Part shown: piece by piece, positions 1 through 64,000 of the stretch
How positions within the stretch are numbered: position 1 is the first letter of the stretch
How the letters are laid out: each line of letters starts with the position of its first letter
DNA from: Candidatus Bathyarchaeota archaeon
Lineage (GTDB): Archaea > Thermoproteota > Bathyarchaeia > 40CM-2-53-6
Assembly: GCA_963706285.1 (NCBI GenBank)
Contig: CAVPLU010000006.1
Span: forward strand, 30,439-94,438
DNA length: 64,000 nucleotides
Direction of reading: 5' to 3'
Position numbers and translations under genes: made by a program
The notes under the pieces: generated by a model
What the model was told of the DNA's origin: nothing
The model's database searches: none
The model's input: the letters and a program-made list of their open reading frames with translations, nothing else

Positions 1-578
1 GTGGATACTTGAAGTTGGAGCACCTGTTGGAGGAGCAATGCTTGCGTGGTTCGACCGTGAGCTAGGTCAAGCAGAACGCAAGCTTGCGGCAGAACTTGGC
101 GTCCCCTCCTATGATATTCTCAGTCTTGAAGCCGAGAAGTCACGGCCCGGAGTAGAATCGCCGATATTCGCGGCCCCTGTCGGGGCAATTCTCAATCTCA
201 GAAACGAACACAAGCGAAGTGACCTGATACGCAGCATCTTGGAAGGGGTCGCATTTGAAGCAAGAGAGGTCATCGAAGTTTTCGTAGAAGTTCGGCCTTG
301 ACATCAAGGAGCTGATTATGGTTGGAGGCGGGGCAAAATCCGTGACATGGCGTCAGATAATTTCAGATGTTACAAACAAGCACGTCAAGTCGCCGCACAT
401 GCAGGAAACAGGAACGCTAGGTGCGGCGACCCTTGCTGGCGTGGGAGCAGGCATCTTCAAAGACTTCATTCTGCCCGAGATAGGAAGGTACGCGGAGAGC
501 TCGCCAAGAAATGATGTCCAAGAAACATACTCTATCCTCTACGAGAAATACAAGAGGTTGTACAAGGCACTCGAATAG
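1..578 (+). CDS. FGGY-family carbohydrate kinase, C-terminal part (5'-truncated by the window edge; frameshift near 290-300)
   Basis: ORFs 38..301 and 318..578 join into 'LIRSILEGVAFE...MVGGGAKSVTWRQIISDV...GTLGAATLAGVG', typical of the xylulokinase/FGGY C-domain. Confidence 0.8.
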
Positions 579-692
579 GCCCCCACAAAACTGGCGAGCA
601 GAGGATCCTCCAGTTCGTGCGGAGCTTTGCGTGCTCGCTGCGGTCCGTCGCACCGGTTCAGGTGACTGGACCGAGCCCCTAGGAGGGTCACT

Positions 693-1703
693 TCATTTCT
701 TCGATGTTCCGCGATCTCCGGGGCAGTATGTGTCTGCAAGATAAGTCTGCTTTGTGTCTTTGATGCGTTCACTGATGATCGAATCGATAGCTGCCATCGC
801 TTTGGGGTCGAGAGACCATCCCGCAACCTCTCCAACTGTCTTCAGCTGTTCTGGTCGACGTGCACCCCATAGAGCGATCGCAAGGTTCGTCCTATCGAGT
901 ACCCATCGTACCGCCAGTTCAAGAACACGTTTTCCGTATTTTTTCTGAGCGAACTGGTCGAGAAGTTCCACCGTCTTTAGGTACTCTTGGTAGAGGGGTG
1001 GTTTGAACTTTGGATCCATCTTTCGATGATCGTCCCCCGGGAATTGGGTGTCTGGGCGCATTTTACCGCTCAGCAGGCCTCGGCAGAGGGAGCCATACAT
1101 GAGCATCGTAATGCCGTGCTTTTCACAATAGGGAAGGATATCCTGTTCGATGACGCGCTCAAACATATTGTATGGCGGCTGGAGCGTATGAAGCGGGGCC
1201 ACGTTGCGAAAACGTTCCATCTGTTCCACGGAGTAGTTGCTCACTCCAATTGCCCTGATCTTGCCCATTTCGTAGAGTCTTTTCATCGCTTCCGCGGTTT
1301 CTTCTATTGGAACTAGGGGGTCTGGCCAATGCACTTGGCATATGTCGATGTAGTCTGTGCCTAATCGTTTCAGAGACTCGTCGATTCCTTTGAGGATTTG
1401 TTCTTTCGTCGAATTCCGATAGAACCATCCGTCTCGGTTCTCCAAGCCGACCTTTGTCGCAATGATGATACTTTCTCTGTTCCCATGTTTCGCAATCGCT
1501 TCTCCCACGATCTCTTCCGCTAGACCAGCACCATATGCCGGTGCCGTGTCTACGAGGTTGACACCACGCTCAAATGCAGCAAGCACCGTCCGAATTGACT
1601 CTTGTTTGTCAGATCCGCCCCACATGGCGCCGCCTATGGCATACGTGCCTAGGCCTATTCGGGACGCCTTGATGCCGGTTCCTTTGATCGTAATCTGCTC
1701 CAT
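693..1703 (-). CDS. Aldo/keto reductase
   Basis: 'IGLGT', 'DTAPAYG', 'IATKVG', 'LGTDYID...HWPD' and 'GKIRAIGVSN' motifs. Confidence 0.93.
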   Translation of the reverse strand: MEQITIKGTGIKASRIGLGTYAIGGAMWGGSDKQESIRTVLAAFERGVNLVDTAPAYGAGLAEEIVGEAIAKHGNRESIIIATKVGLENRDGWFYRNSTKEQILKGIDESLKRLGTDYIDICQVHWPDPLVPIEETAEAMKRLYEMGKIRAIGVSNYSVEQMERFRNVAPLHTLQPPYNMFERVIEQDILPYCEKHGITMLMYGSLCRGLLSGKMRPDTQFPGDDHRKMDPKFKPPLYQEYLKTVELLDQFAQKKYGKRVLELAVRWVLDRTNLAIALWGARRPEQLKTVGEVAGWSLDPKAMAAIDSIISERIKDTKQTYLADTYCPGDRGTSKK

Positions 1704-1935
1704 CCTAGACTCCTCCCTTGGCAGATCAGCGGCCTCAGACAGTAGATATTGTTGTCGATTATCTGATGGCTAGCGGGCAGCGAAAGGCGTGACTACTCGT
1801 TCTAGGACTGGAAGATCTTAAGAAGGTGTGTTGCGTGTGGTCGGGCACGCGGGGTAGGATCGTACGAGAACGGTAAGATCTGTCAACGCAGAAGAGTACG
1901 CAAAGCATGGGCTCTCAAGAGACAAACTGCTGCCC

Positions 1936-2874
1936 ATGCTTCGCAAGATGATTGAGATCAGAAGATTCGAGGAGCGCGTGGAACGACTCTTCCTGCAAGA
2001 AGGACTCCTGATCGGCCCATCGCACCTCTACTTAGGTCAAGAAGCGGTTGCAGCTGGTGCCATAAGCGCACTGAACGATGACGATTTGATCGTAAGCACA
2101 TACAGAGGTCACGGTCACGCCATCGCAAGAGGAGTACCGATGAACCCGCTGATGGCCGAGCTGTTTGGAAAGGCAACTGGCACCTGCAAAGGTCTTGGAG
2201 GATCAATGCACGTCTCAATATTCCCCGAGAAGGGCATATTGTACGCGAGCGCGATCGTGGGCAGCGGAGTGCCAATCACAGCTGGAGTGGGGCTCGCACT
2301 CCAACAAGCAGGTAGACGTCAAGTGGCGATGACATTCTTCGGCGATGGCGCTACCAATACAGGCGCCTTTCATGAGGGAATGAATCTCGCAGCGGTCTGG
2401 AAACTTCCCGTGGTCTTTGTCTGTGAGAACAACCTCTACGCCATGTCAACCAGAGCAGACAAAGCGATAGCAGCTGAGAGCGTTGCTGATCGCGCCGAAG
2501 CATATAGGATGCGGGCGATGGCCGCAGACGGTAACGACGTGGTGGCCGTATTCTTGTCGGCCAAAGAAGCAATTGAGAACGCACGCAAGGGAGAAGGTCC
2601 AACTCTCCTTGAATGTATCACGTACAAACTGAAGGGTCATGGTGTCTACGACAAGGCTGAGTATAGACCGAAAGAGGAAGTTGAGGAATGGCGGAGACGT
2701 GACCCGATCGACACCTTCGAAGCCAAGCTTCTCAAGACGAAACTTGCAGCTCAAGCAGACATCGATCAGATCGAGAAGGAAGTCGCCACTTCAGTCGAGG
2801 AATCTGTTGCATTCGCAAAATCGAGCCCAGTATTGCCCTTCGAGGAGCTCTCGAACTTCGTCTATGCGAGGTGA
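1936..2874 (+). CDS. pdhA: TPP-dependent 2-oxoacid/acetoin dehydrogenase E1 alpha subunit (N-terminus probably extends to ~1873)
   Basis: 'GQEA', 'TYRGHGH', 'GSMH' and TPP motif 'GDGA...ENN'; pyruvate vs acetoin substrate not resolvable. Confidence 0.88.
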   Translation: MLRKMIEIRRFEERVERLFLQEGLLIGPSHLYLGQEAVAAGAISALNDDDLIVSTYRGHGHAIARGVPMNPLMAELFGKATGTCKGLGGSMHVSIFPEKGILYASAIVGSGVPITAGVGLALQQAGRRQVAMTFFGDGATNTGAFHEGMNLAAVWKLPVVFVCENNLYAMSTRADKAIAAESVADRAEAYRMRAMAADGNDVVAVFLSAKEAIENARKGEGPTLLECITYKLKGHGVYDKAEYRPKEEVEEWRRRDPIDTFEAKLLKTKLAAQADIDQIEKEVATSVEESVAFAKSSPVLPFEELSNFVYAR

Positions 2875-2880
2875 CACGAA

Positions 2881-3855
2881 ATGCGCGAGTTGACTTATGC
2901 CGACGCTCTGCGAGAGGCCCTGCGCGAAGAAATGCTGAGGGATCCAAAGGTCGTCCTGATGGGTGAGGAAATAGGAGTATTCGAAGGAGTCTACAAAGTC
3001 ACGCGTGGTCTGCTGAAGGAGTTCGGTCCTGAAAGAGTGAGGGACACTCCGATTTCTGAAGCTGCGATTGCAGGTGCTGCAGTAGGTGCTGCGTTAGCTG
3101 GCCTCAAGCCTGTAGCCGAGATCATGTACATGGACTTCGTAACAATCTGTCTTGATCAGATAGCAACAAACGCTGCAAAGATGCGGTTCATGAGTGGCGG
3201 GAAGCTGAAGGTTCCCTTTGTTCTCAGGACACAGTACAGCCTTGGTCGAATGCACGGTGCCCAGCATTCCCAATTCTACCCGTCAATATTCTTCCAGGTG
3301 CCGGGTCTGAAGGTCGTCTTGCCGTCGACACCGTACGATGCAAAAGGTCTTCTGAAGGCTTCGATCCGAGATGACAACCCAGTTGTCTTTGTGGAAAGTG
3401 GCGCACTTTACAGGACGAAGGGGCTAGTTCCAGAAGAGGAATACGTACTGCCTCTAGGCAAGTGTGATATCAAGAGAAACGGCGATGACCTCACAATAGT
3501 CGCGGTCTCAAGGGTTGTCGGTGAAGCTCTTGCCGCGGCTGCCAAGCTGGAAGAGCAAGGTATCACGGCTGAGGTGATAGATCCGAGAACTATTCAACCG
3601 CTCGACTCGAATACAATAGTTGAGTCTGTCAAGAAGACTGGAAGACTGATTATTGCGTCGGACGACGTGAAATCAGGCGGAATCGGCTCTGAGATCGCGG
3701 CAATTGTGGTTGAAGAAGCTTTCGACTCGTTAGACGCACCAATTCTGCGCGTGGCATCGGCGGACATGCCGATTCCATTCTCGCCGCCGCTCGAACAGGC
3801 GTACATGGCAAATGCGCAGAAGATCATGGAAGCAGCAAAGAGACTGATCGGGTGA
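2881..3855 (+). CDS. pdhB: 2-oxoacid/acetoin dehydrogenase E1 beta subunit
   Basis: 'DTPISE', 'AQHSQ', 'TPYDAKGLL', 'SVKKTGRL'. Confidence 0.9.
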   Translation: MRELTYADALREALREEMLRDPKVVLMGEEIGVFEGVYKVTRGLLKEFGPERVRDTPISEAAIAGAAVGAALAGLKPVAEIMYMDFVTICLDQIATNAAKMRFMSGGKLKVPFVLRTQYSLGRMHGAQHSQFYPSIFFQVPGLKVVLPSTPYDAKGLLKASIRDDNPVVFVESGALYRTKGLVPEEEYVLPLGKCDIKRNGDDLTIVAVSRVVGEALAAAAKLEEQGITAEVIDPRTIQPLDSNTIVESVKKTGRLIIASDDVKSGGIGSEIAAIVVEEAFDSLDAPILRVASADMPIPFSPPLEQAYMANAQKIMEAAKRLIG

Positions 3856-5048
3856 AAGCGATGTTCAGGGTGACAATGCCTCGTCTGGATCCCGGTATGC
3901 AGTCGGGCAAGATCGTAGAGTGGCTGAAGAAAGAAGGAGATCACGTCGAAAAGGACGTGCCTATTGTTCAGATAGAAGGAGAGAAGACCACTTTTGAAGT
4001 GAACGCCCCGGGAGCAGGCATCGTCCGGAAACTACTGTTTGGGCCTGGTATGGATGTTCAGGTTGGACAGACTATCGCGCTTGTGGGCGAGCAAGACGAG
4101 CCGTTACCGACCGGCGCCGAAGCACCAGTGGCAAGCGAGCCTGTTGTAGTGCACGAACCGACTGCGGCTCCTCCAATTTTACGAGTGACAGAGCCTTCAG
4201 CTTCACCGGTAGCGAGGAAGATGGCCAGAGAGGCGGGCATCGACATATCGAAGATCAGGGGCTCTGGACCTGGCGGTAGAATAGTTCGTGAAGATGTTCA
4301 GAAAGCAATCGAACAGATTAGCATACCGCCGGTAGCGGGCGCTGTCATGGTTCAAGAAACTAGGGCTGTCCCAGTTGCCAGGACGATCAAACTGTCGGGA
4401 AAACGGAAGGCTACGTCGGAGCGTCTTTCGTACGGTTTCCACACAACGGTTCCGGTTACGATCACGATGGAGGCACGAATGGAGGCAGTTCTTGAGCAAA
4501 GGAGGAGCCTTCACGGCCGGACTGGTGAGGAGGTATCCATAACGGCTTACGTCGTCAAGGCTGCCGCGAGGGCTCTCGAGGATCACGAGATGATCAACTC
4601 GTCTCTTGAGGAAGACGAATTTCGAGTCTACGGTGACATCAACGTCGCTGTGGCAATCAACACGCCCGACGGACTTGTGGCGCCAGTGATACCACAGACA
4701 AACAGGATGTCTGTACTTGAGGTTTCGCGGGACATTCGGGATCTGACAGAACGTGCCGTGCAGAACAGGCTCACCGTATGAGATCTCACCGGAGGCACAT
4801 TTACGGTGTCGAATCTGGGCGGTTATGGTGTCGATCTCTTCGCGCCAGTCATCAATCCGCCGCAGTGTGCAATCATTGGTTTCGGCCGAACGTCCGAGAG
4901 ACCCATAATTGTCGAGAAGCAAGTGCGAGTGGCGTCAATCACGACACTATCACTAGTCTTCGATCACAGGATCGTTGATGGTGTACCTGCGGCGCAGTTT
5001 CTGCAACGAGTCAAAGAACTACTGGAGGACCCGAAGAAGCTTGATTGA
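3852..5048 (+). CDS. pdhC: Dihydrolipoamide acyltransferase E2 (one in-frame TGA at 4779-4781)
   Basis: Lipoyl domain 'EGEKTT', E3-binding 'ASPVARKMARE...GSGPGGRI', catalytic 'DHRIVDG'; ORFs 3852..4781 and 4806..5048 are in the same frame. Confidence 0.85.
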
Positions 5049-5065
5049 TCTCGGTCGCGCCGTCG

Positions 5066-6115
5066 CTATGGCGTGATCGCCACTTTGATCGCCGTGCCTT
5101 TCTGCATCAGACGTAGCGCTTCTTCGACCTCGGTGAGTCTCATTCTATGAGTGACGAGCTGGGCAACGTTAACCTGCGCTGTCGATATCAGCCTTAGGGC
5201 CTCACGCACATCTCTTGGCGTGTGATGGAACACTCCTCTCAACGTGAGTTCTCCGTAGTGCATCAGGCCCGTGTCAATCGAAGCTTTGCTTCCCGCTGGA
5301 CATCCACCAAACAGAACTGTTGTTCCGCCTTTCCTCGTGGCTTGCACGGCCAGCTCCCACGTCTCGGGTTTTCCAACCGCTTCAATGGTGACATCTGCTC
5401 CACGGTTCTCACTCAGCGCCTTCAATTTGGTGATTGAATTACTGGGAGCGACTAACTGGTCTGCTCCGAATTGAGCTGCCATCTGTAACCTCTCAGTGAT
5501 CGCGTCTGTGACGACAACGGTCCTTGCCCCATGGATCTTCGCGAGCTGAATGTGCATCAGTCCGATCGGTCCAGCGCCAATAACGAAGACGAGATCGCCT
5601 GCTCGGATGCCGGATAGCTCGATTCCATGAACCACACACGCCAGCGGCTCCACAAAGGCAGCGGTCTCGAACGGTACATTTTCCGGTATTGCATGCGTGT
5701 TTTGCCTGACGATTCGTGCTGGTAACCGCACGTATTCGGCATACGCACCAGGAGAAGAGAATCCAACAAGCACTTCATCTAGATGATCGCATAAGTTGGG
5801 TTTGCCGATCCGGCAGTAGTGGCATGACATGCATGGCGCTGAATTAGCCGCGACAACTCTCATGCCCTTTTCAAATCCTTGGGCACCTTCGCCTACTCTT
5901 TCAACTGTGCCAGCGAATTCATGCCCAATAATAAGTGGAGGATTTGCGAGTCTGTGACCGCGAAGATACATCTTCAGATCCGTACCGCATGTGAGCGCCA
6001 CATGATTACGAATGAGCAGCTCTCCCCTCGATATCTCTGGGATATCGACCTCTTCGACTCGCAGCACTCCGGGGGCATAGAAACGCGCGGCCAGCAACCA
6101 ATGTTCACGTCCCAC
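5066..6115 (-). CDS. Zn-dependent alcohol/polyol dehydrogenase (MDR family)
   Basis: 'CGTD', 'GHE', structural Zn 'CMSCHYC...C', 'GAGPIG'. Confidence 0.9.
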   Translation of the reverse strand: MGREHWLLAARFYAPGVLRVEEVDIPEISRGELLIRNHVALTCGTDLKMYLRGHRLANPPLIIGHEFAGTVERVGEGAQGFEKGMRVVAANSAPCMSCHYCRIGKPNLCDHLDEVLVGFSSPGAYAEYVRLPARIVRQNTHAIPENVPFETAAFVEPLACVVHGIELSGIRAGDLVFVIGAGPIGLMHIQLAKIHGARTVVVTDAITERLQMAAQFGADQLVAPSNSITKLKALSENRGADVTIEAVGKPETWELAVQATRKGGTTVLFGGCPAGSKASIDTGLMHYGELTLRGVFHHTPRDVREALRLISTAQVNVAQLVTHRMRLTEVEEALRLMQKGTAIKVAITP

Positions 6116-6117
6116 GT

Positions 6118-7143
6118 CTACTCGTGAACCATGACCTTGAGAGATGACAGTGCATCATCTGCAGCTCGGAAGGCATTAACAACGTCGCCCAGACCAAAGC
6201 GGTGTGTTATCATGTTCGTCAATCGAATAGCCTTCTTGTCCATCATCTCCAAAGCCCTTTCGATCTCTTTGTCTGTGGTTGAATAACTTGGCATCAGCTT
6301 GATCTCGCGTATGAACACGTTGCTTGCGTCGAATTCAAGCATGCTTCCTTGTGCAGGAATACCGAAGAGGAGAATCTTGCCGCCTTTCCTTACTAGTGAA
6401 AACGCAGACTCTATTGCCTTCAGGTTTCCTGATGCGACTATTACATTGTCCGCTCCGATATCTCCGGTTGCGTCGAGAACGTGACTGCGCAAGTTTTTGT
6501 CGGATGCATTGAGTGTCTCGTCTGCTCCGAACTTCTTTGCCCATTCTAGTCTGGGCTTGATGATGTCCATAACGATTATGGAGCGGGCACCGGACGCTCG
6601 AAGAAGCTGGATGTACGTTAGTCCTGCGGGTCCAGCTCCGATTATCAGAAAGCTGTCTCCCTCTGCAATACCTAGCCTGTCGAGTCCTCTTATGCAGCAT
6701 CCTGTCGGTTCCGCGAAAGCAACTTCTTCGTAACTCATTTCGTGAGGTACTCTGAACACAGCTCCTTTGGTAACGTTCTCTTGGGGAACCCTGAAGTACT
6801 CCGCGAACCCGCAAGGGTCTATATTGCTTCTAGGAAACTCCTCACAGAGGGTCTGGTCGCCGTGAAGACAATAGTAGCAGGTCTGGCAAGGTACGTGATG
6901 GTGCACAACTATTCGATCGCCGCACGAGTAGTTCTCCACGCCCTCTCCCACCTCTTCGATTTCTCCAGCCACCTCGTGTCCTAAAATTGGGGGAGTCACC
7001 CTTACCCCACGGAGTTTCTCTAAGTCTGTTCCACATATACCGCACACTTTCATTTTGACGAGAAGCTCTCCGTGACCGATCCGTGGCCTCTCAACATTAC
7101 GAAGCCCAAGCTTTCCCTGAGAATCAACGAAAGTAGCCTTCAA
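6118..7143 (-). CDS. Zn-dependent alcohol/polyol dehydrogenase (MDR family), tandem paralog
   Basis: 'CGICGTD', 'GHE', 'CQTCYYC...C', 'GAGPAG'. Confidence 0.9.
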   Translation of the reverse strand: MKATFVDSQGKLGLRNVERPRIGHGELLVKMKVCGICGTDLEKLRGVRVTPPILGHEVAGEIEEVGEGVENYSCGDRIVVHHHVPCQTCYYCLHGDQTLCEEFPRSNIDPCGFAEYFRVPQENVTKGAVFRVPHEMSYEEVAFAEPTGCCIRGLDRLGIAEGDSFLIIGAGPAGLTYIQLLRASGARSIIVMDIIKPRLEWAKKFGADETLNASDKNLRSHVLDATGDIGADNVIVASGNLKAIESAFSLVRKGGKILLFGIPAQGSMLEFDASNVFIREIKLMPSYSTTDKEIERALEMMDKKAIRLTNMITHRFGLGDVVNAFRAADDALSSLKVMVHE

Positions 7144-7498
7144 GATGCGGTCGAGTCTCTTCTCTGGCTTGTCTTATTGGATAAAGGAACCGCTTTCTCT
7201 CACATCTGCGAACCATAATGGCAAGCTTGAGGTTAGTTGTGAATACTTTCCTCAGGAACCCCTTCATGCACCGATAGAGAACTAAGTGGATGAAGTAGCA
7301 CGTAGTCTCTTCACAATTTCGTTGAGACGGGTACAGAAGATGTCAAGGGCGAGATTGTACGCATAGGTTGGTGCAGGGGAGATTCGTGCATCAGCCCAAC
7401 ACATGCTTTCCCCATATTTGGCGCAATTCTGATCTTTTCCAAGAGGTTCATGGACATCTGGTGTTAGACATCATGGGAGTTGGTGTTATTCATCGCCG

Positions 7499-7975
7499 CT
7501 ACTCGATGATCACTAGTACTTGGCCCATCCCAACCGGCTCGCGTTCTCTAGCGTTGATCTGCTTGATCACGCCCGACTTGTTAGCACGGAGCTCGTTCTG
7601 CATCTTCATTGCTTCAAGAATGAGAACAACTTCGCCGGCTTCGACCCGATCGCCTTCCTTCTTCAACACTCTGACAACCACGCCTGGCATGATAGCTGTA
7701 ATGGCATCCTCCTCAGCACGAGTCGAGATCGCGACTCCTTTGCGAGTTCCACTTGGCTTTTGTTCTGCCAGCCCTATGACCTCGAATGGGTGAGTGATAC
7801 CGTCCACTGTAGCTGTGCCGCCGCTGAGCTCAACTTTATGGGCATTGCCTTGAACAATGACTGTGTTGTCTTTGATCGCGAAGGAGAATTCTTGTCCGTC
7901 AACCAGCAGCAGGTTGTCTCGGCGTTCAATTTCGTACGACACGGTATCTAGTACTAGTCTGAACCTGTCTGCCAT
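7499..7975 (-). CDS. Biotin carboxyl carrier protein
   Basis: 'EAMKM' biotinylation motif; likely start is ATG at 7975 (MADRFRL). Confidence 0.9.
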   Translation of the reverse strand: MADRFRLVLDTVSYEIERRDNLLLVDGQEFSFAIKDNTVIVQGNAHKVELSGGTATVDGITHPFEVIGLAEQKPSGTRKGVAISTRAEEDAITAIMPGVVVRVLKKEGDRVEAGEVVLILEAMKMQNELRANKSGVIKQINAREREPVGMGQVLVIIE

Positions 7976-7991
7976 CGTTGCCACCCGTTCG

Positions 7992-9490
7992 CTAGGCCGG
8001 GCCGTTGGCCATCTTCCATGGTGCAACTTGCCCAACGCGTCGTGTAGTCGCCCCGCTCTCGGTTTCGGAGTTTTCTTCAAGCAATAATGCTGCGACAGCT
8101 GCGGCTAGCTCCCTATCGCCAACTAATCCTCTAGCGCGTCGTTCCAATAACTGACGGCCGGCTTCCGGGAATAGTGCGTAGCAGAGGATGTCTTCTTCGG
8201 ACTTTGCCAGGTCACCGACATCTTCTCTCGCCTTTTCCCATCCCGGCGGCAGCATATCGGCCGGCAAGTGATCGGCTGTTCATCCCCAATCGCCTTGCGT
8301 TGAAGCTCAGGATTGACCGGCGCCGGGGGCTTCCCATAGTACCCACGGATGTACTCCTTTACTTCTTCAAGGATCATTTTGTAGCGTTCTCCCAACAGCA
8401 CATTCAGTGTCGCCTGTGTTCCAACGATCTGGCTGGACGGCGTGACCAACGGCGGAAAGCCCAGATCCTCTCGAACTCGCGGCACCTCTTTCAGCACGTC
8501 ATAGTAGCGATCCATTGCATCCTGTTGACGCAACTGGCTGATCAGATTAGAGAGCATACCGCCGGGCAATTGGAACTGCAACACGTTAACGTCAACACTG
8601 TTGGTGCCAGCCTCGAAGCTGGCATATTTCTTACGTATTTCGCCCACCTCGCGTGCAATCTCAGCCAAGGCAGCAATGTCCAAGCCTGTGTCGCGCTCAG
8701 TATCCTTTAGCGCAACCACAAGCGTCTCAGTAGGTGGTTGAGAGCTGGAAAGCGCCATTGATGAGATGGACGTGTCCACAACATCCACACCGGCCTCCAC
8801 AGCCTTCAGCAGTGTCGCTGTTCCCATGCCGCTTGTGCAATGTGTATGCAGCTGCACTGGGAGGCACACCTCTTTCTTCAGTACAGATACCAGTGCATAA
8901 GCCGCGTAAGGCGACAACAACCCGGCCATGTCTTTTATGCAGATAGAATCTGCACCCAGACGGGCCAGTTCATGCCCCATTCTCGCGAAAAGAGGGATGT
9001 CGTGTACCGGGCTGATTGTGTAGCAGATGGATGCCTGCACGTGTCCGCCTTCACGCTTCGCGATCCTCATTGCAAATTGCATGTTACGAATATCATTTAG
9101 CGCGTCGAAGATCCTAAACACATCTATGCCATTGCGTTTCGCCGCCACGATGAAGTGCTCAACAACGTCATCCGGGTAATGCTTGTAGCCCAACAAATTC
9201 TGACCACGCAAGAGCATCTGAAGGCGGGTGTTAGGCATCTCGCGTCTGAGTACGCGGAGGCGTTCCCACGGGTCTTCACCTAGAAATCGCATCGCGCTAT
9301 CGAATGTGGCACCCCCCCACATTTCTACGGACCAGTAACCGATCTTGTCAAGTTTGGCAGCGATCGGCAGCATGTCAGCAGTGCGCAAGCGCGTGGCGAG
9401 TAGCGATTGATGTGCATCACGCAGGACAGTTTCGCAGATCTTCACAGGATTCTTAGCGATTTCTGACACCCTCGGCTTCTTCACACGCAA
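7992..9490 (-). CDS. Pyruvate/oxaloacetate carboxyltransferase (OadA/PycB/transcarboxylase 5S family; frameshift near 8265)
   Basis: 'LRDAHQSLLATR', 'EMWGGATFD', 'KDMAG', 'LHTH', 'PPLVTPSSQIVG'; no C-terminal biotinyl domain; continues in ORF 7992..8267. Confidence 0.88.
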
Positions 9491-9493
9491 GCA

Positions 9494-11065
9494 TCACAAT
9501 GGAATATTGCCGTGTTTCTTGGGCGGGTTGTTATCCCTCTTGTTCTGCAACATGCGAAGGGCCTCGATCAAATGTGGCCGGGTCTCTCGCGGTTCGATCA
9601 CGTCGTCCAAGTAGCCGTGTGCAGCAGCAACATATGGATTCGCGAATTTCTCACGATATATCTGTACGAGTTCAATGCGTTTTGCGACCGGGTCGTCGGC
9701 TTCAGCGATTTCTTTGCGGAAAATTATGTTAACTGCGCCATCTGGTCCCATTACTGCGATTTCGGAGCTGGGCCAAGCTACGTTGTAGTCGCCGCGTATG
9801 TGCTTGCTGCTCATGACATCGTACGCGCCGCCGTAGGCTTTCCTCGTGATTATTGTCAGTTTGGCCACAGTAGCCTCGCAATAAGCGTACAGTAGTTTCG
9901 CTCCGTGGACGATAATGGCGCCATGTTCTTGGTCAACGCCAGGCAGGAAGCCGGGCACATCTACAAACGTTACGATCGGAATGTTGAATGCGTCGCAAAA
10001 GCGCACGAAACGTGCGCCCTTGATTGACGACTTAATGTCGAGCACGCCGGCCGAGACGGCGGGTTGATTTGCGACTATTCCTATGCTATGTCCACCCAAA
10101 CGTCCAAAGCCAACTACGATATTTGGCGCAAAACTCCTGTGAATTTCGAAGAATTCTCCGTTGTCAACGATTATGCGAATGATTTCTTTCATGTCATACG
10201 GCTTGCTGGGATCATCTGGGACGATCGTGTCGAGTCGCTCATCCATCCGTTGTGGATCGTCGTTGGTCTCGACGTGCGGCGGGTCTTCCATGTTGTTCGA
10301 GGGCAGGTAGCTAATCAGTTGGCGGATGAGCGACAAAGCTTCCGTCTCGTTATCTGCCGCCATATGGCATACGCCGCTTTTTGTACTGTGCGCCAGCGCT
10401 CCGCCCAGTTCCTCAAATGTTACTTTCTCACGCGTCACGGTTTCTACCACATCCGGCCCGGTGATGAACATATGGCTTGAGTCTTTTACCATGAAAATGA
10501 AATCCGTCAGCGCAGGGCTGTACACTGCACCACCTGCACACGGGCCCATGATGGCACTGATTTGCGGTATTAGACCAGATGCCAGAGTGTTACGCAAGAA
10601 GATCTCTGCGTAGCCTCCTAAGCTGACCACCCCCTCTTGGATTCGCGCTCCTCCAGAATCATTCAGCCCGATTATCGGCGCACCATTCTTCATCGCAAGG
10701 TCCATCACCTTACAAATCTTCTCGGCATGAGCTTCTCCAAGACTGCCTCCGAAGACGGTAAAGTCTTGGCTGAATACGTATACACGTCGTCCATCAATCA
10801 TGCCCCATCCCGTCACCACGCCATCAGACAGCACTTTTTTTTCATCTATTCCAAAGTCCGTGGCACGATGTACGACAAACATGTCCAGTTCGTGAAAAGA
10901 TGCTTTGTCCAACAGTGTCTCGATGCGCTCGCGAGCAGTCATCTTGCCTTTGGAACGCTGCACCTCTACCCGGTTGGCACCGCCGGCCTCTCGAGCCTGC
11001 TTTCTCAGTCGGTGCAATTGCTCAGTCTTGTGATTAGTCGGCATGCGGGTCCATATTCGCTGCAC
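9494..11065 (-). CDS. Acyl-CoA carboxyltransferase (PccB/MmdA/transcarboxylase 12S family)
   Basis: 'GKMTARERI', '[10 protein letters not shown]', '[12 protein letters not shown]', 'DVPGFLPG', C-terminal 'KKHGNIPL'. Confidence 0.93.
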
Positions 11066-11345
11066 TCCTAATAAGAGGTGTTTCGTTGTGACGCTATCAT
11101 TGAATCAAACCCATATCCATATCCGTAGCATACTGGGTGAGGATCAACGCAATGCGCTTGTGCAGATTCTATGGCGTCGAGTTTGTCGCGAAAGATCATC
11201 CAAGCAAGAGGAACAAATCTACAAGGAGATCTGGCTGAGCGCAAATCGGATAGAAAGCCGTGTTGTGTTAGTTCTCGAAGCCTCTCGCCTATTTCCAATA
11301 TGGTCCACATTTCTTCTCAGTGTGACCCTGTCGAAAAAGATACGC

Positions 11346-12149
11346 CTATGTGCGACTTCTGATTTTCCGGACCGAGACGTCCCCTGAAAGTAGCCTTCGA
11401 ATTGTGCCGTCTTGGGATTGGATGACTAGAGCACCATCAGAGTCCAGGTCTACAACTTCCGCTCTGTAAGATATCTTCTCTTCCTTGACAATAATCGACA
11501 TTTTCAACATGTCGGAAAGTCGTTTCCACTCCGCGATTACGTGTGAGGAATCGCAGGCAAGTATTTTTGCATAAATCGCCGAGAAGTCATTGAGGATCTC
11601 TCGCATCAACCAGTCGACATTCACGTTCGACTTCAACTCATCTAAGATAGATGTTGCCTCACTCGCCAGCTCGACTGTCATCGAGCCAACGGAGTTGTTT
11701 ACATTAATCCCAAAACCTATGATCGCGTGGCATTTGCTGCCTTCTGTTGTTGTTTCGGCAAGTACTCCGGCAACCTTTCTTTCATTTATGGTTACGTCGT
11801 TGGGCCACTTCAGCATGGCTCGGATACGAAAAAGGCGTCGGATCGTTGTCGCGACAGCAACTCCGGCAGCTAGCGGCAGAAGTGAGATGGTTGACATCGT
11901 CACCTCTGGCCGAAGGACAAGAGAGAACCATAATCCCCCTACAGGAGAAAACCATGTTTTGTTTCCTCTTCCTCTTCCGTGCTTCTGCGTAGCTGCGAGG
12001 ACTACCGTCCCCTCAGGGGTGCCTTGCTCAGCAAGCTTCTTTGCAGCATCATTTGTCGAGCTCACACTATGAAATCGAATGATGATTCCGCCTAGGTGCG
12101 GGTCATGTTTGACAGAACCATCTCTTCTTGTAGGCGACTGCTGCTTCAT
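11346..12149 (-). CDS. birA: Biotin-protein ligase
   Basis: 'STN', 'GRGR', 'KWPND', 'KVAGVL'; adjacent to the biotin-enzyme cluster. Confidence 0.93.
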   Translation of the reverse strand: MKQQSPTRRDGSVKHDPHLGGIIIRFHSVSSTNDAAKKLAEQGTPEGTVVLAATQKHGRGRGNKTWFSPVGGLWFSLVLRPEVTMSTISLLPLAAGVAVATTIRRLFRIRAMLKWPNDVTINERKVAGVLAETTTEGSKCHAIIGFGINVNNSVGSMTVELASEATSILDELKSNVNVDWLMREILNDFSAIYAKILACDSSHVIAEWKRLSDMLKMSIIVKEEKISYRAEVVDLDSDGALVIQSQDGTIRRLLSGDVSVRKIRSRT

Positions 12150-12707
12150 TCGCTTTCTCTTTCCGCCAGCTCGACAAGAAGAGACTCTTGGGACGGATTA
12201 ATACTACCTACAGCAGTAGTCTCATCAATATCAGAGACGCGTCTCGCATACCGAATGATGGTGTTGGGAGACTGATTGACTTGGTGAATGATTTTTGATC
12301 CATAATGATCTCAAAAGATGCTGGAGTATTGTGGGACATATCAACATCGCTGGTCGCAGGTACATATCTTGCGGGAAGATGAGTTCACGAGAGAATTCAA
12401 GAGTATTGTCTGAAGAACGCTCCCAGACTCATCAAAAATGAAATGCGCTCAGTTGTCGAAGAACAAGGAGCTCGATTATGAGGCCACTCTTCATGTCACG
12501 ACTCATGCGTTGTTCCTGTGGAGCGAAACCAAGCTGACAAAGCAGCCAAGAGGGTTGACGATTGTCTTGACTGTGATAGGAGCGATGCAAATCTCTCTCA
12601 AGTTGCACCAGTTGGCGACTCGTCAGGGAGCCCTCACTGAAGGCTCGAAGTACCTCAATCCTCCAGTGATCTACATCCCTGCTTTTCTTCGAACCGGATT
12701 CTGTCCT

Positions 12708-13946
12708 CTATTCTTTCTTCAAGGCTGTTATCGGGCTCAGTGTTGATGCTCTCCAAGCAGGATAGATGCCCGCCATGACGCTTAGAGCGCAGGCTAGAAG
12801 GAATACCTGGACAAGATCGGTAGGGCGAAAATAGGGAGTAATTGATATTGCGTTTGCCCCCAAAGGCAAGAGCCCGATCATGGCATATGCTCCAGCAATC
12901 CCGGCGGCCAATCCTAATAGTGCGCCTAGAAGCCCGATTGCGAATGATTCCGTGAGAAACATGAAGAGAATAGTCTCACCAGTGTAGCCTATTGCTTTCA
13001 GTAGCCCAATTTCGCGTGTTCTCTCCATTACGGAAGTGTACAATGTTGTGATTATGCCGACAGCGCCGACGAACATGGAGACTGCGGCGACAGCGGTGAG
13101 AAATCCTAGGAAGGTGCCCATCACTTCATTTATGGTGCTTGCAATCGCTTTGGGTGATGTTATGCCGATATTCTTTCCATAGAATTTTGTGATGTTTGTT
13201 TCGACATTATCGTTAATGTCGGGGCCTTTCGTGATCACGTAGATGACGTCGTAGATGCTATTCTTTTCGAAGAACGTATTGGCCGCTGAGAGAGAAATGA
13301 AGACTTCGCTGTCGATCTGCTGGCTTCCGAGCTCGTTGAGAACTCCCCTCACTAGGAAGGCTTTCCTTTTCGTGACTAGCTTCTCAACTCCTCCTTGATT
13401 TTCAATCTTTGAGAACTCAATAAACACTGACTGCCCTATGCTCGCAAATGGCTTGTCAAGATTCGATGGGTGAGCAATACTGTGTCCCAGTACAATTCCG
13501 CCGGAGTCGGTAGATGAGACGAATGCTCCGGATTCAAAGCTAATCTTGGGAGTGACATATACCATCTTGCTTTGATCCATCCCCAGAACTGCCACGGTTT
13601 TTGATTCGCTTCCTGATCTCAACGTTCCCCCACCGGTGAAAGATGGGATAACATAATCTACGCCCTGAATTCTTTCGAGGGTGCGTACGGTCTGTGATGT
13701 GAGTTTTGTTTGCATACCGGATTGTGCTTCGGGTCCGAAAGCACTGGCTGAAGGAGTAACTATCAGGGCGTTAGCGCCGAGAGTGCCTAGCTGGTCGCTA
13801 ATGTAGTTGTTCATCCCTCCACCCAGTCCGTTGATGGAGGTCATCAGTGCCACGCCTATGATCACCATTAGCACTGTGAGGCCTGTTCTCATTCGTCGCT
13901 CTTTCAAGGCTCCAAACGAAAGCCCAACCAAATCCAGTACAGTCAT
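12708..13946 (-). CDS. MacB/FtsX-type ABC transporter permease
   Basis: 'RTGLTVL', 'SVMERTREIGLLKAIG', 'YPAWRAS'. Confidence 0.9.
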   Translation of the reverse strand: MTVLDLVGLSFGALKERRMRTGLTVLMVIIGVALMTSINGLGGGMNNYISDQLGTLGANALIVTPSASAFGPEAQSGMQTKLTSQTVRTLERIQGVDYVIPSFTGGGTLRSGSESKTVAVLGMDQSKMVYVTPKISFESGAFVSSTDSGGIVLGHSIAHPSNLDKPFASIGQSVFIEFSKIENQGGVEKLVTKRKAFLVRGVLNELGSQQIDSEVFISLSAANTFFEKNSIYDVIYVITKGPDINDNVETNITKFYGKNIGITSPKAIASTINEVMGTFLGFLTAVAAVSMFVGAVGIITTLYTSVMERTREIGLLKAIGYTGETILFMFLTESFAIGLLGALLGLAAGIAGAYAMIGLLPLGANAISITPYFRPTDLVQVFLLACALSVMAGIYPAWRASTLSPITALKKE

Positions 13947-13951
13947 CGTCT

Positions 13952-14692
13952 TTAGTTCCTCGTCTCTGTAGCTATGTTTTCGTGGCCCCACAAGCCGGTT
14001 CGTTCTTTCTCTATGACTCCATCTCTCAAATGGATGATTCTGCCGGTTCCTTCAGCCAACTCCAGGTTGTGCGTAACGATGACAATGGTCGCGCTTCTCT
14101 CATGATTCACGCGAAGCAAGAGATTCTCTATCTCTTGTCCCGTTTTGGAATCGAGATTGCCGGTGGGTTCATCTGCAAGAATGAATGCCGGGTCATTCAT
14201 GAGTGCACGTGCTATCGCGACACGTTGTTGTTCCCCACCGCTGAGGGCATGTGGTTTGCGATTCAATTTATCGCCCAAACCTACAAGATCCAACAGCTCG
14301 TGAACCCTCTTATTCCTCAGCTTCTTCGGCATGCCTGCTACTATGGCAGGCAACTCGACGTTCTTCGCCACCTTCGACCTTTCGATAAGGTTGTAGGATT
14401 GGAAGACAAAGCCAATCTTCTTGTTGCGAAACTTGGAAAGGGCTCTCTCTCCCAGCCGGGTTATGTCCGCTCCATCAACCAGTATTTTTCCGCTTGTAGG
14501 GATATCGAGAGCACCTAGCATGTTTAGCAGGGTAGATTTGCCGCTGCCGGAAGGGCCAACGATTGAAACCATCTCCCCGTGCTTAATCCTCAAGCTTACT
14601 CCGTTTAGCGCATGTACTGTAACGAGACCCATTCTGTAGGTCTTCTTGAGATCGTATGTTTCGATAGCAAATCCGTCGCCTTTGTCTGCCAT
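13952..14692 (-). CDS. ABC transporter ATP-binding protein (LolD/MacB-like)
   Basis: Walker A 'GPSGSGKS', 'LSGGEQQR', 'ADEPTGNLD'. Confidence 0.93.
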
Positions 14693-14787
14693 GCAGATCC
14701 TCTTTGCTTCGGACGGGCCGCAAGATTTAGGTGTTTTCAGACCGAAAAGGAACCCCATGGAACTCGTTGAGTAGGTTGATCCCAGAG

Positions 14788-15751
14788 ATGTCGCGTTCGA
14801 TCGGATGGGTCAAGAAACCAGATCTGCATGTTCTCGCGTTACTGGTGTTTGTTTGCATTATTGCGATTTCGCCGGCGGCTACTCGCAGTTATGCACAGAC
14901 ATCATCAAATCTGTCCATCACATCCTCAACGAATCTGCTTGTAGCCTCTCAGAACTGCACCGTACTGCTGGAAATCGGGAACGTTGGTAACTTCCTTAAG
15001 GAGCTTGACGTCGCGCTTGCACTTCCTTCCCCACTGGTGCTATTTGGCGACAATCATTGGAGCAGATCAACGTTCGCTCACGGCGATATGATACGTGCAA
15101 ACCTCACGATCTTCGCACCGGCTTTCGCCGCAGGAACAACGATTCAAGGCAGCATAGTAGCCGTGTACAAGGTCATTGGTGAGAGTAACCCGTCAACTGA
15201 GACGCACACAATTTCGTTTCTGATCCGAGGCTGGGTTGACCTCAAAGTCTACGAAGTGAGCGTTAGTCCAGACCCTGCCTTGCCCGGGAGTGAATTGACA
15301 ATCTCGGGCAATATCTTGAATCGTGGCGTGATTCCAGCGATGTATGCGAACGTGACGATCGCAGCAGATCCGCCCCTAGTGGAGAATTCCATCAAACCTA
15401 CTTATGTTGGGGAAGTTGATTCTAATGCTCCGGCTCCTTTCAGTGTGACTGCACTAGGTTGATCCTAACGCAACTGCGGGCACTTATCGAGCCACGATTC
15501 TTCTATACTACCAAGACGATCTTCAACTAGACCACACTATCGTGACTGTAATCAGTTACGCCGTTGTTGCGAAGCTACCTCAGACTGAGACGACTAAGAC
15601 CAGTATCGTCGAGCAGGCCCTCTCAAACCCTATCCAGTTGCTATCGAATCTACTGTCAAACCAAGTGGTGTTGCTTGGACTGGGAGTACTCGTTCTTGCG
15701 ATCGTCGGTATCTACCTTCGCAGAAGAAGACAACACACGGCAGAAACCTGA
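14788..15751 (+). CDS. Secreted, membrane-anchored Ig-like/S-layer-type (COG1361-like) protein (frameshift near 15455)
   Basis: Signal peptide, beta-rich CARDB-like segments ('SGNILNRG'), C-terminal TM helix followed by RRRR; next to the ABC exporter. Confidence 0.65.
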
Positions 15752-16341
15752 TCGGTTGTCAGCTTCCGAGTGCACAGACGTAGCGATTTTGGCTTACGTC
15801 CCCGCGTGAGCTCATTCAGCGGGGTCGCCTCCACCCACTAGATTCCTATTTTCAGGACCTTGCATCCTAGCCGGACCTCATCCCATTGTCCTCGTTGGTT
15901 CCTCTTCGAAGGTCCGTTCCATTGAGCTTCTCCTCTCCGCATATTTGATGAATATGCCCAATGGCACTCATTCCAGGCGCTCGTTCGTGGAGCCCAAGGC
16001 TTTGTGAATATTGCAGTTGTAAGCTGGAAGACGTATGCCTTCCACGACGGCAATACTCCTTTGCTGATGGTGAAATGGTTTCCCTAAATCCGTTCAGACG
16101 CAAGAATGAATCCACGATTCAACCGATTCACAGTGACGCCAGTCGATGCACATGCAAGACGATGCAATTGCCCCCATCCGGCAGGGCAACATCATTCAAC
16201 CAAGAAAGATGCCTTGGGCTACGAACAGGTGTTTTGCGCCGACTGTAACGATATCTGTCTGACTCACCCGATGTAGTCTCCAATAGCAATCGCAGAGACC
16301 CCTTAACTGATGATGCGATTCAGTCTTGGAGCGAAAACTCT

Positions 16342-16593
16342 TCATGAAAGCAGCTCGTCCAGCGTTTCCTCCAGCAGTGTATTGTCACCTTCTCTGAGCG
16401 TAGATTTGCTCTTCTTCTGCGCCGATTCGAGCTGATCGCGCAACTGTCTCTCGAATCTGTCAACAATTGCAAGAATATCTGTGATGGGAACCCAATCAGA
16501 AGTTATGGGGTACAACCTGTCAACATAAGGGCTCTTAGCAAACTTCTGAATCTCACTTTTCAATTCACTCAGTCTCATCCAAAACACGCCCAT
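16342..16593 (-). CDS. Small hypothetical protein
   Basis: 83-aa ORF with protein-like composition in an otherwise empty interval. Confidence 0.5.
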   Translation of the reverse strand: MGVFWMRLSELKSEIQKFAKSPYVDRLYPITSDWVPITDILAIVDRFERQLRDQLESAQKKSKSTLREGDNTLLEETLDELLS

Positions 16594-16668
16594 ACCTACC
16601 TACAACAAGGGAACAATTTCTCCTACGTAGGCAATCTAACCATTCATGATTGCTGATGTCGAGGTTCT

Positions 16669-17029
16669 CTATGCAAATCTCCTGTAGATCTTCTCGGCCT
16701 TTGCGGCCATGATGAAGTCGTTAACACTTAGACCCCTTGATATCGTGAGTCGTCAGCATCACTCTCACTCTCTTCCACCTCACGAGAATGTCCGGGTGGT
16801 GGTTCTCTTTCTCTGCTATTTTCCCCAGTGAGTAGGCGAACTTGAGTCCCGCCAAGTAGTTTTTGAACTTGAATTCTCTTAGAATGTTGTCCTCGGCAAG
16901 TGCCCAGCCATGTAGGTGCTGCAGATACTTCCGCGCGTCTTGCCTTTTCATGGGCATGGTCTTACTGCTGTAGGGAACGCATTTCCTCCGCGCCAGCGCG
17001 ACCAGCTCCATCTCCCTAGCCAATCTCAT
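16669..17029 (-). CDS. Pterin-4-alpha-carbinolamine dehydratase (frameshift near the 3' end)
   Basis: 'AEKENHHPDI', 'LTTHD'; the alternative frame gives 'LSVNDFIMAAK' to a stop at 16669. Confidence 0.85.
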
Positions 17030-17329
17030 TCACATCTCACCCTTTCTCTAGCACCATGAAGTAAGAGTTTTGCCAAAGTGGAAAACGTATTCGACAAGTC
17101 ATGTCCCTGCAGTGATAGTTCTTGGAACGTCGTCTATGCGGGGGGATCTATTTGATGGTGATTCTGACGGTCGCAACTGCCACGACGGCCAAACCGTTAG
17201 AGAACCCTCAGCTTCGAGAAGTTCAGAGAATCGAGCTGGAAATGGGTCATTGAGGCTATTTGAATCAGCGAGTGTAACCTTTTTCTAAGCTGACACTTAC
17301 TTCAAGAAAGAGTGCGGTGTGCATCTGCT

Positions 17330-17818
17330 ATGTATGAGCCTCTCTTGAAGAAGACGCTAGAGGGCGCGATCAAAATCGAGGAAGAATCCTATGCTCTCTA
17401 CATCAAAGCGCAAACCATGACTGAGTTGCCCTCATCGAAGGATTTGCTAAATGAACTTGCGGAGGCCGAGCTCAGCCACAAGGAAAAGCTTCTCACGATA
17501 ACGCAGAAGTCAGCAAGCGTCTACTGGGCAGGTGTCTCAGAGCTTGGTGCAGAGACCGGTGAAATCGAGGATTTGAAGATAGTTGATTACTTGCCAGACA
17601 CGACGCTTTCGGAGGATGCGGATTATCCGGCGATATTGATCTATGCTGGAAAGCGAGAGAAGATGACGTATGAGCACTACCGATCCTTGGGCCGCGGGCC
17701 GTTCGCTCGGTATTTTCCACAGATTGGCGAGGTCTTCTCTAAGCTCGCTGAAGAGGAGCTGATACACAAGAACAGAATTGAGCGAGAATACAGCGAGCGC
17801 GTCTTGAAGAAACACTGA
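17330..17818 (+). CDS. Rubrerythrin/ferritin-like di-iron protein
   Basis: Two E...ExxH motifs ('EAELSHK', 'EEELIHK'). Confidence 0.85.
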   Translation: MYEPLLKKTLEGAIKIEEESYALYIKAQTMTELPSSKDLLNELAEAELSHKEKLLTITQKSASVYWAGVSELGAETGEIEDLKIVDYLPDTTLSEDADYPAILIYAGKREKMTYEHYRSLGRGPFARYFPQIGEVFSKLAEEELIHKNRIEREYSERVLKKH

Positions 17819-18120
17819 GGCCAATTGCGAAAGAACTTCTTTTCAGCATTGACGAAGATGATCGTAAGACAGCAGACTGCAGACTCCCTCTGCTACGCTA
17901 AATGGGAAGCTCCGGATTCTTGAGCTGATGCCAGCAGCTTAACGACCATCGCTTGGTCGCAGGGAATCATTTGGCCTAAACGACGGCTGTTTCATCTTTT
18001 TCCTTCGAAGCTGACCGGTCTAGCTATTACACTGAGCCTTCTCGTGATGGAGGCAGAAGCGGTTAATGCCCTGACGTGCCAAAAAGAACAGGTCCAAGCA
18101 GCGCCGGGGGAGCTTAACGG

Positions 18121-19239
18121 CTATGCTCCGAGCTCCTGTCTTGCTCGAATCGTGCGCATCAAATCCCCTCTAGTCACAATCCCGAGCATTTGTGGTCCGT
18201 CGAACACTAGAAGTCTTCCCACATTCTGACGCGCCATCATATGCATGGCATCGAGAGCAGATACCATCGGCTTGACAGTCACCGCTTTCTCGCAGGGAAT
18301 CATGGCTTCTTTGACAATGGTCGATGATCGTTTCTCCTTAGGGACTGCCCGTACACACTGCATCGTGACTATGCCGAGCGCCTGCTTGCCTTCAACAACA
18401 GGGTAACCACCATGAGGATGAACAAGGAAGTACTCCGACACAAGTTGGTCGACCGTGATATTGGCGGGAACTGTCAACACATCTCGGGTCATAATATCCC
18501 TGACCGTGACTCCGGACAGGACCTCACCAACCAGTGTCTGCTGTAGACTGGTTTCGGCTCCGGATCTGATGAACCAGCCAAGGAAGATTATCCATATGCC
18601 ATCGACGAAGTCTCCCATGATTATTGCTGCGAATCCTCCCAGCATCATGAGTAGGGAGATGCCCTCGCTGACTCGTGTTGCTGTCCTGGTGGCTGAGATG
18701 AGGTTCTTCGAGCGCTTCCAGATGGTTCCGCGGAAGACTCTTCCGCCATCTAGCGGAAAGGCAGGCAGCAGGTTGAAGATGCCCAAAATGACGTTTATCA
18801 GAGCGCCGTACCCTAGCGTCGCCGTCACCGCCACTGGCGCTTTCACGAGACTCAGGAGATACCAAAGAGCGCCCAATACTCCTGCGATAAGAAAACTCAT
18901 GAGGGGTCCCGCAGCGGCCATGCGGACCTCTAAGCCGGGATCCTGAGGCTCCTCCGTTATCTCTGAGACTCCGCCGAAGAAGAAGAGTGTGATTCTTCCT
19001 ATCGGAAGACCATTCTTCTTTGCAATGTAGGAATGAGACAGTTCATGAATTAGAACTGAAGCGAAGAGAATAATCGCGGACACGATGCCGATTGCCCAGT
19101 ATGTGAGCAATCCAAGCCCGGGATATTGGCTAGGCATGTAACCGGTGGCCAGTGACCAGGCAATCAGAATAAAGACAAACCACAGCGTGTAGTGAATTCT
19201 TATCGGGATCCCCATGATTTTGCCAAGTCTAACCGACAA
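18121..19239 (-). CDS. Site-2 (M50) membrane metalloprotease with CBS domains
   Basis: 'HELSH', 'NLLPAFPLDGG', C-terminal CBS pair. Confidence 0.92.
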   Translation of the reverse strand: MSVRLGKIMGIPIRIHYTLWFVFILIAWSLATGYMPSQYPGLGLLTYWAIGIVSAIILFASVLIHELSHSYIAKKNGLPIGRITLFFFGGVSEITEEPQDPGLEVRMAAAGPLMSFLIAGVLGALWYLLSLVKAPVAVTATLGYGALINVILGIFNLLPAFPLDGGRVFRGTIWKRSKNLISATRTATRVSEGISLLMMLGGFAAIIMGDFVDGIWIIFLGWFIRSGAETSLQQTLVGEVLSGVTVRDIMTRDVLTVPANITVDQLVSEYFLVHPHGGYPVVEGKQALGIVTMQCVRAVPKEKRSSTIVKEAMIPCEKAVTVKPMVSALDAMHMMARQNVGRLLVFDGPQMLGIVTRGDLMRTIRARQELGA

Positions 19240-19866
19240 CTCGAAGTCACTCCTTTCCAGTCGCTGCAGCCTTATTCCATTTTGGCGTGGCTACACCCAC
19301 GCCGACACTTGCACGCATGTCAAGATATCCGGATCATTTCAAGTTTCTGTAGATTGGTGTTTTGGAAAGTCATCACAACGCGGCTTTACATGTTGAGAAT
19401 TCTCCAGATTGATTTGATGCGTTCCCATCGCTCTCCGTGCCAAGACCATAGATTGCAGGTTCGGCTCAGAATACGGGCCATAGTCTTTCAAGGGTAAGAG
19501 TCTATTGAAGAACCACTTTTCCGCAAAACTCGGTCTTGCTCTCCTCGTTTCTCTCACTTGTTCCCTGACGACCGGGGCCTCCTGCAAGGATTAGTGAGTG
19601 TGCGTACAAAGAAGATGGCGAGCAATTAGAACGCACGACACAATCGAATACTCATAGAATCTTCAAAGAGAATCAGATGTATGAGACAGAGCCGGATCGA
19701 TGCCGGTCAAATAGCTTAAATTTGTATCGCAGGCAGATCGAGACTGATCAGGTAGTTTCAAGAATGGCCTCTGTTACATACTTCGTAGTGGCGAACGCCA
19801 AGTTCGAAGTTCGCTCGATATCTCCTCCTCGCTTGTACACAACAAGTATCGGAGGTTCGTAGTCCA

Positions 19867-20550
19867 ATGAGTGCAACTAGCGAGAAGAACATTGACAGTG
19901 TGAAGAAAAGGAGAGATTTCCTGAAGTCAACCTTGGTCGCCGGAGCTGTGCTGACCGTCGCAGGTCTGGCAAGTGTCTTGAGGATCTTCTCATATATGAC
20001 GCAACCCGGAACCGGTGCACCGGGAACGACTACTACGGAGCTTAGTTGGCCGAGGTTCAAGCTCTTGAATATTGGGACGCTGCAACTGCTGAAACCTGTG
20101 AGTTTCAACTACCCGTTGGTCAACACGCCGAACTATCTTGTGAAGCTGGGCGTGAAGGCTGAGAACGGCATCGGACCAGATGGCGACATAGTGGCTTTTA
20201 GTGCCATTTGTCAGCACCTAGGCTGCTACTACTCTTTCCAACCACCTGGTACGTCTCCATCATGCAATACGACCTACAAGACTCCGGGGCCCGAAGGCTA
20301 CTGCTGCTGTCATGGTACGGAGTACGATTTCACCCGCAATGCCGCAGTGGCGAGTGGACCTGCACCTAGGCCTGTTCCTCGAGCCATGCTTGAATTTGAC
20401 AGCAAGACTGGCGACATTTATGTTGTTGGCATGGGCCCGCCGAGTATCTACGGGCATGGACCGGCAGGAACCACTGATCCAGCAGGGGTCCTAAGGTATG
20501 ATCTTCAAGGCGGAGATGCGGTGACCGAAGCTACTCTGTTCTCGGGATGA
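19867..20550 (+). CDS. Rieske [2Fe-2S] subunit of a Rieske/cytochrome b complex (Tat-exported)
   Basis: Tat motif 'KRRDFLK' plus TM helix; box I 'CQHLGC', box II 'CCCHGT'. Confidence 0.9.
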   Translation: MSATSEKNIDSVKKRRDFLKSTLVAGAVLTVAGLASVLRIFSYMTQPGTGAPGTTTTELSWPRFKLLNIGTLQLLKPVSFNYPLVNTPNYLVKLGVKAENGIGPDGDIVAFSAICQHLGCYYSFQPPGTSPSCNTTYKTPGPEGYCCCHGTEYDFTRNAAVASGPAPRPVPRAMLEFDSKTGDIYVVGMGPPSIYGHGPAGTTDPAGVLRYDLQGGDAVTEATLFSG

Positions 20551-21977
20551 TTCCAATGAGCAAGAAATCCATGTACACCCGATTGATGGAATGGGTTGAC
20601 CTACGAATAGGTCTGACCGAGACCTTGCTGAAGCCCGTACCCGAATTCAGCCTGAATCCATTCTACTGGCTTGGAGGGCTTATGATGATGATATTCATGG
20701 TCCAGGGACTCGCAGGCGTATTCATGCTGCTCTACTATGTGCCCTCGCCTGACCAAGCTTACTCTTCCACCGTCTACGTTTTCAAGAACGTCCCGCTGGG
20801 TCAGCTGATAGAGACGCTGCACCTCTACGGCGCGTACTCCATGATACTTCTTGCATTCATGCACCTCATGCGCAACTATTTCGCTAATGTCCACAAAAAG
20901 CCCAGAGAACTCATGTGGGTGACGGGCATGCTTCTGGGTTTTGTGGTGCTCGGGTTCGGACTAACTGGTTATCTTCTACCATGGACTGTCGTCTCGAAGT
21001 CAGCTACCGATGTTGCCATCGGGATGGTTGGCCTTCTGCCTGGTCCGCTTAGTACCCTTGCGAAGTTCCTGATGACCGGGTCAGGGAGCGATGCAGCGTT
21101 ACTCACAAGGTTTGTTGTGGTCCACACGGTGATTCTCCCGGGCGCGTTTCTGTCTCTCTTCGGTGCCAAATTCTATATGTTCGAAACACATGGATCGGCA
21201 TACGTACCCGCCTTCGTAAAAGGCCGCTTCGATGAAGTGGAGTGGTTTCCTAGAGTCTTCCTGTACGCGGCCATGATAAGCGGTGTACTCATTAGCGCCT
21301 TGCTGGCAGCGTCAGCATTGTTTCCGTTTTCTCTTCCTCCGGAATTCTCGCCAGCGGCTGCAGCATCATACGTTTCGCAGCCGGACTGGTATTTCCTATG
21401 GATGTATCAAGTACTCAAGTTTTCATTCTTCGAAGGGTCGGGAATATACCTTGGGCTAGGAGGCGTAACAGTCTTTTTCGTGCTTCTAGTTCTGCTGCCA
21501 TTCTACGACCGAGGAACAGAGAGGAAATTGGGATCCAGACCATTGTTCACGACCATGGGAGTGCTGATAATTGCTGAGCTAATCACGCTTACGATCTGGG
21601 GATATCTTACTCCCGGCCAAGTGATTCCCGGCCTACAGGCAGTAGGCGTCGTGGGGGGAGTGGCCGCGATTGTGTTTGTGCTGTTATGGGTCGTATTTCG
21701 TAGACGAAGAGTAGCTCATGCAAGTTCGTCTGGGGTTGGTGTTCTTACAAAGGTTCTGATGGCGCCTTTCGCATGCATCCGGCTCACGGCCATTTTTGTG
21801 CTTCTCCTTTTTGCGGCATCGGCGACTCTTGCATCATTGGCCAACTGTCTGTTCGGCCAATGCTTGAGCCAAGTACCTCTAGTGTCAGAGGCTATTTTGT
21901 TTGCAGTTGCTGTATGCTCCATGACCTTGATGACGCGAAGTTACGTTGCAGCCTATGAGAGGAGGGTACGGGTATGA
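20547..21977 (+). CDS. petB: Cytochrome b (unsplit, with extra C-terminal TM helices)
   Basis: 'HLYGA...MHLMR', 'PRELMW', 'TGYLLPW', Qo motif 'PDWY'. Confidence 0.9.
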   Translation: MIPMSKKSMYTRLMEWVDLRIGLTETLLKPVPEFSLNPFYWLGGLMMMIFMVQGLAGVFMLLYYVPSPDQAYSSTVYVFKNVPLGQLIETLHLYGAYSMILLAFMHLMRNYFANVHKKPRELMWVTGMLLGFVVLGFGLTGYLLPWTVVSKSATDVAIGMVGLLPGPLSTLAKFLMTGSGSDAALLTRFVVVHTVILPGAFLSLFGAKFYMFETHGSAYVPAFVKGRFDEVEWFPRVFLYAAMISGVLISALLAASALFPFSLPPEFSPAAAASYVSQPDWYFLWMYQVLKFSFFEGSGIYLGLGGVTVFFVLLVLLPFYDRGTERKLGSRPLFTTMGVLIIAELITLTIWGYLTPGQVIPGLQAVGVVGGVAAIVFVLLWVVFRRRRVAHASSSGVGVLTKVLMAPFACIRLTAIFVLLLFAASATLASLANCLFGQCLSQVPLVSEAILFAVAVCSMTLMTRSYVAAYERRVRV

Positions 21978-22258
21978 CAGAGAGAGACTACGAGGGTGCC
22001 AGGAGCCTCGTCTCGGTACTTCTCTTATGTTTCGTCGCAGCAATCTCAGCGTACTTGTGGTTGGCTGATATGTTCAGCGGACAGAGAACTTTTGGAGTTC
22101 TTATGAGTGCAGTACTGTTGGGATTCTCGATGCTAATATACGTGTACAGGCAGCCGAGCTATGGAGCGATCAGCAAACCACTGCTGATGCTTGGGTATCT
22201 TGCTTTGGCCATCCTTCTCTCGCTAAGTGTCGCCATAACGATGGGTTATGTCGCATGA
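21974..22258 (+). CDS. Small membrane protein (about 3 TM helices) in the respiratory operon
   Basis: ATGA overlap with the cytochrome b stop; three hydrophobic segments. Confidence 0.65.
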   Translation: MTERDYEGARSLVSVLLLCFVAAISAYLWLADMFSGQRTFGVLMSAVLLGFSMLIYVYRQPSYGAISKPLLMLGYLALAILLSLSVAITMGYVA

Positions 22259-22945
22259 TGTAGACTTCTGTTTGTGGAAGGTGGATCTTGTGATAGAGCC
22301 AATTCCATCATCTGCCAGCCAGTGGTGGGCGCTATTCAATACCTATCTATACTTGGGATTCGCGATAGGCCTAGTGGTAGTCGGGTTCATGCTATATTTC
22401 GTGTTCAGGTACAGATCAACCGGAACGCCCGAAAACGAGAAGCCCATCGATCTCGTACCTTCAAGAAGAATGGCTAAAACAATTCTGATGATGTTCCTGA
22501 TTACCTCTGGGATTCTAGATCGTTCTGGCAGTCGACAGCGCAGAGTTGACATTCAAGATCGAACAGGTTCCTCCTGCCTCGGAATCTCTAGTCATCAAAG
22601 TTACTGCGTTCCAATTCAATTTCCGTTTCGAGTACCCCAATGGTGTGCAGACTGTTGGAGAGTGTAGAATTCCGGCTGGAAAAGCTGTGGTTTTCAATGT
22701 CACGAGTATCGATGTCTACCATAATTTCGGTCTTCCAGACTTCAAAATGAAGATTGATGCAATCCCTGGAAGGTACAATACGCTCTGGATAGTCGCTCCT
22801 CCGTTGGATGGAGCAACCGAACGCCGGTACACCATCAGGTGCTATGAGATGTGCGGAATGGGTCACACGGAAATGGTGGCCACTTTGATTGCTATGGATC
22901 CTGCGAGCCTTCAGCCAGTGGCTCAATCAGACCCGAGGAAGCTAG
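22248..22945 (+). CDS. coxB: Heme-copper oxidase subunit II with CuA site (frameshifted; start may be ~22288)
   Basis: 'DVYHNF...CYEMCGMGHTEM' CuA motif and two N-terminal TM segments; assembled from ORFs 22248 and 22546. Confidence 0.85.
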
Positions 22946-22950
22946 TGCGT

Positions 22951-24450
22951 TTGCAAGAGTTTTGGTTTCAAGAGGTGGCTTACAACAACCAATCACAAAG
23001 ACATTGGAATACTCTACATAGTCACGTCTTTGTGTTTCCTAGTCTTGACAGGAACAATAGGGATGCTCCTGAGGTCTCAGATGACCTTCATGGACGAAAC
23101 CTTTCTCACGTCCAGCAAGTTACGAACAGGGTGTCACATTGCTTGGTTTGCTTGGAATCTTATGGTTCGGCTCACCTATGGGTATTGGACTTGCCAATTA
23201 CATTGTGCCGCTACAGATAGGCGCCAGAGACTTGGCATTTCCCCGCCTTAACGCATTGAGTTACTGGCTATACCTTCTCAGCGGTTTGACACTCACGAGC
23301 AGTATCTTTCTACCGGGAGGAGCTCCGATTACGGGATGGACGATCTATGCACCGCTCAGCACACTTGAAGTACAATCCGCAACTCGGCATGACATTGGGC
23401 GCGTTGGCCGTGGCTATGCTGACAGCTTCTATCGTTCTTGTCGTCCGTCAATTTCATGACGACCATACTGATGATGCGAAAAACCGGAATGACTTGGTCA
23501 AAGAGTCCCTATCTTCACGTGGAGCATTCTCTTCACTATCGCTATGATGTTGTTCGCATTTCCATCTTTTGCAGTAGGCTTGCTTCTGCTTGCTTCTGAT
23601 AGGATACTGGGCACTGTGTACCTCGTGTCCAACGAAGGCGGCGCGATTCTGTGGGATCAACTCTTCTGGTTCTTCGGTCATCCGGAAGTTTACATCGTTG
23701 CCTTTCCCGCGCTCGGAGTTTTGGGAGAAGTGATCAGCGCGTTCTCAAGAAGACCGCTATTCGGAACGAAGGAGATCGTTGCCGCCTTAGGAGTGGTTTC
23801 GGTCATGAGCATGCTGGTTTGGGTTCATCACATGTTCACCACAGGTGTAAGCCTCGAAATTAGAATAGTGTTCTCTCTGACGACGCAGGCTATCTCTCTC
23901 CCCACCGAGATGGTGATTATTGGTCTGATACTCACTCTGCGTAAGGGATCAATACGATTGCAGACGCCCATGATTTTTGCGTTAGGCGCCATCTTTGTCT
24001 TTATTGTTGGCGGGATAACTGGTGTTTTCCAATCCTCGATACCTCTCGATTATGCTCTGAGGGGAACCTATTTCATCGTAGCTCATTTTCACTACGTCAT
24101 GGTTGGTCTGCTTGTTTTCGGGTTATCTGCCGGCCTCCTCTACTGGTTCCCCAAGATTACAGGTAGAATGTACTATGAGAGACTTGGCAAGGTAAGCTTC
24201 TGGTTTTCTTTCTTCGGTTTCAATCTTCTCTACTTTCCCATGTTCTTCCTTCTGGACATGCCAAGAAGATCCTCGATGTTCTCTGAACCCACTTGGTGGC
24301 CATACAACTTTGCATCAACAATCGGGGCTTGGATATTCGGGCCATCTTTGCTCCTGTTGCTCGCAAATCTTGCAGTCAGCATGAAGAAAGGAGAATTTGT
24401 TTCGAGCAACCCATGGAAATCTCCGCAGCCTGAATGGCAAGAGAACGCCC
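22951..24450 (+). CDS. coxA: Heme-copper oxidase subunit I, A1-type (several frameshifts; probably fused to subunit III)
   Basis: 'WLTTTNHKDIGILY', 'IGARDLAFPRLN', 'WFFGHPEVY', 'WVHHMFT', 'AHFHYV', 'MPRR'. Confidence 0.88.
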
Positions 24451-25282
24451 AAAGATCCGAAGATCTCTCCCAAATCTCCCGACGATGCCGTGCGACCCGC
24501 CTCAGAACGAACAAAGAAAGCCACTCCGACACGGACGATCGTGGCTTCACAATCGATCCCTTTGATTCTTTCAGTTGGCGTGGCGGTATTTCTGTTCGCA
24601 CTGGCTTCATATCCCACCGTTCATGTTGCTGGGAATTGCCATAGTTGCGGTAGGCCTTGCTGTGTGGTTCTGGGATCACACGTACGATAGGTATGCTTCT
24701 CGTGAAGAAGTTGGTCTGGAAAAGTGGCCGCTCGTTTCTCTTTCCAAAGAAAAGGTCGGTGTATGGGTGTTTCTGGCATCAGAAGCGGTCATCTTCGGGT
24801 CAATAATTGCTGCTTACCTGTACGTTAGGGCAGGAAGCGCATCTTGGCCCATCTCATACGAGATTCATGGTGTTCCAATTGGTGCATTGAACACGATTAT
24901 ACTATTGACGAGCAGCTTTGCCATTATCATGGCTCGCGACTCAATCAAGATGAACAATCTCCGAGGACTGAAGATTTGGCTCTTCTGCACTTTCGGTTTG
25001 GGTTTCGTTTTTCTGCTGATAAAGGGATTTGAATGGCTGCAATTGATGGCCAAAGGTTTCATCATATCGAGCGGACTGCCCGCTTCTACGTACTATGTCA
25101 CAACCGGGGCCCACGCAATACATGTTGGCGTTGGGCTGGTCGCCGTTCTCTACCTGATGATTAAGGCTCAGAAGGGAAGATTTAGTGCACAACAACACGC
25201 GGCGGTTGAGAACATAGGTCTCTACTGGCACTTTGTCGACATAGTCTGGATGTTCCTCTTCCCGCTCTTCTACCTGATATAG
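24451..25282 (+). CDS. coxC: Heme-copper oxidase subunit III domain
   Basis: 'VWVFLASE', 'NTIILLTSS', 'TGAHAIHV', '[17 protein letters not shown]'. Confidence 0.88.
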
Positions 25283-25569
25283 TGATAACGATGAAGTCAA
25301 GAGTCTTCTATGCAATCGTGTGGGCCGTTCTAGTTGGGGCCACAGTAATGGAGGTGTTCACGCGTTCATTGCCGATGGCTGTGTCACTGATCGTCCTCAT
25401 CATAATCGCTATTGCCTGCACAAAGGCTGTGCTAATCGCATTGTACTATCAGGGCCTGCGTTATGAGCCTGCGAGTCTAGCAGTCCTTCCGTTGGCCGCG
25501 TTCTTCATAGTCGCACTGTTAGCAATCACATCGCTTCTCATGGCCAGTATGAGCGGTATGGGCATGTAA
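25282..25569 (+). CDS. Cytochrome oxidase subunit IV-like protein
   Basis: 3 TM helices, 'KAVLIALYYQGLRYE', directly after subunit III. Confidence 0.75.
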   Translation: MITMKSRVFYAIVWAVLVGATVMEVFTRSLPMAVSLIVLIIIAIACTKAVLIALYYQGLRYEPASLAVLPLAAFFIVALLAITSLLMASMSGMGM

Positions 25570-25655
25570 GCACTCCATTTGTCTCATGATTCCTTGCTGA
25601 GGGACTATGGGATTCAGGTCGGCTCCAAACGTTGATCTTGGCTGGATGATGAGCC

Positions 25656-26534
25656 ATGGTGCCACTGGACAAATATCTCGAACTGACTAAGCCAAGAGTC
25701 ACCTCTCTTAATGTCGCTGTAGGCATCACCTGCTTTGTCCTAGCAGAGCTTCCGAGGATCGACTGGCCAACTCTGATCATATTCGGTACCGTAGCCTACC
25801 TGACTGTTGGGGGATGTGGAGCGTTGAACTGTTACTTTGACAGAGATTTGGACAAGCTCATGGATAGAACCTGTCGAAGAGCAATTCCATCTGGCGCGAT
25901 AACTCCGGTCAACGCGCTACTGTACGGCCTCATTCTATTAACAGTTGGAATGTTTGGAGCGTACTTCACTTTCAGTAAGCTAGCATTTGGCATGATTGTG
26001 ATGGGGGCAGCTGTCTATCTCTTTGTCTATACTCACTGGTTGAAACGAAGAAGTCGATGGAATGTCGTGATAGGAGGAGTTTCAGGGAGCTTCGCGGCGC
26101 TATCCGGGTGGGCCGCAACCGGCAACGTGTTCAGTTTGACGCCGATGTTGGTGGCTCTGTTGGATTTCTTGTGGACTCCAGGGCACTTGTGGGGGCTTGC
26201 CATCGCAAAGGTTAAGGAGTATCGCGATGCGTCTGTGCCAATGCTTCCTGTCGCACTCGGTGTAGAAATCGCTTCGCGATACGTCTTCCTGTTCAACGTG
26301 CTTACCTTCGCGTCCTCCTTGATGTTTCCCCTACTTGGATTGACAGGGCCAGTATACTCGGTGATCGCGGTCTTTGCCGGTGCTCTACTGCTGTTGAGGA
26401 GCTGGAAGCTGTTGAAGTCGCCGTCCGAAGGACAGGGTTCGAGACTGTTTCTATTGTCAGTTGCCTATCTGTCATGCATGATGATTGCTCTCATCGTCGA
26501 TAGGCTGCTTTTCCTGAATGGATTTCCTTGGTGA
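25656..26534 (+). CDS. ctaB: Protoheme IX farnesyltransferase (heme O synthase)
   Basis: 'LTKPRV', 'DRDLDKLMDRT..R', 'YTHWLKRR', 'WTPGH', 'VPMLP'. Confidence 0.92.
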   Translation: MVPLDKYLELTKPRVTSLNVAVGITCFVLAELPRIDWPTLIIFGTVAYLTVGGCGALNCYFDRDLDKLMDRTCRRAIPSGAITPVNALLYGLILLTVGMFGAYFTFSKLAFGMIVMGAAVYLFVYTHWLKRRSRWNVVIGGVSGSFAALSGWAATGNVFSLTPMLVALLDFLWTPGHLWGLAIAKVKEYRDASVPMLPVALGVEIASRYVFLFNVLTFASSLMFPLLGLTGPVYSVIAVFAGALLLLRSWKLLKSPSEGQGSRLFLLSVAYLSCMMIALIVDRLLFLNGFPW

Positions 26535-26740
26535 TTCAATTCTATCTCAGTCAAGTCGAGGATCCTGTGGGTTCTTATTCCTGCAAAACTCGGCTGATAG
26601 AGTTCCATTCAGATGCCTGACCGACTGTCCTAGAAGCTCTGCGACTTCAATGGGAACTTGATCGATCATGCGACGCGGCTAGCAAGAGTATTGGTAATTC
26701 ACATCTGTGATTGCTTATACTTAATTAGGCCCGATTCGCG

Positions 26741-27546
26741 GTGTATGGATCGAGGAGAATTCTATCTTTGACGACGCCTGCCACGGAACAGCCTAGTAGA
26801 AGGAGAACTCTCAAGATCATAGTTGGTGGTGCTATCCTGGCAATCGCAGCTGTGGTAGCAGGCACTTGGAGAATCTTCACCGGGAGTCCCGAAACTGCTT
26901 CTACCACTACGACCACGAGTTCCGCGGCTGCTTCTACAACCTCGACAAATGAGTCCTGCAGCTTCTACAACTGTGACCATGAGTCCTACAGCTGCTTCTA
27001 CCACCGGCCCACTTGCATGGCCTAGGCTAAAGGCGATAAATGCGAAATCGCTAGAGCCGCTGAAAGCGCTCTGCGTTCGACTATCCTTTGGTTGGCACCT
27101 CCGAACTTCCTAGTCAAGCTCGGCGTGAAGGCTGACAACGGCGTCGGGCCGGATGGCGATATCGTTGCTTTCAGCGCCATATGCCAGCACCAAGGCTGCT
27201 GTTACGATTTCGCGCCGCCCACTTCCAGGACAAGTGCCATAACGACCGTAAACGCTCCGCCTGCGGGCAACTGCGGCTGCCACGGTTCAGTGCTTCGATT
27301 TCGTTCATAACGGCGCAGTGATAGGAGGCCCTGCTCCTTATCCCGTTCCGAGAGTGATGCTCGAGTACGACCAAGCCACAGGAGACATCTATGTAGTAGG
27401 CATGGGACCGCCCACGATATACGGACAAGGCCCTATCTGGGACCACAGATCCGGCTGAAGTTCTCAAGTACGATCTTCAGGGAGGCCAGATTGTCACTCA
27501 GATTACGCTTGACCCCGGCCTGATGCTAAGTCGGCCTCGTGCTTAG
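26741..27546 (+). CDS. Second Rieske [2Fe-2S] protein, paralog of 19867..20550 (multiple frameshifts)
   Basis: Tat 'SRRRTLK', Thr/Ser linker, 'LVKLGVKADNGVGPDGDIVAFSAICQHQGC', 'CGCHGS', 'DIYVVGMGPP'. Confidence 0.78.
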
Positions 27547-27649
27547 AGTCTACGCATATGCTACATGATGGTGAATCGTCGATGGTCCCATGTCTGGTGG
27601 CATCAAGTCCATCTGACTGCACATCCTTGGGGTGGAATTGCGGATTAGC

Positions 27650-28468
27650 CTACACGGTCCTCGGAGGTGCGTCGGGAATTCCTTCGCGACGCTTGAACTC
27701 GCTCGCTGCTGCCACCGGTGCTCCCTGTTTTGGTTTGGCGATTCCGAGCTTGTGTCTGAGCGAGTCTCTGCGGAGGAGCTGAATTCCAAGCGCTGGATCC
27801 ACACCTCTGGGGCAGACGGCTGAGCACGCTCCTGCGAAATGGCATCTCCAGCACCCATGCGGTTCGTCCACGACTTCGAATCTAGACGAGGCACCCTCAT
27901 CACGTGAATCTGCATTGTAATGGAACGCCTGAGCAAGCGCCTGCGGTCCAATGAACTTCTGGTCAGTTGGGATGACCGGGCACGCGGAATTGCATAGCCC
28001 GCACATGATGCAATAGGCAAACTGAAGATAGCTCTCCATTTGCTCGGGAGTCTGCACGTATTCTCTGGTTGGTTTCTCAAGCTCGTCATGGTCAGTTCGG
28101 ATTATGAACGGCTTCACCTTTCTGTGCTTCACATAGAGTTCCGTTAGGTCTGGAACCAAGTCCCTGATGATCGGGTAGTTTGGCAGTGGCTCGAGCACTA
28201 TCCGGTCGGTTCCTAGGTCTGCAAGTTGCGTCTGACATGCGAGCATCCAGCGTCCATTTATCTTCATACCGCATGATCCGCAGATTCCCATTCTGCAAGA
28301 GACCCTCCAGGTGACGGAGCCATCTAGCTCTTCCTTGATCGCGAAGAGAGCATCGTTGACTGTCATGCCCGGCTTTACACTCACTTCGTACTCGCTGAAT
28401 TGCAACTGCTCTTGTTTATCAGGTCGGAATCTCTGTATCTTGATGTGTACTTTCTTTGGCGTGGTCAT
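27650..28468 (-). CDS. sdhB: Succinate dehydrogenase Fe-S subunit
   Basis: 'SCRMGICGSC', 'CIMCGLCNSACP', 'CHFAGACSAVCP'. Confidence 0.93.
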   Translation of the reverse strand: MTTPKKVHIKIQRFRPDKQEQLQFSEYEVSVKPGMTVNDALFAIKEELDGSVTWRVSCRMGICGSCGMKINGRWMLACQTQLADLGTDRIVLEPLPNYPIIRDLVPDLTELYVKHRKVKPFIIRTDHDELEKPTREYVQTPEQMESYLQFAYCIMCGLCNSACPVIPTDQKFIGPQALAQAFHYNADSRDEGASSRFEVVDEPHGCWRCHFAGACSAVCPRGVDPALGIQLLRRDSLRHKLGIAKPKQGAPVAAASEFKRREGIPDAPPRTV

Positions 28469-28478
28469 TTCAAATCAT

Positions 28479-28839
28479 CTACAGGAACAGGGCAGCTATC
28501 GCAACGTATGCTCCGAATGCGAATAGACCAGCCCCCGCGAGGAAACAGATGATGGAAACCAACCGCTCGTAGGTCTCTAGTTAGTGTGAGTTCATAGACA
28601 ATCGATCTGATTCCGTACATGCCATGAAAGGTCGCGGCGCCGAGAAGTGCTGTGTATGTCATGGTGTAGAAGATGTCTTTGGCTCGGGAACGAATGAATT
28701 CCCAGGAAAGGGCCAGCTCGTAGCCGGGCGCGCCAACTGGTCCAAGCAGAGTGGAGAAGTTGTGAAGGTGGATTGGAATCGCGATCACGAGCACGAGTGC
28801 CATCACAATGTGTAGAAACCAGAGCGTAGATTCTTTCAT
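28479..28839 (-). CDS. sdhD: Succinate dehydrogenase membrane anchor (frameshift near the 3' end)
   Basis: 3 TM helices, 'FHGMYGIR', position in the sdh operon. Confidence 0.8.
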
Positions 28840-28843
28840 GTGA

Positions 28844-29347
28844 TCATCTCCCGGGGATCGCCAACGGGACATAGACTAGGTACTCAAGAGCCGCTCCGGC
28901 CAGCAGGATCCCGCCCACGATCATGAGTGACAGGATGAAGTATCGCTGCCTTCTTCCAAGAGATTTCGGTTTGTAAGGATAGATGGGCCGCTGTGGCTCT
29001 CCAATTGAAAGGCCCACCTCGGCTAGGATCAGTCTAATCCCGTTTAACCCATGGAACGCAACGACTGCTACGAGGAGCCATTCTCCGGCGTAGATCAACG
29101 GGTTCTCGATAGTAAGCAGAAATGCATTCCATGGAGCAGGTCCTTTGAGTCTGGTGGCGGTAGTGTAAACATGAATGAACAAGTATCCAACTAACGTGAT
29201 GCCGCAGAGACGATGCATCGAATAGAAGTATCGCTCAAGATTTAGATGGCGAGAATCAAACCATCCAAAGATTCCTCTGCGATTTCCGCGCGATTTCTGA
29301 GGCAGCTCCGATTTTGCGTGCGTCGGACTTCGTTCGTCTGTCATCAC
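28844..29347 (-). CDS. sdhC: Succinate dehydrogenase cytochrome b subunit
   Basis: 'MHRLCG...LFIHV', 'FHGLNGIRLIL'. Confidence 0.88.
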   Translation of the reverse strand: MMTDERSPTHAKSELPQKSRGNRRGIFGWFDSRHLNLERYFYSMHRLCGITLVGYLFIHVYTTATRLKGPAPWNAFLLTIENPLIYAGEWLLVAVVAFHGLNGIRLILAEVGLSIGEPQRPIYPYKPKSLGRRQRYFILSLMIVGGILLAGAALEYLVYVPLAIPGR

Positions 29348-29348
29348 T

Positions 29349-31064
29349 TCAATACCTCCTCTCTATGGGCTTCCAGATGGTCACGCGTACTGGAGAATAA
29401 TCGAGTTTAGGCCCTTCCGAGGTACGGTAGGCGAGCGTGTGCTTCAGCCAGTTGAGATCATCTCGTGCCGGATAATCCAGCCTTGAGTGCGCGCCACGCG
29501 ATTCCTGTCGAGCGATCCCGCCGACGAGCATGACCTCTGCAAGCTCAAGCATATTCTCAAGTTCTAGCGCAGAGAATAGGTCCGTATTGTAAGCTCGGCT
29601 TTCGTCCTCCATTTTGGCTCTTGCGAATCTTGATTTCATCTCCCTGATTTTCCCGAGCGCATACTGCATCTGTTCGAGCGTCCGAAAGATACCAAAGTTC
29701 ACGTCCATAAGATCCCGCAGTTCCTGTCGAATGTCATAGATCTTCTCGCCCGTTTCGTGTTTTAGCAGGTTCCCATAGATTCGATCTTCAACTTGGTCAG
29801 TGGTATCTTTCGAGACAGGTCTACCCGGTTTTGTGTTTGTGGCAAATTCCGCGGCCTTCTGACCGCAGATCTTTCCATAAACGAGACACTCTGCCAGTGA
29901 ATTTGTTCCGAGGCGATTTGCGCCATGTATGCTCACACAAGATGCCTCGCCTGCAGCCCACAAGCCTTGAACGCGCGTCGCACCATACGAGTCGGTCTCA
30001 ATTCCTCCCATCGTGTAATGCTGGACCGGGCGAACTGGAATAGGTTCATTGATTGGGTCGATGCCGAGAAACTTCATGGAGAGCTCTCTTACAAAGGGGA
30101 TCTTGCTGTTTATCGTGTCAGCGCCCAGATGCCGCAAGTCGAGCTTCACGCAAGGTATTCCTTCAGGGCCTTCGATTCCCCTGCCCTGCTGGATCTCCGT
30201 TGCGATCGCCCTGGAAATGATGTCGCGAGGAGCGAGTTCCATCATCTTAGGTGCATAATCTTCTAGAAACCTTCTGTTTTCACGGTTCAGGAGGTGACCT
30301 CCTTCACCACGGGAGGCTTCGGTGATCAAAATTCCAGACGGCATCAGACCTGTCGGGTGGAACTGAATGAATTCCATGTCTTTCAGTGGAACACCCGCAC
30401 GATATGCCAATGCATATCCATCCCCCGTGGAAGTGTGCGAATATGAAGTGAACTTGAATAGTCTGCCCACGCCGCCCGTCGCAACAATGCACGCCTTGGC
30501 TGAAATCGCGTGGACCCTTCCTGATGTCATCTCCAGTGCAGTGATCCCTGTGAATCTTCCATTCTCCACTTCGATCGATGTCGCGAAGAATTCGTCGTAG
30601 CGCGTGATATTGTCGTACTTCAGGAGCGTATTGTGCATTGTTTGCATCAGGAAGAAGCCTGTCTTATCTGCCGCGTAGACAGCCCTGGGAAAACTGTGGC
30701 CGCCAAAGGGTCTTTGATCTATTCGGCCGTTGGCGTCTCGGTTCCAGGGAACGCCCCAATGTTCGACTCTGAATATCTCTTCAGGGAGGACACGTACGAA
30801 CATGTCGACCGCGTCTTGGTCAGCAAGAAAATCGCTACCTTTCACTGTGTCCCAAGCGTGCAGTTCGTAGGTATCTCCTTCCTCCGGCCTGAGAACCGCA
30901 GCTGTTCCGCCCTCTGCTGCTACTGAGTGTGAGCGCATTGGGTGAACTTTCGATACAAGGGCCACGTCAATCTTGCCATTTGTTGCTCTGGATGCTTCGA
31001 TTGCCGCTCGTTGGCCTGCAAGGCCAGCGCCGAGAATTAGTAGATCATGCGAAGTCTTTTCCAA
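29349..31064 (-). CDS. sdhA: Succinate dehydrogenase flavoprotein
   Basis: 'RSHSVAAEGG', 'QFHPTG', 'HYTMGG', 'HGANRLG', 'ESRGAH'. Confidence 0.95.
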   Translation of the reverse strand: MEKTSHDLLILGAGLAGQRAAIEASRATNGKIDVALVSKVHPMRSHSVAAEGGTAAVLRPEEGDTYELHAWDTVKGSDFLADQDAVDMFVRVLPEEIFRVEHWGVPWNRDANGRIDQRPFGGHSFPRAVYAADKTGFFLMQTMHNTLLKYDNITRYDEFFATSIEVENGRFTGITALEMTSGRVHAISAKACIVATGGVGRLFKFTSYSHTSTGDGYALAYRAGVPLKDMEFIQFHPTGLMPSGILITEASRGEGGHLLNRENRRFLEDYAPKMMELAPRDIISRAIATEIQQGRGIEGPEGIPCVKLDLRHLGADTINSKIPFVRELSMKFLGIDPINEPIPVRPVQHYTMGGIETDSYGATRVQGLWAAGEASCVSIHGANRLGTNSLAECLVYGKICGQKAAEFATNTKPGRPVSKDTTDQVEDRIYGNLLKHETGEKIYDIRQELRDLMDVNFGIFRTLEQMQYALGKIREMKSRFARAKMEDESRAYNTDLFSALELENMLELAEVMLVGGIARQESRGAHSRLDYPARDDLNWLKHTLAYRTSEGPKLDYSPVRVTIWKPIERRY

Positions 31065-31100
31065 ACTGTGTCACCAAATTCAGTAGATCAACTTTAGGTC

Positions 31101-32291
31101 TCACGGTTGTTGGGTTCTCTTTCCTAGAGGAATATAGCGACATCCAATCGGCCCACAATACTTTCCGTGGTATTCGGCGGCGGGTCTATACAGCATGGGC
31201 TTGATCGGCGGTTCTGGAAACTTCTCTTCAACAATGTGGGCTGTCCACCCTGCGATTCTGGATACAGCGAATACTGGTGTGTACAGCTCTGGGGCTATTC
31301 CCATCATGTAGTATACTGACGCACTGTAGAGATCGACATTCGGATTGATTTCCTCGCCTCTACGCTTCTTGAACTCCCGCTTTGTGCTTTCCTCAATCTT
31401 CCTCGTCATGAGATACCACTTTGGTTCCCCTGTTCTTCGCGCGAGCCTTTCGGACATGTGCCGCAGTATGTCTGCTCTTGGATCCAAAGTTTTGTAGACC
31501 GCATGGCCCATTCCCATGATTCGTTGACCTGAGTCGAAACGAGCTTTGACCCACTCCTCAACGTTGCTAGGGTCACCAATCTCTAGCAAGTTCTTCATTA
31601 CCTGCGAGTTGGCGCCGCCATGAAGCTCACCCGATAATGATCCAATGGCGGCAACCACGGACGCGTAAATGTGTGCCCTCGTCGACGCGACTACGCGGGC
31701 AGCGAATGTGGAGGCGTTGAATGAGTGTTCCGCGTGTATGATTAGGCAGATGTCAAAATCTCGCGCAGTTTCATCATCGGGGGTTGTCCCCGTGAGCATG
31801 TAGAGGAAGTTGGCTGCATGGGGCAGTTTCTTGTCGGGCGGTATCGGTGCTAGGTTTCTTCTTGCTCTATCCCACGCCGCAACGACAGTCGGCACCTTAG
31901 CGATTAGACGTGTTGCCTTCCTTTGGTTTGCTTCTTTCGATTCGTCTGATAGCTCTGGGTCGAAGGCTGCCAGCAGGGCGACTGTCGACTGCAGTACATC
32001 CATGGCTGCTGATGTCTTCGGGATCTTCTCGAGGTAATCATTGACGACCTGAGGTAGTTCTCTTTCGGACGCGAGCTTTGAACGAAACTCTTCCAAATGA
32101 GAAGAGTCAGGAAGGTCGCCGTTGAGGAGAAGATAGGTCACCTCTTCATACGTGGAGTATTCTGCAAGGTCGTGGATGTCGTAGCCTCTGTATGAGAGCT
32201 CTCCCATGGCTCCATCTATGAGACAAATGTTCGAGTCAGCCACCGGGATGCCGCGGAGGCCGATGTCTTTGGTCGTTGGCTCCGTTGACAT
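31101..32291 (-). CDS. gltA: Citrate (or 2-methylcitrate) synthase
   Basis: 'EHSFNAST', 'LHGGAN', 'GMGHAVYK', 'PNVDLYS'. Confidence 0.9.
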   Translation of the reverse strand: MSTEPTTKDIGLRGIPVADSNICLIDGAMGELSYRGYDIHDLAEYSTYEEVTYLLLNGDLPDSSHLEEFRSKLASERELPQVVNDYLEKIPKTSAAMDVLQSTVALLAAFDPELSDESKEANQRKATRLIAKVPTVVAAWDRARRNLAPIPPDKKLPHAANFLYMLTGTTPDDETARDFDICLIIHAEHSFNASTFAARVVASTRAHIYASVVAAIGSLSGELHGGANSQVMKNLLEIGDPSNVEEWVKARFDSGQRIMGMGHAVYKTLDPRADILRHMSERLARRTGEPKWYLMTRKIEESTKREFKKRRGEEINPNVDLYSASVYYMMGIAPELYTPVFAVSRIAGWTAHIVEEKFPEPPIKPMLYRPAAEYHGKYCGPIGCRYIPLGKRTQQP

Positions 32292-32308
32292 ATCTATTCC
32301 ACCTCGGC

Positions 32309-33361
32309 CTATCTCTTCGCGTTAGGGTTCCCTATTTTTTCGAGGATTGCTTCGCACATTTCGCTTGATTTTGCTTTTCCGCCTAGATCGTAAGTTAACG
32401 TTTTGCCCTCTCTCAGGACCTCAAGAATTGCTCTCTCAAGCTCGTGCGCTGAATCTTTCTCACCAACATACTCAAGAAGCATCTTGCCCGCAAATATTGT
32501 GGCAATTGGATTGACCTTGTCCTGTCCAGCGTATTTGGGGGCTGAACCATGAACTGGTTCAAACATGGCGTAGTTGTCTCCCATGTTGGCGCCTGAAACC
32601 ACGCCGAGTCCTCCGACAAGTTGTGCAGCCTCGTCGGACATTATGTCCCCGAAAAGGTTCGTTGTGACTATCACGTCGAAAGTCTCAGGTCGCTTTATGA
32701 GCTGTAAAGCCATGTTGTCTATGTAGTAGCTGTCGATCGCCACTTCTGGAAATTCTTTGCTTACACTCAATATGGCCTGGTTGAATATTCCGTCCGTACG
32801 TCTTAGAATGTTTGCCTTGTGGACGTACGAGAGGCGCTTGCGTCTTTGATTGGCAAGTTTGAAGGCGAATCGTGCCACTCTCTCACTGGCTTTCCGGCTG
32901 ATAACTCGCATCGCAACGGCGACGCCTTCGCCTACCTCGAACTCAATGTTGGAGTACAACCCTTCCGTATTTTCTCGCACAATCGTTAGGTCGATGTCCG
33001 GTTTCGCGGAAGGCACATTTGGGAGTGAAAGGCATGGTCTAACATTGGCATACAAATTGAACAATTTTCTGATTGTGAGGGCAGCGCTGGGTGGTGCTCC
33101 CGGCTTCTCGGGTGTAGTCATCGGACCCTTGAGGCAAGCAACCGTTGTTTTGAGCATGTCAATCGTTTGGGGTGGCACATTGGTTCCGTACTTTGCAATC
33201 GCGTCGACTCCCGCTTCGCCCCTGACAAGTTCGAGTTTGTAAGTTCCGGCCTTTTCTTGCACAGCCCCTAGTGCTCTTACGGTTATGTCTACTACTTCCG
33301 GACCTATGCCGTCCCCGGGAAGAATTGCCACTCTGTGAGTTCTCATGAAGGTCTCGTCCAT
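32309..33361 (-). CDS. icd: Isocitrate dehydrogenase (isocitrate/isopropylmalate family)
   Basis: 'GDGIGPE', 'RENTEG', 'NLFGDIMSD', 'FEPVHGSAP'; location between aconitase and citrate synthase favours IDH. Confidence 0.8.
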   Translation of the reverse strand: MDETFMRTHRVAILPGDGIGPEVVDITVRALGAVQEKAGTYKLELVRGEAGVDAIAKYGTNVPPQTIDMLKTTVACLKGPMTTPEKPGAPPSAALTIRKLFNLYANVRPCLSLPNVPSAKPDIDLTIVRENTEGLYSNIEFEVGEGVAVAMRVISRKASERVARFAFKLANQRRKRLSYVHKANILRRTDGIFNQAILSVSKEFPEVAIDSYYIDNMALQLIKRPETFDVIVTTNLFGDIMSDEAAQLVGGLGVVSGANMGDNYAMFEPVHGSAPKYAGQDKVNPIATIFAGKMLLEYVGEKDSAHELERAILEVLREGKTLTYDLGGKAKSSEMCEAILEKIGNPNAKR

Positions 33362-33367
33362 TGGACT

Positions 33368-35290
33368 CTACGATTTGGATTTTATGTAGTTTAGCAGTCC
33401 GCCGGCGACTAGAATATCTCTGAGTCTCTTAGTCAGAGTCAACTTGAATTCTACGGTATGGTTGTCTATCTGGGATCGCATGGTTAGGGCTTCGGACTGC
33501 AATGTTGGAGTCACGTTCTCGATTCTGATCTTGCTTCCGAGACTTACCTTCTCGTAGTCGTTCGCGTCCATGAATTCCAAGGGCAGTATGCCAAAATTGA
33601 TTAGATTTGATTTGTGAATGCGCGAGAACGACTTTGCAAGCACGGCTTTGACTCCAAGGTACATTGGAGCTAACGCGGCGTGTTCTCTGCTTGAACCTTG
33701 ACCGTAGTTGACGCCTCCGACTATGAATCCGCCGTTCTTTGCCTTTGCTCTCTGCACGAATTCTGGATCGGTCCAAGCAAAGACATATTCGCTTATGGCT
33801 GGGATGTTGCTGCGCAGTGGCAGAATTCTTGCGCCTGCTGGCATGATGGCGTCTGTGCTGACGTTGTCGCCGACTTTTATCAGAACCTCTCCGTCAAGCG
33901 TACCTTCCATGGGGCGCCTTCTGGGAAGAGGCTTGATGTTGGGGCCCCTTATGACTTCTATATTTGCGGGTTCTCTTGATGGCTGCAGAACCATCGAGTC
34001 GTCGATCACGAACTTTTCGGGCCATGCTATCGATGGATACGTGCCAAGCTTTCTCGGGTCAACTATTTCACCATAAAGTGCGGCGGCCGCGCAGGTTTCG
34101 GGACTGGCCAAGTAGACTGCGTCGTCTCTTGTGCCGCTTCTGCCAGGCCAGTTCCGATTGAAAGACCTGATTGATTTGGAGTTGGATGCCGGTGCAGAGC
34201 CCATGCCAATGCAGCCGTTGCAGGCGTTCTCGATAATTCTAGCACCGGCTGTTATTATGTCGTACAATGCTCCGGCTCTAGTTACCGTCTCAAGGACTTG
34301 TCTAGAACCGGGATTGACGTGGAGGTTGACGTTTGGGTGCACCTTCTTGCCTCTCAGAATGTGTGCAGTAATGAGTAGGTCTCGATAGTTGGAGTTGACA
34401 CAACTGCCGATGCAAGACTGCTGGATTGGTGTTCCCTCAACCTCGCGTATGGTCTTGATATTGTCAGGTGAGCCTGGAGCCGCAACTAGGGGTTCAAGTT
34501 TGCTGAGATCGATTTCCACGGTAGTATCATACACGGCATCTGGGTCGGCCGCGATGGGCTTCCAATCTTTGCTCCTTTCTTGCCTAGTGAAGAAGTCCTT
34601 TGTCACTTCATCGGACGGGAATATTGATGTCGTGGCTCCTAGTTCTGCTCCCATGTTGGTGATTGTAGATCGCTCAGGAACTGACAGATTCTTCACGCCT
34701 GGGCCGTAGTACTCGATTATTCTCCTCAAGCCGCCCCTCACGGTGAGTCTGCGTAACATCTCAAGAATGACATCCTTCGCCGTAACCCAGGGATTGAGTC
34801 TTCCAATCAGGCGTACTCCTACGATTTTTGGCATCTCAAAGTAGAAGGCTCCTCCGCCCATGGCTACAGCGACATCAAGTCCACCAACGCCGATAGCAAG
34901 CATTGCTGCTCCACCAGAAGTCGGCGTGTGGCTATCCGATCCCAACAGCACTTGGCCTGGGATTGAGAATCTTTCCAGGTTGACTTGGTGACAGATTCCA
35001 TTTCCGGGTTTGGAGAACCATATGCCGTATTTTGAACAGAAGCTTTGGAGGAACCTGTGGTCGTCCGGGTTCTCGAAACCCGTCTGCAGAATGTTGTGAT
35101 CGACGTAGGCTATGGCAAAGTCAATCTTTGGTTTGGGAATGTCCAAGGCCTCGAACTGCAAACAGGCCATCGTGCCTGTTGCATCTTGCATTAGTGCCCT
35201 ATCGACTTTGATGCCAATTTCTTGACCGGGCTCCATTCTGCCCTCTACAAGATGGGCTTTGATTATCTTTTCAGCAAGAGTACCTGTCAT
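33368..35290 (-). CDS. acn: Aconitate hydratase
   Basis: 'MQDATG', 'GICHQV', 'DSHT', 'GSCVN', 'CNGCIG', 'GQGSSREHA'. Confidence 0.92.
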   Translation of the reverse strand: MTGTLAEKIIKAHLVEGRMEPGQEIGIKVDRALMQDATGTMACLQFEALDIPKPKIDFAIAYVDHNILQTGFENPDDHRFLQSFCSKYGIWFSKPGNGICHQVNLERFSIPGQVLLGSDSHTPTSGGAAMLAIGVGGLDVAVAMGGGAFYFEMPKIVGVRLIGRLNPWVTAKDVILEMLRRLTVRGGLRRIIEYYGPGVKNLSVPERSTITNMGAELGATTSIFPSDEVTKDFFTRQERSKDWKPIAADPDAVYDTTVEIDLSKLEPLVAAPGSPDNIKTIREVEGTPIQQSCIGSCVNSNYRDLLITAHILRGKKVHPNVNLHVNPGSRQVLETVTRAGALYDIITAGARIIENACNGCIGMGSAPASNSKSIRSFNRNWPGRSGTRDDAVYLASPETCAAAALYGEIVDPRKLGTYPSIAWPEKFVIDDSMVLQPSREPANIEVIRGPNIKPLPRRRPMEGTLDGEVLIKVGDNVSTDAIMPAGARILPLRSNIPAISEYVFAWTDPEFVQRAKAKNGGFIVGGVNYGQGSSREHAALAPMYLGVKAVLAKSFSRIHKSNLINFGILPLEFMDANDYEKVSLGSKIRIENVTPTLQSEALTMRSQIDNHTVEFKLTLTKRLRDILVAGGLLNYIKSKS

Positions 35291-35297
35291 CTGTTTG

Positions 35298-35636
35298 TCA
35301 TTCTCCTTTTTGTGGTTTTAGAATATCCTTTTTCGTCACTTGAATTGGTCCACCACATTTTGGGCATCTCTGGGGCAAGGTCGCGATTGGGTGAAGCTCC
35401 ACCCTGTGCTGTTGGCAATTGCCGTCGAATTCTCTGAAGCTGATGTCGATGGATTGTATATCATTTCCTTCAGGACAAAGGAATAGTCTGTAGTATGCGA
35501 AATCTTCATTCAGATCTGAGAACGTCTGTCCTGGATCTTGGGTACCAATGAGCAGATCTGCTTTGTAGTTGCAGCGGGGGCAACCAATTTGCAGAAGCTC
35601 CAATTCGACCACCGCACTTTCATTTGACAAGTGCAA
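35298..35636 (-). CDS. Hypothetical Cys-rich (metal-binding) protein
   Basis: CPRC, C...CQQH and CPKC motifs; tightly packed within the operon. Confidence 0.65.
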   Translation of the reverse strand: MHLSNESAVVELELLQIGCPRCNYKADLLIGTQDPGQTFSDLNEDFAYYRLFLCPEGNDIQSIDISFREFDGNCQQHRVELHPIATLPQRCPKCGGPIQVTKKDILKPQKGE

Positions 35637-35645
35637 ATTGGAATG

Positions 35646-36987
35646 TCAGTGTCCTTTGTAAAGTATCTTTTCGTTGATGTCTTCGAGGTTGTTGCATGAT
35701 GTCATTATCATCGCCTTTCTAATGTCGGTCTTGATGTAGTCGAGGACCTTCCTTACGCCTTCTGCACCGTTTTCGAGCGCTAGCCTTGCCAATGGCCTTC
35801 CCACCAAAGCGAAGTCGGCACCTAATGCCAACAGTTTGACTGCATCGTATCCTGTCCTCACGGCACCGTCCGCCGTCAGCACAATTCTTCTGCCTCTCTC
35901 TGTTTCTCGTAATGCCTTCACAATAGCGGGCAAAACGTCAGCAACTCCTGGCGTTGAGTCTAGTACTCGTCCACCATGATTTGAAACGCCTATCGCGTCT
36001 ACTCCAGCCTCGAGCTGCCGCGAGTGCGTCCTCGACACACATGACTCCCTTGACCATGAATGGAAGATGTGTGGATTTCTTGAGTTCTCTTAGTTCGTCA
36101 ATGGTTTTTCTGAAGACTGGTTTGCCTACTCTTTCGAAGTTCACGGAGCCGGCGCCATCTATGTCCACGCCGACGGCGACTGCATTTTCTTTCTCGGACT
36201 GCTTGATCAGATCCAATATCGTCTCCTGCGACTGGGGTTTGAAGATGTTAACGCCGTGGCCTTGCACTCTCTTGAGTGCCTCTATTCCCGGGTGTATAGT
36301 GTAGTCTTTGGAGGTATGACCGGTGAGACCAATGGTACCAGCGGCTCTAGCTCCTTCCAGGATGCGGTAGGCAAATTCGCTTTCGGTGATGCTGCTCACA
36401 TAGCTTAGACCGCTCATCGACGATGCAAGCACAGGCATCTCGATCCTCTTCCCGAAGAAGGTGGTTTCGAGGACGGGTTCCCTGTGCTGTGATATCAGTC
36501 GGGTTTTCAGTTTGTATTTCGAAAGGGCATCGAAATTGTTCTTGAAACTGAGACCTGCGCCGATCCCTCGCAAACCCAAGGGCTTGCCATATTCCTCCGC
36601 AAAATCTAGTGGGCCTTGAGGAGTTTCGAGTCCGGCCAGCACTATCCCTCTTTGGGTCGGTCTCTCTTTCTCTTTCACTGGAACTTCTTCAGAGGTTGCA
36701 AGGAGGATTTGATCTCCTTCGACGTTTACTTGGAAAACAGGTTCAGGATTCTTGGCTGGTCCGTTCAGAACGTTGCCCGTCGTGACGTCAAAGAGCGCCC
36801 CATGGCAGGGGCATTCAACGGTTGCTCCGCTCAGTCTTCCACTTGAAAGCAAACACTCCTCGTGACTGCAAAGATTTCCAATGGCATAGTAGTTGCCGTC
36901 CAGATTGACGAGTAGGATCGACTTGTCGCCTAGCTGGATGGGAAGCATTTTTCCCGGTGCAAGGTCTTTCTTGGAAGCAACTGTCAC
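35646..36987 (-). CDS. Rieske ferredoxin domain fused to an FMN-dependent alpha-hydroxy acid dehydrogenase (frameshift near 36010)
   Basis: N-terminal 'CSH...CPCHG'; C-terminal FMN barrel 'KGVMC', 'VSNHGGRVLD', 'DGAVRTGYD..K.LALGA...GRP'. Confidence 0.85.
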
Positions 36988-37279
36988 GAATTTCAGTGCT
37001 AAGTGCCCCCAAAAATTTCATTGTGCAGACTGCTTACTGAAAGATAAAACAATTGTTCTTTGACTAGTTGTGAAAACTTCCAAGTTTCTTCGGTGATGAG
37101 TCTTACGGACGAGACTGATGGCTGAGATCGTGAAACATCCTATTACGAGAATCGATGCCAGACATGAACGCGGCAGGCAATCTAATCGATTTGATCGGAG
37201 TTTCCAGCTGGCTTCCTTACTTGAACAAGTAGGAGAAGTCCTCAAGTCAAATAAGCAACATTCGCTACTGGTCACAAGC

Positions 37280-38173
37280 ATGGCCTTGAAGAGCTGGCTT
37301 GAGGAGGCTAGACCGCAGTTCCTCCTTGCGTCGCTTGTATCTGTGTTTGTAGGAGTCTCTCTGGCCATGTACGAGGGCTTTCCCTTCAAATTGTTTGACT
37401 TCGCTCTCGCAACTACAGGAGCCTTGGTTGCCCACATTGGGATACATGCTTTCAACGATTATTCTGACTTCAATGACCGGCATAGATTTGAAAGTCCATC
37501 GAACCCCCTTCAGCGGTGGAAGCGGAGTACTTCCATCGGGAAAGTTGGAACCCATGCACGTCTACTATTTTGGCAGTGTCATGTCTTCTTGCATTGGTCA
37601 TGTATTGGCATCTATTTCATGGCGACCGTAGGATTGGCAATACTTCCAATTGGTCTTCTTGGAATTGCGATCGTGTACTTCTACACCAATCATCTGACGA
37701 GAGTTGGATTCGGTGAAATCGCCACCGCGGTCGGTTTCGGTGCATGGTCCGTCGGGACGTATTTCGTGCAAACTGGTCACTACAGCATGAGTCTACTGGC
37801 AGTGTCGGTGTTGCCCGGTCTCGAAGGAGTTTCACTTCTTCTTCTGAACGAGTTCCCCGATGTGGAGGCGGACAAATTGGGGGGTCGCCGCAATATTCCG
37901 CTGATATTCGGGATGAAATCCGCATCTAGGCTTTACTCTGTGCAGATCGCGTTCATGTTTGTCTGGCTGTTGATTCTAGTTTTGATGCGCATCCTGCCAG
38001 CCTCTGCATTGCTAGGTCTCATCATGCTCCCAGTTGGAATCAGAGTCATCTCACTGGCATCGAAGAACTATGGCAATCCGGAATCGCTGATGACCGCCTT
38101 GAAGCTGAATGTCATAGTGGTCTTGGCGCTACCTTTTCTGGTGTCTGCGGGCACGATCTTCGCCAGCATCTGA
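37280..38173 (+). CDS. UbiA/MenA-family prenyltransferase (compensating frameshifts ~37475-37590)
   Basis: 'ARP', 'FNDYSD', 'TPFSGGSG' in the alternative frame, 'NEFPDVEADKLGGRR'. Confidence 0.85.
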   Translation: MALKSWLEEARPQFLLASLVSVFVGVSLAMYEGFPFKLFDFALATTGALVAHIGIHAFNDYSDFNDRHRFESPSNPLQRWKRSTSIGKVGTHARLLFWQCHVFLHWSCIGIYFMATVGLAILPIGLLGIAIVYFYTNHLTRVGFGEIATAVGFGAWSVGTYFVQTGHYSMSLLAVSVLPGLEGVSLLLLNEFPDVEADKLGGRRNIPLIFGMKSASRLYSVQIAFMFVWLLILVLMRILPASALLGLIMLPVGIRVISLASKNYGNPESLMTALKLNVIVVLALPFLVSAGTIFASI

Positions 38174-38434
38174 GTTTCGGTCGCTAGACCATCCTTATTC
38201 TACTTTAGTTGGTCGCAGACTGGGTAGGTTCAATTGCAGAGTTACCGCGGATTTGATTCTCCATTTTTCGACGCATAGTACACTGGTCGATCACAGCTGT
38301 CGATGACGTTATGCGACCGCTGGAATTTGAACCGTCGGTTGGCGTCGTAATCTGTGTGTGTTAATGGTGCGAGCATCGCAAATTGGATCGTCGTTTGAGG
38401 TGGTGTGTGGGTAGGCTGGTGCGGGCAATAGAAA

Positions 38435-39330
38435 TTGAACCGTTTTCTAGAGAAACAGGCGATTGCCGCGCCATTGAAGGTTTCCAAACAGCGAACATTC
38501 AAATCGAGGAAATGTGTCTTCAGCGAAACAACAAAGAAATCAGAGAGTTCGCGCTTGACCATCTTGGTTCTAATGCCGGTTTACCAGGCTGGCCGGTATC
38601 TCGATCAGGTCCTATTCAAGTTGCGGAAGATGGACCCGCAGCCTGACCGGTATATCTTTGCTGAGAACAATTCAACCGACCGCACCCTTGAGATCCTAAC
38701 AGAATGCGCGGTCCAAAGGAGATTATACGAACATGGTACAGAGCAGACGCACGTGACTCCTTGGAGACCGAGTACGACTTGATCGGGATCGAACGGGAGC
38801 TCCTATTGACTAGAGCCCGGCAGTTGAGTCCGGACTTGGTGGTGTTCCTCGACTCGGACATCATGGTCCATGACGTGGATCTGCTGGATCGCCTGGCGTT
38901 CTGGAAGGATAAGGTAGACATTGTTGGAGGTTCGTACATGCGGGAGTATGCAGAGGGCCTATACATCGGATCCATCTGGCCTGCTCCGGCAGCTCTAGCA
39001 ACTCCTCAGAAACCTTTCGCGCTCTACAGGAGGCCGCAGAAATATCCATTGGACGATTCCGTAGCGGCAGTTGGAGGAGGCTGCATGTGCCTCACAGGGC
39101 GCGTCGTTCAAGATAGGCGTCTCCACTTCTATCCCGTAAAGCGGGATTATCCTTTCCCAGTATCGGAAGACTACGGATTCTGCCTACAGGCGAGAGATTG
39201 CGGATTCAAAGTCGGCCTTGACGGGACGGTGGACCTCAGTCACTGGTCTTCTGATGACCACTCTAGAGACAAAGCATGGGCCGTCAACAGAGAAGGCAAA
39301 CCTATGCCTTTCGCGTACGCCTCAAAATGA
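38435..39330 (+). CDS. Glycosyltransferase family 2-like protein (frameshift near 38700; start uncertain)
   Basis: 'VLMPVY', 'ENNSTD', 'FLDSD', 'GGGCM', 'SEDYGFC'. Confidence 0.72.
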
Positions 39331-39908
39331 CGATGGCCTAATGGTCTGACGTGTAGGACAGTTTTTGTGTGTGATTAGCGTGGTGCGGGTGTCGGAATTT
39401 GAACTTCGGTTTTGTGCGTCGGTACCTCGGAGCGGGGTGACCTGGGATTCAGATCTTCTTTGTTGTTTTCGTGTTGAGTAGAGGTTGCAGCTCGGGTTTC
39501 TTGTCATATAGTATGCGAGAATTGGGTTTCTCAGTTCGGCCGGCAGCGTATTCAGATAACTCCACACTATGCTTATCACACATTCAGAATCATTCGTAGA
39601 ACGGAATCTGCCGTCATTTAAGGGCCCGAGAATCAAATGGAATCAAATGAGATACGGCTGCTAACAGGCATCAAATCAAGTAGGATGAAATAACATCGAA
39701 TGAAATCAAGTCAGGAAGACCTTTACCGGCGCAAACGAATTTGCACGTGCACAGACATACCAAGGTGTCGGACAAAGTCGGATATTGCGACTCAGAATGA
39801 GCGTTTCTGGGTCGTTGCAGGGTCACTAGACGACAAATGGCAATAAACCCGCCCACCAAAACCGAACACAACAAGGACTATGCGAAAAGAGAATCGTATT
39901 CATAAAAG

Positions 39909-40061
39909 TGCGGGGGGTGGGATTCGAACCCACGAAGGCCTACGCCACAGGATCTCTTATCCCAAGGCGGATCTTAAGTGTGGCACGACTCGAAGGGTCG
40001 TCCTGCCCCTTTGACCTGAATCCCGCCCTTAATGCCGCGCACGGGTCTCGGGAACCCCCGC
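39909..40061 (-). tRNA. tRNA-Leu(UAA) with three BHB introns (15/16: 40046-40020; 30/31: 40001-39980; 37/38: 39972-39954)
   Basis: Spliced: GCGGGGGTTCCCGAG|TCAGGTCAAAGGGGCAGG|ACTTAAG|ATCCTGTGGCGTAGGCCTTCGTGGGTTCGAATCCCACCCCCCGCA; complete cloverleaf with a long variable arm. Confidence 0.92.
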
Positions 40062-40150
40062 TCGATACCTGCTAAGCCACGGTTTGGCTAAAAACTTGTG
40101 ATGCAGAATGCTTGCCTGTGAGAGTGGTTCACACAACACATGATCGAGCA

Positions 40151-40160
40151 AACTATATGA
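40151..40160 (+). promoter_or_regulatory. Putative TATA box of tRNA-Arg(CCU)
   Basis: 'AACTATATGA' about 30 nt upstream of the tRNA 5' end at 40186. Confidence 0.45.
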
Positions 40161-40185
40161 TGGCATGAAGGGTACTCTCGCCGGA

Positions 40186-40355
40186 GGGCCCGTGGCGCAG
40201 TCTCGCAGGTTGACGCCTGTGAGGCGAAATACGGACAGCGCGGCAGATAGGTCCCTTGGGCTAGCCGAGCCTCCTAAGTGAACCGCGGAATCAGCTGTAG
40301 AGTGCGCCGAAAACGCACGCAAAAGTCCGGGGTTCAAATCCCCGCGGGCCCGCCA
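40186..40355 (+). tRNA. tRNA-Arg(CCU) with four BHB introns (15/16: 40201-40229; 30/31: 40247-40269; 37/38: 40277-40292; 45/46: 40301-40324); CCA encoded
   Basis: Spliced: GGGCCCGTGGCGCAG|TACGGACAGCGCGGCAG|CCTCCTA|AGCTGTAG|GTCCGGGGTTCAAATCCCCGCGGGCCCGCCA; all four stems pair and A20 is present. Confidence 0.9.
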
Positions 40356-40448
40356 AACATCCTAGTCAGGCCGTACTATATAGACACAGAAAACCTATGT
40401 CTATGTCACATCTCCTTCCCGCGTCGGAATCCATTGAGGATGGCATAG

Positions 40449-42575
40449 TTGGCAACTACGCAGTTCAAGTATGCGCTTGGCAGGGTAGCAAACGGCTACA
40501 ACAACAGAACATTATACATCGACGTTTCAAACATGCGGATTGTCGAGAAGCCAGCTACCGAAAACATGAAAGAGAAATTCATAGGCGGCCGCGGATTCGA
40601 TCTTTTTCTCCTCTGGCAGGCCCTACCGAAAGATCGTATCATTGGTTGGGATGACCCTGAAAACGAGATATGTGTTGCTTGCGGCCCCTTGGGGGGGACG
40701 CCAGGATACCCGGGCAGCGGGAAAAGCATTGCAGTTACGATATCTCCACTGACCGGGTCTGTTGTCGATTCGAATGTCGGTGGATACTTTGGGCCTTATC
40801 TGAAGTTTGCCGGTTGGGATGCGCTTGAGATTCAAGGAAAATCCAATTTCGAAGCAGTTATTCTCATAGACGGAGACAATGGCATAGTCCAGATAGAGGA
40901 TGGATCCGGACTTCCTAACCAAACGCACTCTCTAACAGATACCCTGGCTAGGAGATTCGGAGGTGACAAGCCGAATAGCATTTCCGTCATCTCGTCAGGC
41001 CCAGCAGCTGAGCACACTCTCATGGGGTCTCTCAATTCTTCATGGTACGACGCAGCACGTAAGACTCACAGGATCAAACAGGCGGGAAGAGGCGGAATCG
41101 GAACAGTACTTCGCAATAAGAGAATAAAGGCAATAGTAGTGAAGTATTCTGGTGGAATAACCGCCGAGTCAAACGGTCCGGCAGATCCAGAACTAGTAAA
41201 GAAGACAGGGACTGCTCTCGCAAAGGAAATACGAATGCTTGATCCCAAACAGAATGAAATGTCAATCGTCGGGACTACTCATCTCGTTACCATAATGAAC
41301 GAATTCGATCTTCTCCCAGTAAACAATTTCCGATTTGGAAGCAACGTCGAAGCAGAAAGAATTGGCAGAGAAGTCTACAGAAAGAAGTTCGACAAGGGAT
41401 TCGACGGGTGCTGGATGGGGTGCGCTTTGTCATGCGCCCATGTTATCAAAGGATTCCGGCTCAGGACAGGTCCACATCGTGGACAAGAAGTCTACGTGGA
41501 CGGTCCTGAATACGAAACCATTGCTGGAGTCGGCAGCAACTGCGGTATCTTTGACCCCGACTACATCACCGAGATGAACTTCTACTGTGACACGTATGGC
41601 CTGGATACGATCTCCATTGGCACAAGTATCGCCTTTGCAATGGAGTGTTACGAAATGGGGCTAATTGACAAGAATGTGACCGGTGGTTTGGATCTCAAGT
41701 TCGGCAACAAGGAGGCGGCTCTTGAACTGGTCCATCAGATGGCCAGCGGGAACGGCTTCGGCGTTGTGGTTGGACAAGGGATAAGGCGAATGAAGCGACT
41801 TTTTGCTGAAAAGTACGGAGCTGATCCAAAGATCCTAAACGACATTGGCATGGAGGCCAAGGGATTGGAGTTCTCTGAGTATGTGACCAAGGAATCGTTG
41901 GCACAGCAAGGCGGATACGGACTCGCCTTGAAAGGCCCTCAACACGACGAGGCTTGGTTGATATTCCTTGACATGGTGCATAAACTGATGCCGACATTTG
42001 AACAGAAAGCCGAGAACTTACATTGGTTCCCGATGTTCCGCACTTGGTTCGGCCTGAACGGCCTATGCAAACTGCCATGGAATGACGTTATTCCGGAGAA
42101 CAATAGCAAGACAAAGGAGCCGGCAAAGGTAATGGCTCATGTTGAGGACTATGCCACTTTCTTCTCGGCAGTAACCGGAAGAAAAGTCACACCTGACGAT
42201 ATTATCCCAATGAGCGAACGCGTATACAATTTCCAACGAATCTTCAACCTGAGAATGGGTTACGGCACACGAGAGCACGACGCCATACCCTATCGAGCTG
42301 TGGGGCCCGTAACAAAGGAAGAATATGAAAGTCGTCAAGAACGCTACGATACCCAACTTAAGGAAAAAGTGGGCTTTGATCCAGCAGGTCGGAGTACTAA
42401 CGAAAAAATGGAAGCACTCCGGAGATATCGCGAAGCAGAATACGAGAGGTTGAAGGACGCGGTCTACGAGAGAAGAGGGTGGAACAAGAACGGCGTGCCA
42501 ACTCTGGAAAAGGCCAAGGCCCTTGGCATAGACTACCCGGACGTAGTGGAGCTATTAGAGAAGCATGGTGCCTAG
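40449..42575 (+). CDS. aor: Tungsten-containing aldehyde:ferredoxin oxidoreductase family protein
   Basis: 'FIGGRG', 'SPLTG..DSNVGG', 'AGRGG.G', 'GCWMGCALSC', 'GPEYET', 'DTYGLDTIS'. Confidence 0.92.
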   Translation: MATTQFKYALGRVANGYNNRTLYIDVSNMRIVEKPATENMKEKFIGGRGFDLFLLWQALPKDRIIGWDDPENEICVACGPLGGTPGYPGSGKSIAVTISPLTGSVVDSNVGGYFGPYLKFAGWDALEIQGKSNFEAVILIDGDNGIVQIEDGSGLPNQTHSLTDTLARRFGGDKPNSISVISSGPAAEHTLMGSLNSSWYDAARKTHRIKQAGRGGIGTVLRNKRIKAIVVKYSGGITAESNGPADPELVKKTGTALAKEIRMLDPKQNEMSIVGTTHLVTIMNEFDLLPVNNFRFGSNVEAERIGREVYRKKFDKGFDGCWMGCALSCAHVIKGFRLRTGPHRGQEVYVDGPEYETIAGVGSNCGIFDPDYITEMNFYCDTYGLDTISIGTSIAFAMECYEMGLIDKNVTGGLDLKFGNKEAALELVHQMASGNGFGVVVGQGIRRMKRLFAEKYGADPKILNDIGMEAKGLEFSEYVTKESLAQQGGYGLALKGPQHDEAWLIFLDMVHKLMPTFEQKAENLHWFPMFRTWFGLNGLCKLPWNDVIPENNSKTKEPAKVMAHVEDYATFFSAVTGRKVTPDDIIPMSERVYNFQRIFNLRMGYGTREHDAIPYRAVGPVTKEEYESRQERYDTQLKEKVGFDPAGRSTNEKMEALRRYREAEYERLKDAVYERRGWNKNGVPTLEKAKALGIDYPDVVELLEKHGA

Positions 42576-42630
42576 TCCAAACGCCTGGCTTATGCAAGAC
42601 ATCAACTTCCGAGGACGTTGAGCCAGTCGT

Positions 42631-42660
42631 AGCACCGAGGGCGGAGCCGCCTCGGGCGCT
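42631..42660. terminator. GC-rich hairpin between the convergent aor and hisS genes
   Basis: CCGAG-G-GCGG-AG-CCGC-CTCGG inverted repeat; function unproven. Confidence 0.3.
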
Positions 42661-42672
42661 CCATCTCGCTTC

Positions 42673-43983
42673 CTATTCGGATAACAATTGGCTGATGATT
42701 TCTTCCAGTGTGAGGCTTTCCTCTGTCCGCTTCTTCATGTCTCTGAGTTTGAATTGGCCTGATTTGATTTCTTGAGGACCCACGATTAGTGCGTAGGGAA
42801 TGCCCAGTGAGTCTGCGTACTCAAGCTGTTTTGCAAGAGACTTGTGCTTGACATCCACATCCGACGAGATTCGAACACCGCGGAGTTTGCCCGCAATCGA
42901 GAGTGCCTGTTGCCTGACGTCGTCATTGACCGCGGCGACAAAGACAGTTCCCGCCTGCCTAAGCTTCGGGAACACGCCTTCCTTCTCTAATGAGATCATA
43001 AGCCTCTCTATGCCCCCCGCGACTCCCGTCGCTGGAATACTCCTCTTTCCATAGACGCCGCAAAGCTTGTCGTACCTTCCTCCGCCCAATATTGCTCCGA
43101 CATCTCCTTCCCCTTTGTCGAAAGCCTCAAAGACGATGCCATCGTAGTATCCAATGCCTCTAACTACGCTCATATCGAGTAAGCAACGATCCAACTTACC
43201 GAAACCCTGTAACGCGTCAGTCAGCTGAGCAAGTTGTCTGTAACCTAGCTTTGCAACTTCGTTTCGTGTCTCAACTTCACAGATCTTGTTGAGGACTTCA
43301 GCAGGTTTCCCTTGGATCGATGTGAAATCCACTAGCGCGTCTATAACCGTGCTCTCCAGCCCCTCTGAACGCAGTTCCGTCTTGACAGCTTCACTAGAGA
43401 TCTTACGCGACTTGTCGACTATGCGAAAGACCGCTTCCATCTTCCCTTGAGCCTGCAATCCTAGGCTTTCAATGAATCCTTGGATGACCTTGCGATTCGA
43501 AATCCGAACTTCAAATTCTTTCAGCCCAACATTGCATAGAATGTCAATACTTAGGGCGATGACTTCTGCATCGGCTACTGGGTCGTCGGATCCGAAGATC
43601 TCCGCGTCCCACTGGGTGAAATATCTGTATCGCCCATATTGTGGTTCATCGTATCGCCAGTTACCGCCAATACAGGCAAACTTGATTGGTTCAGGGAGAT
43701 CGGAGCGGCCAGCGATCATGCGAGCCATGCCGACGGTTAGATCGAACCTGAGGCCGATACTGCGGCCTGCTTTGTCGTTGAACCAGTAGATCTCATCCTT
43801 GATGGCGGGCCCACTTTTCGCCTCTAGAGTTCTGAGTTCCTCAAGCGTCGCGGGTTCCATCTCCTGAAACGCGTATCTACGAAACACGTCTCGTATTCTC
43901 TCGTAAACCCAGTTGCGCTTCGCCATCTCATCAGGTTCGATGTCTCTGATTCCTCTTGGCAAAGTGAATGGTTTGTCTGACAT
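42673..43983 (-). CDS. hisS: Histidyl-tRNA synthetase
   Basis: 'PRGIRD', 'LRFDLT', 'RYDEPQYGRYR', 'RGIGYYDG', 'GGGRYD'. Confidence 0.95.
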   Translation of the reverse strand: MSDKPFTLPRGIRDIEPDEMAKRNWVYERIRDVFRRYAFQEMEPATLEELRTLEAKSGPAIKDEIYWFNDKAGRSIGLRFDLTVGMARMIAGRSDLPEPIKFACIGGNWRYDEPQYGRYRYFTQWDAEIFGSDDPVADAEVIALSIDILCNVGLKEFEVRISNRKVIQGFIESLGLQAQGKMEAVFRIVDKSRKISSEAVKTELRSEGLESTVIDALVDFTSIQGKPAEVLNKICEVETRNEVAKLGYRQLAQLTDALQGFGKLDRCLLDMSVVRGIGYYDGIVFEAFDKGEGDVGAILGGGRYDKLCGVYGKRSIPATGVAGGIERLMISLEKEGVFPKLRQAGTVFVAAVNDDVRQQALSIAGKLRGVRISSDVDVKHKSLAKQLEYADSLGIPYALIVGPQEIKSGQFKLRDMKKRTEESLTLEEIISQLLSE

Positions 43984-44115
43984 TCGGCTCGCCTCTATGC
44001 TCATGCAGGACGCTATCTCATTCGAAGGTGTGCTAAGTGTTTTCTTTCGATTTTCGTGCACCACGGCTTATTAGGGGGAGAGGCAACTCCCCTAGATTCC
44101 TATTTGGACGTGCGG

Positions 44116-44637
44116 ATGTTGCCAGGAGCAAGAGCAAGTTTCGGCATGTCAGTCCTGACTGGATTGGTCATTGCTGGAGTCATAGGAGTCCTTCTAGATA
44201 TTACAGAAATCCCAGCGGGTGGCGCCATCGGTGCCTTCGTTGGCGGGCTTGTCTCGGCCTTGCTCCTCTACGCTGGACGTAGGAGGACAACGATCATCGG
44301 ATTTCTTGTTGGGTTGTTCAGCTTTCCAGTTGAACTTACGATCCTAATGGGAGTAGTCACTTCCAATCTGTACACGCCACCCCAAGTTCCGGAAATTTCA
44401 TCGAGCGTTCTGCTAGTCGCCTTAGTAACGACTCTGCTCATGCAGATCATGGGAGGAACAATTGGAGGACTTCTTGGCGGCATCATACGACACCCGCCGC
44501 CAGGGACAGAAGAGGTGCCAAGCCCAAACCCGCCTCCGTCTCCACAGCGTCCCGAGAAGTATTGTGTCCAATGTGGAGCAGGGTTGGCTAAGGGGGCCTC
44601 GATCTGTCACGCTTGCGGGGCAAAACAGCCCTCATGA
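44116..44637 (+). CDS. Membrane protein with a C-terminal double zinc ribbon
   Basis: Four hydrophobic segments, Pro-rich linker, 'CVQCG...CHACG'. Confidence 0.7.
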   Translation: MLPGARASFGMSVLTGLVIAGVIGVLLDITEIPAGGAIGAFVGGLVSALLLYAGRRRTTIIGFLVGLFSFPVELTILMGVVTSNLYTPPQVPEISSSVLLVALVTTLLMQIMGGTIGGLLGGIIRHPPPGTEEVPSPNPPPSPQRPEKYCVQCGAGLAKGASICHACGAKQPS

Positions 44638-44734
44638 TCAGCGCTACGATTCCTCTGGGATCAACAACCTGAGTCTGAACAACCCGTCTCTCTACTGGTG
44701 GAGAGTAGGGTCTGTGGACTACTCTGGGCCTAGG

Positions 44735-45259
44735 CTATACTTTGAGGAAGTCAAGCGAATAGTAGACAATGTCAGTTCGTCTGTCAACTACTGCCAGAAT
44801 CAGGTCTTTCTTGTCCCTCGAAGCTCTCTTCAGCAGCTTTCGGAGGGTCTTAAGGTCCGCCTCTCCGCCCTCGTAGACAATGTAAACGTATCTCCGCATC
44901 GGTCCTTTTCCATGAATCTCAAAATCAAAAACTGGGGATTCTCTAACGATGTATCCTCGGTCCCGAAGGTCGCGGTATACTAGATATTTCACCCAGAGAG
45001 CGGGCTCTTTCGTAGCTGCCGACTTCACCAGTTTCTCAAAGGTAATGCTCTCTTTTTTCTTCCCTTCGACGGTGATTCTGCCTTTCTCAAGAAGATAGAA
45101 TGCCTCATGGGGTGTCAGAACGAGCTTCTTTCCTCGAAGCTCTCCGAAGCCACGCTCACGCATCTCCATTAGTTCCGATGCTCTCGGGAAAAAGACTTCG
45201 TTCGTTCCGAGGAATGCTTCGTAGACTTGGAATGGCTTCTCAGCCTCTGGCTCACTCAC
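44735..45259 (-). CDS. endA: tRNA splicing endonuclease, structural (non-catalytic, beta-type) subunit
   Basis: 'EAFYL', 'YLVYRDLRDRGY', 'LILAVVD....IVYY'; the catalytic 'KYG' Tyr and the His are absent. Confidence 0.82.
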   Translation of the reverse strand: MSEPEAEKPFQVYEAFLGTNEVFFPRASELMEMRERGFGELRGKKLVLTPHEAFYLLEKGRITVEGKKKESITFEKLVKSAATKEPALWVKYLVYRDLRDRGYIVRESPVFDFEIHGKGPMRRYVYIVYEGGEADLKTLRKLLKRASRDKKDLILAVVDRRTDIVYYSLDFLKV

Positions 45260-45352
45260 TATTTGTTCAGTCCCGCTCGATTAGTCGAATGTCATCTACA
45301 CAAGCGCTTTGCTTTTAATGTAATCGCGTGGTGCTCTACGTCGGCGTCATGC

Positions 45353-46387
45353 TTGGTTGATCTCAAGACTTTGAGGACTGTTGAGTGGACGCGTACCGGA
45401 GTGCGGTTAGTCGACCAAAGGCGGCTCCCTGATCGACTGACGTACGTGGTGTGCCGGGATTATCGACAAGTTGCTCATGCAATACGCGATATGACTGTGA
45501 GAGGAGCGCCTGCCATTGGAGTCACCGCAGCGATGGGACTAGCCCTAGCAGCGAAACGCAGCAAACACAGCGATGAGAAGCGGCTATTGCTCGATGTTGA
45601 GAAAGCTGCGGTGACTATTCGAGCAACGCGACCCACCGCAAGAAACCTGTTCTGGGCGATCGAGCGGATAATGAAGAAAGCCCGAGAGGCAGCTCACCAA
45701 GGACTTGACATCCGAGAGACTCTCGTGGCCGAAGCACAGCTTATGGCGAATGAGGACATCGAAGCTAACCGAAAGATGGGTGCCAATGGCGCCCAGTTGA
45801 TTCAAGATGGCGATACAGTTCTCACGCACTGCAATACCGGCACGATGGCTACTGTAAGCTACGGAACGGCACTGGGAGTGGTTCGAAGCGCGATCGCACA
45901 AGGCAAGAAAGTCAACCTCATCGCAACCGAGACTAGGCCAAGACAGCAGGGTGCAAAGATAACTGTCTATGAGGCAATGTCGGACAAGATCCCCACGACT
46001 TTGATTGTTGATAGCGCCGTCGGAATAACGATGTCAAAGGGCATGATAAACAAGGTCATCGTAGGAGCTGACCGAATAACGAGAACTGCTGTCGCAAACA
46101 AAGTGGGCACTCTTATGATTGCCCTCGCCGCAAAATACTACGGCATCCCTTTCTACGTTGCCGCTCCTACCACAACACTCGACCTGACTGCAGATTCTGC
46201 CAACATATCGATCGAGGAACGGGACCCGAGAGAGGTTACAGAGATCCGAGGAAAGCGAATTACGCCAGAGGGAGTCAAAGTCTTCAACCCAGCGTTTGAC
46301 GCAACGCCGCTGGAGCTCGTCACCGCAGTGATCACGGAAAAGGGAGTATTCTCAAAGGAACAACTGCTGAAGGTGGCAGGCGTCTGA
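45353..46387 (+). CDS. mtnA: Methylthioribose-1-phosphate isomerase (eIF2B-like family)
   Basis: 'DQRRLP', 'VRGAPAIG', 'TRPTARNL', 'THCN', 'ETRP', 'GADRI', 'NPAFD'. Confidence 0.9.
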   Translation: MVDLKTLRTVEWTRTGVRLVDQRRLPDRLTYVVCRDYRQVAHAIRDMTVRGAPAIGVTAAMGLALAAKRSKHSDEKRLLLDVEKAAVTIRATRPTARNLFWAIERIMKKAREAAHQGLDIRETLVAEAQLMANEDIEANRKMGANGAQLIQDGDTVLTHCNTGTMATVSYGTALGVVRSAIAQGKKVNLIATETRPRQQGAKITVYEAMSDKIPTTLIVDSAVGITMSKGMINKVIVGADRITRTAVANKVGTLMIALAAKYYGIPFYVAAPTTTLDLTADSANISIEERDPREVTEIRGKRITPEGVKVFNPAFDATPLELVTAVITEKGVFSKEQLLKVAGV

Positions 46388-46420
46388 CCGAGCAAAGCTG
46401 GTCAGGGTAGTATGGTGCGC

Positions 46421-47473
46421 TCACTCTGATCTGCTAAAGGTGCAGAGTTCACTTGGTTCTTCTAGGTATCGGTTGATTGTGACCTCAGCGATCATCTGGC
46501 AGTATCGAGCGGTCTCTGTTAGATTCCACGCAATTGATCTAAACGCAAGCGCAACATTTCGGTTTGAGACATCGTCCACAATCTTCTCTGAGATCTTCCT
46601 GTTCCTAGCCTGCGTGCGTATGCCGTCTTCGATTGATTTGTTCGCAAGATCTACATCCAGCTTGACAAAAGCTTTCATGGTGTTTTCCGAAATGAGCTTG
46701 ACCGCTTTGCTCATCTCAACGATTTCGTCAAGCACTGGCTTGTGTTTGTCATAATCTTCATCTTTGATTCCGATGACTTCCTTAGCCACATTCTCTGCGC
46801 AATCGGCGATACATTCCAAGTACTTCGAAACGATGCGGTTTCCCAACGTGTGTTGTGGATTAAAGACTCCGATATCGCGAGCGGTGCTGAGCCTTGTCGT
46901 TGCCAGTATCAGTTGACGAACTATGAGCCAATAGATCCGATCAGCCTCGTTCTCTATCTGAAGAACCTGGCCGGCAATGTCATGCCTCTTATCCAAAAGG
47001 GCCGTTATTGCTGCGTCTTGCATAGAGAGTCCAACTCTGTGCAACCTTTGAATCAAGCCGCTAACGGGGAACTTGGAGGGATCCACGAAACTCTGGATCA
47101 CTACCTGCTTGGGACTCTGTTCAACAATGCTGAGTCCCATCAGTCTCTGAACCGTGCTTCTGATTTCCCACAGGTGCTCTGAACTCAGGCCCTTGCTTGA
47201 CGTTATGACTACCGAATCTCTTCCCTCAATGTAGTTCCCGGTGATGATCCTTGAGAGTAGCTCTCGTTCTTTGCATAGGTCAGCGTTCACTCTTGCCACC
47301 GTGGACTCTCCCTCTTCGCCGGCCAAACCCGGAATCAGCCTGAGGCATCCGTCGTCTGTGCGTCTCAGAGAGACAACGTTTCCTTGCTTCAGACCTACTT
47401 GTTCCACCCAGTCTCGCGGCAGGGAGACTGTGAGTGTCGAATGTCCGACTTTCTGCACTTTCCGAATTTCCAT
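46421..47473 (-). CDS. phoU: Archaeal PhoU-family regulator with an N-terminal AbrB domain
   Basis: 'RKVQKVG.STL.VSLPRDW', 'ENEADRIYW', 'LECIADCA'. Confidence 0.85.
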   Translation of the reverse strand: MEIRKVQKVGHSTLTVSLPRDWVEQVGLKQGNVVSLRRTDDGCLRLIPGLAGEEGESTVARVNADLCKERELLSRIITGNYIEGRDSVVITSSKGLSSEHLWEIRSTVQRLMGLSIVEQSPKQVVIQSFVDPSKFPVSGLIQRLHRVGLSMQDAAITALLDKRHDIAGQVLQIENEADRIYWLIVRQLILATTRLSTARDIGVFNPQHTLGNRIVSKYLECIADCAENVAKEVIGIKDEDYDKHKPVLDEIVEMSKAVKLISENTMKAFVKLDVDLANKSIEDGIRTQARNRKISEKIVDDVSNRNVALAFRSIAWNLTETARYCQMIAEVTINRYLEEPSELCTFSRSE

Positions 47474-47668
47474 TCAATCTACCCAACTAGGAGCTAGGCG
47501 ACGGGTCTTAGTGGTCCTTGTGTTTACCGTCATTACCTAGTGCATAGCTCCATGGGCGAAGTTTTGAACATATATATTGCGTTTAGAAAGCAAATAGAAT
47601 CACTAGGAAATGCGTGAAACCTAATTGTTGGGGTCAGTGTCCAAGGCTCTGGCCTTGGCTGACCCGTG

Positions 47669-48779
47669 CTACACTCGGCATCTCATTGTGGATATGATTC
47701 TGTGATCCGCCCAGATCTTGCAGGTTCCTTCAGATGAGACCATGGTGGGGCCAATCGGGATCGCAGGCGTGCATTCCTTCATGTATAGCGGACATTCAGG
47801 AGGATCAATCTTGCCGATAATGACATCGGCACACCTAGCGTTCTTCACAAACTCCTCGCTTGCAGTTTTCGCAATTAATCCATAATGCTCCCGCGCATCA
47901 AGCCGCGAGAACTCAGCTCTCAAATCGAGCGCGCTACGTGGTATTGTTGCAACTCCGCGCCAATATCCATCACGAAGATCAAACGCCTTCCTCATGGTTT
48001 CCTGTGCTTTCAGGTTTCCATCCCATGTTACCGCACGTGTGTACTCGTTCTCCATCTTTGGCTCGTTGGCACGGATCTGCTTCGAGAATCATAGCGACCG
48101 AGATCAATACGTCTAGCGGCTCAAATCCCGAGAATACCATCGGTTTGTGGAATTCATCAAAACATGGCCTGTATGCTTTCATGCCAGTGATCGTTGAAGC
48201 GTGTCCCGCGTTGATGAAAGCATCAACTCGAAGATCTGGTGATCTTGAGACTGCTTCGACTGCCGAGGGGACATATCGGTATGATGTTAGGAACCGAAGG
48301 TTAGAAGGCGGCCCCTCCAATATCTCATATGCAGTAGCCGGTGCTGTAGTCTCGAAGCCAACTGCAAAGAATACGAATTCCTTTTCAGGCCGCGACTTTG
48401 CGATCTTGACTGCATCGTGGACGCTGTAGACCACGCGAACGTCTCCGCCAAGGGTCTTCGCATCAGCCAAAGAATGCTTTGACCCCTTTGCACGTGACAT
48501 ATCACCGTAGGTCAGGATCGTCTTGCCGCCAAGTGCGAGTTCGACAGCGGCATCAATGTCAGCGGCGGGTGTCACGCATACGGGACAGCCCGGGCCTGCA
48601 CGGACTTCCACATTCTCAGGCAGGAGACTTCTCACGCCATGGTGTGTGATTGTCCATTCGTGAGAGCCACATACATGCATGATCAGTATGCTGCGTCCTA
48701 TCTCCTTACCGAGTCTGCTGATCCTGCTCTGCATCTTCTTTGCTAGCTCAGCATCCCGATAACCGTCAAGGATTGACAA
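47669..48779 (-). CDS. hypD: Hydrogenase maturation protein HypD (frameshift near 48080)
   Basis: 'MHVCGSHE', 'GPGCPVC', 'GFETT', 'PIGPTMVSSEGTC'. Confidence 0.9.
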
Positions 48780-48786
48780 AAAAAAG

Positions 48787-49032
48787 TCACCAACCGGAGG
48801 ATCCTGATTCTTGCTCGTAGGCAAGTATTTCTTTCCAGTATGAGAGGGTCTTTTGCGCTTCCTCCTCATCCATAACCTGAATCGCGTATCCTGCATGAAC
48901 GAGAACATATTGGCCGAGCTTGACCTCAACCAGGGAGACGTTGATGCCCTCTCTCGCGGTGCCCTCACCAAAGTCAACCTTGGCGAAGTCGCCGTCTATG
49001 CTAAGTACTCGTCCCGGAAACGCGAGGCACAT
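48787..49032 (-). CDS. hypC: Hydrogenase maturation chaperone HypC
   Basis: N-terminal 'MCLAFPG', 'VLVHAGYA'. Confidence 0.93.
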   Translation of the reverse strand: MCLAFPGRVLSIDGDFAKVDFGEGTAREGINVSLVEVKLGQYVLVHAGYAIQVMDEEEAQKTLSYWKEILAYEQESGSSGW

Positions 49033-49227
49033 GAAGACCTTCGCACGATTACGAAGAGCTACTATTAGGGTTGCTGCTTACGAGGCATTTAGAACAAGTA
49101 GTTGAGCCGAGTCCGACGCATTCATCCACTGATGCGTCTACGTGACATTGCCATTAAGTTTCTACTTTGGCAACAAGCTCTCATTCTCTTCCTGTTTCAT
49201 GGCCAAGCTGCGATGATAGACGCGCGA

Positions 49228-51492
49228 CTAGCTTTGAGCAGCCACTACCGCCTGTCCGAATGATAGCCCGCCATCTCCGGGCGGGATAGCTTCATGGATC
49301 AGAAAGCGAAGCCCCGCACTCTCAACCGTCGTCCGCAGAATACGCGTGATCGCTTCGTTGCATGCGACGCCACCTGTGAAGCCAACGGTCTTGAGCCCAA
49401 GCGCGTTTGCGGCCATTATCGAGCTAATGCCAAGCGATCGTGCCATCCATGATTGAGCGGAGTAAGCGAGATCTCGAATGCTGAACCGTCCGACATTCAT
49501 CAGGATCTCGCGAACTGCAAAGGTCGTCTCAATCACTTCTCCATTGAGCGCCGGTTCAAGCTTCAGTACATCTTCCCCACCGATCGCGCTTGACTCGAGC
49601 TTCATGGCCGGTTCACCCTCGTAGGTTCGCTCGTAGCAAATACCAAGAACAGCTGCGATCGCGTCAAGCACACGTCCACAACTAGTCGTCATTGTTTGCG
49701 CGGAGGGCGTCTGCTTGAGAATCATGTCCACTTCTTCTTTGCCGTGGCGGAAATATCGCTCGCGCTCGCGCAACCAATCTGCAACCTCCGGCTGATCCCT
49801 CAAAATGCCGGCGACCATCCTAAGTGGGTACTTGGTTGCGAGGTCTCCCCCGATCAATGGCTGTGGTTCAAGGTGACCGACGCGCTTGTGTCCATTCTGA
49901 TCTGCAAAGATGACTTCGCCGCCCCAAGCCGATCCATCATCACCGTACCCATAACCATCGCAACAGATTCCAACGATTTCGTCGACGCCATGTTCAGCCA
50001 TGAGGCCTGCTACGTGTGCATAGTGGTGCTGGACGGGAATCGTTCGTATACCGGATCCTTGTGCAAGTTCATCAGCGAACCTAGTTGTATTGAATTGCGG
50101 GTGCAGGTCCCGTCCAACTGCATTTGGCTTGCAGCCGGTCAACGCCAGTAGGTGCTGCGTTGCTTCTCTCTGAAATTGGAAGGTCTGAACTGTCTCGACA
50201 TCGCCAATGTGCTGTGTCATGTACGCTCTTCCTTGGTAGAGAAGACATGTGGCGACGTTCAGCTCACCACCAACGCCGAGCGTGCAAGCGTTCTTGGGAA
50301 TCGCGACTGAGATCGGGGCCGGAGCATAACCCCGAGACCGTCTCAGCAAGGTAGGCGTGCCTTCAAGCAATCTAACGACCGAGTCGTCGCATCTTTGCGA
50401 GATCCGACGATCATGCACTAGAAAGTAGTCGACGACATCTTTCAGCCTAGCGAAGGCTTCTTTATCGTCTTTGACAATCGGTTCGCTCGGTGGATTTGCA
50501 CTCGTCATGACGAAAGCACGTTCGCTTGTTTCATCATACAGCATACTGTGAAGCCCCGTGTAGGGAAGCATGACGCCGATATTGTGAAGCCCAGGTGCGA
50601 TCTGCTCGGAAAGGTCAAAATCCGCTCGCTTGCGCAGCAGAACTATCGGCTTCACATAGGAAGTCATTAGGTCCGCTTCAGCTGGAGTCAGCTCAGCAAA
50701 TGACTTTACAGCCTCAACGTCTTTGGCCATCACAGCCAGAGGTTTCTGCACTCTGAACTTGGTTTTTCGCAGTCTGACTATTGGTTCGGTGAGGCGTGTA
50801 GATGATGCCAGATGGTATCCGCCATTGCCCTTAATCGCAAGAATGTTGCCACGTTCCAATAGTCGCCCGGCTTCACGTATTGGATCAATTGAGTCAACCC
50901 GCTTGCCGTCATGGGTTGCGAGAATCACTGAAGGGCCGCATTCTTCGCACGCGACTGTCTGAGCATGGAATCTCCGATTGCTTGCAGTTCTGTACTCAAG
51001 CGAACATTTATTGCACATCGCGAAATCTCGCATAGTTGTGCGTGGGCGATCGTAAGGCAGTGCATCGATGATCGTGTAGCGTGGGCCGCAGTCTGTACAT
51101 GTGATGAAGAAGTAGTCATTCCTGCGGTCTCTCGCGTCCCGCAGCTCCCTAAGGCAGTTGTCGCATATGGCGATGTCCGGAGGGATTACTGAACCTGCGT
51201 GAAGTCGTGCCTCGCTACTCTTGAGGATTTGAAACTCCTTGAACTCTCCCGTCTCAGGCGGATAGGTTGCATCGACTTGATGTATCCTGCAAGTATTTGG
51301 TCGATCATTCTGCATTTGTGTGATGAATCTTGAAATCGAGTCTTGCGTACCCTCGATCACGACCTCCACGCCAGCGTCACCCAAGTTACGGACAAATCCG
51401 ACTAGTCCGTTTGAGGTCGCGATTCTGTAGACAAACGGTCTGAATCCCACTCCTTGGACGATGCCCTTAACGACAAGTCGAGCCCTCGTCAC
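49228..51492 (-). CDS. hypF: Carbamoyltransferase HypF
   Basis: 'GIVQGVGFRPF', two Zn fingers, 'QHHYAH', 'DGYGYG', 'PPGDGGLSFGQ'. Confidence 0.95.
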   Translation of the reverse strand: MTRARLVVKGIVQGVGFRPFVYRIATSNGLVGFVRNLGDAGVEVVIEGTQDSISRFITQMQNDRPNTCRIHQVDATYPPETGEFKEFQILKSSEARLHAGSVIPPDIAICDNCLRELRDARDRRNDYFFITCTDCGPRYTIIDALPYDRPRTTMRDFAMCNKCSLEYRTASNRRFHAQTVACEECGPSVILATHDGKRVDSIDPIREAGRLLERGNILAIKGNGGYHLASSTRLTEPIVRLRKTKFRVQKPLAVMAKDVEAVKSFAELTPAEADLMTSYVKPIVLLRKRADFDLSEQIAPGLHNIGVMLPYTGLHSMLYDETSERAFVMTSANPPSEPIVKDDKEAFARLKDVVDYFLVHDRRISQRCDDSVVRLLEGTPTLLRRSRGYAPAPISVAIPKNACTLGVGGELNVATCLLYQGRAYMTQHIGDVETVQTFQFQREATQHLLALTGCKPNAVGRDLHPQFNTTRFADELAQGSGIRTIPVQHHYAHVAGLMAEHGVDEIVGICCDGYGYGDDGSAWGGEVIFADQNGHKRVGHLEPQPLIGGDLATKYPLRMVAGILRDQPEVADWLRERERYFRHGKEEVDMILKQTPSAQTMTTSCGRVLDAIAAVLGICYERTYEGEPAMKLESSAIGGEDVLKLEPALNGEVIETTFAVREILMNVGRFSIRDLAYSAQSWMARSLGISSIMAANALGLKTVGFTGGVACNEAITRILRTTVESAGLRFLIHEAIPPGDGGLSFGQAVVAAQS

Positions 51493-51699
51493 GCCTCACA
51501 TCCCAACTGATATCGGGGCAACTTCTGATTCTGCATTTGATGTCCGACGGAGTGTTGCGCCACTGGGCACTCGCCCTGCTAAATAGATTCGCTCTATCCT
51601 CAGGCTCAGGCCGAACCGTGCTGTTGCATGTAGATTAGCGACGAAATGCACTTAAGCTGCGCAGAGAGACCGAGAGGTGCCGTTAGGTCGGGATATCTT

Positions 51700-51942
51700 T
51701 TGGCACAGACTGTGCAGCAGAAATCCCTAGTCAGAATTCTGGAGGAGCGGTGTAAGGGCTGCGAACTCTGTGTACATGCGTGCCCTCAAGGGAACCTCTC
51801 CCTCTCGAACAAGCTGAACAGGATGGGATTCCATCCTGCAGTGTGGAGCTTTGTGGGCACGAAAGGAGCTTGCACTGCATGCGGAATCTGTTATTGGGTC
51901 TGTCCGGACTTTGCAATACACGAGGTCTTGGTGAGGACCTGA
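51700..51942 (+). CDS. 2-oxoacid:ferredoxin oxidoreductase delta (2x[4Fe-4S]) subunit
   Basis: Two CxxCxxCxxxCP motifs. Confidence 0.88.
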   Translation: MAQTVQQKSLVRILEERCKGCELCVHACPQGNLSLSNKLNRMGFHPAVWSFVGTKGACTACGICYWVCPDFAIHEVLVRT

Positions 51943-51945
51943 GGG

Positions 51946-53016
51946 ATGACTGAACGGGTCTACATGAAAGGCAACGAAGCACTCGCATACGGCGCTCTGA
52001 AAGCAAAGCTCAACGCATACTTCGCCTACCCCATAACCCCATCAACCGAGATCCCAGAGACGCTGGCCAAAGAATTCGGAAGCGAACAGTACCCTGACTT
52101 CAGAGTGTTCCTGCAGGCCGCCAGTGAGATTGAAGCCGTGAACATGGTTTTAGGTGCTGCAGCCGGCGGAGTGCGAGTGATGACTGCTACGTCAAGTCCC
52201 GGTTTCAGTCTCAAACAAGAGGCACTATCATACGCGGCAGGAATGGAGCTACCACTTCTAATTGTCAATGTCAACAGAGGCGGGCCGGGCCTAGGCAACA
52301 TTGCACCTGAACAAGGAGACTACTTCCAAATGACGAAAGGAGGCGGACATGGCAGTTATCACCTGATCGTGCTGGCGCCGAACTCGGTCCAGGAAATGGC
52401 GAGTTTCCCCAAGATCGCATTCGATCTTGCTTTCAAGTACAGGAATCCTGCTTGTATCGCAGGAGACGCTTTCACAGGTCAACTGAAGGAAGACATCGTC
52501 TTCCCGACTATTCAGGCCTCGGAGTATGATGTATCCTCGTGGGCGGCCACGGGTGCAAGCGGGAGAGAACGCCACGTAATCAATTCAATGAACCTAGATC
52601 CGGAAATTCACGTAACGCACGAGACCCACCTCGATGAGAAATACAAGATGATCCAGCGGCATGAAGTCAGATACGAGTCCCACCTGACCGACGACGCCGA
52701 GACGGTGATCGCAGCATATGGGACCACATCACGGATCTGCAAGAGCGTAGTCAACAAACTCCGGGGCGAGGGCTCGAAGATAGGATTATTCCGACCGATT
52801 ACCCTCTGGCCGTTTCCCTACGACCAGATTCTAAGGTTGACCGAACACGTCAAACGATTCCTAGTCGTAGAGCTGAACACGGGACAAATGGTAGAAGATG
52901 TTCGCCTAGGCGTAGAAGGAAAGGCACGAGTCAACTTCTTCGGGAAAGTTGGCGGCCTTCTCCCGACCGAACAGGAGATCGAGAAAGAATTAGCAAAAGA
53001 GATGATTGCAGCTTGA
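51946..53016 (+). CDS. 2-oxoacid:ferredoxin oxidoreductase alpha subunit (Vor/Kor-like)
   Basis: 'YPITP', 'SEIEA', 'TSSPGFSL', 'RGGPG'. Confidence 0.92.
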   Translation: MTERVYMKGNEALAYGALKAKLNAYFAYPITPSTEIPETLAKEFGSEQYPDFRVFLQAASEIEAVNMVLGAAAGGVRVMTATSSPGFSLKQEALSYAAGMELPLLIVNVNRGGPGLGNIAPEQGDYFQMTKGGGHGSYHLIVLAPNSVQEMASFPKIAFDLAFKYRNPACIAGDAFTGQLKEDIVFPTIQASEYDVSSWAATGASGRERHVINSMNLDPEIHVTHETHLDEKYKMIQRHEVRYESHLTDDAETVIAAYGTTSRICKSVVNKLRGEGSKIGLFRPITLWPFPYDQILRLTEHVKRFLVVELNTGQMVEDVRLGVEGKARVNFFGKVGGLLPTEQEIEKELAKEMIAA

Positions 53017-53828
53017 CCACACAGGAACCAAGCTTGGAAGATTATCACAAGAAACTCGGAAAGCTCGAAGCACTAACCGACAACCCGACCCATTATTGTC
53101 AAGGCTGCGAACACGGCGAACTAACGCGGCTGATCGCAAGCGCTATCGAGAATCTTGGCGTTCGAGAAAGAACAGTGATGATAGACTCGGTGGGATGTAG
53201 CGTCCTCTCATTCGACTACTACAACGTCGACCACATACAGTCGCCTCACGGCCGAGCCCCCGCGGTAGCAACGGGGCTCAAGAGAGTCAGACCAGAGCTG
53301 GTTGTCTACACGGTCCAGGGAGATGGCGACGCACTAGCCATAGGGCTGCTAGAAAGCATGTACGCCGCAATTCGCGGAGAACCGATCTCGGTGTTTCTGG
53401 TCAACAATGCAATATACGGAATGACGGGTGGACAGATGGCTCCGACTACACTGCAGGGCCAAGTCACCACAACTACCCCATACGGCCGAGACATCGGCTT
53501 CACAGGCGCACCAATTGACGCTTCAAAACTGATCTCAACCATCGACGGATCAGCCTACGTGAAGAGGGTGAGCCTCGCCGTCAGCGAGTTGGAAACCCCG
53601 AAAGGCAAGACGTACAGCATCAAGAACATACTCGAAGCGAAACAGGCAATTGAGAACGCATTCAAGGTTCAAATGATGGGCGGATTCACCTTCGTCGAGT
53701 GTCTCTCCAGCTGCTGGGTAAACTGGAAACTGCCCATCATGGAAGCCAAACGATTCGTAAACGAGCAGCTCGTCAAGCAGTATCCTCTTGGAACATACAA
53801 GGACAAGTTTGGGATCGAGAAGAAGTGA
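53013..53828 (+). CDS. 2-oxoacid:ferredoxin oxidoreductase beta subunit
   Basis: 'YCQGC', 'VGC', 'HGRA', 'GDGD...NN.IYGMTGGQ'. Confidence 0.92.
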   Translation: MTTQEPSLEDYHKKLGKLEALTDNPTHYCQGCEHGELTRLIASAIENLGVRERTVMIDSVGCSVLSFDYYNVDHIQSPHGRAPAVATGLKRVRPELVVYTVQGDGDALAIGLLESMYAAIRGEPISVFLVNNAIYGMTGGQMAPTTLQGQVTTTTPYGRDIGFTGAPIDASKLISTIDGSAYVKRVSLAVSELETPKGKTYSIKNILEAKQAIENAFKVQMMGGFTFVECLSSCWVNWKLPIMEAKRFVNEQLVKQYPLGTYKDKFGIEKK

Positions 53829-54424
53829 GCAAGACCGAGATTCTACTCTCCGGACATGGCGGACAGGGAGTGCTTCTTCTCGGAGACTACATAGCATACT
53901 CCGCTATGCTCGACGGAAAGCACGTGGCTTACACTCCCTCATATGGGCCTGAGACGAGAGGTGGAAAGGCGAAGTGCTATGTCGTGATCTCAGATGAGGA
54001 GATAGACACCCCGATCCCAGAGGAACCAGATCTTATGATCATACTAAATCGACCTTCGATGGATTTTGTACCGATGCTCAGGAAGGACGGCCTACTACTC
54101 TACAACAGCTCACTGATCCAAGAAGAAGCCCAGAAGAACGATATCAAGAAGATCGCCGTTCCCGCCACCGAGATCGCTGACTCGCTCGGAAAAGAGCTGA
54201 ATCCCACATCCTCGGGAGAATCCAATGATACAAGATTCGTGGCCAACTCCGTGATGTTCGGTGCGTACTTGGGAACGCCCGCAGGCCAAACCGCAAGGAA
54301 GCATCTGGATGAAACTCTTGAGCACTTCCTTGCAGGAAAGAAATCCAGTCTTCTTGAGCTTAATCGATTGGCGGTTGAACACGGCCTCCGACACATGTCA
54401 ACTGTGTCCGTAGTAATGCGTTGA
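53825..54424 (+). CDS. 2-oxoacid:ferredoxin oxidoreductase gamma subunit
   Basis: 'GHGGQG', 'SYGPETRGG'; GTGA overlap with the beta subunit. Confidence 0.9.
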   Translation: MSKTEILLSGHGGQGVLLLGDYIAYSAMLDGKHVAYTPSYGPETRGGKAKCYVVISDEEIDTPIPEEPDLMIILNRPSMDFVPMLRKDGLLLYNSSLIQEEAQKNDIKKIAVPATEIADSLGKELNPTSSGESNDTRFVANSVMFGAYLGTPAGQTARKHLDETLEHFLAGKKSSLLELNRLAVEHGLRHMSTVSVVMR

Positions 54425-54525
54425 AATGGACCCCACCTGCAGAGGGTTCAGCACACAACATTGAGAGCATATACGGAATCCACATATCTATTTACCACAT
54501 AGCAGGTCGTGAAGTGCAAGACAGG

Positions 54526-55878
54526 ATGCCCCAAGTCACAAAAGAGCAGCTGCTAGAGAAGGCTAGGAAGCCTGCAAAGGATGCAATGCGTCTTCACCCC
54601 TTCTATAGGGGCAAAATGCAGACGGCCCCGAGATGTACGATCCGAGATTTCAACGACTTTGCAATATGGTACACGCCAGGTGTAGCTGAGCCCTGTCGTG
54701 CTATCCAGAAGGACGAGAAACTCGTCTACGAGTACACCAACAAATGGAACACGATCGCGGTTGTAAGCGATGGAACCAGAGTGCTTGGCCTCGGAGACAT
54801 AGGCCCGAAAGCCGCAATGCCGGTAATGGAGGGAAAAGCGCTTCTATTCAAGTACCTCGGAGGCGTCGACGCCGTTCCGATCTGTCTTGACACGAAGGAT
54901 CCAGACGAGATAATCAAAGCCACAAAGTGGCTTCAACCCTCCTTCGGCGGCATAAACTTGGAAGACATCTCCAACCCGAAGTGCTTCTACATTCTAGACA
55001 GGCTGCGTGCTGAGGCGGAGATACCCGTCTGGCATGACGATCAACAAGGAACTGCATGCGTGACCCTTGCTGGATTGATCAATTCACTGGAAGTCGTCGG
55101 CAAGAAGATGAGGCAAATCACCTTGACATTGATCGGAGCGGGCTCGGCCAATGTTGCCTGTGCTCGACTAATGTATGCTTACGGGCTGAGACCAGAGAAC
55201 ACAATCGTCGTAGACACAAAGGGCATACTGAACCGGCAAAGGAAGGATGTCGAGGCAAAGAAGGCGGAGTTGCCTGAAAAGTGGAAATTCTGTGAGACAA
55301 CAAACGAGGAGCAACGATCAGGAGGCATTCCAGAAGCCCTCAAAGGCGCTGATGTGTGTATCGCTCTCTCCCAATCTGGCCCAGGCGTCATCAAGGAAGA
55401 GTGGGTGGCGAGGATGGCGAAAGACTCGATAATTTTCGCTTGTGCGAACCCGATTCCTGAGATCTGGCCCTGGGAGGCCAAAGAGGCAGGAGCGAAGGTC
55501 GTCGCGACAGGGCGATCCGATTTCCCGAACCAGGTAAACAACTCCCTCGGCTTCCCAGGCATTTTCAGAGGAACACTCGACGTTCGTGCTAGGACAATCA
55601 CAGACGAGATGTGCATCGCGGCTGCTGAAGAGCTCGCAAAATGCGCAAGGGAACGGGGACTGAACCCAGACTACATCACACCAAACATGGACGAATGGGA
55701 AGTGTTTCCACGTGAAGCCGTCGCAGTCGGAATGAAAGCCCAAGAACAGGGAGTGGCAGAACTCAAAATCAGTCGAAACGAGCTCTACGAACGAGCATGC
55801 AACATAATCATGAGCTCACGTGAGCTTGCGAAAAGCATGATGGAAAACGGATTCATCGCCCCACCGCCATCGGAATGA
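54526..55878 (+). CDS. mae: NAD(P)-dependent malic enzyme
   Basis: 'YTPGVAEPC', 'VMEGK', 'NLEDI', 'HDDQQGT', '[12 protein letters not shown]'. Confidence 0.93.
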
Positions 55879-56063
55879 GACAAGCAACGGAAGACCCTCA
55901 TTCACCGCGGCACGGCGCTCAACCCACACGAACACAGACTATTCGCATGTGACCAACGAATTCGGAATCGTGATCGGCGATATCGAGACAAGCGAAGACC
56001 TAAAACCATCTTCAAAGCTACGGGTACCACGTTCGCGTTCGCATGTGGATTGCACGCTGACAG

Positions 56064-57285
56064 TTGGACTTGGTAGTGCCCACAGTCTCTGATAGAATTG
56101 ATCTTCTTCACATATCTCCCATTCGACGTGTTTCCGCTCTATTGGCTGATGCCAGGAGAAAGAGGGACATAATCTCGTTCGGCGGCGGCGCTCCGAGTCT
56201 CCTCCCGTCACAAGTAGTCTTGGACGAAATGAAACGGGCGCTCACCGACGATCCCGGAGCCGCATGCGGATACGCCGGCACCCGCGGTCTCTTCGAACTG
56301 CGACGCCTACTGTCCGATGACTTCGCAAGAGAGGAAGGGACGAAATATGATCCGGAAAACGAGATCGTAATAACCGACGGTGCAAGTGAAGGCGTCTTCA
56401 CCCTCTTCATGTCCCTTCTCGGAAGCGGGGACGAAGTGATAATCACGGATCCCACCTACCTTGGCTTCCGAGAAGCATCGATGCTGGCAGGAGCGCACGT
56501 TCGCACTCTGCCCGGTGAACGTCGATGAGGGTTATCAGCCTGATATCGAGAAGCTCAAGACGCTGATCACCAAACAGACGAAAGCCTTCGTCCTCCTCTC
56601 TCCAGATAACCCAACTGGAAGAGTCGTCAAAGATGATTTCGTAAAGGCGCTGGTCGATCTTGCCGTCGACCACAACTTCTGGATCATATATGATGCAACG
56701 TATCGGGACATATTCTTCGAAGGAACATATCTTAAGATCTGCAGCCTGCCAGGGGGATATGATCACGTTGCGGTTACAGGCAGCTTCTCGAAGGAAGCCT
56801 CGATCCCCGGGCTCCGACTTGGATACGTCATGGGCCCTCCAGTAGTGGCTGACGCGGTAGAGAAGATCAAACAGTACACGAGCCTTGCACCGAACACTCT
56901 CAGCCAGATCGGAATGATCAAGTTCTTCTCCGGCGACGTCAAACGGAAATATCTCAGCGAGACCGTCTTGCCTACCTACAGGACAAGGCGAGACTTCATG
57001 GCAAAGTGCATCCGCGAGTATCTACCTGAAGCGAAGACATCATTGCCGCAGGGCGCGTTCTACTTCTTTGTGGATCTGAAATACTACCTAGACGGCATGA
57101 AAAGGGACGATGCAGAATTCTGCAACAGAGTGCTCGAGCGGAAGAGCATTGTGCTGATACCAGGGTCGTTCTTCGGTGCCAACGGCGCCGGACACACACG
57201 AGTGACTTTCGTAAGTGAACCTGAGCAGAGAATCGAGGCTGGAATAAAGGCAGTCGCTGGCTACGTTTTCAGCTTCACTTTCTAG
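56064..57285 (+). CDS. PLP-dependent aminotransferase class I/II (frameshift near 56510)
   Basis: 'SPDNPTG', 'DATY', 'SFSK....PGLRLGY'. Confidence 0.88.
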
Positions 57286-57286
57286 T

Positions 57287-58039
57287 CTACGGAATTTCCT
57301 GCAGTGGTTTCTTCGCTACCTGCAGAACAATCTCTACGGGCGCTCTCGCAGCTTGCTCGATCTTAGCCTTCCACTCACTGCCTATCGATACGAGGGCGTA
57401 GATGCCGCTGACCTCCCCCTTGGCCTTCTGGACGATTCGGGCGAGTGCAACTTGGGTTTCGCCGCTATCTATCACGTCGTCGACGATAAGGACGCAGTCG
57501 CCCCTCTTGATGGCGTCTCGCGGTACAAACAGGCTCATCATGATTGCAGTCCTGCTTGGGATGTAGATCTCCTCAATGAACTCGCGTACGCCAACCTCCC
57601 GGCTCTTCTTAGCGATGACTAGACCTACCCCGATTCTGTGGGCCACCAAGGTCGCGAGCGGAATGCCGTCCACTGCGGCCGCCAGCACCTTCGTGATACG
57701 TTTGCCTGCGAAGGCGTTGATTGCATGTTGTACTGCCCTTTCTAGAAGAAGTGTGTCAGAAATCAGTCGGGTGTTGTCGAAGTAGCCGAGCTCGTCAAAT
57801 CGGATTCGCTGCTGTATCTCACCCTCTAGACGCATGATCTTCTGAAGAGTCTGATTAATCGACTGAGCACGGTCAATTGTGGGCAGAACGTGCCCTTTGA
57901 CGTATCTGCTGAGTACAGTCTCTGGTAAGCCGATAATCTGCGCCAATTCTCGATATGTATAGTAGTTCTTGGCGAGATTGAGCAGTTCGATCGTCATCAG
58001 CTTGTATTTGAGGTCAGAAATCCTAGAACCTGCTCTCAT
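57287..58039 (-). CDS. HTH plus purine phosphoribosyltransferase (PurR-like, TACK-type)
   Basis: HTH 'TYRELA...TVLSRYVKGHVLP'; PRPP motif 'VLIVDDVIDSGET'. Confidence 0.85.
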   Translation of the reverse strand: MRAGSRISDLKYKLMTIELLNLAKNYYTYRELAQIIGLPETVLSRYVKGHVLPTIDRAQSINQTLQKIMRLEGEIQQRIRFDELGYFDNTRLISDTLLLERAVQHAINAFAGKRITKVLAAAVDGIPLATLVAHRIGVGLVIAKKSREVGVREFIEEIYIPSRTAIMMSLFVPRDAIKRGDCVLIVDDVIDSGETQVALARIVQKAKGEVSGIYALVSIGSEWKAKIEQAARAPVEIVLQVAKKPLQEIP

Positions 58040-58145
58040 GGCTTTTTCCTCTCAGAACCAGTCCTATTTTCTCGGATACTAACAGGTTCATGCGTATATC
58101 TAATAAGACTTTCCACACTTCTTTGACATGAACCCATGGGGTAAC

Positions 58146-58581
58146 CTACCGGCGGCTACCCACGACTCCGAGGCTGTTTTGGTAGCGTCCTTCGTACGGG
58201 GCGGCAGCCCGCTTCCCAAGCCTCAGACACTGTCAGCTGCACGAACCTTTCTCCTGCCTTCAACTGGATCGTCTTGCTGCCGGTATTGGAAAGAGAAATC
58301 GTAAGTTGACCCTTGAAGCCCGGATCCACCAAAGCTAGGCTCGCCAATATCCCCTCACGGGCCAGAGAAGATCGTATGTGCAGGATCCCAACCAGGCCGC
58401 TGTCCAGCTCAACTCTCTCGATCGTGGCGACGAGGCGATGTTCTGAAGGCCCCAGCACTACGTCGGCGCTCAGCCTCAGATCGTACCCGGCTGGATTCAG
58501 GCTAGCCTCGTCAAAAGGGGCAATGATCAGGGTCTTCTCGGCCAGAGCACCTCGTATCTCTGAGTCTGAGAGCGCCATCAC
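58146..58581 (-). CDS. dcd: dCTP deaminase / dUTPase family protein (frameshift near the 3' end)
   Basis: 'PAGYDLR', 'RSSLAREG', 'VDPGFKG', 'GERFVQL'; the alternative frame gives 'YEGRYQ'. Confidence 0.85.
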
Positions 58582-58669
58582 GATCCGGCTCTGTATCGTC
58601 CAAGTAGATGAAATCGTTATGGGGTTAAGATGATTAAGCCTTCCCTAGAACGGATATGTCCCTCGTTAG

Positions 58670-59578
58670 ATGGGCTCATGTCGGGAAGCTTATCTAGTCG
58701 AAGAGTTGATCGGCGCCCAGTGCTGGGAAGAACCACTGAGGTTCCAAGTGAATCTGTTCACTGACATCTCAAACACCTCAGGGGTGAGGCTTGTCGGTGG
58801 CAAACTGGACATCATCATCGGAGCGCCCTCAGGAAGTGGTTCGTGTTCTATTCTCCGGGCGACTCCCAGCCTGCGCACCGAACTCAAAGCCGAAGGCAAC
58901 TTGCACGCACTCGTGAGTATTCCAGAACTTGACGCTGAGCAAAACTTCGAATCAAGAGTCGCGCTGGAATACGTGACACTGAATCGATCCTTCGAACTCG
59001 ACCAGGGCCCCCCGCCGATCAGCCTTGCTCAATCAAATGATAGCTACTGCAAGAATGACAAATTCTGGGAAACAAAAGACCCGTTGATCAAGCGAACTTC
59101 GGAGAAGATCCGCAGTTCATCCACTGACACAGGTGACTTCCTGTCACGTACATTCGCGTGGGTTCGCGACAACATGAAACTTCGAGATCCTCAGCCAACC
59201 CGTTTGGGTGCCGCACGTGCAATTCGCGAACTGATAGGTGACTGTGATGAAATGTCAGACCTCTTCATCGCGCTCTGCAGGGCCGCGAATGTTCCAAGCC
59301 GTCGAGTCGTCGGTATCTTCTACCACGGCCAACGATCCGAGTCAAGACCGTTCGATTGGCATGCGTGGGCTGAGGTTCAAGTGTCCAAGGACGTATGGGT
59401 TCCGTTCGATCCTTCTTTGAACTACTTCGCTGCGATCAGCGATAGACATCTGCCTCGGTGCTGCATGGGTAGGCGGTCTGACTATCCTATTAGAAGACTG
59501 ACGTGGCGATCGCACCCAGACAAGTTCCCAACACTCAATGATGACGATATTGAGACTATTACAGCTCTGTCCAGCTAG
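58670..59578 (+). CDS. Transglutaminase-like protein
   Basis: Cys-His-Asp triad 'GDCDE...HAWAE...FDP'. Confidence 0.85.
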   Translation: MGSCREAYLVEELIGAQCWEEPLRFQVNLFTDISNTSGVRLVGGKLDIIIGAPSGSGSCSILRATPSLRTELKAEGNLHALVSIPELDAEQNFESRVALEYVTLNRSFELDQGPPPISLAQSNDSYCKNDKFWETKDPLIKRTSEKIRSSSTDTGDFLSRTFAWVRDNMKLRDPQPTRLGAARAIRELIGDCDEMSDLFIALCRAANVPSRRVVGIFYHGQRSESRPFDWHAWAEVQVSKDVWVPFDPSLNYFAAISDRHLPRCCMGRRSDYPIRRLTWRSHPDKFPTLNDDDIETITALSS

Positions 59579-59650
59579 CGACCGAGCGGTCCTCTGCGAA
59601 CATTTAATCTCCTGCCTCGATCAAGCTAACCTCAGGACGCGCAAACTAGT

Positions 59651-59920
59651 TTGTGCCTCAATTATGTCCAAGGTGGCTTCTGCCTGATCGACGGGGGACC
59701 ATGTCTACTCGGCTCCCGAGGCAATGAAGCGAGGAACCAAGATCATGAATGCCCGAGACACGGCTCGTTTGATGTTTGGAGGACAAGAGAGGATCTGATC
59801 TTGATAAGCGACTTGGAAGGTCCTCACGAGAGCGTCAAAGACTGCTACGGGCTAAGGATCTCGCTGCAAGAAGCGCTCGAGTCGGACAGAAATGCGCACA
59901 AAGTCCAGCAACCAAGATAG
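59651..59920 (+). CDS. Small Cys-rich hypothetical protein
   Basis: 89-aa ORF with 5 Cys; its stop overlaps the next start. Confidence 0.45.
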   Translation: MCLNYVQGGFCLIDGGPCLLGSRGNEARNQDHECPRHGSFDVWRTREDLILISDLEGPHESVKDCYGLRISLQEALESDRNAHKVQQPR

Positions 59921-60129
59921 TGACTACTCAGAGAAAATGCTGCAGATGTGGAGAAGCGTTTTGGCCGCGAGCGGATCTCGCGGTAGAGGGTACGCCAAGT
60001 CGTGTAGGATGCTACTTCTGCCCTTCGTGTGTGAAGCTTGCCTCTCAAGTGGATCTTCAGGAATACTGGAAACGAATTGCTGGAACCCAATTCGTGACAC
60101 AGATTGATTTGATGGAGTGGTGCGGCTAG
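59920..60129 (+). CDS. Small zinc-finger protein
   Basis: 'CCRCG...CPSC'. Confidence 0.55.
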   Translation: MTTQRKCCRCGEAFWPRADLAVEGTPSRVGCYFCPSCVKLASQVDLQEYWKRIAGTQFVTQIDLMEWCG

Positions 60130-60330
60130 TCTCTCGGATTTCAACAAGAGAAGGCAACTGATGTGCGCTCCCTGATGTTTATCGAGACTATTCTTCTGTG
60201 CACCCGACGAGTTGTTCGCGCTGAGATCGACAATGTCGTCGTGAATCAATCAAAAGCGAGCAATATGAGACAAGGTTGGAGATGGAAAGGCATCGAGTTT
60301 CTTATAGCGGACAGAGGGCATAGCCTAGGT

Positions 60331-60483
60331 GGGCCCGTAGTCTAGGCCATCTTGTCATCTACAATTGATGATGTGATGGGGACAACCAGGATTAGGACAC
60401 AGTCGCACGCTTCGGTGTAGGCCTTCGGAACAAGCAGTGAGGAAAGCCTGGGATCCAGGGTTCGAATCCCTGCGGGCCCGCCA
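60331..60483 (+). tRNA. tRNA-Arg(UCG) with three BHB introns (15/16: 60346-60385; 29/30: 60403-60420; 37/38: 60429-60444); CCA encoded
   Basis: Spliced: GGGCCCGTAGTCTAG|CCAGGATTAGGACACAG|GCCTTCGG|AGCCTGGGATCCAGGGTTCGAATCCCTGCGGGCCCGCCA; TATA-like 'TTCTTATAG' about 30 nt upstream. Confidence 0.92.
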
Positions 60484-60666
60484 CACTACTCCCAACAGAA
60501 TCCTTCTGTGGAACGATAGGACCCGTTGAGTTTCGGTAATTGTGTCGGTTAGGGCGTTCTGGCTGATTCTGCTAATGTTGAGACCATATTGTCTCGATTC
60601 ATGTACGAGATTGGTTGGCAAATAGATCATGACCGACTTGTTCCCTAGGGAAACATGGGGAGACAT
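60484..60666 (-). CDS. CcdA/RHH-like small protein whose frame runs into the tRNA 3' end
   Basis: 'VMIYLPTNLVHESRQYGLNISRISQNAL' resembles CcdA-family 'A...G.N.S....AL'. Confidence 0.45.
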
Positions 60667-61097
60667 GTGCAGCGTCAATTGCGTCCATCGTAAATGTTGA
60701 GTATGCGCCAAGCTCGCGCCCGGCGATTCAAGATCCTCTCCGACTTATAGTTCAAAGGACGATTCCTGCGCTATACAAGAGCGAAGGGGGCGATAATTCG
60801 GATGAAAGTGGCCTGCACACAGCCTCTCAATTCCACTGCTTCCCTCGCGATCCAGTTCGCACATTCGACCGTGAAAAACGGCAACTCGGTATAGACACAA
60901 TTATTGGCCCTCTGTAGGGGATTCCGAGTCGTTTAACATACAGTGTATCTGTACTGGCTAGCAGTATATAGAGTCCATGGACCGAATTTGCGACGACCAG
61001 TTGCGAAAGTTGGTCGGATACAAAGGATCGTGGGTACAAGTATCTGACTGCTGCAGAACGCTCGTCATGATGAAGACTTCGTCAGCGGACAGCGAGA

Positions 61098-61640
61098 GTG
61101 CGCTCATCAAGTCTATTCTTATCCGTTGGGCTGGCGATTAGTCTGATTTCTGTACCCGCGAAGGTAGATTATTCGAGGCTCGATGCGGATGATTGGAAGA
61201 TGATTGCGAGGACCGGGAGTCCACTACAGACGCAGGGTTTTCTTGAGTTACAAGTGGGGAGACAAAAACCCCAGCAAAGATGGGAACGAGGCCCTAATCG
61301 TGAACTTCGTTAAGCCCCTGCTCGAACGACTGGACATTGTGCATGTCACATTAGAGATAATTACTCGCTCAAGATCCTTTGACCTCAAAGCCATCCAACT
61401 TATTCGGAGTTGCAACGGGGTTATTGCCTTCACACCAAGGATGACCCCGTTGGCAACATTGAGCATGAAATAGCACAGAATCAGAATCTCGTTGCCATTT
61501 GCAATGAAGAAGGATCCCTAGGTCCTTCCATGAGAAGAGACAGATTGCAGATAGATTTCTCTAGAGATGACATGGCACTTGTGATACTCGACCTTATCAA
61601 GGCGCTGAGGGAAAACGGCCTATTCAGACTCATGATATGA
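61098..61640 (+). CDS. TIR-like domain protein (frameshifted; N-terminus uncertain)
   Basis: Joined frames give 'RRVFLSYKW...LIRSCNGVIAF..DDPVGNIEHEIA...IDFSR'. Confidence 0.5.
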
Positions 61641-62596
61641 GACCACTGGATCTCTGTCCTCAATTGCGACAGTTCGTCTGTCTGGCTGTATCGAATTGTT
61701 GATGGAGCACTGTTGGGTGATACTACGATGTTACGCGGTTCCAAAACCTCCTTCGGTACCTCTATCTCTGGATGGCGGCTGAGCTGTGAGCATCAGGAAA
61801 GCGGCCAGAGAGGCTCATGAAGCGATTGTGGAATGAAGGTGGGCCGCGCCAATTCAGCGCAACGGCGAAGCAACGGTGTAGATCGCTGCCTTGAGACCAG
61901 AATTCCCCGCGTATGTTCTTGGACGTGGCAATTCCTAAGGCATTGTTTTATGGCGTATCAGGTGATTTCGGAATGCCATTTTTGCAGTCTCAGGACGAAA
62001 TCTTCTCGGCCTCCTGTCTGAAACTCTTCACAAGTTCTTGCAGCCAGACGCGAAGGCGTTGGATTCTTCTTCTCTGTTTTCGCGTGACTTGGCTGACATG
62101 CGTAGTTCACGAGCGAGAAAGAGGAGTATTCAGTGACCTAAGATGACCAGTGATATGGCGGTCAGATGCGATCTGATACCGTGAGAGCTGCAAACAGTCC
62201 GTGCCTTCAAGAACTGTTGATGAAAAATAGCTTGGAGACACATCACTACTCGGCTCTCGTACGAATGTACTTCTGCCTAGATCGAAACCAGCTTCAATTG
62301 AGAGCGAGACTCGTAAGGAGTGGAAAAGCGATCAAAAGGGTGGTCAACGTCTCCAACATTCCCATCATAGTGTAGCAGCTATTTTGAGCTGGGCAAACAC
62401 TCGGTTCTATGTGCGTTGTCGTAGTCGGAGTAATAGATTACGTAGTCGGGCTAGAATGAGGGAAGCATAAGGCCTCCGAGCTTAGATCGCAAACACTTCA
62501 GAAGTAGGCCTTGACGACGCTATGAAGATAGGAGTGTGATGTGTGGGCCTTCGGCTCGCCTTACGAGACAGTAGGCTTTGTGGGTGTGTTTCAGTC

Positions 62597-63097
62597 CTAG
62601 ACGCTTCGGACTACTCTAGTTACCTGCTTCCTGTAGTCTATGGTTGTTGCTATCCCCCAGTCTTTTCCTCTACTTGGATCAAGAGAGGCGGAGGCGCTTA
62701 TGATTTCAACTTCCTCGGGACCGGCATTTCTGCCCAGAGGTTGATTCAGACAAGTTTCAACAAAGCGTTTCAAGATCTCTATCGGGATAGCCTCCATAGG
62801 GATTCCCTGTTTCGCTTCCTTGTCTTCGAAGGAAGCAAGGCTGCGTTCCAGTTCACTCGTCTCGATTCTAACAGTTGACCCGTCGAAGGAGCGACCGGGG
62901 CTGTAGGTTAGCTCAAGATCTGTGCGGTCTTTCTCTTTCTCCTTGCTGAAAGGGCAGACCGACACGAAATCTTCTATTCTCAAGTGAGTTTTTCCGTCAG
63001 CGGATGCCTCCTCATGCACCCTCACCATCTCTCTTATTCTCCTGCGTACAATGAGTGATGTTTCTGTTCTTAGGTGGTACCTATCCGGAGGACTCAA
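62597..63097 (-). CDS. Hypothetical protein
   Basis: 166-aa ORF with protein-like composition; no recognised motif. Confidence 0.45.
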   Translation of the reverse strand: MSPPDRYHLRTETSLIVRRRIREMVRVHEEASADGKTHLRIEDFVSVCPFSKEKEKDRTDLELTYSPGRSFDGSTVRIETSELERSLASFEDKEAKQGIPMEAIPIEILKRFVETCLNQPLGRNAGPEEVEIISASASLDPSRGKDWGIATTIDYRKQVTRVVRSV

Positions 63098-63197
63098 GCT
63101 ACAGGTTTTTGCCCGATATCCGTTTGCTCGTTCTGTTGTGGAAGGGCTAATATAGATTCAAGATATCTCTAGATTTCAAGTAGGATTGAGTATCGTT

Positions 63198-63755
63198 ATG
63201 GCAAGTTTGAATTATCAAGGGATCGGGCCTAGACTCGTCGCGCAGATAATTGACGGAATAGTCCTCATGATCCTATACTTCGTGCTAGGTGCAGCCGCGT
63301 TCGGCGCCTTGACTTTCAATGTTTTCGGCGTTGCGGCGCTTGGCTTCATGGGTGCCTATGGACTAGTGTTCCTCCTGTACTTCATCGTGCTTGAGGGCTT
63401 CTTCGGGGCAACGGTCGGTAAGATGGTCACAAAAATCAAAGTCGTGCAAGAAGACGGCTCACCATGCGGCCTTGTTCCGTCCGTCGTGAGAAATCTGCTT
63501 CGAATTATCGACGGGCTACCATTCCTATACATAATCGGAATAATCCTCATGTCAAGATCAGACAAGAAACAAAGACTCGGTGACCGTCTCGCGAAAACCG
63601 TTGTCATCAAACCTTCACAGTCACCTTCCATTCCCATGCCCATGCAGGCGCCAGCAATCCCTCCACCTCCTCAGGCCAAGACGTTCTGTACAAACTGTGG
63701 GGCCGAATTGTTAGGACGTCCCGGTTTCTGTCCAAAGTGCGGCGCTAAGCAGTAG
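63198..63755 (+). CDS. RDD-family membrane protein with a C-terminal zinc ribbon
   Basis: 'RLVAQIIDG', 'GATVGK', 'QRLGDRLAKTVV', 'CTNCG...CPKCG'. Confidence 0.9.
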   Translation: MASLNYQGIGPRLVAQIIDGIVLMILYFVLGAAAFGALTFNVFGVAALGFMGAYGLVFLLYFIVLEGFFGATVGKMVTKIKVVQEDGSPCGLVPSVVRNLLRIIDGLPFLYIIGIILMSRSDKKQRLGDRLAKTVVIKPSQSPSIPMPMQAPAIPPPPQAKTFCTNCGAELLGRPGFCPKCGAKQ

Positions 63756-64000
63756 CGAAGCTAGCGCACGGCATCCGAGATAGCCAGTGTGGGTGCTCTG
63801 CCCACATACTGGCACCTAGTCCGCCTATTCTCTAGGCATGTCTTATTCCAAACGATCCACAGAGATTCTACCATTCTGGGTCGCGATGCAATCGCATCTC
63901 GTGACTGAGCTTCCAGAGTAGCTCGGAAGGAGAGTTCAATGATTCAGAATTCGACTCCTCGTAGACCTATCGAAAACTCTTCGCGCCCGCAGATCTCTAA

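Follow-up and report, generated by a model that had tools for sequence, protein, structure and literature searches.

A tRNA-Leu(UAA) gene with three introns and a seven-nucleotide anticodon exon in a Bathyarchaeia genome

The minus strand of the window (the whole 64,000-nucleotide stretch of DNA analysed here) carries, from position 40061 to position 39909, a tRNA-Leu(UAA) gene interrupted by three bulge-helix-bulge (BHB) introns. Two of these isolate an exon of only seven nucleotides, which includes the anticodon. We consider it very likely that the gene is functional and probably the only one for tRNA-Leu(UAA), that it gives rise to a precursor of at least 153 nt, and that the three introns are cut by EndA and the exons joined by RtcB. 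The geometry of the motifs, the cloverleaf of the product, conservation with covariation among relatives and the presence of the enzyme genes are shown here; that splicing takes place, and in what order, we infer. Genes of this kind are known. The present analysis adds the deep conservation of the micro-exon, a density of about two introns per gene and four-intron variants in sister lineages.

Structure of the gene

Intron positions are given in canonical tRNA numbering (15/16, 30/31 and 37/38); counted sequentially, exon 2 is 18 nt long and not 15. An earlier sequence-only reading had drawn introns of 27, 22 and 19 nt at these positions, and all three are present with their helices and bulges, together with the 7-nt anticodon exon (39973..39979) that it described (Table 1). 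With cuts placed after the second base of every bulge, exons of 15, 18, 7 and 45 nt remain, which sum to 85 nt. The same reading had predicted that these would form a cloverleaf, and two programs agree. ARAGORN reads the spliced product as a regular class-II tRNA-Leu(taa), which upholds the proposed identity and strand, and the cloverleaf is also the MFE structure in RNAfold (-39.6 kcal/mol). The class-II tRNA-Leu features in the ARAGORN drawing are the long variable arm, the anticodon UAA, U8, A14, G18G19, U33 and the T-loop. The discriminator base is A, a Leu identity element. A box C/D guide function of the introns was dropped, since at 19-27 nt they are probably too short for it.

The three motifs differ in how closely they follow the strict hBHBh' form, which according to PMC7714728 requires a helix of 2 bp or more on each flank. 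Intron 2 fits this definition. Intron 3 has a single outer pair in place and gains its full anticodon stem only once intron 2 is removed, while intron 1, with no outer pair, corresponds to the relaxed HBh' form.

Sequence upstream and downstream of the gene offers a possible TATA box and a likely oligo-T terminator (Table 1). In farther loci TTTAAAG or CTTAAAG is found at a similar upstream distance to the TTTTTA of the window. The discriminator runs straight into the T run, so that the 3' CCA is not encoded and would have to be added post-transcriptionally. The same holds throughout the group formed by the window's gene and its closest relatives (L017-L022); in most other relatives (for example, L023-L024, L026, L028-L038 and L040) CCA is encoded right after the discriminator.

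Table 1. Coordinates of the tRNA-Leu(UAA) gene parts and of related features in the window and elsewhere in the assembly. Positions are those of the window unless a contig is named. Motifs are given as central helix, bulges, and inner and outer flanking helices.
Feature	Position	Strand	Length	Remarks
Possible archaeal TATA box, TTTTTA	40089..40094	-		28-33 nt upstream of the tRNA 5' end; read from the sequence
Exon 1	40047..40061	-	15 nt	Acceptor 5' strand, U8, D-stem 5' strand, A14 and G15; near-invariant among aligned orthologues
Intron 1	40020..40046	-	27 nt	At 15/16; relaxed BHB (HBh'); CCCG/CGGG 4/4, bulges AGA/ATT, inner 3 bp, outer none
Exon 2	40002..40019	-	18 nt	Remaining D loop, D-stem 3' strand, position 26, anticodon-stem 27-30
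Intron 2	39980..40001	-	22 nt	At 30/31; full hBHBh'; GGCA/TGCC 4/4, bulges GGA/ACA, inner 4 bp, outer 3 bp
Exon 3	39973..39979	-	7 nt	ACTTAAG; position 31 and anticodon-loop 32-37, including the anticodon UAA
Intron 3	39954..39972	-	19 nt	At canonical 37/38; CTTA/TAAG 4/4, bulges AGA/AGA, inner 3 bp, outer 1 bp
Exon 4	39909..39953	-	45 nt	Position 38, anticodon-stem 3' strand, 14-nt variable region, T arm, acceptor 3' strand, discriminator A
Likely archaeal oligo-T terminator, TTTT	39904..39907	-		Two bases past the discriminator; read from the sequence
EndA paralogue	44735..45259	-	174 aa	PF01974, 44.8 bits; closest solved relatives 5x89 (Methanopyrus fusion protein) and 1a79
tRNA-Arg(UCG)	60331-60480	+		Exons 15/17/8/36; introns 40/18/16 nt at about 15/16, 29/30 and 37/38
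tRNA-Leu(UAG)	C9:95407-95584	-		Exons 15/18/7/45 nt; three introns, each exactly 31 nt long, at the three intron positions of the window's gene
tRNA-Leu(CAA)				Exons 24/9/7/45 nt
tRNA-Gly(UCC)				Exons 15/15/10/35 nt

Detection of the unspliced gene and search for its introns

In its unspliced form the gene escapes standard tools. Its acceptor stem, T arm and variable arm are easily recognised in the sequence, but additional sequence interrupts the D arm and the anticodon arm. Over the full 64 kb of the window ARAGORN reports no tRNA, and Rfam gives no match for the gene at gathering thresholds. At a permissive E-value Rfam RF00005 matches exactly 39909-40061 with 26.3 bits (gathering score 29) and carries two insertions, one in the D loop (36 nt) and one in the anticodon loop (47 nt). 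A score below threshold is expected, because the gene contains 68 nt of insertions. We also tried all eight possible partially spliced forms with ARAGORN. The program handles intron 3 alone as a canonical intron and tolerates intron 2 alone, and it fails on all four forms that keep intron 1.

A BHB-aware search, which the sequence-only reading had proposed as a check, was carried out with a solver that removes up to four introns and demands a cloverleaf. From 75 candidate BHBs in the stretch it returned a single solution, the three introns of 27, 22 and 19 nt as originally drawn. An unrestricted search of BHB cuts with ARAGORN and a permissive genome-wide run both gave many spurious solutions (up to thousands for pre-tRNAs longer than 200 nt); these were left out of the counts.

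Conservation among relatives

When 40 relatives and the genome itself were searched at the DNA level, 18 genomes gave full-length matches (76-100% identity); they belong to the genus, to the family and to further families of the order. When 25 loci are aligned, four near-invariant exon blocks are separated by three blocks that vary in both length and sequence. All three introns are found in 22 of these loci. The other three (L036, L038 and L040) lack intron 1 only; their sequence is continuous across the predicted 15/16 junction and thereby fixes it to the base.

To extend the survey, one genome per GTDB species was searched with a pattern that ran from the end of exon 2 through intron 2, the 7-nt exon and intron 3 into the start of exon 4. 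This gave 89 stretches, all of which share the 7-nt exon by construction of the pattern. Most are labelled Candidatus Bathyarchaeia or Bathyarchaeota, with 12 Methanomethylicia (Methanomethylicus and Methanosuratincola), 6 Nitrososphaerota and 1 Hecatella; a few come from bins that bear a bacterial label, where they were probably placed in error. Among the named loci, the four closest to the window (85-90% identity along the complete pre-tRNA) all carry the label Bathyarchaeia, and on this ground we assign the window to that class. The strict solver solved 29 of the 89 named loci and left 60 unsolved, because intron 3 is often a weak BHB, and exon-anchored parsing was used in its place for the locus counts. 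By this procedure 67 of 114 loci have three introns (15/16, 30/31 and 37/38) and 28 have two (30/31 and 37/38), 18 are unmatched to the exon templates and in one exon 1 was not found. The two-intron group takes in all 12 Methanomethylicia and all 6 loci labelled Nitrososphaerota. To judge from these loci, the intron positions of tRNA-Leu(UAA) are kept across the class Bathyarchaeia and into Methanomethylicia.

Exons and introns evolve differently. Exon 2 occurs in 12 sequence variants in 108 parsed loci, 54 of them identical to that of the window, and the exons are constant in place; intron lengths range over 14-47 nt (intron 1), 16-35 nt (intron 2) and 13-31 nt (intron 3). A complete 4/4 central helix is present in 44 of 51 distinct sequences of intron 1, 69 of 87 of intron 2 and 32 of 73 of intron 3, for which a further 40 have 3/4. 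The first three inner pairs were compared with a control in which 3' strands were exchanged between loci; since kin are not independent, the figures are descriptive only. They are kept in 72 of 87 sequences of intron 2 (83%, control 24%), 41 of 51 of intron 1 (80%, control 51%) and 33 of 73 of intron 3 (45%, control 32%). The inner helix of intron 2 thus shows clear covariation across loci. Intron 1 offers little variation that could covary, and for intron 3 the support is weak.

These comparisons bear on the alternative that survives best, namely a real tRNA-Leu(UAA) gene with other intron boundaries or another number of introns, for example a two-intron cut (52 + 22 nt). BHB-like helices of 4 bp often arise by chance (75-96 candidates per ~150-230 nt), and the permissive search gave for this cut, at the locus of the window (L017), an 80-nt product that ARAGORN calls Leu(taa). 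The cut would, however, remove conserved exon sequence and keep variable intron sequence, its 52-nt intron has no inner helix, and the stricter solver does not return it. More generally, the orthologues that lack intron 1 pin the 15/16 junction to the base and ARAGORN independently puts intron 3 at the canonical site. We regard other boundaries as very improbable and retain the three introns of Table 1.

A fourth intron in the variable arm of some relatives

The 14-nt variable region of the window's gene is common to 95 of the 112 loci in which the T arm could serve as an anchor. In 15 of the 112 it measures 28-42 nt instead of 14-15 nt. In 13 of these 15 the best-scoring BHB combines a 4/4 central helix with bulges AGA/AAG or AGA/AGG, and its removal (14-28 nt) leaves exactly the variable region of the window. 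No clean BHB motif was found in the long variable regions of the remaining two (L054 and L133).

Eight loci (L064, L080, L099, L104, L108, L114, L121 and L130) combine introns 1-3 with a variable-arm intron of 14-16 nt and so have four introns. All are named Bathyarchaeia MAG contigs. Once spliced, 8/8 are read by ARAGORN as tRNA-Leu(taa) and 77-80 of the 85 positions match the product of the window. Seven further loci have a variable-arm insert and lack intron 1.

The tRNA set of the genome

The assembly is a MAG of 2.13 Mb in 21 contigs (51% G+C, 89% completeness and 7.5% contamination). Rfam gives only 16 tRNA matches in it, of which 13 span the whole model and are 88-129 nt long. With a strict solver and an ARAGORN check of each product, 23 distinct loci were obtained (in the shuffle control, 12 of 355 were solvable). 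Five have one intron, 12 have two and six have three, that is, 47 introns in 23 genes. A relaxed set of 29 loci has 58 introns, distributed as one (8 loci), two (13) or three (8), with none of four. No intron-free tRNA gene occurs among the 23 strict or 29 relaxed solved loci. Both inventories, which give ~2.0 introns per solved gene, are partial: ~46 genes are expected, about half of the set is unsolved, and introns in the T arm or acceptor stem would be missed.

Some intron positions are common to different tRNAs: six loci have an intron at index 15, five at index 23 and two at index 9. The 7-nt exon is found again in tRNA-Leu(UAG) and tRNA-Leu(CAA) of the genome, and tRNA-Arg(UCG) and tRNA-Gly(UCC) have micro-exons of a similar kind (Table 1); the anticodon micro-exon is thus a habit of this genome rather than a peculiarity of one gene. 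The second tRNA gene of the window, that for tRNA-Arg(UCG), is misread by ARAGORN when introns are allowed. It has a near-identical copy on contig C1 (14037-14186), which duplicates the locus on contig C6, and the tRNA-Met and tRNA-Thr loci on contig C20 duplicate loci on contig C4 with identical intron layouts. Such duplicates fit the 7.5% contamination of the bin or strain redundancy.

TTA codons are in use (36 in 26 window ORFs of at least 300 aa). Neither the solver runs nor ARAGORN or blastn-short revealed another Leu(UAA) gene, with or without introns, in the 2.13-Mb assembly; with blastn-short the 85-nt product matches only its own exon pieces and the 3' exons shared with other Leu tRNAs. 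The sequence-only reading had named a poor spliced product, or an uninterrupted Leu(UAA) gene together with a lack of spliced reads, as what would speak against it; the product is a clean cloverleaf and blastn-short detects no uninterrupted copy in this assembly. Since the assembly is a MAG of the completeness and contamination given above, the absence of a second copy is not proven.

Still less probable than other boundaries is a decayed tRNA pseudogene with accumulated insertions and incidental BHB-like pairings. Each of the three insertions is placed exactly in 3-nt bulges on either side of a 4-bp helix; the exons hardly change and the introns vary freely in 95 of 114 loci, which come from two classes and many families; and the inner helix of intron 2 covaries (83% versus 24%). 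In addition, no other gene was found to read the TTA codons and every other solved tRNA of the genome is built likewise. What a pseudogene would explain is that ARAGORN and Rfam make no call on the unspliced gene, that the public runs give no expression evidence and that the MFE of the whole stretch is barely better than that of shuffles (z = -1.93). Four such runs were searched: they contain no exon joints, and their RNA contigs cover only the conserved 3' exon common to many organisms. With a best coverage of 0.32 of sampled words, and 0.05 and 0.00 for the RNA runs, they are uninformative on expression or habitat.

The least probable reading, a chance cloverleaf from convenient cuts in GC-rich sequence, has in its favour that, given an acceptor stem and a T arm, 17 of 500 interior shuffles with these fixed were solvable (as were the 12 of 355 shuffles of other candidates), but none of the 500 reached the real score and the gene recurs among the 41 searched genomes (full-length in 18) and in 89 named stretches, so that we count it as already refuted by the comparative data. 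Taken together, the recurrence of the exon/intron layout in 95 of 114 related loci, the lone solver solution and the 0/500 shuffles exclude chance. A functional three-intron gene is the reading adopted in what follows.

Splicing machinery and order of intron removal

The genome has two PF01974 (EndA) paralogues, scoring 87.9 and 44.8 bits. The first lies on contig C12; its product can be aligned over the full length with the crenarchaeal catalytic alpha subunits 2cv8, 3p1z_B and 2zyz_B, and has Tyr, His and Lys in what we take to be the expected catalytic motifs. The second lies in the window (Table 1). Its positions aligned to the catalytic Tyr and His of its partner are changed, and it is probably a structural, beta-like subunit. 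The two paralogues presumably form an (alpha-beta)2 splicing endonuclease, the heteromeric type that reviews associate with relaxed BHB motifs as well as with introns that are noncanonical or multiple (PMC4090602, PMC4033280). RtcB is present in two adjacent frames (PF01139 at 326 and 261 bits). The two pieces (C4:105729-107043, minus strand) overlap by 23 bases and correspond to model positions 1-243 and 236-426, which could be due to a frameshift, an assembly error or a split gene.

In the proposed pathway, the gene would be transcribed as a precursor of at least 153 nt, EndA would cut inside both 3-nt bulges of each BHB motif and RtcB would join the exons. Introns 2 and 3 are probably removed stepwise: one would be cut out and its exons ligated before the other is processed, most likely intron 2 first and intron 3 second. 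Bases C32-U34 of exon 3 belong both to the outer helix of the intron-2 BHB (with positions 22-24) and to the central helix of the intron-3 BHB, so that these two motifs cannot both be complete at once. We infer ordered removal from this overlap at bases 32-34 of exon 3, from the canonical outer helix of intron 3 (the anticodon stem), which exists only after intron 2 has gone, and from the 7-nt exon itself, which if freed by simultaneous cuts would be held by almost nothing.

In the MFE fold computed after in silico removal of intron 2, the anticodon stem continues into a BHB-like helix that surrounds intron 3. For the full precursor, the MFE fold (-66.6 kcal/mol, z = -1.93) includes neither BHB1 nor BHB3. 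Forcing all three BHBs gives -58.4 kcal/mol, a cost of about 8, and forcing motifs 1 and 2, including the outer helix, gives -60.9 kcal/mol. The energies neither contradict nor prove ordered removal.

Significance

For annotation, the practical consequence is that ARAGORN and Rfam both miss the only Leu(UAA) gene found, and an automatically generated tRNA set of this genome would look incomplete. Bathyarchaeia are an abundant uncultured class of sediment and soil; their tRNA genes are as fragmented as those of Thermoproteales and of the Asgard families, and their intron positions are conserved deeply enough for the study of intron persistence. The 7-nt anticodon exon also provides a concrete test case for ordered splicing by EndA and RtcB.

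These observations can be joined into a broader reading, which we put forward tentatively and hold to be somewhat less probable than its opposite. The introns at 30/31 and 37/38 that isolate the 7-nt exon may form an old, vertically kept feature of tRNA-Leu in Bathyarchaeia and Methanomethylicia, and of three Leu isoacceptors in the present genome. The overlapping BHBs might then act as a conformational gate that forces stepwise splicing. Introns in the D loop, and then in the variable arm, would have been added in some Bathyarchaeia, and the class, with about two introns per gene and no tRNA free of them, could represent a second hotspot of fragmentation, so far unreported and comparable to the Asgard families. 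If this is true, it would imply long-term stability of intron positions and not rapid turnover.

Comparison with known systems

A literature search of limited coverage found no report on tRNA introns in Bathyarchaeota, Bathyarchaeia, Verstraetearchaeota or Methanosuratincola and no report of an archaeal tRNA with four introns (one apparent match counts the introns in a loop). The sequence-only reading had held that the gene extends three-intron tRNAs beyond Thermoproteales. This stands in so far as a Bathyarchaeia lineage is added; the claim is weaker than it was put, multi-intron genes of Thaumarchaeota and Asgard archaea having already been published.

Thermoproteales are described as the hotspot of multiple-intron tRNA genes, with three given as the archaeal maximum (PMC4033280 and PMC8450103, which cite Sugahara et al. 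2007, 2008 and Fujishima et al. 2010). Like them, the present genome has tRNA genes with as many as three BHB introns, which occupy both canonical and noncanonical sites and include relaxed motifs. Multiple introns there go with a heteromeric alpha2-beta2 EndA (PMC4090602), and two EndA paralogues are found here. The density of ~2.0 introns per solved gene, from a partial inventory, lies above the 1.54 given for Pyrobaculum calidifontis. Whereas rapid gain and intron transposition are described for Thermoproteales, here the same positions are kept for one tRNA across Bathyarchaeia into Methanomethylicia.

Multiple noncanonical tRNA introns are also recorded in Thaumarchaeota (tRNAscan-SE 2.0 paper, PMC8450103). 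The two cases have in common noncanonical BHB introns in a TACK lineage and the need for a covariance model of their own to find them. In the Thaumarchaeota account of that paper we found no example with three introns or a micro-exon, as in the gene of the window.

Asgard archaea are similar in degree. Interrupted genes make up 92-95% of the tRNA genes in three Asgard genomes (PMC11291895), and 2.0-2.4 intervening sequences per gene, up to five, are given for Asgard families (bioRxiv 10.64898/2026.10.13.758758, October 2026). In Atabeyarchaeia and Freyarchaeia nearly every tRNA gene is interrupted, more than half of them several times, at ~2.0-2.4 introns per gene, which resembles the solved set of the present genome. 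D-arm introns of Asgard archaea are often missed by annotators (PMC11291895, bioRxiv 10.64898/2026.10.13.758758), as is the case here. The phylum is a different one, and the preprint, whose main text has no mention of Bathyarchaeia, argues for many repeated gains, unlike the Leu(UAA) positions described here, which look stably inherited.

Outside the archaea, the red alga Cyanidioschyzon merolae has nuclear tRNA genes with three introns, for which RT-PCR has shown the order of removal, with 37/38 last (PMC3728597). Here too three BHB introns, including one in the D arm and one at 37/38, interrupt a single tRNA, and the order proposed above would parallel that of the alga. The algal genes are eukaryotic, the intron positions are otherwise different, and splicing was shown by RT-PCR, whereas the present case is known from genes alone.

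The tri-split tRNA of Caldivirga maquilingensis (Fujishima et al. 2009) is named in PMC4033280. In both organisms the anticodon region is a separate small module, but in the window all pieces lie in one 153-nt gene. In Caldivirga the anticodon module is reportedly joined via a BHB on both sides, and the pieces of the tRNA are said to be separate genes joined in trans.

Follow-up and report, generated by a model that had tools for sequence, protein, structure and literature searches.

Multiply interrupted tRNA genes in a Bathyarchaeia archaeon and a modeled, gene-specific bias in the order of intron removal

Three tRNA genes interrupted by ten introns

Three tRNA genes were identified in the window (the whole 64,000-nt stretch of DNA analyzed, from a Bathyarchaeia MAG). 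The tRNA-Leu(TAA) gene is on the minus strand (40061..39909; 153 nt), has no encoded CCA, and specifies a class II tRNA of 85 nt in mature form. The tRNA-Arg(CCT) gene is on the plus strand (40186..40352, with an encoded CCA extending to 40355), measures 167 nt to the discriminator, and specifies a mature tRNA of 75 nt. These two genes are divergent and are separated by a 124-nt spacer. The tRNA-Arg(TCG) gene, also on the plus strand (60331..60480, with an encoded CCA extending to 60483), measures 150 nt to the discriminator for a mature tRNA of 76 nt. The remainder of this 20.5-kb range holds ordinary protein genes, and the feature consists of the three small loci, not the entire range.

A bulge-helix-bulge (BHB)-aware cloverleaf solver placed three introns in Leu(TAA), four in Arg(CCT), and three in Arg(TCG), in agreement with an earlier sequence-only reading that had proposed 10 introns at recurring positions in all three genes. 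Runner-up solutions for these genes had much lower scores, and a strict-motif search used by itself solved none of the three. Removal of the introns in silico restored cloverleaf tRNAs, which ARAGORN called as Leu(taa), Arg(cct), and Arg(tcg), all with the expected anticodons. In the unspliced window, ARAGORN called no tRNA, and no tRNA match reached the Rfam gathering score.

A BHB motif comprises two 3-nt bulges on either side of a 4-bp central helix at the exon-intron junctions; the strict form is hBHBh' and the relaxed forms are HBh' and hBH. On the minus strand, the Leu(TAA) intron at 15/16 (40020..40046; 27 nt) forms an HBh' motif, with a 4-bp central helix that uses D-stem strand 10-13, a 3-bp inner helix, and no outer helix. 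The 30/31 intron (39980..40001; 22 nt) has a full hBHBh' motif with central, outer, and inner helices of 4, 3, and 4 bp. The 37/38 intron (39954..39972; 19 nt) has a 4-bp central and a 3-bp inner helix, and its outer helix grows from 1 to 6 bp once the 30/31 intron is removed.

In Arg(CCT) (plus strand), the 15/16 intron (40201..40229; 29 nt) has three of four central pairs, a 9-bp inner helix, and no outer helix, and the 30/31 intron (40247..40269; 23 nt) has central, outer, and inner helices of 4, 1, and 3 bp. The 37/38 intron (40277..40292; 16 nt) has three of four central pairs and a 3-bp inner helix, with an outer helix that lengthens from 3 to 5 bp once the 30/31 intron is gone. The fourth intron, at 45/46 (40301..40324; 24 nt), pairs at three of four central positions with anticodon-stem strand 40-43 and has a 5-bp inner helix. 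In Arg(TCG) (plus strand), the 15/16 intron (60346..60385; 40 nt) has a 4-bp central helix, a 5-bp inner helix, and no outer helix. The other two introns of this gene, at 29/30 (60403..60420; 18 nt; central 4, outer 3, inner 2 bp) and 37/38 (60429..60444; 16 nt; central 4, outer 5, inner 2 bp), both have full hBHBh' motifs, the latter already in the primary transcript. Two strict motif matches suggested nested introns in the Arg(TCG) D-loop; these were rejected in favor of the single 40-nt intron, as supported by the solver and by relatives. The solver also proposed a 10-nt intron at 49/50 in Leu genes, which was discarded because it wrongly excises some of the variable arm.

In each of the 10 introns, at least three of the four central pairs form and the inner helix is 2 bp or longer. 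Central pairing is complete in six introns and limited to three of four pairs in four, and the full hBHBh' motif is present in the primary transcript for three of the 10. A check of the motif strands bore out the proposal that the central helices of the non-canonical motifs borrow strands of the D-stem or the anticodon stem. When each intron was shuffled 5000 times with the exons held fixed, the observed central plus inner helix score was reached by between 0 and 188 shuffles, depending on the intron. Intron boundaries in both Arg genes and in the genome-wide census were set by the solver, and motif quality in these sets is partly circular because the solver itself uses the BHB motif.

Interrupted tRNA genes across the genome

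The genome is a MAG with 89% completeness and 7.5% contamination, and it contains duplicate tRNA contigs. The census, which merges the results of a loose-candidate and a stricter solver run, resolved 34 tRNA genes (33 distinct sequences) with 73 introns, about 2.2 per gene; it includes two doubtful calls (C8 and C16) and leaves about one third of the expected tRNA types not located. None of the 34 resolved genes was intron-free, the reverse of the mostly intron-free genome that would have spoken against the sequence-only reading. The highest number of introns, five, occurs in tRNA-Pro(GGG). All 13 full-length Rfam tRNA matches in the genome are 88-129 nt long, and ARAGORN recognized 31 of 31 products spliced in silico genome-wide. 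No compact copies of the Leu(TAA), Arg(CCT), or Arg(TCG) tRNAs were found in the MAG.

Three real tRNA genes (C4:424466, C4:117192, and C13:128557) had no solver solution; the introns of C13:128557 were read by eye as 29/30 and 37/38. The solver likewise returned no solution for an ARAGORN call at C13:35285. A 5'-anchor search for more tRNA genes gave 397 candidates, mostly noise, and was dropped. Four anchor candidates of the census, C4:68855, C4:177082, C10:153916, and C10:157157, look like non-tRNA sequences.

The combination of 15/16, 29-31, and 37/38 introns, proposed as a layout shared by all three tRNAs, is indeed found in the window genes; it is not general, being present in only five of 30 distinct genes, representing four tRNA types, and its 15/16 members differ in age. 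Intron sequences appeared unrelated, as had also been proposed: among 66 introns of 30 genes, the best local alignment between genes scored 12, compared with 10 for shuffled sequences, and no intron families shared across tRNA types rose above the shuffled level.

Standard annotation had been expected to miss or mis-call such genes, and this holds for ARAGORN and the Rfam tRNA model. With introns allowed, ARAGORN misidentified other tRNA genes of the genome, for instance reading Gly(TCC) as Trp and Ala(CGC) as Gln. Tools for uninterrupted genes see none of the three window genes and ARAGORN mis-calls others, and MAGs of this family can therefore be expected to appear poor in tRNAs and to receive lower completeness scores.

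Conserved and recently gained introns among relatives

The Leu(TAA) gene was compared with its orthologs by anchoring on exons, independently of the BHB motif. Among 33 distinct genes, including that of the window, 28 have introns at 15/16, 30/31, and 37/38, and five have those at 30/31 and 37/38 only. Intron lengths are 14-35 nt (15/16), 17-33 nt (30/31), and 16-28 nt (37/38). Across the order, the exon-pairing strand is conserved and the inner helices covary; these orthologs are kin, not independent samples. Arg(CCT) orthologs in L005-L008 are colinear at 167 nt. The solver found the same four introns in L005, L006, L010, and L011, and it broke the 15/16 stretch into weak calls in L007 and L008. 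A hyper-intronic tRNA set, suggested to be lineage-wide, extends to the family and much of the order, not to the entire class.

Other introns are younger. Among the genomes searched, the 15/16 intron of Arg(TCG) is confined to the genus, and the introns at 7/8 and 13/14 of tRNA-Pro(GGG) are absent from another genome of the same genus. No donor copy of these three introns was found in the genome, where a search with the two new Pro(GGG) introns gave only chance-level matches. The introns are therefore of mixed age: some are old and have been inherited vertically, and others arose after congeners had diverged.

Splicing enzymes

The genome encodes two EndA paralogs. One, a structural (beta) subunit of 174 aa, is encoded within the window on the minus strand (44735..45259); it lacks the catalytic Tyr and His, and a His stands where the catalytic Tyr is expected. 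The catalytic alpha subunit is encoded outside the window (G000:C12, locus L001:1456-2016) and can be aligned over its full length with the alpha subunits of S. tokodaii, A. pernix, and P. aerophilum; the alignment covers the loop region as well as the catalytic residues Tyr, His, and Lys. The extra, Crenarchaea-specific loop of the alpha subunit is linked to cleavage of relaxed motifs, which are cut by alpha2 beta2 enzymes with the loop or by epsilon2 enzymes. Judged from these alignments, the endonuclease is of the crenarchaeal alpha2 beta2 type and is predicted to be able to cut relaxed motifs. Matches to the RtcB ligase family (PF01139) lie at C4:105729-107043, in two adjacent frames. The alpha2 beta2 endonuclease would cut the precursor at each pair of 3-nt bulges, and RtcB would then join the exons.

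Order of splicing

In none of the three window genes can the 29-31 and 37/38 motifs form together; they share nucleotides or cross. The precursor must refold between these two cuts because the motifs use overlapping nucleotides. A relaxed 37/38 motif (central plus inner helix) is nonetheless present in every primary transcript of the three genes. In Arg(TCG) and Arg(CCT), the final three bases of the 29-31 intron replace the displaced exon bases and give outer helices of 5 and 3 bp, respectively, before any cut. In Leu(TAA), the strict 37/38 motif forms only once the 30/31 intron is gone and the relaxed one is available earlier.

Motif costs were modeled for protein-free RNA folded at 37°C. 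Once the 30/31 intron was removed, the cost of the 37/38 motif fell from 5.7 to 3.3 kcal/mol in Leu(TAA) and from 8.8 to 4.7 kcal/mol in Arg(CCT). The Arg(CCT) 45/46 motif rose from 0.9 to 6.0 kcal/mol when the 37/38 intron was removed first. Of the 33 Leu genes, 25 showed a decrease of over 1 kcal/mol in the 37/38 cost, and the 30/31 cost was unaffected (median change, -0.1). For Arg(TCG), the 37/38 motif cost 2.2 kcal/mol in the primary transcript versus 3.4 kcal/mol after removal of the 29/30 intron; among its orthologs, 37/38 was cheaper than 29/30 in three of nine, with no consistent order. The 15/16 motifs share no nucleotides with others, and their cost is nearly constant across contexts. 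In this model, Leu(TAA) and Arg(CCT) would tend to lose the 30/31 intron (and Arg(CCT) also the 45/46 intron) before 37/38, and Arg(TCG) would have no preference. Which cut comes first thus appears to be a soft, gene-specific bias and not something that the shared layout dictates. Among the sequencing runs listed for positions 39800-40450, none contains the locus as RNA. Contigs of four runs matched this region over only about 30-55 bases of conserved 3' exon; they belong to other organisms, have unlike flanks and no joints, and are uninformative either way.

We consider it very likely that the three genes are functional tRNA genes of a Bathyarchaeia archaeon, each with three or four short BHB introns, whose precursors would be cut at the bulges, refold between the 29-31 and 37/38 cuts, and have their exons joined by RtcB, in an order that is soft and specific to the gene. 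Splicing and its order are what we infer here from the gene structures, the motifs, their conservation, and the encoded enzymes. That the genes are pseudogenes, or the inserts assembly artifacts, is hardly credible. Contamination of the MAG and duplication of its tRNA contigs could point that way, but many relatives, assembled independently, have the same structures, their exons conserved and their intron helices covarying, and the genome yielded no compact copies of these tRNAs.

The sequence-only reading held that the layout imposes an obligatory refold-and-cut pathway, in which 37/38 is cut only after the 29-31 intron is gone. Its structural premise stands: the anticodon stem, split by the 29-31 intron, supplies the outer helix of the 37/38 motif, the two motifs exclude each other, and both the restored Leu(TAA) outer helix and the cost drop in most Leu genes fit such a pathway. 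We nevertheless regard a strict order as unlikely, since each of the three primary transcripts already has the central and inner helices of 37/38 and endonucleases of the encoded type are reported to cut relaxed motifs. Moreover, the pre-cut 5-bp outer helix of Arg(TCG), its cheaper 37/38 motif in the primary transcript, and the lack of a consistent order among its orthologs all argue against dependence in that gene, and cost differences of a few kcal/mol are not all-or-none. The opposite case, in which a tolerant endonuclease recognizes each motif independently, perhaps co-transcriptionally, and the competing folds have no kinetic effect, is somewhat less doubtful, though still not the reading we favor. 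At least a relaxed motif for every intron in the primary transcript, the context-insensitive 15/16 motifs, and the behavior of Arg(TCG) are all consistent with it. It fits poorly with 29-31 and 37/38 motifs that cannot coexist in one fold, with the consistent modeled asymmetry in Leu(TAA) (33 genes) and in Arg(CCT), and with the red alga Cyanidioschyzon merolae, where precursors with several BHB motifs are experimentally reported to lose introns in an order that tracks motif free energy, with 37/38 last (PMC3728597).

Retention of the introns as a means of breaking up tRNA genes against virus or plasmid integration, also raised in the sequence-only reading, seems improbable. The 3' exons of tRNA genes are the usual attachment sites, and in the three window genes these exons run unbroken for 36-45 nt. 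In its favor, every tRNA gene found here is interrupted, and the idea exists as a hypothesis of Randau and Soll for split and intron-containing archaeal tRNA genes, as cited in the available text of PMC4033280.

Comparison with known systems

The closest precedent is in the Thermoproteales (Pyrobaculum, Thermofilum, and Caldivirga), which are reported to have a loop-bearing alpha2 beta2 endonuclease like the one predicted here and for which cases are described in which one intron must leave before the next motif forms (PMC4033280, PMC8450103, and PMC3728597). According to the available text of PMC8450103, a gene there has at most three introns, and the richest genome has 71 introns in 46 genes. 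Here, the host lineage is Bathyarchaeia, not Thermoproteales. One window gene has four introns and tRNA-Pro(GGG) has five, both above that reported maximum, and the average over resolved genes is about 2.2. Thermoproteales introns also form families across tRNA types, unlike those described here.

A preprint on Asgard archaea (bioRxiv 10.64898/2026.10.13.758758) reports 2.2 intervening sequences per gene, with up to five and many in the D-arm, along with repeated gains, no intron families, and many introns missed by standard software. PMC11291895, compared alongside it, reports introns in 92-95% of tRNA genes, with several in more than half. The preprint concerns a different lineage, the word "Bathyarchae" is absent from its available text, and, in contrast to what that text describes, gains are visible here between genomes of one genus.

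The modeled direction in Leu(TAA) and Arg(CCT) matches that reported for C. merolae, a eukaryote with experimental intermediates; the present case is a matter of modeling. The algal motifs are reported to fold mostly independently, whereas here those at 29-31 and 37/38 exclude each other. The claim that the layout implies ordered splicing survives in part: the motifs are mutually exclusive and Leu(TAA) and Arg(CCT) show a modeled bias, but the relaxed motif pre-exists and Arg(TCG) shows no dependence. Ordered splicing as such is already published for archaea and a red alga.

Our search of the published literature on Bathyarchaeota and Bathyarchaeia found no description of tRNA introns; supplements, such as the Asgard reference panel and tRNAscan-SE tables, may hold data. 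The group name and tRNA intron terms co-occur in a footnote in PMC7714728. The anomaly is of a familiar type; its occurrence in this lineage has apparently gone unreported.

Few archaea are known in which almost every tRNA gene is interrupted, and the finding contributes a further, separate lineage to them. On balance, this Bathyarchaeia family probably joins the Thermoproteales and some Asgard groups as a third archaeal lineage with essentially all of its tRNA genes interrupted, and intron gain within it is probably ongoing. It exceeds the three-intron limit quoted for Crenarchaeota in the available sources and supplies recent gains between close relatives, which bear on how archaeal tRNA introns arrive, a question raised in the Asgard and Thermoproteales literature. 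If this picture is correct, near-identical gene pairs with and without an intron would let the insertion mechanism be studied near the event, and the competing motifs at 29-38 would serve as a natural test bed for order-dependent splicing.

tRNA genes in the window

No tRNA in the window was matched by ARAGORN or by Rfam at the gathering score, and at a relaxed threshold Rfam gave a single weak T-arm-like match (60444-60479). Reading the sequence at the ends of the range that the sequence-only reading had assigned to tRNA genes revealed three loci, each with a perfect acceptor stem and a perfect T-arm, with 150-167 nt between. To resolve them, a custom solver removed stretches flanked by the bulge-helix-bulge (BHB) motif of archaeal introns and scored the remaining product as a cloverleaf. 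The geometry used was a 4-bp central helix between the bulges, an exon-exon outer helix, and an intron-intron inner helix. The register was taken from the canonical 37/38 case, with the cut after the second base of each 3-nt bulge.

The best solutions for the three genes were clearly separated from the next best. tRNA-Leu(TAA) (40061..39909, minus strand) has introns at 15/16 (27 nt), 30/31 (22 nt), and 37/38 (19 nt); tRNA-Arg(CCT) (40186..40352) at 15/16 (29 nt), 30/31 (23 nt), 37/38 (16 nt), and 45/46 (24 nt); and tRNA-Arg(TCG) (60331..60480) at 15/16 (40 nt), 29/30 (18 nt), and 37/38 (16 nt). The ten introns counted in the sequence-only reading were thus recovered by the solver. After in silico splicing, each of the three was recognized by ARAGORN with the expected anticodon. 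When each intron was shuffled 5000 times with exons held fixed, between 0 and 188 of the shuffles, depending on the intron, reached the observed combined score of central and inner helices. The outer helix is absent from the 15/16 introns of all three genes (HBh' type), and the central helix has only three of its four pairs in four of the ten introns. At the level of sequence, the existence of these predicted interrupted genes is confirmed.

By eye, each mature 5' end is preceded at a distance of 23-35 nt by a TATA-like A/T-rich octamer (40152-40159, 40089-40096, and 60301-60308), and a T-run follows Leu(TAA); these features fit three separate transcription units. The 3' CCA is gene-encoded in both Arg tRNAs (40353-40355 and 60481-60483) and not in Leu(TAA).

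Genome-wide distribution of tRNA introns

The source genome (G000) is a 2.13-Mb MAG with 89% completeness and 7.5% contamination. Relatives of the histidyl-tRNA synthetase encoded in the window are 75-97% identical and occur in MAGs titled Candidatus Bathyarchaeia. The BHB-aware census that the sequence-only reading had proposed was anchored on an intact T-arm and a matching acceptor stem. Every tRNA-like gene found in this way was at least 88 nt long, and the 13 full-length Rfam tRNA matches in the genome were all 88-129 nt long. Merged solver runs resolved 31 genes (30 distinct sequences) with 66 introns, and a relaxed T-loop pattern added three genes and seven introns. All 34 resolved genes (33 distinct sequences) are interrupted, with 73 introns or ~2.2 per gene and none intron-free, in a census that covers about two-thirds of the expected tRNA types and leaves three further real genes without a solver solution. 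Among the 33 distinct sequences, seven have one intron, 15 have two, nine have three, one has four, and one has five. A false variable-arm removal had to be dropped from the Leu(CAG) call on contig C8, and one call on contig C16 is doubtful and better read as Ser with 30/31 and 37/38 introns.

The most frequent positions among the 66 introns were 37/38 (19), 30/31 (10), 15/16 (8), 22/23 (5), 29/30 (4), and 45/46 (4). The combination of 15/16, 29-31, and 37/38, which had been taken as a shared layout, does not hold as a general plan: it was present in only five of the 30 sequences, namely Arg(TCG) twice, Leu(TAA), Leu(TAG), and Arg(CCT). The introns are, as had been noted, unrelated in sequence between genes, the top cross-gene local score being 12 versus 10 for shuffled introns (66 introns, 30 sequences).

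The census includes three duplicate or near-duplicate pairs, on contigs C1 and C20. A second tRNA-Arg(TCG) (C1:14037-14186) has exons nearly identical to those of the window copy, is identical at 127 of 150 positions overall, and carries a 15/16 intron that is also 40 nt long with a different sequence. Two loci (C20:1503-1610 and C20:9025-9127) repeat two C4 tRNA genes, one identically and one nearly so. These copies are either paralogues or sequences from a co-binned related strain, the contamination being 7.5%.

U55 of the tRNA T-loop is nearly universal. Gly(TCC) (C3:155198-155344), Ala(CGC) (C4:371617-371726), and Ala(TGC) (C4:398079-398190) have the T-loop TCCGAAT, with C in place of the expected U55. 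With introns allowed, ARAGORN called Gly(TCC) as Trp(cca) and Ala(CGC) as Gln(ttg).

Conservation and gain of introns

In a DNA search of 150 genomes of the class, full-length matches to the Leu(TAA) gene that span its introns came from the genus, from the family, and from several more families within the order. An exon-anchored comparison, independent of the BHB motif, found all three introns in 28 of 33 distinct Leu(TAA) genes. The other five, three from a family within the order (f3) and two from one outside it (f12), lack 15/16 and retain 30/31 and 37/38. The introns vary in length and sequence, their inner helices change by compensating pairs, and the intron strand of the central helix that pairs with the exon is nearly invariant.

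Orthologous loci L005-L008 carry a colinear Arg(CCT) gene of 167 nt. Its four introns were returned cleanly in L005, L006, L010, and L011; in L007 and L008 the solver broke the 15/16 stretch into weak calls, and L016, from a genome of another family, has two introns only. The 40-nt 15/16 intron of Arg(TCG) was present only in both copies of the source genome and in the congener G111; in six genomes from the order's other families, Arg(TCG) has only 29/30 and 37/38. Because of this unequal spread, the 15/16 intron of Leu(TAA) differs in age from that of Arg(TCG). As judged from these sequences, the common three-intron layout is in part convergent.

tRNA-Pro(GGG), outside the window (G000:C3:165487-165727, minus strand), has introns at 7/8, 13/14, 20b/21, 30/31, and 45/46 and none at 37/38. 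Its first 23 nt are contiguous in G111 and broken in G000 by inserts of 32 nt (7/8) and 64 nt (13/14); the other three introns are common to both genomes at 96% identity. Since a genome of the same genus lacks them, the 7/8 and 13/14 introns are recent gains. Elsewhere in the family, a different 25-nt intron occupies 7/8 in one genome, and four genomes have none there. No further (donor) copies of the two introns were found in the genome. Just upstream of the real 5' end, a few bases away, the first 15-16 nt of tRNA-Pro recur in degenerate form (C3 ~165732-165747, minus strand); this copy is absent from G111 and may be the remnant of an insertion.

As a class-wide proxy for intron burden, the Rfam tRNA model was run on the 150 genomes, with 30 candidates scored per genome. 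The 12 genomes of the family gave 8-14 matches each (best E about 1e-10 to 1e-13), the 23 genomes in the rest of the order gave 7-25, and the remaining genomes, from other families, gave mostly 17-31 (best E 1e-15 to 1e-17, 72-75-nt matches). By this proxy, heavy interruption therefore marks the family and, less strongly, the order; the hyper-intronic set proposed as lineage-wide stands at those ranks but not for the whole class.

Order of splicing

The outer helix of the 37/38 motif is the anticodon stem, as previously stated, and the central helices of the 15/16, 29-31, and 45/46 motifs do borrow positions 10-13, 24-28, and 40-43. The 29-31 and 37/38 motifs of each window gene either have nucleotides in common or cross, which prevents both from forming in a single fold; the 15/16 motif is independent of the others. 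A relaxed 37/38 motif already exists in the uncut transcript. Its outer helix reaches 5 bp in Arg(TCG) and 3 bp in Arg(CCT), where the final three bases of the 29-31 intron take the place of the exon bases that are displaced.

The ensemble cost of forming each core motif was calculated with ViennaRNA at 37 C, an enzyme-free model, for the primary transcript and every partly spliced form. For Leu, 37/38 costs 5.7 kcal/mol in the primary transcript and 3.3 after 30/31 removal; 30/31 costs 4.2, unchanged after removal of another intron. For Arg(CCT), 37/38 falls from 8.8 to 4.7 after 30/31 removal and to 3.0 after removal of 30/31 and 45/46, and prior removal of 37/38 raises 45/46 from 0.9 to 6.0 and 30/31 from 4.1 to 6.4. 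For Arg(TCG), 37/38 rises from 2.2 to 3.4 after 29/30 removal, and 29/30 falls from 7.8 to 6.5 after 37/38 removal. Among the 33 Leu(TAA) genes, 25 showed a drop in 37/38 cost of >1 kcal/mol once 30/31 was removed (median, 2.8); the cost of 30/31 was unaffected (median, -0.1), and 30/31 was the cheaper motif in the primary transcript in 29. Modelled costs showed no consistent direction across nine Arg(TCG) orthologues. The genes in both comparisons are kin.

The claim that the layout implies ordered splicing thus finds support in motif geometry and in the modelled costs for Leu(TAA) and Arg(CCT), but the pre-existing relaxed 37/38 motif and the lack of direction in Arg(TCG) speak against it. 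We read the modelled order as a soft, gene-specific bias in which 37/38 would tend to leave last, not as an obligatory sequence.

Splicing machinery

The source genome encodes two paralogues of the tRNA splicing endonuclease EndA. The paralogue on contig C12 gave full-length alignments with S. tokodaii, A. pernix, and P. aerophilum catalytic alpha subunits, without gaps across the Crenarchaea-specific loop stretch, and keeps the catalytic Tyr, His, and Lys. The window paralogue (44735-45259, minus strand) has both EndA Pfam domains, with His at the catalytic Tyr site and Arg aligned with the catalytic His; because of these replacements, we assign it as the structural beta subunit. Its gene lies between the tRNA loci and adjoins genes for histidyl-tRNA synthetase (42673-44064) and an IF-2B family protein (45227-46387). 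Earlier reports link the alpha2 beta2 architecture to cutting of relaxed or non-canonical motifs (PMC5829648, PMC3241643, PMC4090602). The ligase RtcB is encoded in two adjacent reading frames (G000:C4:105729-107043; profile positions 1-243 and 236-426); the break may reflect a frameshift, a split gene, or misassembly.

Comparison with known multi-intron tRNA sets

The archaeal maximum has been given as three introns per gene, with 71 introns in 46 genes in the richest Thermoproteales genome (PMC4033280, PMC8450103). In some archaea one intron must leave before the next motif forms, and in a red alga ordered removal with 37/38 last was found experimentally (PMC3728597). For Asgard lineages, 92-95% of tRNA genes are reported to be interrupted, with 2.2 introns per gene and up to five, arising by repeated gains and without intron families (PMC11291895; bioRxiv 10.64898/2026.10.13.758758); the Bathyarchaeia genome presents the same picture of tRNA interruption. 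Among the main texts of the literature searched, none was found to describe tRNA introns in Bathyarchaeia. The interpretation offered by the sequence-only reading is, overall, partly supported. The idea of ordered splicing was already known; what is new is the lineage and its recent intron gains.

What the first reader, a model, noticed from the sequence alone, without database searches (positions are those of the whole stretch)
40186..40355. tRNA-Arg(CCU) interrupted by four BHB introns
Seen: a 170-nt gene with 5 exons (15, 17, 7, 8 and 28+CCA nt) and 4 hairpin introns (29, 23, 16 and 24 nt) at 15/16, 30/31, 37/38 and 45/46. Each has 3-nt bulges around a 4-nt helix (GCGC/GCGA, CGGC/GCCG, CTCC/GGAA, CTGT/GCAA; three carry one terminal mismatch, i.e. 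relaxed motifs). The same cut rule at all eight bulges yields a complete cloverleaf with a CCU anticodon and A20. More than half the gene is intron. As far as I recall, the classical maximum per archaeal tRNA is three; I cannot search to confirm novelty.
Basis: partly seen in the sequence, partly recalled or inferred. Interest (0 to 1): 0.92.

Follow-up and report, generated by a model that had tools for sequence, protein, structure and literature searches.

The report
Four-intron tRNA-Arg gene in Bathyarchaeia
This is a real arginine tRNA gene of an uncultured Bathyarchaeia archaeon that is broken by four short hairpin introns, one more than the textbook maximum for archaea, although a 2026 preprint already reports up to five in Asgard archaea.

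Summary
Window 40186-40355 (+) splits into exons of 15/17/7/8/31 nt and inserts of 29/23/16/24 nt. Joining the exons gives a 78-nt product that ARAGORN calls tRNA-Arg(CCU). The unspliced gene is invisible to ARAGORN and Rfam.

It is not chance: 0 of 300 shuffles reach the real parse score. Five other same-genus genomes carry the same four-insert gene, with exons nearly invariant and flanks diverged. Orthologues elsewhere carry subsets of the four inserts, so each insert is precisely absent somewhere.

All four sites fit bulge-helix-bulge geometry. The central helix has 4/4 pairs at 30/31 and 3/4 pairs at 15/16, 37/38 and 45/46. The genome encodes a catalytic EndA with the broad-specificity loop, a non-catalytic paralogue, and RtcB.

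No RNA evidence of splicing was obtained.

On novelty, reviews give three as the maximum (PMC8450103, PMC4033280). An October 2026 preprint reports up to five per gene in Asgard archaea. This is therefore a new member of a known kind, apparently the first in Bathyarchaeia, in a genome where no credible intron-free tRNA gene was found.

The parts
40150..40159 (+). Conserved TATA-box-like promoter element (AAACTATATG), 27-36 nt upstream of the tRNA 5' end
   Evidence: Invariant in 6 of 6 same-genus orthologous loci, while the sequence on both sides varies (alignment A4). Its role as a promoter is inferred from position only.
40186..40200 (+). Exon 1 (tRNA positions 1-15: acceptor 5' strand, U8, G9, D-stem 5' strand, A14, G15)
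   Evidence: 0 of 15 columns vary among six orthologues.
40201..40229 (+). Intron 1, 29 nt, at 15/16 (D-loop). Central helix has 3 of 4 pairs (G.A at the outer end), bulges are AG|U and AA|U, inner hairpin is 8 bp.
   Evidence: One inner-helix pair changes on both sides (U-A to C-G) in one genome. Absent in the orthologues L007-L010, L014 and L019. Present with different sequence and length (25 and 39 nt) in L040 and L042.
40230..40246 (+). Exon 2 (positions 16-30: rest of the D-loop, D-stem 3' strand, G26, anticodon stem 27-30)
   Evidence: 2 of 17 columns vary, both in the D-loop.
40247..40269 (+). Intron 2, 23 nt, at 30/31 (anticodon stem). Central helix CGGC/GCCG has 4 of 4 pairs, bulges are AG|A and AG|C, inner helix is 3+2 bp.
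   Evidence: The central and inner helices are recovered by unconstrained MFE folding of the whole precursor. The central helix has 4 of 4 pairs in 11 of 11 orthologues that carry this intron, with intron lengths of 13-24 nt. Absent in L019, L040 and L042.
40270..40276 (+). Exon 3 (positions 31-37, including anticodon C34 C35 U36)
   Evidence: 0 of 7 columns vary.
40277..40292 (+). Intron 3, 16 nt, at the canonical 37/38 site. Central helix has 3 of 4 pairs (C32.A), bulges are UA|A and UC|A, inner helix is 3 bp.
   Evidence: The middle inner-helix pair is C-G in 2 genomes, U-A in 2, U-G in 1 and unpaired in 1. Absent in L042. Not recovered by MFE folding.
40293..40300 (+). Exon 4 (positions 38-45)
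   Evidence: 0 of 8 columns vary.
40301..40324 (+). Intron 4, 24 nt, at 45/46 (variable loop). Central helix has 3 of 4 pairs including one U.G, with C40.A unpaired. Bulges are AG|A and AA|G, inner helix is 5 bp.
   Evidence: The central and inner helices are recovered by MFE folding. In the 7 orthologues outside the genus the central helix has 4 of 4 pairs. Absent in L042.
40325..40355 (+). Exon 5 (positions 46-73 plus encoded CCA at 40353-40355)
   Evidence: 1 of 31 columns varies (CCA reads CTA in one genome).
44735..45259 (-). EndA paralogue (174 aa), probably the non-catalytic beta subunit of the splicing endonuclease that would cut this pre-tRNA
   Evidence: PF02778 plus PF01974. Aligned to the catalytic paralogue, it has H in place of the catalytic Y and R in place of the catalytic H. 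The subunit role is inferred.

Best explanation
Window 40186-40355 is a functional, single-copy tRNA-Arg(CCU) gene of a Bathyarchaeia archaeon.

It is transcribed from a conserved TATA-like box about 30 nt upstream as a precursor of roughly 170 nt. Four short hairpin introns sit in that precursor, in the D-loop (15/16), the anticodon stem (30/31), the anticodon loop (37/38) and the variable loop (45/46).

Each intron carries, 3-6 nt before its 3' end, four bases complementary to the four exon bases that lie 3-6 nt before its 5' end. Pairing these gives a 4-bp helix flanked by two 3-nt bulges, closed on the intron side by the intron's own hairpin. This is the HBh' form of the bulge-helix-bulge motif.

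The heterotetramer-type splicing endonuclease cuts after the second base of each bulge. It would consist of a catalytic alpha subunit with the crenarchaeal broad-specificity loop and a non-catalytic beta subunit encoded 4.4 kb downstream. RtcB then joins the exons.

The exon halves of the helices of introns 1, 2 and 4 are D-stem and anticodon-stem bases. The cloverleaf core therefore cannot form until those introns are removed. I infer that introns 1, 2 and 4 are cut first as free-standing hairpins. Intron 3 would be cut last, once the anticodon stem can supply its outer helix.

Shown: the sequence anatomy, conservation, precise presence and absence of each intron among orthologues, and the presence of the enzymes. 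Inferred: transcription, cleavage, ligation and the order of splicing.
For: (1) The joined exons give a cloverleaf that ARAGORN calls tRNA-Arg(cct). The unspliced gene gives nothing.

(2) 0 of 300 shuffles reach the real parse score.

(3) Full-length orthologues of 89-95% identity occur in 5 of 9 other same-genus genomes. Variable columns number 3 of 78 in exons, 25 of 93 in introns and 43 of 48 in flanks.

(4) Orthologues outside the genus carry subsets of the introns and give nearly the same mature sequence.
- 30/31 + 37/38 + 45/46 in G016, G023, G036, G028 and G022.
- 37/38 + 45/46 in G024.
- 15/16 + 37/38 + 45/46 in L040.
- 15/16 alone in L042.

(5) Across 45 intron instances in 14 genomes, the central helix has at least 3 of 4 pairs in 43. 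It has 4 of 4 in all 11 instances at 30/31, although the intron interiors are unrelated.

(6) The named structure is paired in 90.5% of cells, against 31-46% when partners are slid by 1-3 columns. Two inner-helix pairs change on both sides.

(7) MFE folding of the whole precursor recovers the central and inner helices of introns 2 and 4 and the hairpin of intron 1.

(8) The genome has two EndA paralogues.
- The 186-aa one matches crenarchaeal catalytic subunits (2cv8_A at 4e-40, 3p1z_B at 2e-37).
- It keeps Y, H and K.
- Its K39 and K41 align with K44 and R46 of chain 3p1z_B, the numbers PMC3241643 gives for the A. pernix broad-specificity loop; that the chain is that protein is my assumption.
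- The 174-aa one lacks the Y and the H.

(9) RtcB is present.

(10) An invariant AAACTATATG box lies 27-36 nt upstream in 6 of 6 orthologues.

(11) No second credible Arg(CCU) gene was found in the assembly.

(12) In Cyanidioschyzon merolae, RT-PCR showed that non-anticodon introns of a three-intron tRNA are removed before the 37/38 intron (PMC3728597, passage seen). This is an analogy for the proposed order.
Against: No RNA evidence was obtained. The only RNA-library contig that lay on the gene itself is a 98-nt piece over 40147-40244. It keeps intron 1, begins upstream of the putative TATA box and differs at 9 places, so it may be DNA or a relative's precursor.

Three of the four central helices have only 3 of 4 pairs. 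[quoted passage not shown] Here the boundaries are fixed independently by orthologues.

No outer exon helix of at least 2 bp exists for introns 1, 2 and 4 (my reading of the sequence).

The structure with all four motifs formed evaluates at -56.1 kcal/mol (-60.6 when the rest is allowed to fold), against an MFE of -80.1. Intron 3's motif is never recovered by MFE folding, even when it is the only intron left.

Covariation within the genus is thin. Two pairs change on both sides, a count that 35 of 500 column shuffles also reach.

Four of nine same-genus genomes (completeness 77-95%) show no orthologue. A tRNA-Arg(UCU) gene exists and might read AGG by wobble, so the gene may not be indispensable.

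The assembly is 89% complete with 7.5% contamination.
Confidence: 0.85

Rival explanations
1. The gene is real but not all four inserts are removed by ordinary EndA cleavage. At least one insert is retained, is removed by another route, or makes the gene a poorly functional relic. The likeliest candidates are the weak 37/38 motif and the D-loop insert. AGG codons would then be read by tRNA-Arg(UCU).
For: Three of the four central helices have one mismatch. Intron 3's motif is not found by MFE folding in any of the nine intron-retaining precursor or intermediate forms tried. No spliced RNA was seen. No orthologue was found in 4 of 9 same-genus genomes. tRNA-Arg(UCU) is present.
Against: Exons are nearly invariant (3 of 78 variable columns) while flanks are 43 of 48 variable, which argues for selection on the mature product. 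Every insert is precisely absent in some orthologue with the same mature sequence. Retaining any insert would leave a D-loop, anticodon arm or variable loop 16-29 nt too long. The endonuclease has the loop that confers cleavage of non-canonical and relaxed motifs in A. pernix (PMC3241643).
Confidence: 0.1
2. The four-insert reading is a chance parse or an assembly artefact of a metagenome bin.
For: My intron-aware search does yield spurious low-scoring parses elsewhere in the genome. Four of 22 ARAGORN-accepted parses were dropped as implausible. ARAGORN's intron mode gave a false Arg(cct) on another contig. Contamination is 7.5%.
Against: 0 of 300 shuffles reach the real score. The same gene, with the same neighbouring divergent tRNA-Leu gene, occurs in six separately assembled genomes. 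The conservation gradient runs exon > intron > flank.
Confidence: 0.02
3. It is one piece of a split or permuted tRNA gene whose halves are joined in trans, rather than a collinear intron-containing gene.
For: Split and permuted tRNA genes use the same BHB machinery in other archaea (PMC4033280, passages seen).
Against: All five exons lie in order on one strand within 170 nt. Both acceptor strands are present and fully complementary.
Confidence: 0.01

Closest known systems
Multi-intron tRNA genes of Thermoproteales (for example Pyrobaculum islandicum tRNA-Pro(UGG) with introns at 25/26, 37/38 and 56/57; passage of PMC4090602 seen)
   Same: [quoted passage not shown] The endonuclease is of the (alpha-beta)2 type with the broad-specificity loop. 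Intron positions 30/31 and 45/46 are on the published list of non-canonical sites.
   Different: Here there are four introns, where the reviews give a maximum of three (PMC8450103; PMC4033280). The host is Bathyarchaeia, not Thermoproteales. I saw no sequence similarity between introns of different tRNA genes in this genome, so there is no sign of the intron transposition described for Thermoproteales.
[quoted passage not shown]
   Same: About two intervening sequences per gene, nearly every gene interrupted, and many D-arm insertions that standard tools miss. Up to five per gene are reported there, so four is not unprecedented.
   Different: A different phylum-level lineage (Bathyarchaeia, TACK side). 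The Asgard figures are a computational census whose per-gene tables are in supplements that I could not open. Here each of the four introns is backed by an orthologue that lacks it.
Nuclear tRNA genes of the red alga Cyanidioschyzon merolae with up to three BHB introns (PMC3728597, passages seen)
   Same: Multiple BHB introns in the D-arm, at 37/38 and elsewhere. Splicing order was shown by RT-PCR, with the 37/38 intron removed after the others. This is the order I infer here.
   Different: A eukaryote, a maximum of three introns, and some genes that are also permuted.
Split and tri-split tRNA genes (Nanoarchaeum, Caldivirga; PMC4033280)
   Same: The same BHB cleavage and ligation chemistry joins the pieces.
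   Different: Those pieces are separate genes joined in trans. Here all exons are collinear in one 170-nt gene.

Membership tests
Archaeal BHB (EndA-spliced) tRNA intron | [quoted passage not shown] The helix is formed by the four exon bases before the 5' bulge and the four intron bases before the 3' bulge (definition as quoted in the preprint's methods). | tested here: met
   The geometry is met at all four sites. The helix is complete (4 of 4 pairs) only for intron 2. Introns 1, 3 and 4 have 3 of 4 pairs, which is the 'relaxed' class.
Archaeal BHB (EndA-spliced) tRNA intron | At least one flanking helix (h or h') of 2 or more contiguous pairs | tested here: met
   The inner helix h' has 8, 3, 3 and 5 contiguous pairs for introns 1-4 by my reading of the sequence; the script counts 9 for intron 1 by adding a U.G pair. 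An outer helix h is available only for intron 3, as the anticodon stem after introns 2 and 4 are gone (my reading of the sequence).
Archaeal BHB (EndA-spliced) tRNA intron | Removal at the bulge cut sites restores a canonical tRNA | tested here: met
   ARAGORN calls the joined exons tRNA-Arg(cct), 78 nt. Orthologues lacking each intron have the same junction sequence.
Archaeal BHB (EndA-spliced) tRNA intron | Cleavage by EndA and ligation by RtcB, observed as spliced RNA or circular introns | not testable with these tools
   The one RNA-library contig that lay on the gene itself is unspliced and may be DNA.
Archaeal BHB (EndA-spliced) tRNA intron | The host encodes an endonuclease type able to cut non-canonical or relaxed motifs | tested here: met
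   Two EndA paralogues are present. The catalytic one keeps the Y-H-K triad and has lysines aligned to K44/R46 of chain 3p1z_B, taken to be the A. pernix enzyme (PMC3241643). The other lacks the Y and the H. Activity was not tested.
tRNA-Arg(CCU), elongator class I tRNA | Cloverleaf with 7/4/5/5-bp stems, a 7-nt anticodon loop with U33 and anticodon CCU, and a T-loop of the TTCAAAT type | tested here: met
   ARAGORN drawing of the joined exons.
Split / permuted tRNA gene | Exons encoded at separate loci or in permuted order | tested here: not met
   Five collinear exons lie within 170 nt.

The most novel reading that the evidence does not exclude
This Bathyarchaeia order may be a third, independent lineage of extreme tRNA-gene interruption, beside Thermoproteales and some Asgard families.

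- In this genome I found no credible intron-free tRNA gene.
- I counted about two introns per gene.
- One gene has four introns. It appears to have been assembled stepwise from an order-wide three-intron state by adding a D-loop intron at 15/16, a site occupied in 8 of the 18 genes I could parse.

If so, tRNA counts used to grade Bathyarchaeia genome bins are systematically too low. The four-intron Arg(CCU) gene would be the most interrupted tRNA gene known outside Asgard archaea.
Probability: 0.55. Interest if true: 0.6.

Novelty: new member of a known kind. Interest (0 to 1): 0.5.

Why it matters
The gene shows that the three-intron ceiling given for archaeal tRNA genes in reviews is also exceeded outside Asgard archaea. 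The host is a widespread sediment and soil lineage, Bathyarchaeia.

The presence and absence pattern among relatives gives a natural series for studying how BHB introns are gained. The states are one intron, two, three in two different combinations, and four. That question is described as still open in the 2026 preprint.

The practical point may matter more. ARAGORN and the Rfam tRNA model found none of the three tRNA genes in this 64-kb window. Only 5-30 Rfam tRNA hits were found per genome in 41 related genomes. tRNA-based quality grades and codon-usage inferences for these genome bins are therefore likely to be biased.

The precursor is also a demanding natural substrate for testing how far the crenarchaeal-type endonuclease tolerates mismatched central helices and missing outer helices.

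Tried and rejected
- Standard detectors on the unspliced DNA found nothing at this locus. ARAGORN found 0 genes in the window. ARAGORN intron mode found nothing on 40100-40450. Rfam at gathering threshold gave 0 matches in the window.

- RNA evidence. One search of sequencing runs listed 7 runs, only one of which held any words of the stretch (share 0.07). Four runs were laid, and two of them laid nothing.
  - X1 gave a 98-nt contig over 40147-40244 with 9 differences and intron 1 retained.
  - X1 also gave a 253-nt contig that shares only exon 5.
  - X2 gave a contig sharing only exon 5.
  - No joints were reported. This says nothing either way about splicing or expression.

- Thermodynamic folding. 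The MFE recovers the motifs of introns 2 and 4 and the hairpin of intron 1, but not intron 3. The all-four-motif structure is 20-24 kcal/mol above the MFE. MFE also misfolds the mature product by extending the acceptor stem, so I give these energies little weight.

- Intron copying between genes. The best local alignment score between an Arg(CCU) intron and any of the other 33 parsed introns was 10, against a background of several 9s. I rejected this as evidence of transposition.

- Genome-wide census. The first script timed out. The rerun covered 140 of 151 anchor/start pairs. It gave 22 ARAGORN-accepted parses, of which I dropped four as implausible (scores 12.2-18.0, gene lengths 211-327 nt, introns up to 100 nt).
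  - The census requires an uninterrupted T arm and acceptor stem and a BHB-like motif, so it is motif-dependent and incomplete.
  - It missed 8 of the 16 Rfam hits above cut-off.
  - The variable arms of class II tRNAs can be mis-read as introns.

- ARAGORN's intron mode called an 'Arg(cct)' on contig C13. It has a 106-nt 'intron', a 3-nt D-loop and a poor T arm, and I rejected it.

- No Arg(CCU) orthologue was found in G001, G002, G005 or G006. Their completeness is 77-95%, so absence is not shown.

- Literature. Searches found no paper in the held library that describes tRNA introns in Bathyarchaeia; the only papers holding both words were the 2 and the 3, of which I opened only PMC7714728 (Bathyarchaeota named once, in a footnote) and the published version of the Asgard preprint (searched for intron terms only). 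Supplements are closed. Supplementary Data 4 of PMC11291895 and Tables S3/S4 of the 2026 preprint may list four- and five-intron genes. GtRNAdb and SPLITSdb could not be consulted.

Full report
**What is there.** The exons are 15, 17, 7, 8 and 31 nt. The inserts are 29, 23, 16 and 24 nt, together 92 of 170 nt. Joining the exons by coordinates in a script gives a 78-nt product. ARAGORN calls it tRNA-Arg(cct) with full-length stems and an encoded CCA. The intact DNA is invisible to the usual tools. ARAGORN finds no tRNA in the whole 64-kb window. Rfam at gathering threshold finds nothing. ARAGORN's intron mode finds nothing on 40100-40450.

**Splice-site anatomy.** I applied the published rule, quoted in the methods of bioRxiv 10.64898/2026.10.13.758758. 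The four exon bases before the 5' bulge pair with the four intron bases before the 3' bulge. Each site then has two 3-nt bulges around a 4-position helix.

| Intron | Site | Central helix | Pairs | Inner hairpin |
|---|---|---|---|---|
| 1 | 15/16 | GCGC/GCGA | 3 of 4 (G.A) | 8 bp |
| 2 | 30/31 | CGGC/GCCG | 4 of 4 | 3+2 bp |
| 3 | 37/38 | CTCC/GGAA | 3 of 4 (C.A) | 3 bp |
| 4 | 45/46 | CTGT/GCAA | 3 of 4 (C.A, plus one U.G) | 5 bp |

An outer exon helix of at least 2 bp is available only to intron 3. It is the anticodon stem, and it can form only after introns 2 and 4 are gone (my reading of the sequence). By the Marck and Grosjean classes as that preprint summarises them, intron 2 is a canonical HBh' and the other three are relaxed.

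**More than chance.** I wrote an intron-aware search. It anchors on an intact T arm and acceptor stem, allows BHB-like jumps, and checks the D and anticodon arms. I then kept the acceptor stem and T arm and dinucleotide-shuffled the inner 134 nt 300 times. Of these, 101 gave any parse, the best scored 18.9, and none reached 20.7.

**Relatives in the same genus.** A search of 40 related genomes found full-length copies of 89-95% identity in 5 of the 9 other genomes of the same genus.
- In the six-way alignment (A1), 3 of 78 exon columns vary, 25 of 93 intron columns and 43 of 48 flank columns. Fisher's test gives p = 4e-5 for exon versus intron and 4e-13 for intron versus flank. The genomes are kin, so these p-values overstate.
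- On my named structure, 90.5% of 294 cells are standard pairs, against 31-46% when partners are slid by 1-3 columns.
- Two inner-helix pairs change on both sides. In 500 column shuffles, 35 reach that count, so within-genus covariation is only weak support.
- An invariant AAACTATATG box lies 27-36 nt upstream in all six, flanked by variable sequence. I take it as the TATA box from its position alone.

**Orthologues that lack each intron.** This is the strongest evidence. Spliced alignment of the mature sequence to more distant loci gave these intron sets.
- 30/31 + 37/38 + 45/46 in G016 and G023 (another genus), G022, and G036 and G028 (another family).
- 37/38 + 45/46 in G024. In G022 and G024 the last intron sits at 43/44 by the motif rule.
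- 15/16 + 37/38 + 45/46 in L040.
- 15/16 alone in L042.

Every one of the four inserts is therefore precisely missing from some orthologue whose mature sequence is nearly the same. All four together occur only in this genus. Across 45 intron instances in 14 genomes, the central helix has at least 3 of 4 pairs in 43. It has 4 of 4 in all 11 instances at 30/31 and in 7 of 13 at 45/46. The intron interiors and lengths (13-39 nt) are unrelated. A scan of one genome per prokaryotic species, for exon 1, a gap and exon 2, found 7 records. Five are the same-genus genomes, titled Candidatus Bathyarchaeia or Bathyarchaeota archaeon. The other two are L040 and L042.

**Splicing machinery.** The genome has two EndA paralogues, each with PF02778 plus PF01974.
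- The 186-aa one matches PDB chains 2cv8_A (4e-40) and 3p1z_B (2e-37). It keeps the Y, H and K of the active site. Its K39 and K41 align with residues K44 and R46 of chain 3p1z_B.
- PMC3241643 (abstract and passages) shows that this loop and its K44 confer cleavage of non-canonical and relaxed motifs in Aeropyrum pernix. That 3p1z is that enzyme is my assumption: 186 is both the length of chain 3p1z_B and the last residue of the alpha chains modelled in that paper.
- The 174-aa paralogue lies in the window at 44735-45259 (-). It has H in place of the Y and R in place of the H, as expected of a structural beta subunit.
- RtcB is present, though it is read in two adjoining frames.

**Folding and order of splicing.** Unconstrained folding of the 170-nt precursor gives -80.1 kcal/mol (z = -3.4). 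It recovers the central and inner helices of introns 2 and 4 and the hairpin of intron 1, but not intron 3. The structure with all four motifs formed is -56.1 kcal/mol, or -60.6 with the rest free. Intron 3's motif is not recovered even when it is the only intron left. The mature product is also misfolded by MFE, so I weigh these numbers lightly.

The exon halves of helices 1, 2 and 4 are D-stem and anticodon-stem bases. I therefore infer that these three introns are cut first as free hairpins and that intron 3 is cut last. RT-PCR in Cyanidioschyzon merolae showed the same order for a three-intron tRNA (PMC3728597, passage).

**Context in the genome.**
- Rfam's tRNA model gives 16 hits above cut-off in the 2.13-Mb assembly. 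The 13 full-length ones are 88-129 nt long.
- ARAGORN without introns gives 3 hits. Two of them overlap genes that carry an intron by my parse, and the third lies at a contig edge.
- My incomplete, motif-dependent census ran 140 of 151 jobs and gave 22 accepted parses, of which 4 were dropped. It leaves 18 credible genes with 37 introns. None is intron-free, and only Arg(CCU) has four.
- Site 15/16 is occupied in 8 of the 18 genes.
- No second credible Arg(CCU) gene was found. ARAGORN's other 'Arg(cct)' is a false parse.
- In the 41 related genomes, Rfam tRNA hits number 5-30 per genome, and 5-18 in this family. A full archaeal set is, from my recollection, about 46. This is a rough proxy, because completeness varies and the tool applied stricter filters.

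**RNA evidence.** None. One search listed 7 runs, only one of which held any words of the stretch. Of the four runs laid, two gave nothing. The only contig lying on the gene itself is unspliced, starts upstream of the TATA-like box and has 9 differences. No joints were reported.

**Literature.**
- Reviews state a maximum of three introns per archaeal tRNA gene: PMC8450103 ('can contain up to three', passage) and PMC4033280 ('a maximum of three introns', passage).
- PMC11291895 reports 228 introns in three Asgard genomes. The per-gene data are in a supplement that I could not open (passages).
- The preprint 10.64898/2026.10.13.758758 (outline, passages and section 2.1) reports 2.2 intervening sequences per gene and 'up to five in a single gene' in three Asgard families. 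It says D-arm insertions are the ones tRNAscan-SE misses. It warns that the relaxed motif class is common by chance.
- Seven searches turned up no description of tRNA introns in Bathyarchaeia in the held library; of the few papers holding both words I opened only two.

**Verdict.** Splicing itself remains inferred. It is a new member of a known kind. Four introns exceed the figure given for Crenarchaeota but not the five now reported for Asgard archaea. The wider point is that a Bathyarchaeia order appears to be another heavily interrupted lineage whose tRNA genes standard tools largely miss. That point deserves a proper census.

Noticed in passing
window 39909-40061 (-): A divergently transcribed tRNA-Leu(UAA) gene lies 124 nt upstream of the Arg gene. 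It has three predicted BHB introns: 27 nt at 15/16, 22 nt at about 30/31 and 19 nt at 37/38, all with 4 of 4 central pairs. It was missed by ARAGORN and by Rfam at gathering threshold. The Leu-Arg pair and a second conserved A/T-rich box are kept in all six same-genus genomes.
   Followed up: partly
window 60331-60480 (+): A tRNA-Arg(UCG) gene with three predicted introns of 40, 18 and 16 nt. A second copy on contig C1 has nearly identical second and third introns but a quite different 40-nt first intron.
   Followed up: partly
L007, L010, L014, L019 (Arg(CCU) orthologues in genera g2 and g4): The anticodon loop reads C at position 33 where U is almost universal. The 37/38 central helix then has only 2 of 4 pairs in two of these four genomes (G016, G023; 3 of 4 in G022 and G024). 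It could be a tolerated C33, an RNA-level change or a different splice register.
   Followed up: no
G000:C4:105729-107043 (-) (loci L023/L024): The RtcB ligase gene matches its Pfam model in two adjoining reading frames (model positions 1-243 and 236-426). This suggests a frameshift, an assembly error or a split gene.
   Followed up: no
whole genome G000 and 40 relatives: The Rfam tRNA model finds only 5-30 tRNA hits per genome in 41 genomes of this order. ARAGORN without introns finds 3 in G000. tRNA counts for these genome bins are probably badly underestimated by standard tools.
   Followed up: partly
G000 census: Position 15/16 in the D-loop holds an intron in 8 of the 18 parsed tRNA genes: Arg CCU, Arg UCG (two copies), Leu CAG, Leu UAA, Leu UAG, Pro UGG and Ser GCU. 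The intron sequences are unrelated. This looks like a preferred insertion or retention site rather than copying.
   Followed up: partly
window 40029-40337 (-): A 102-aa open frame (TTG start) overlaps the tRNA gene on the opposite strand. I took it as spurious, given the tRNA conservation pattern, and did not test it.
   Followed up: no
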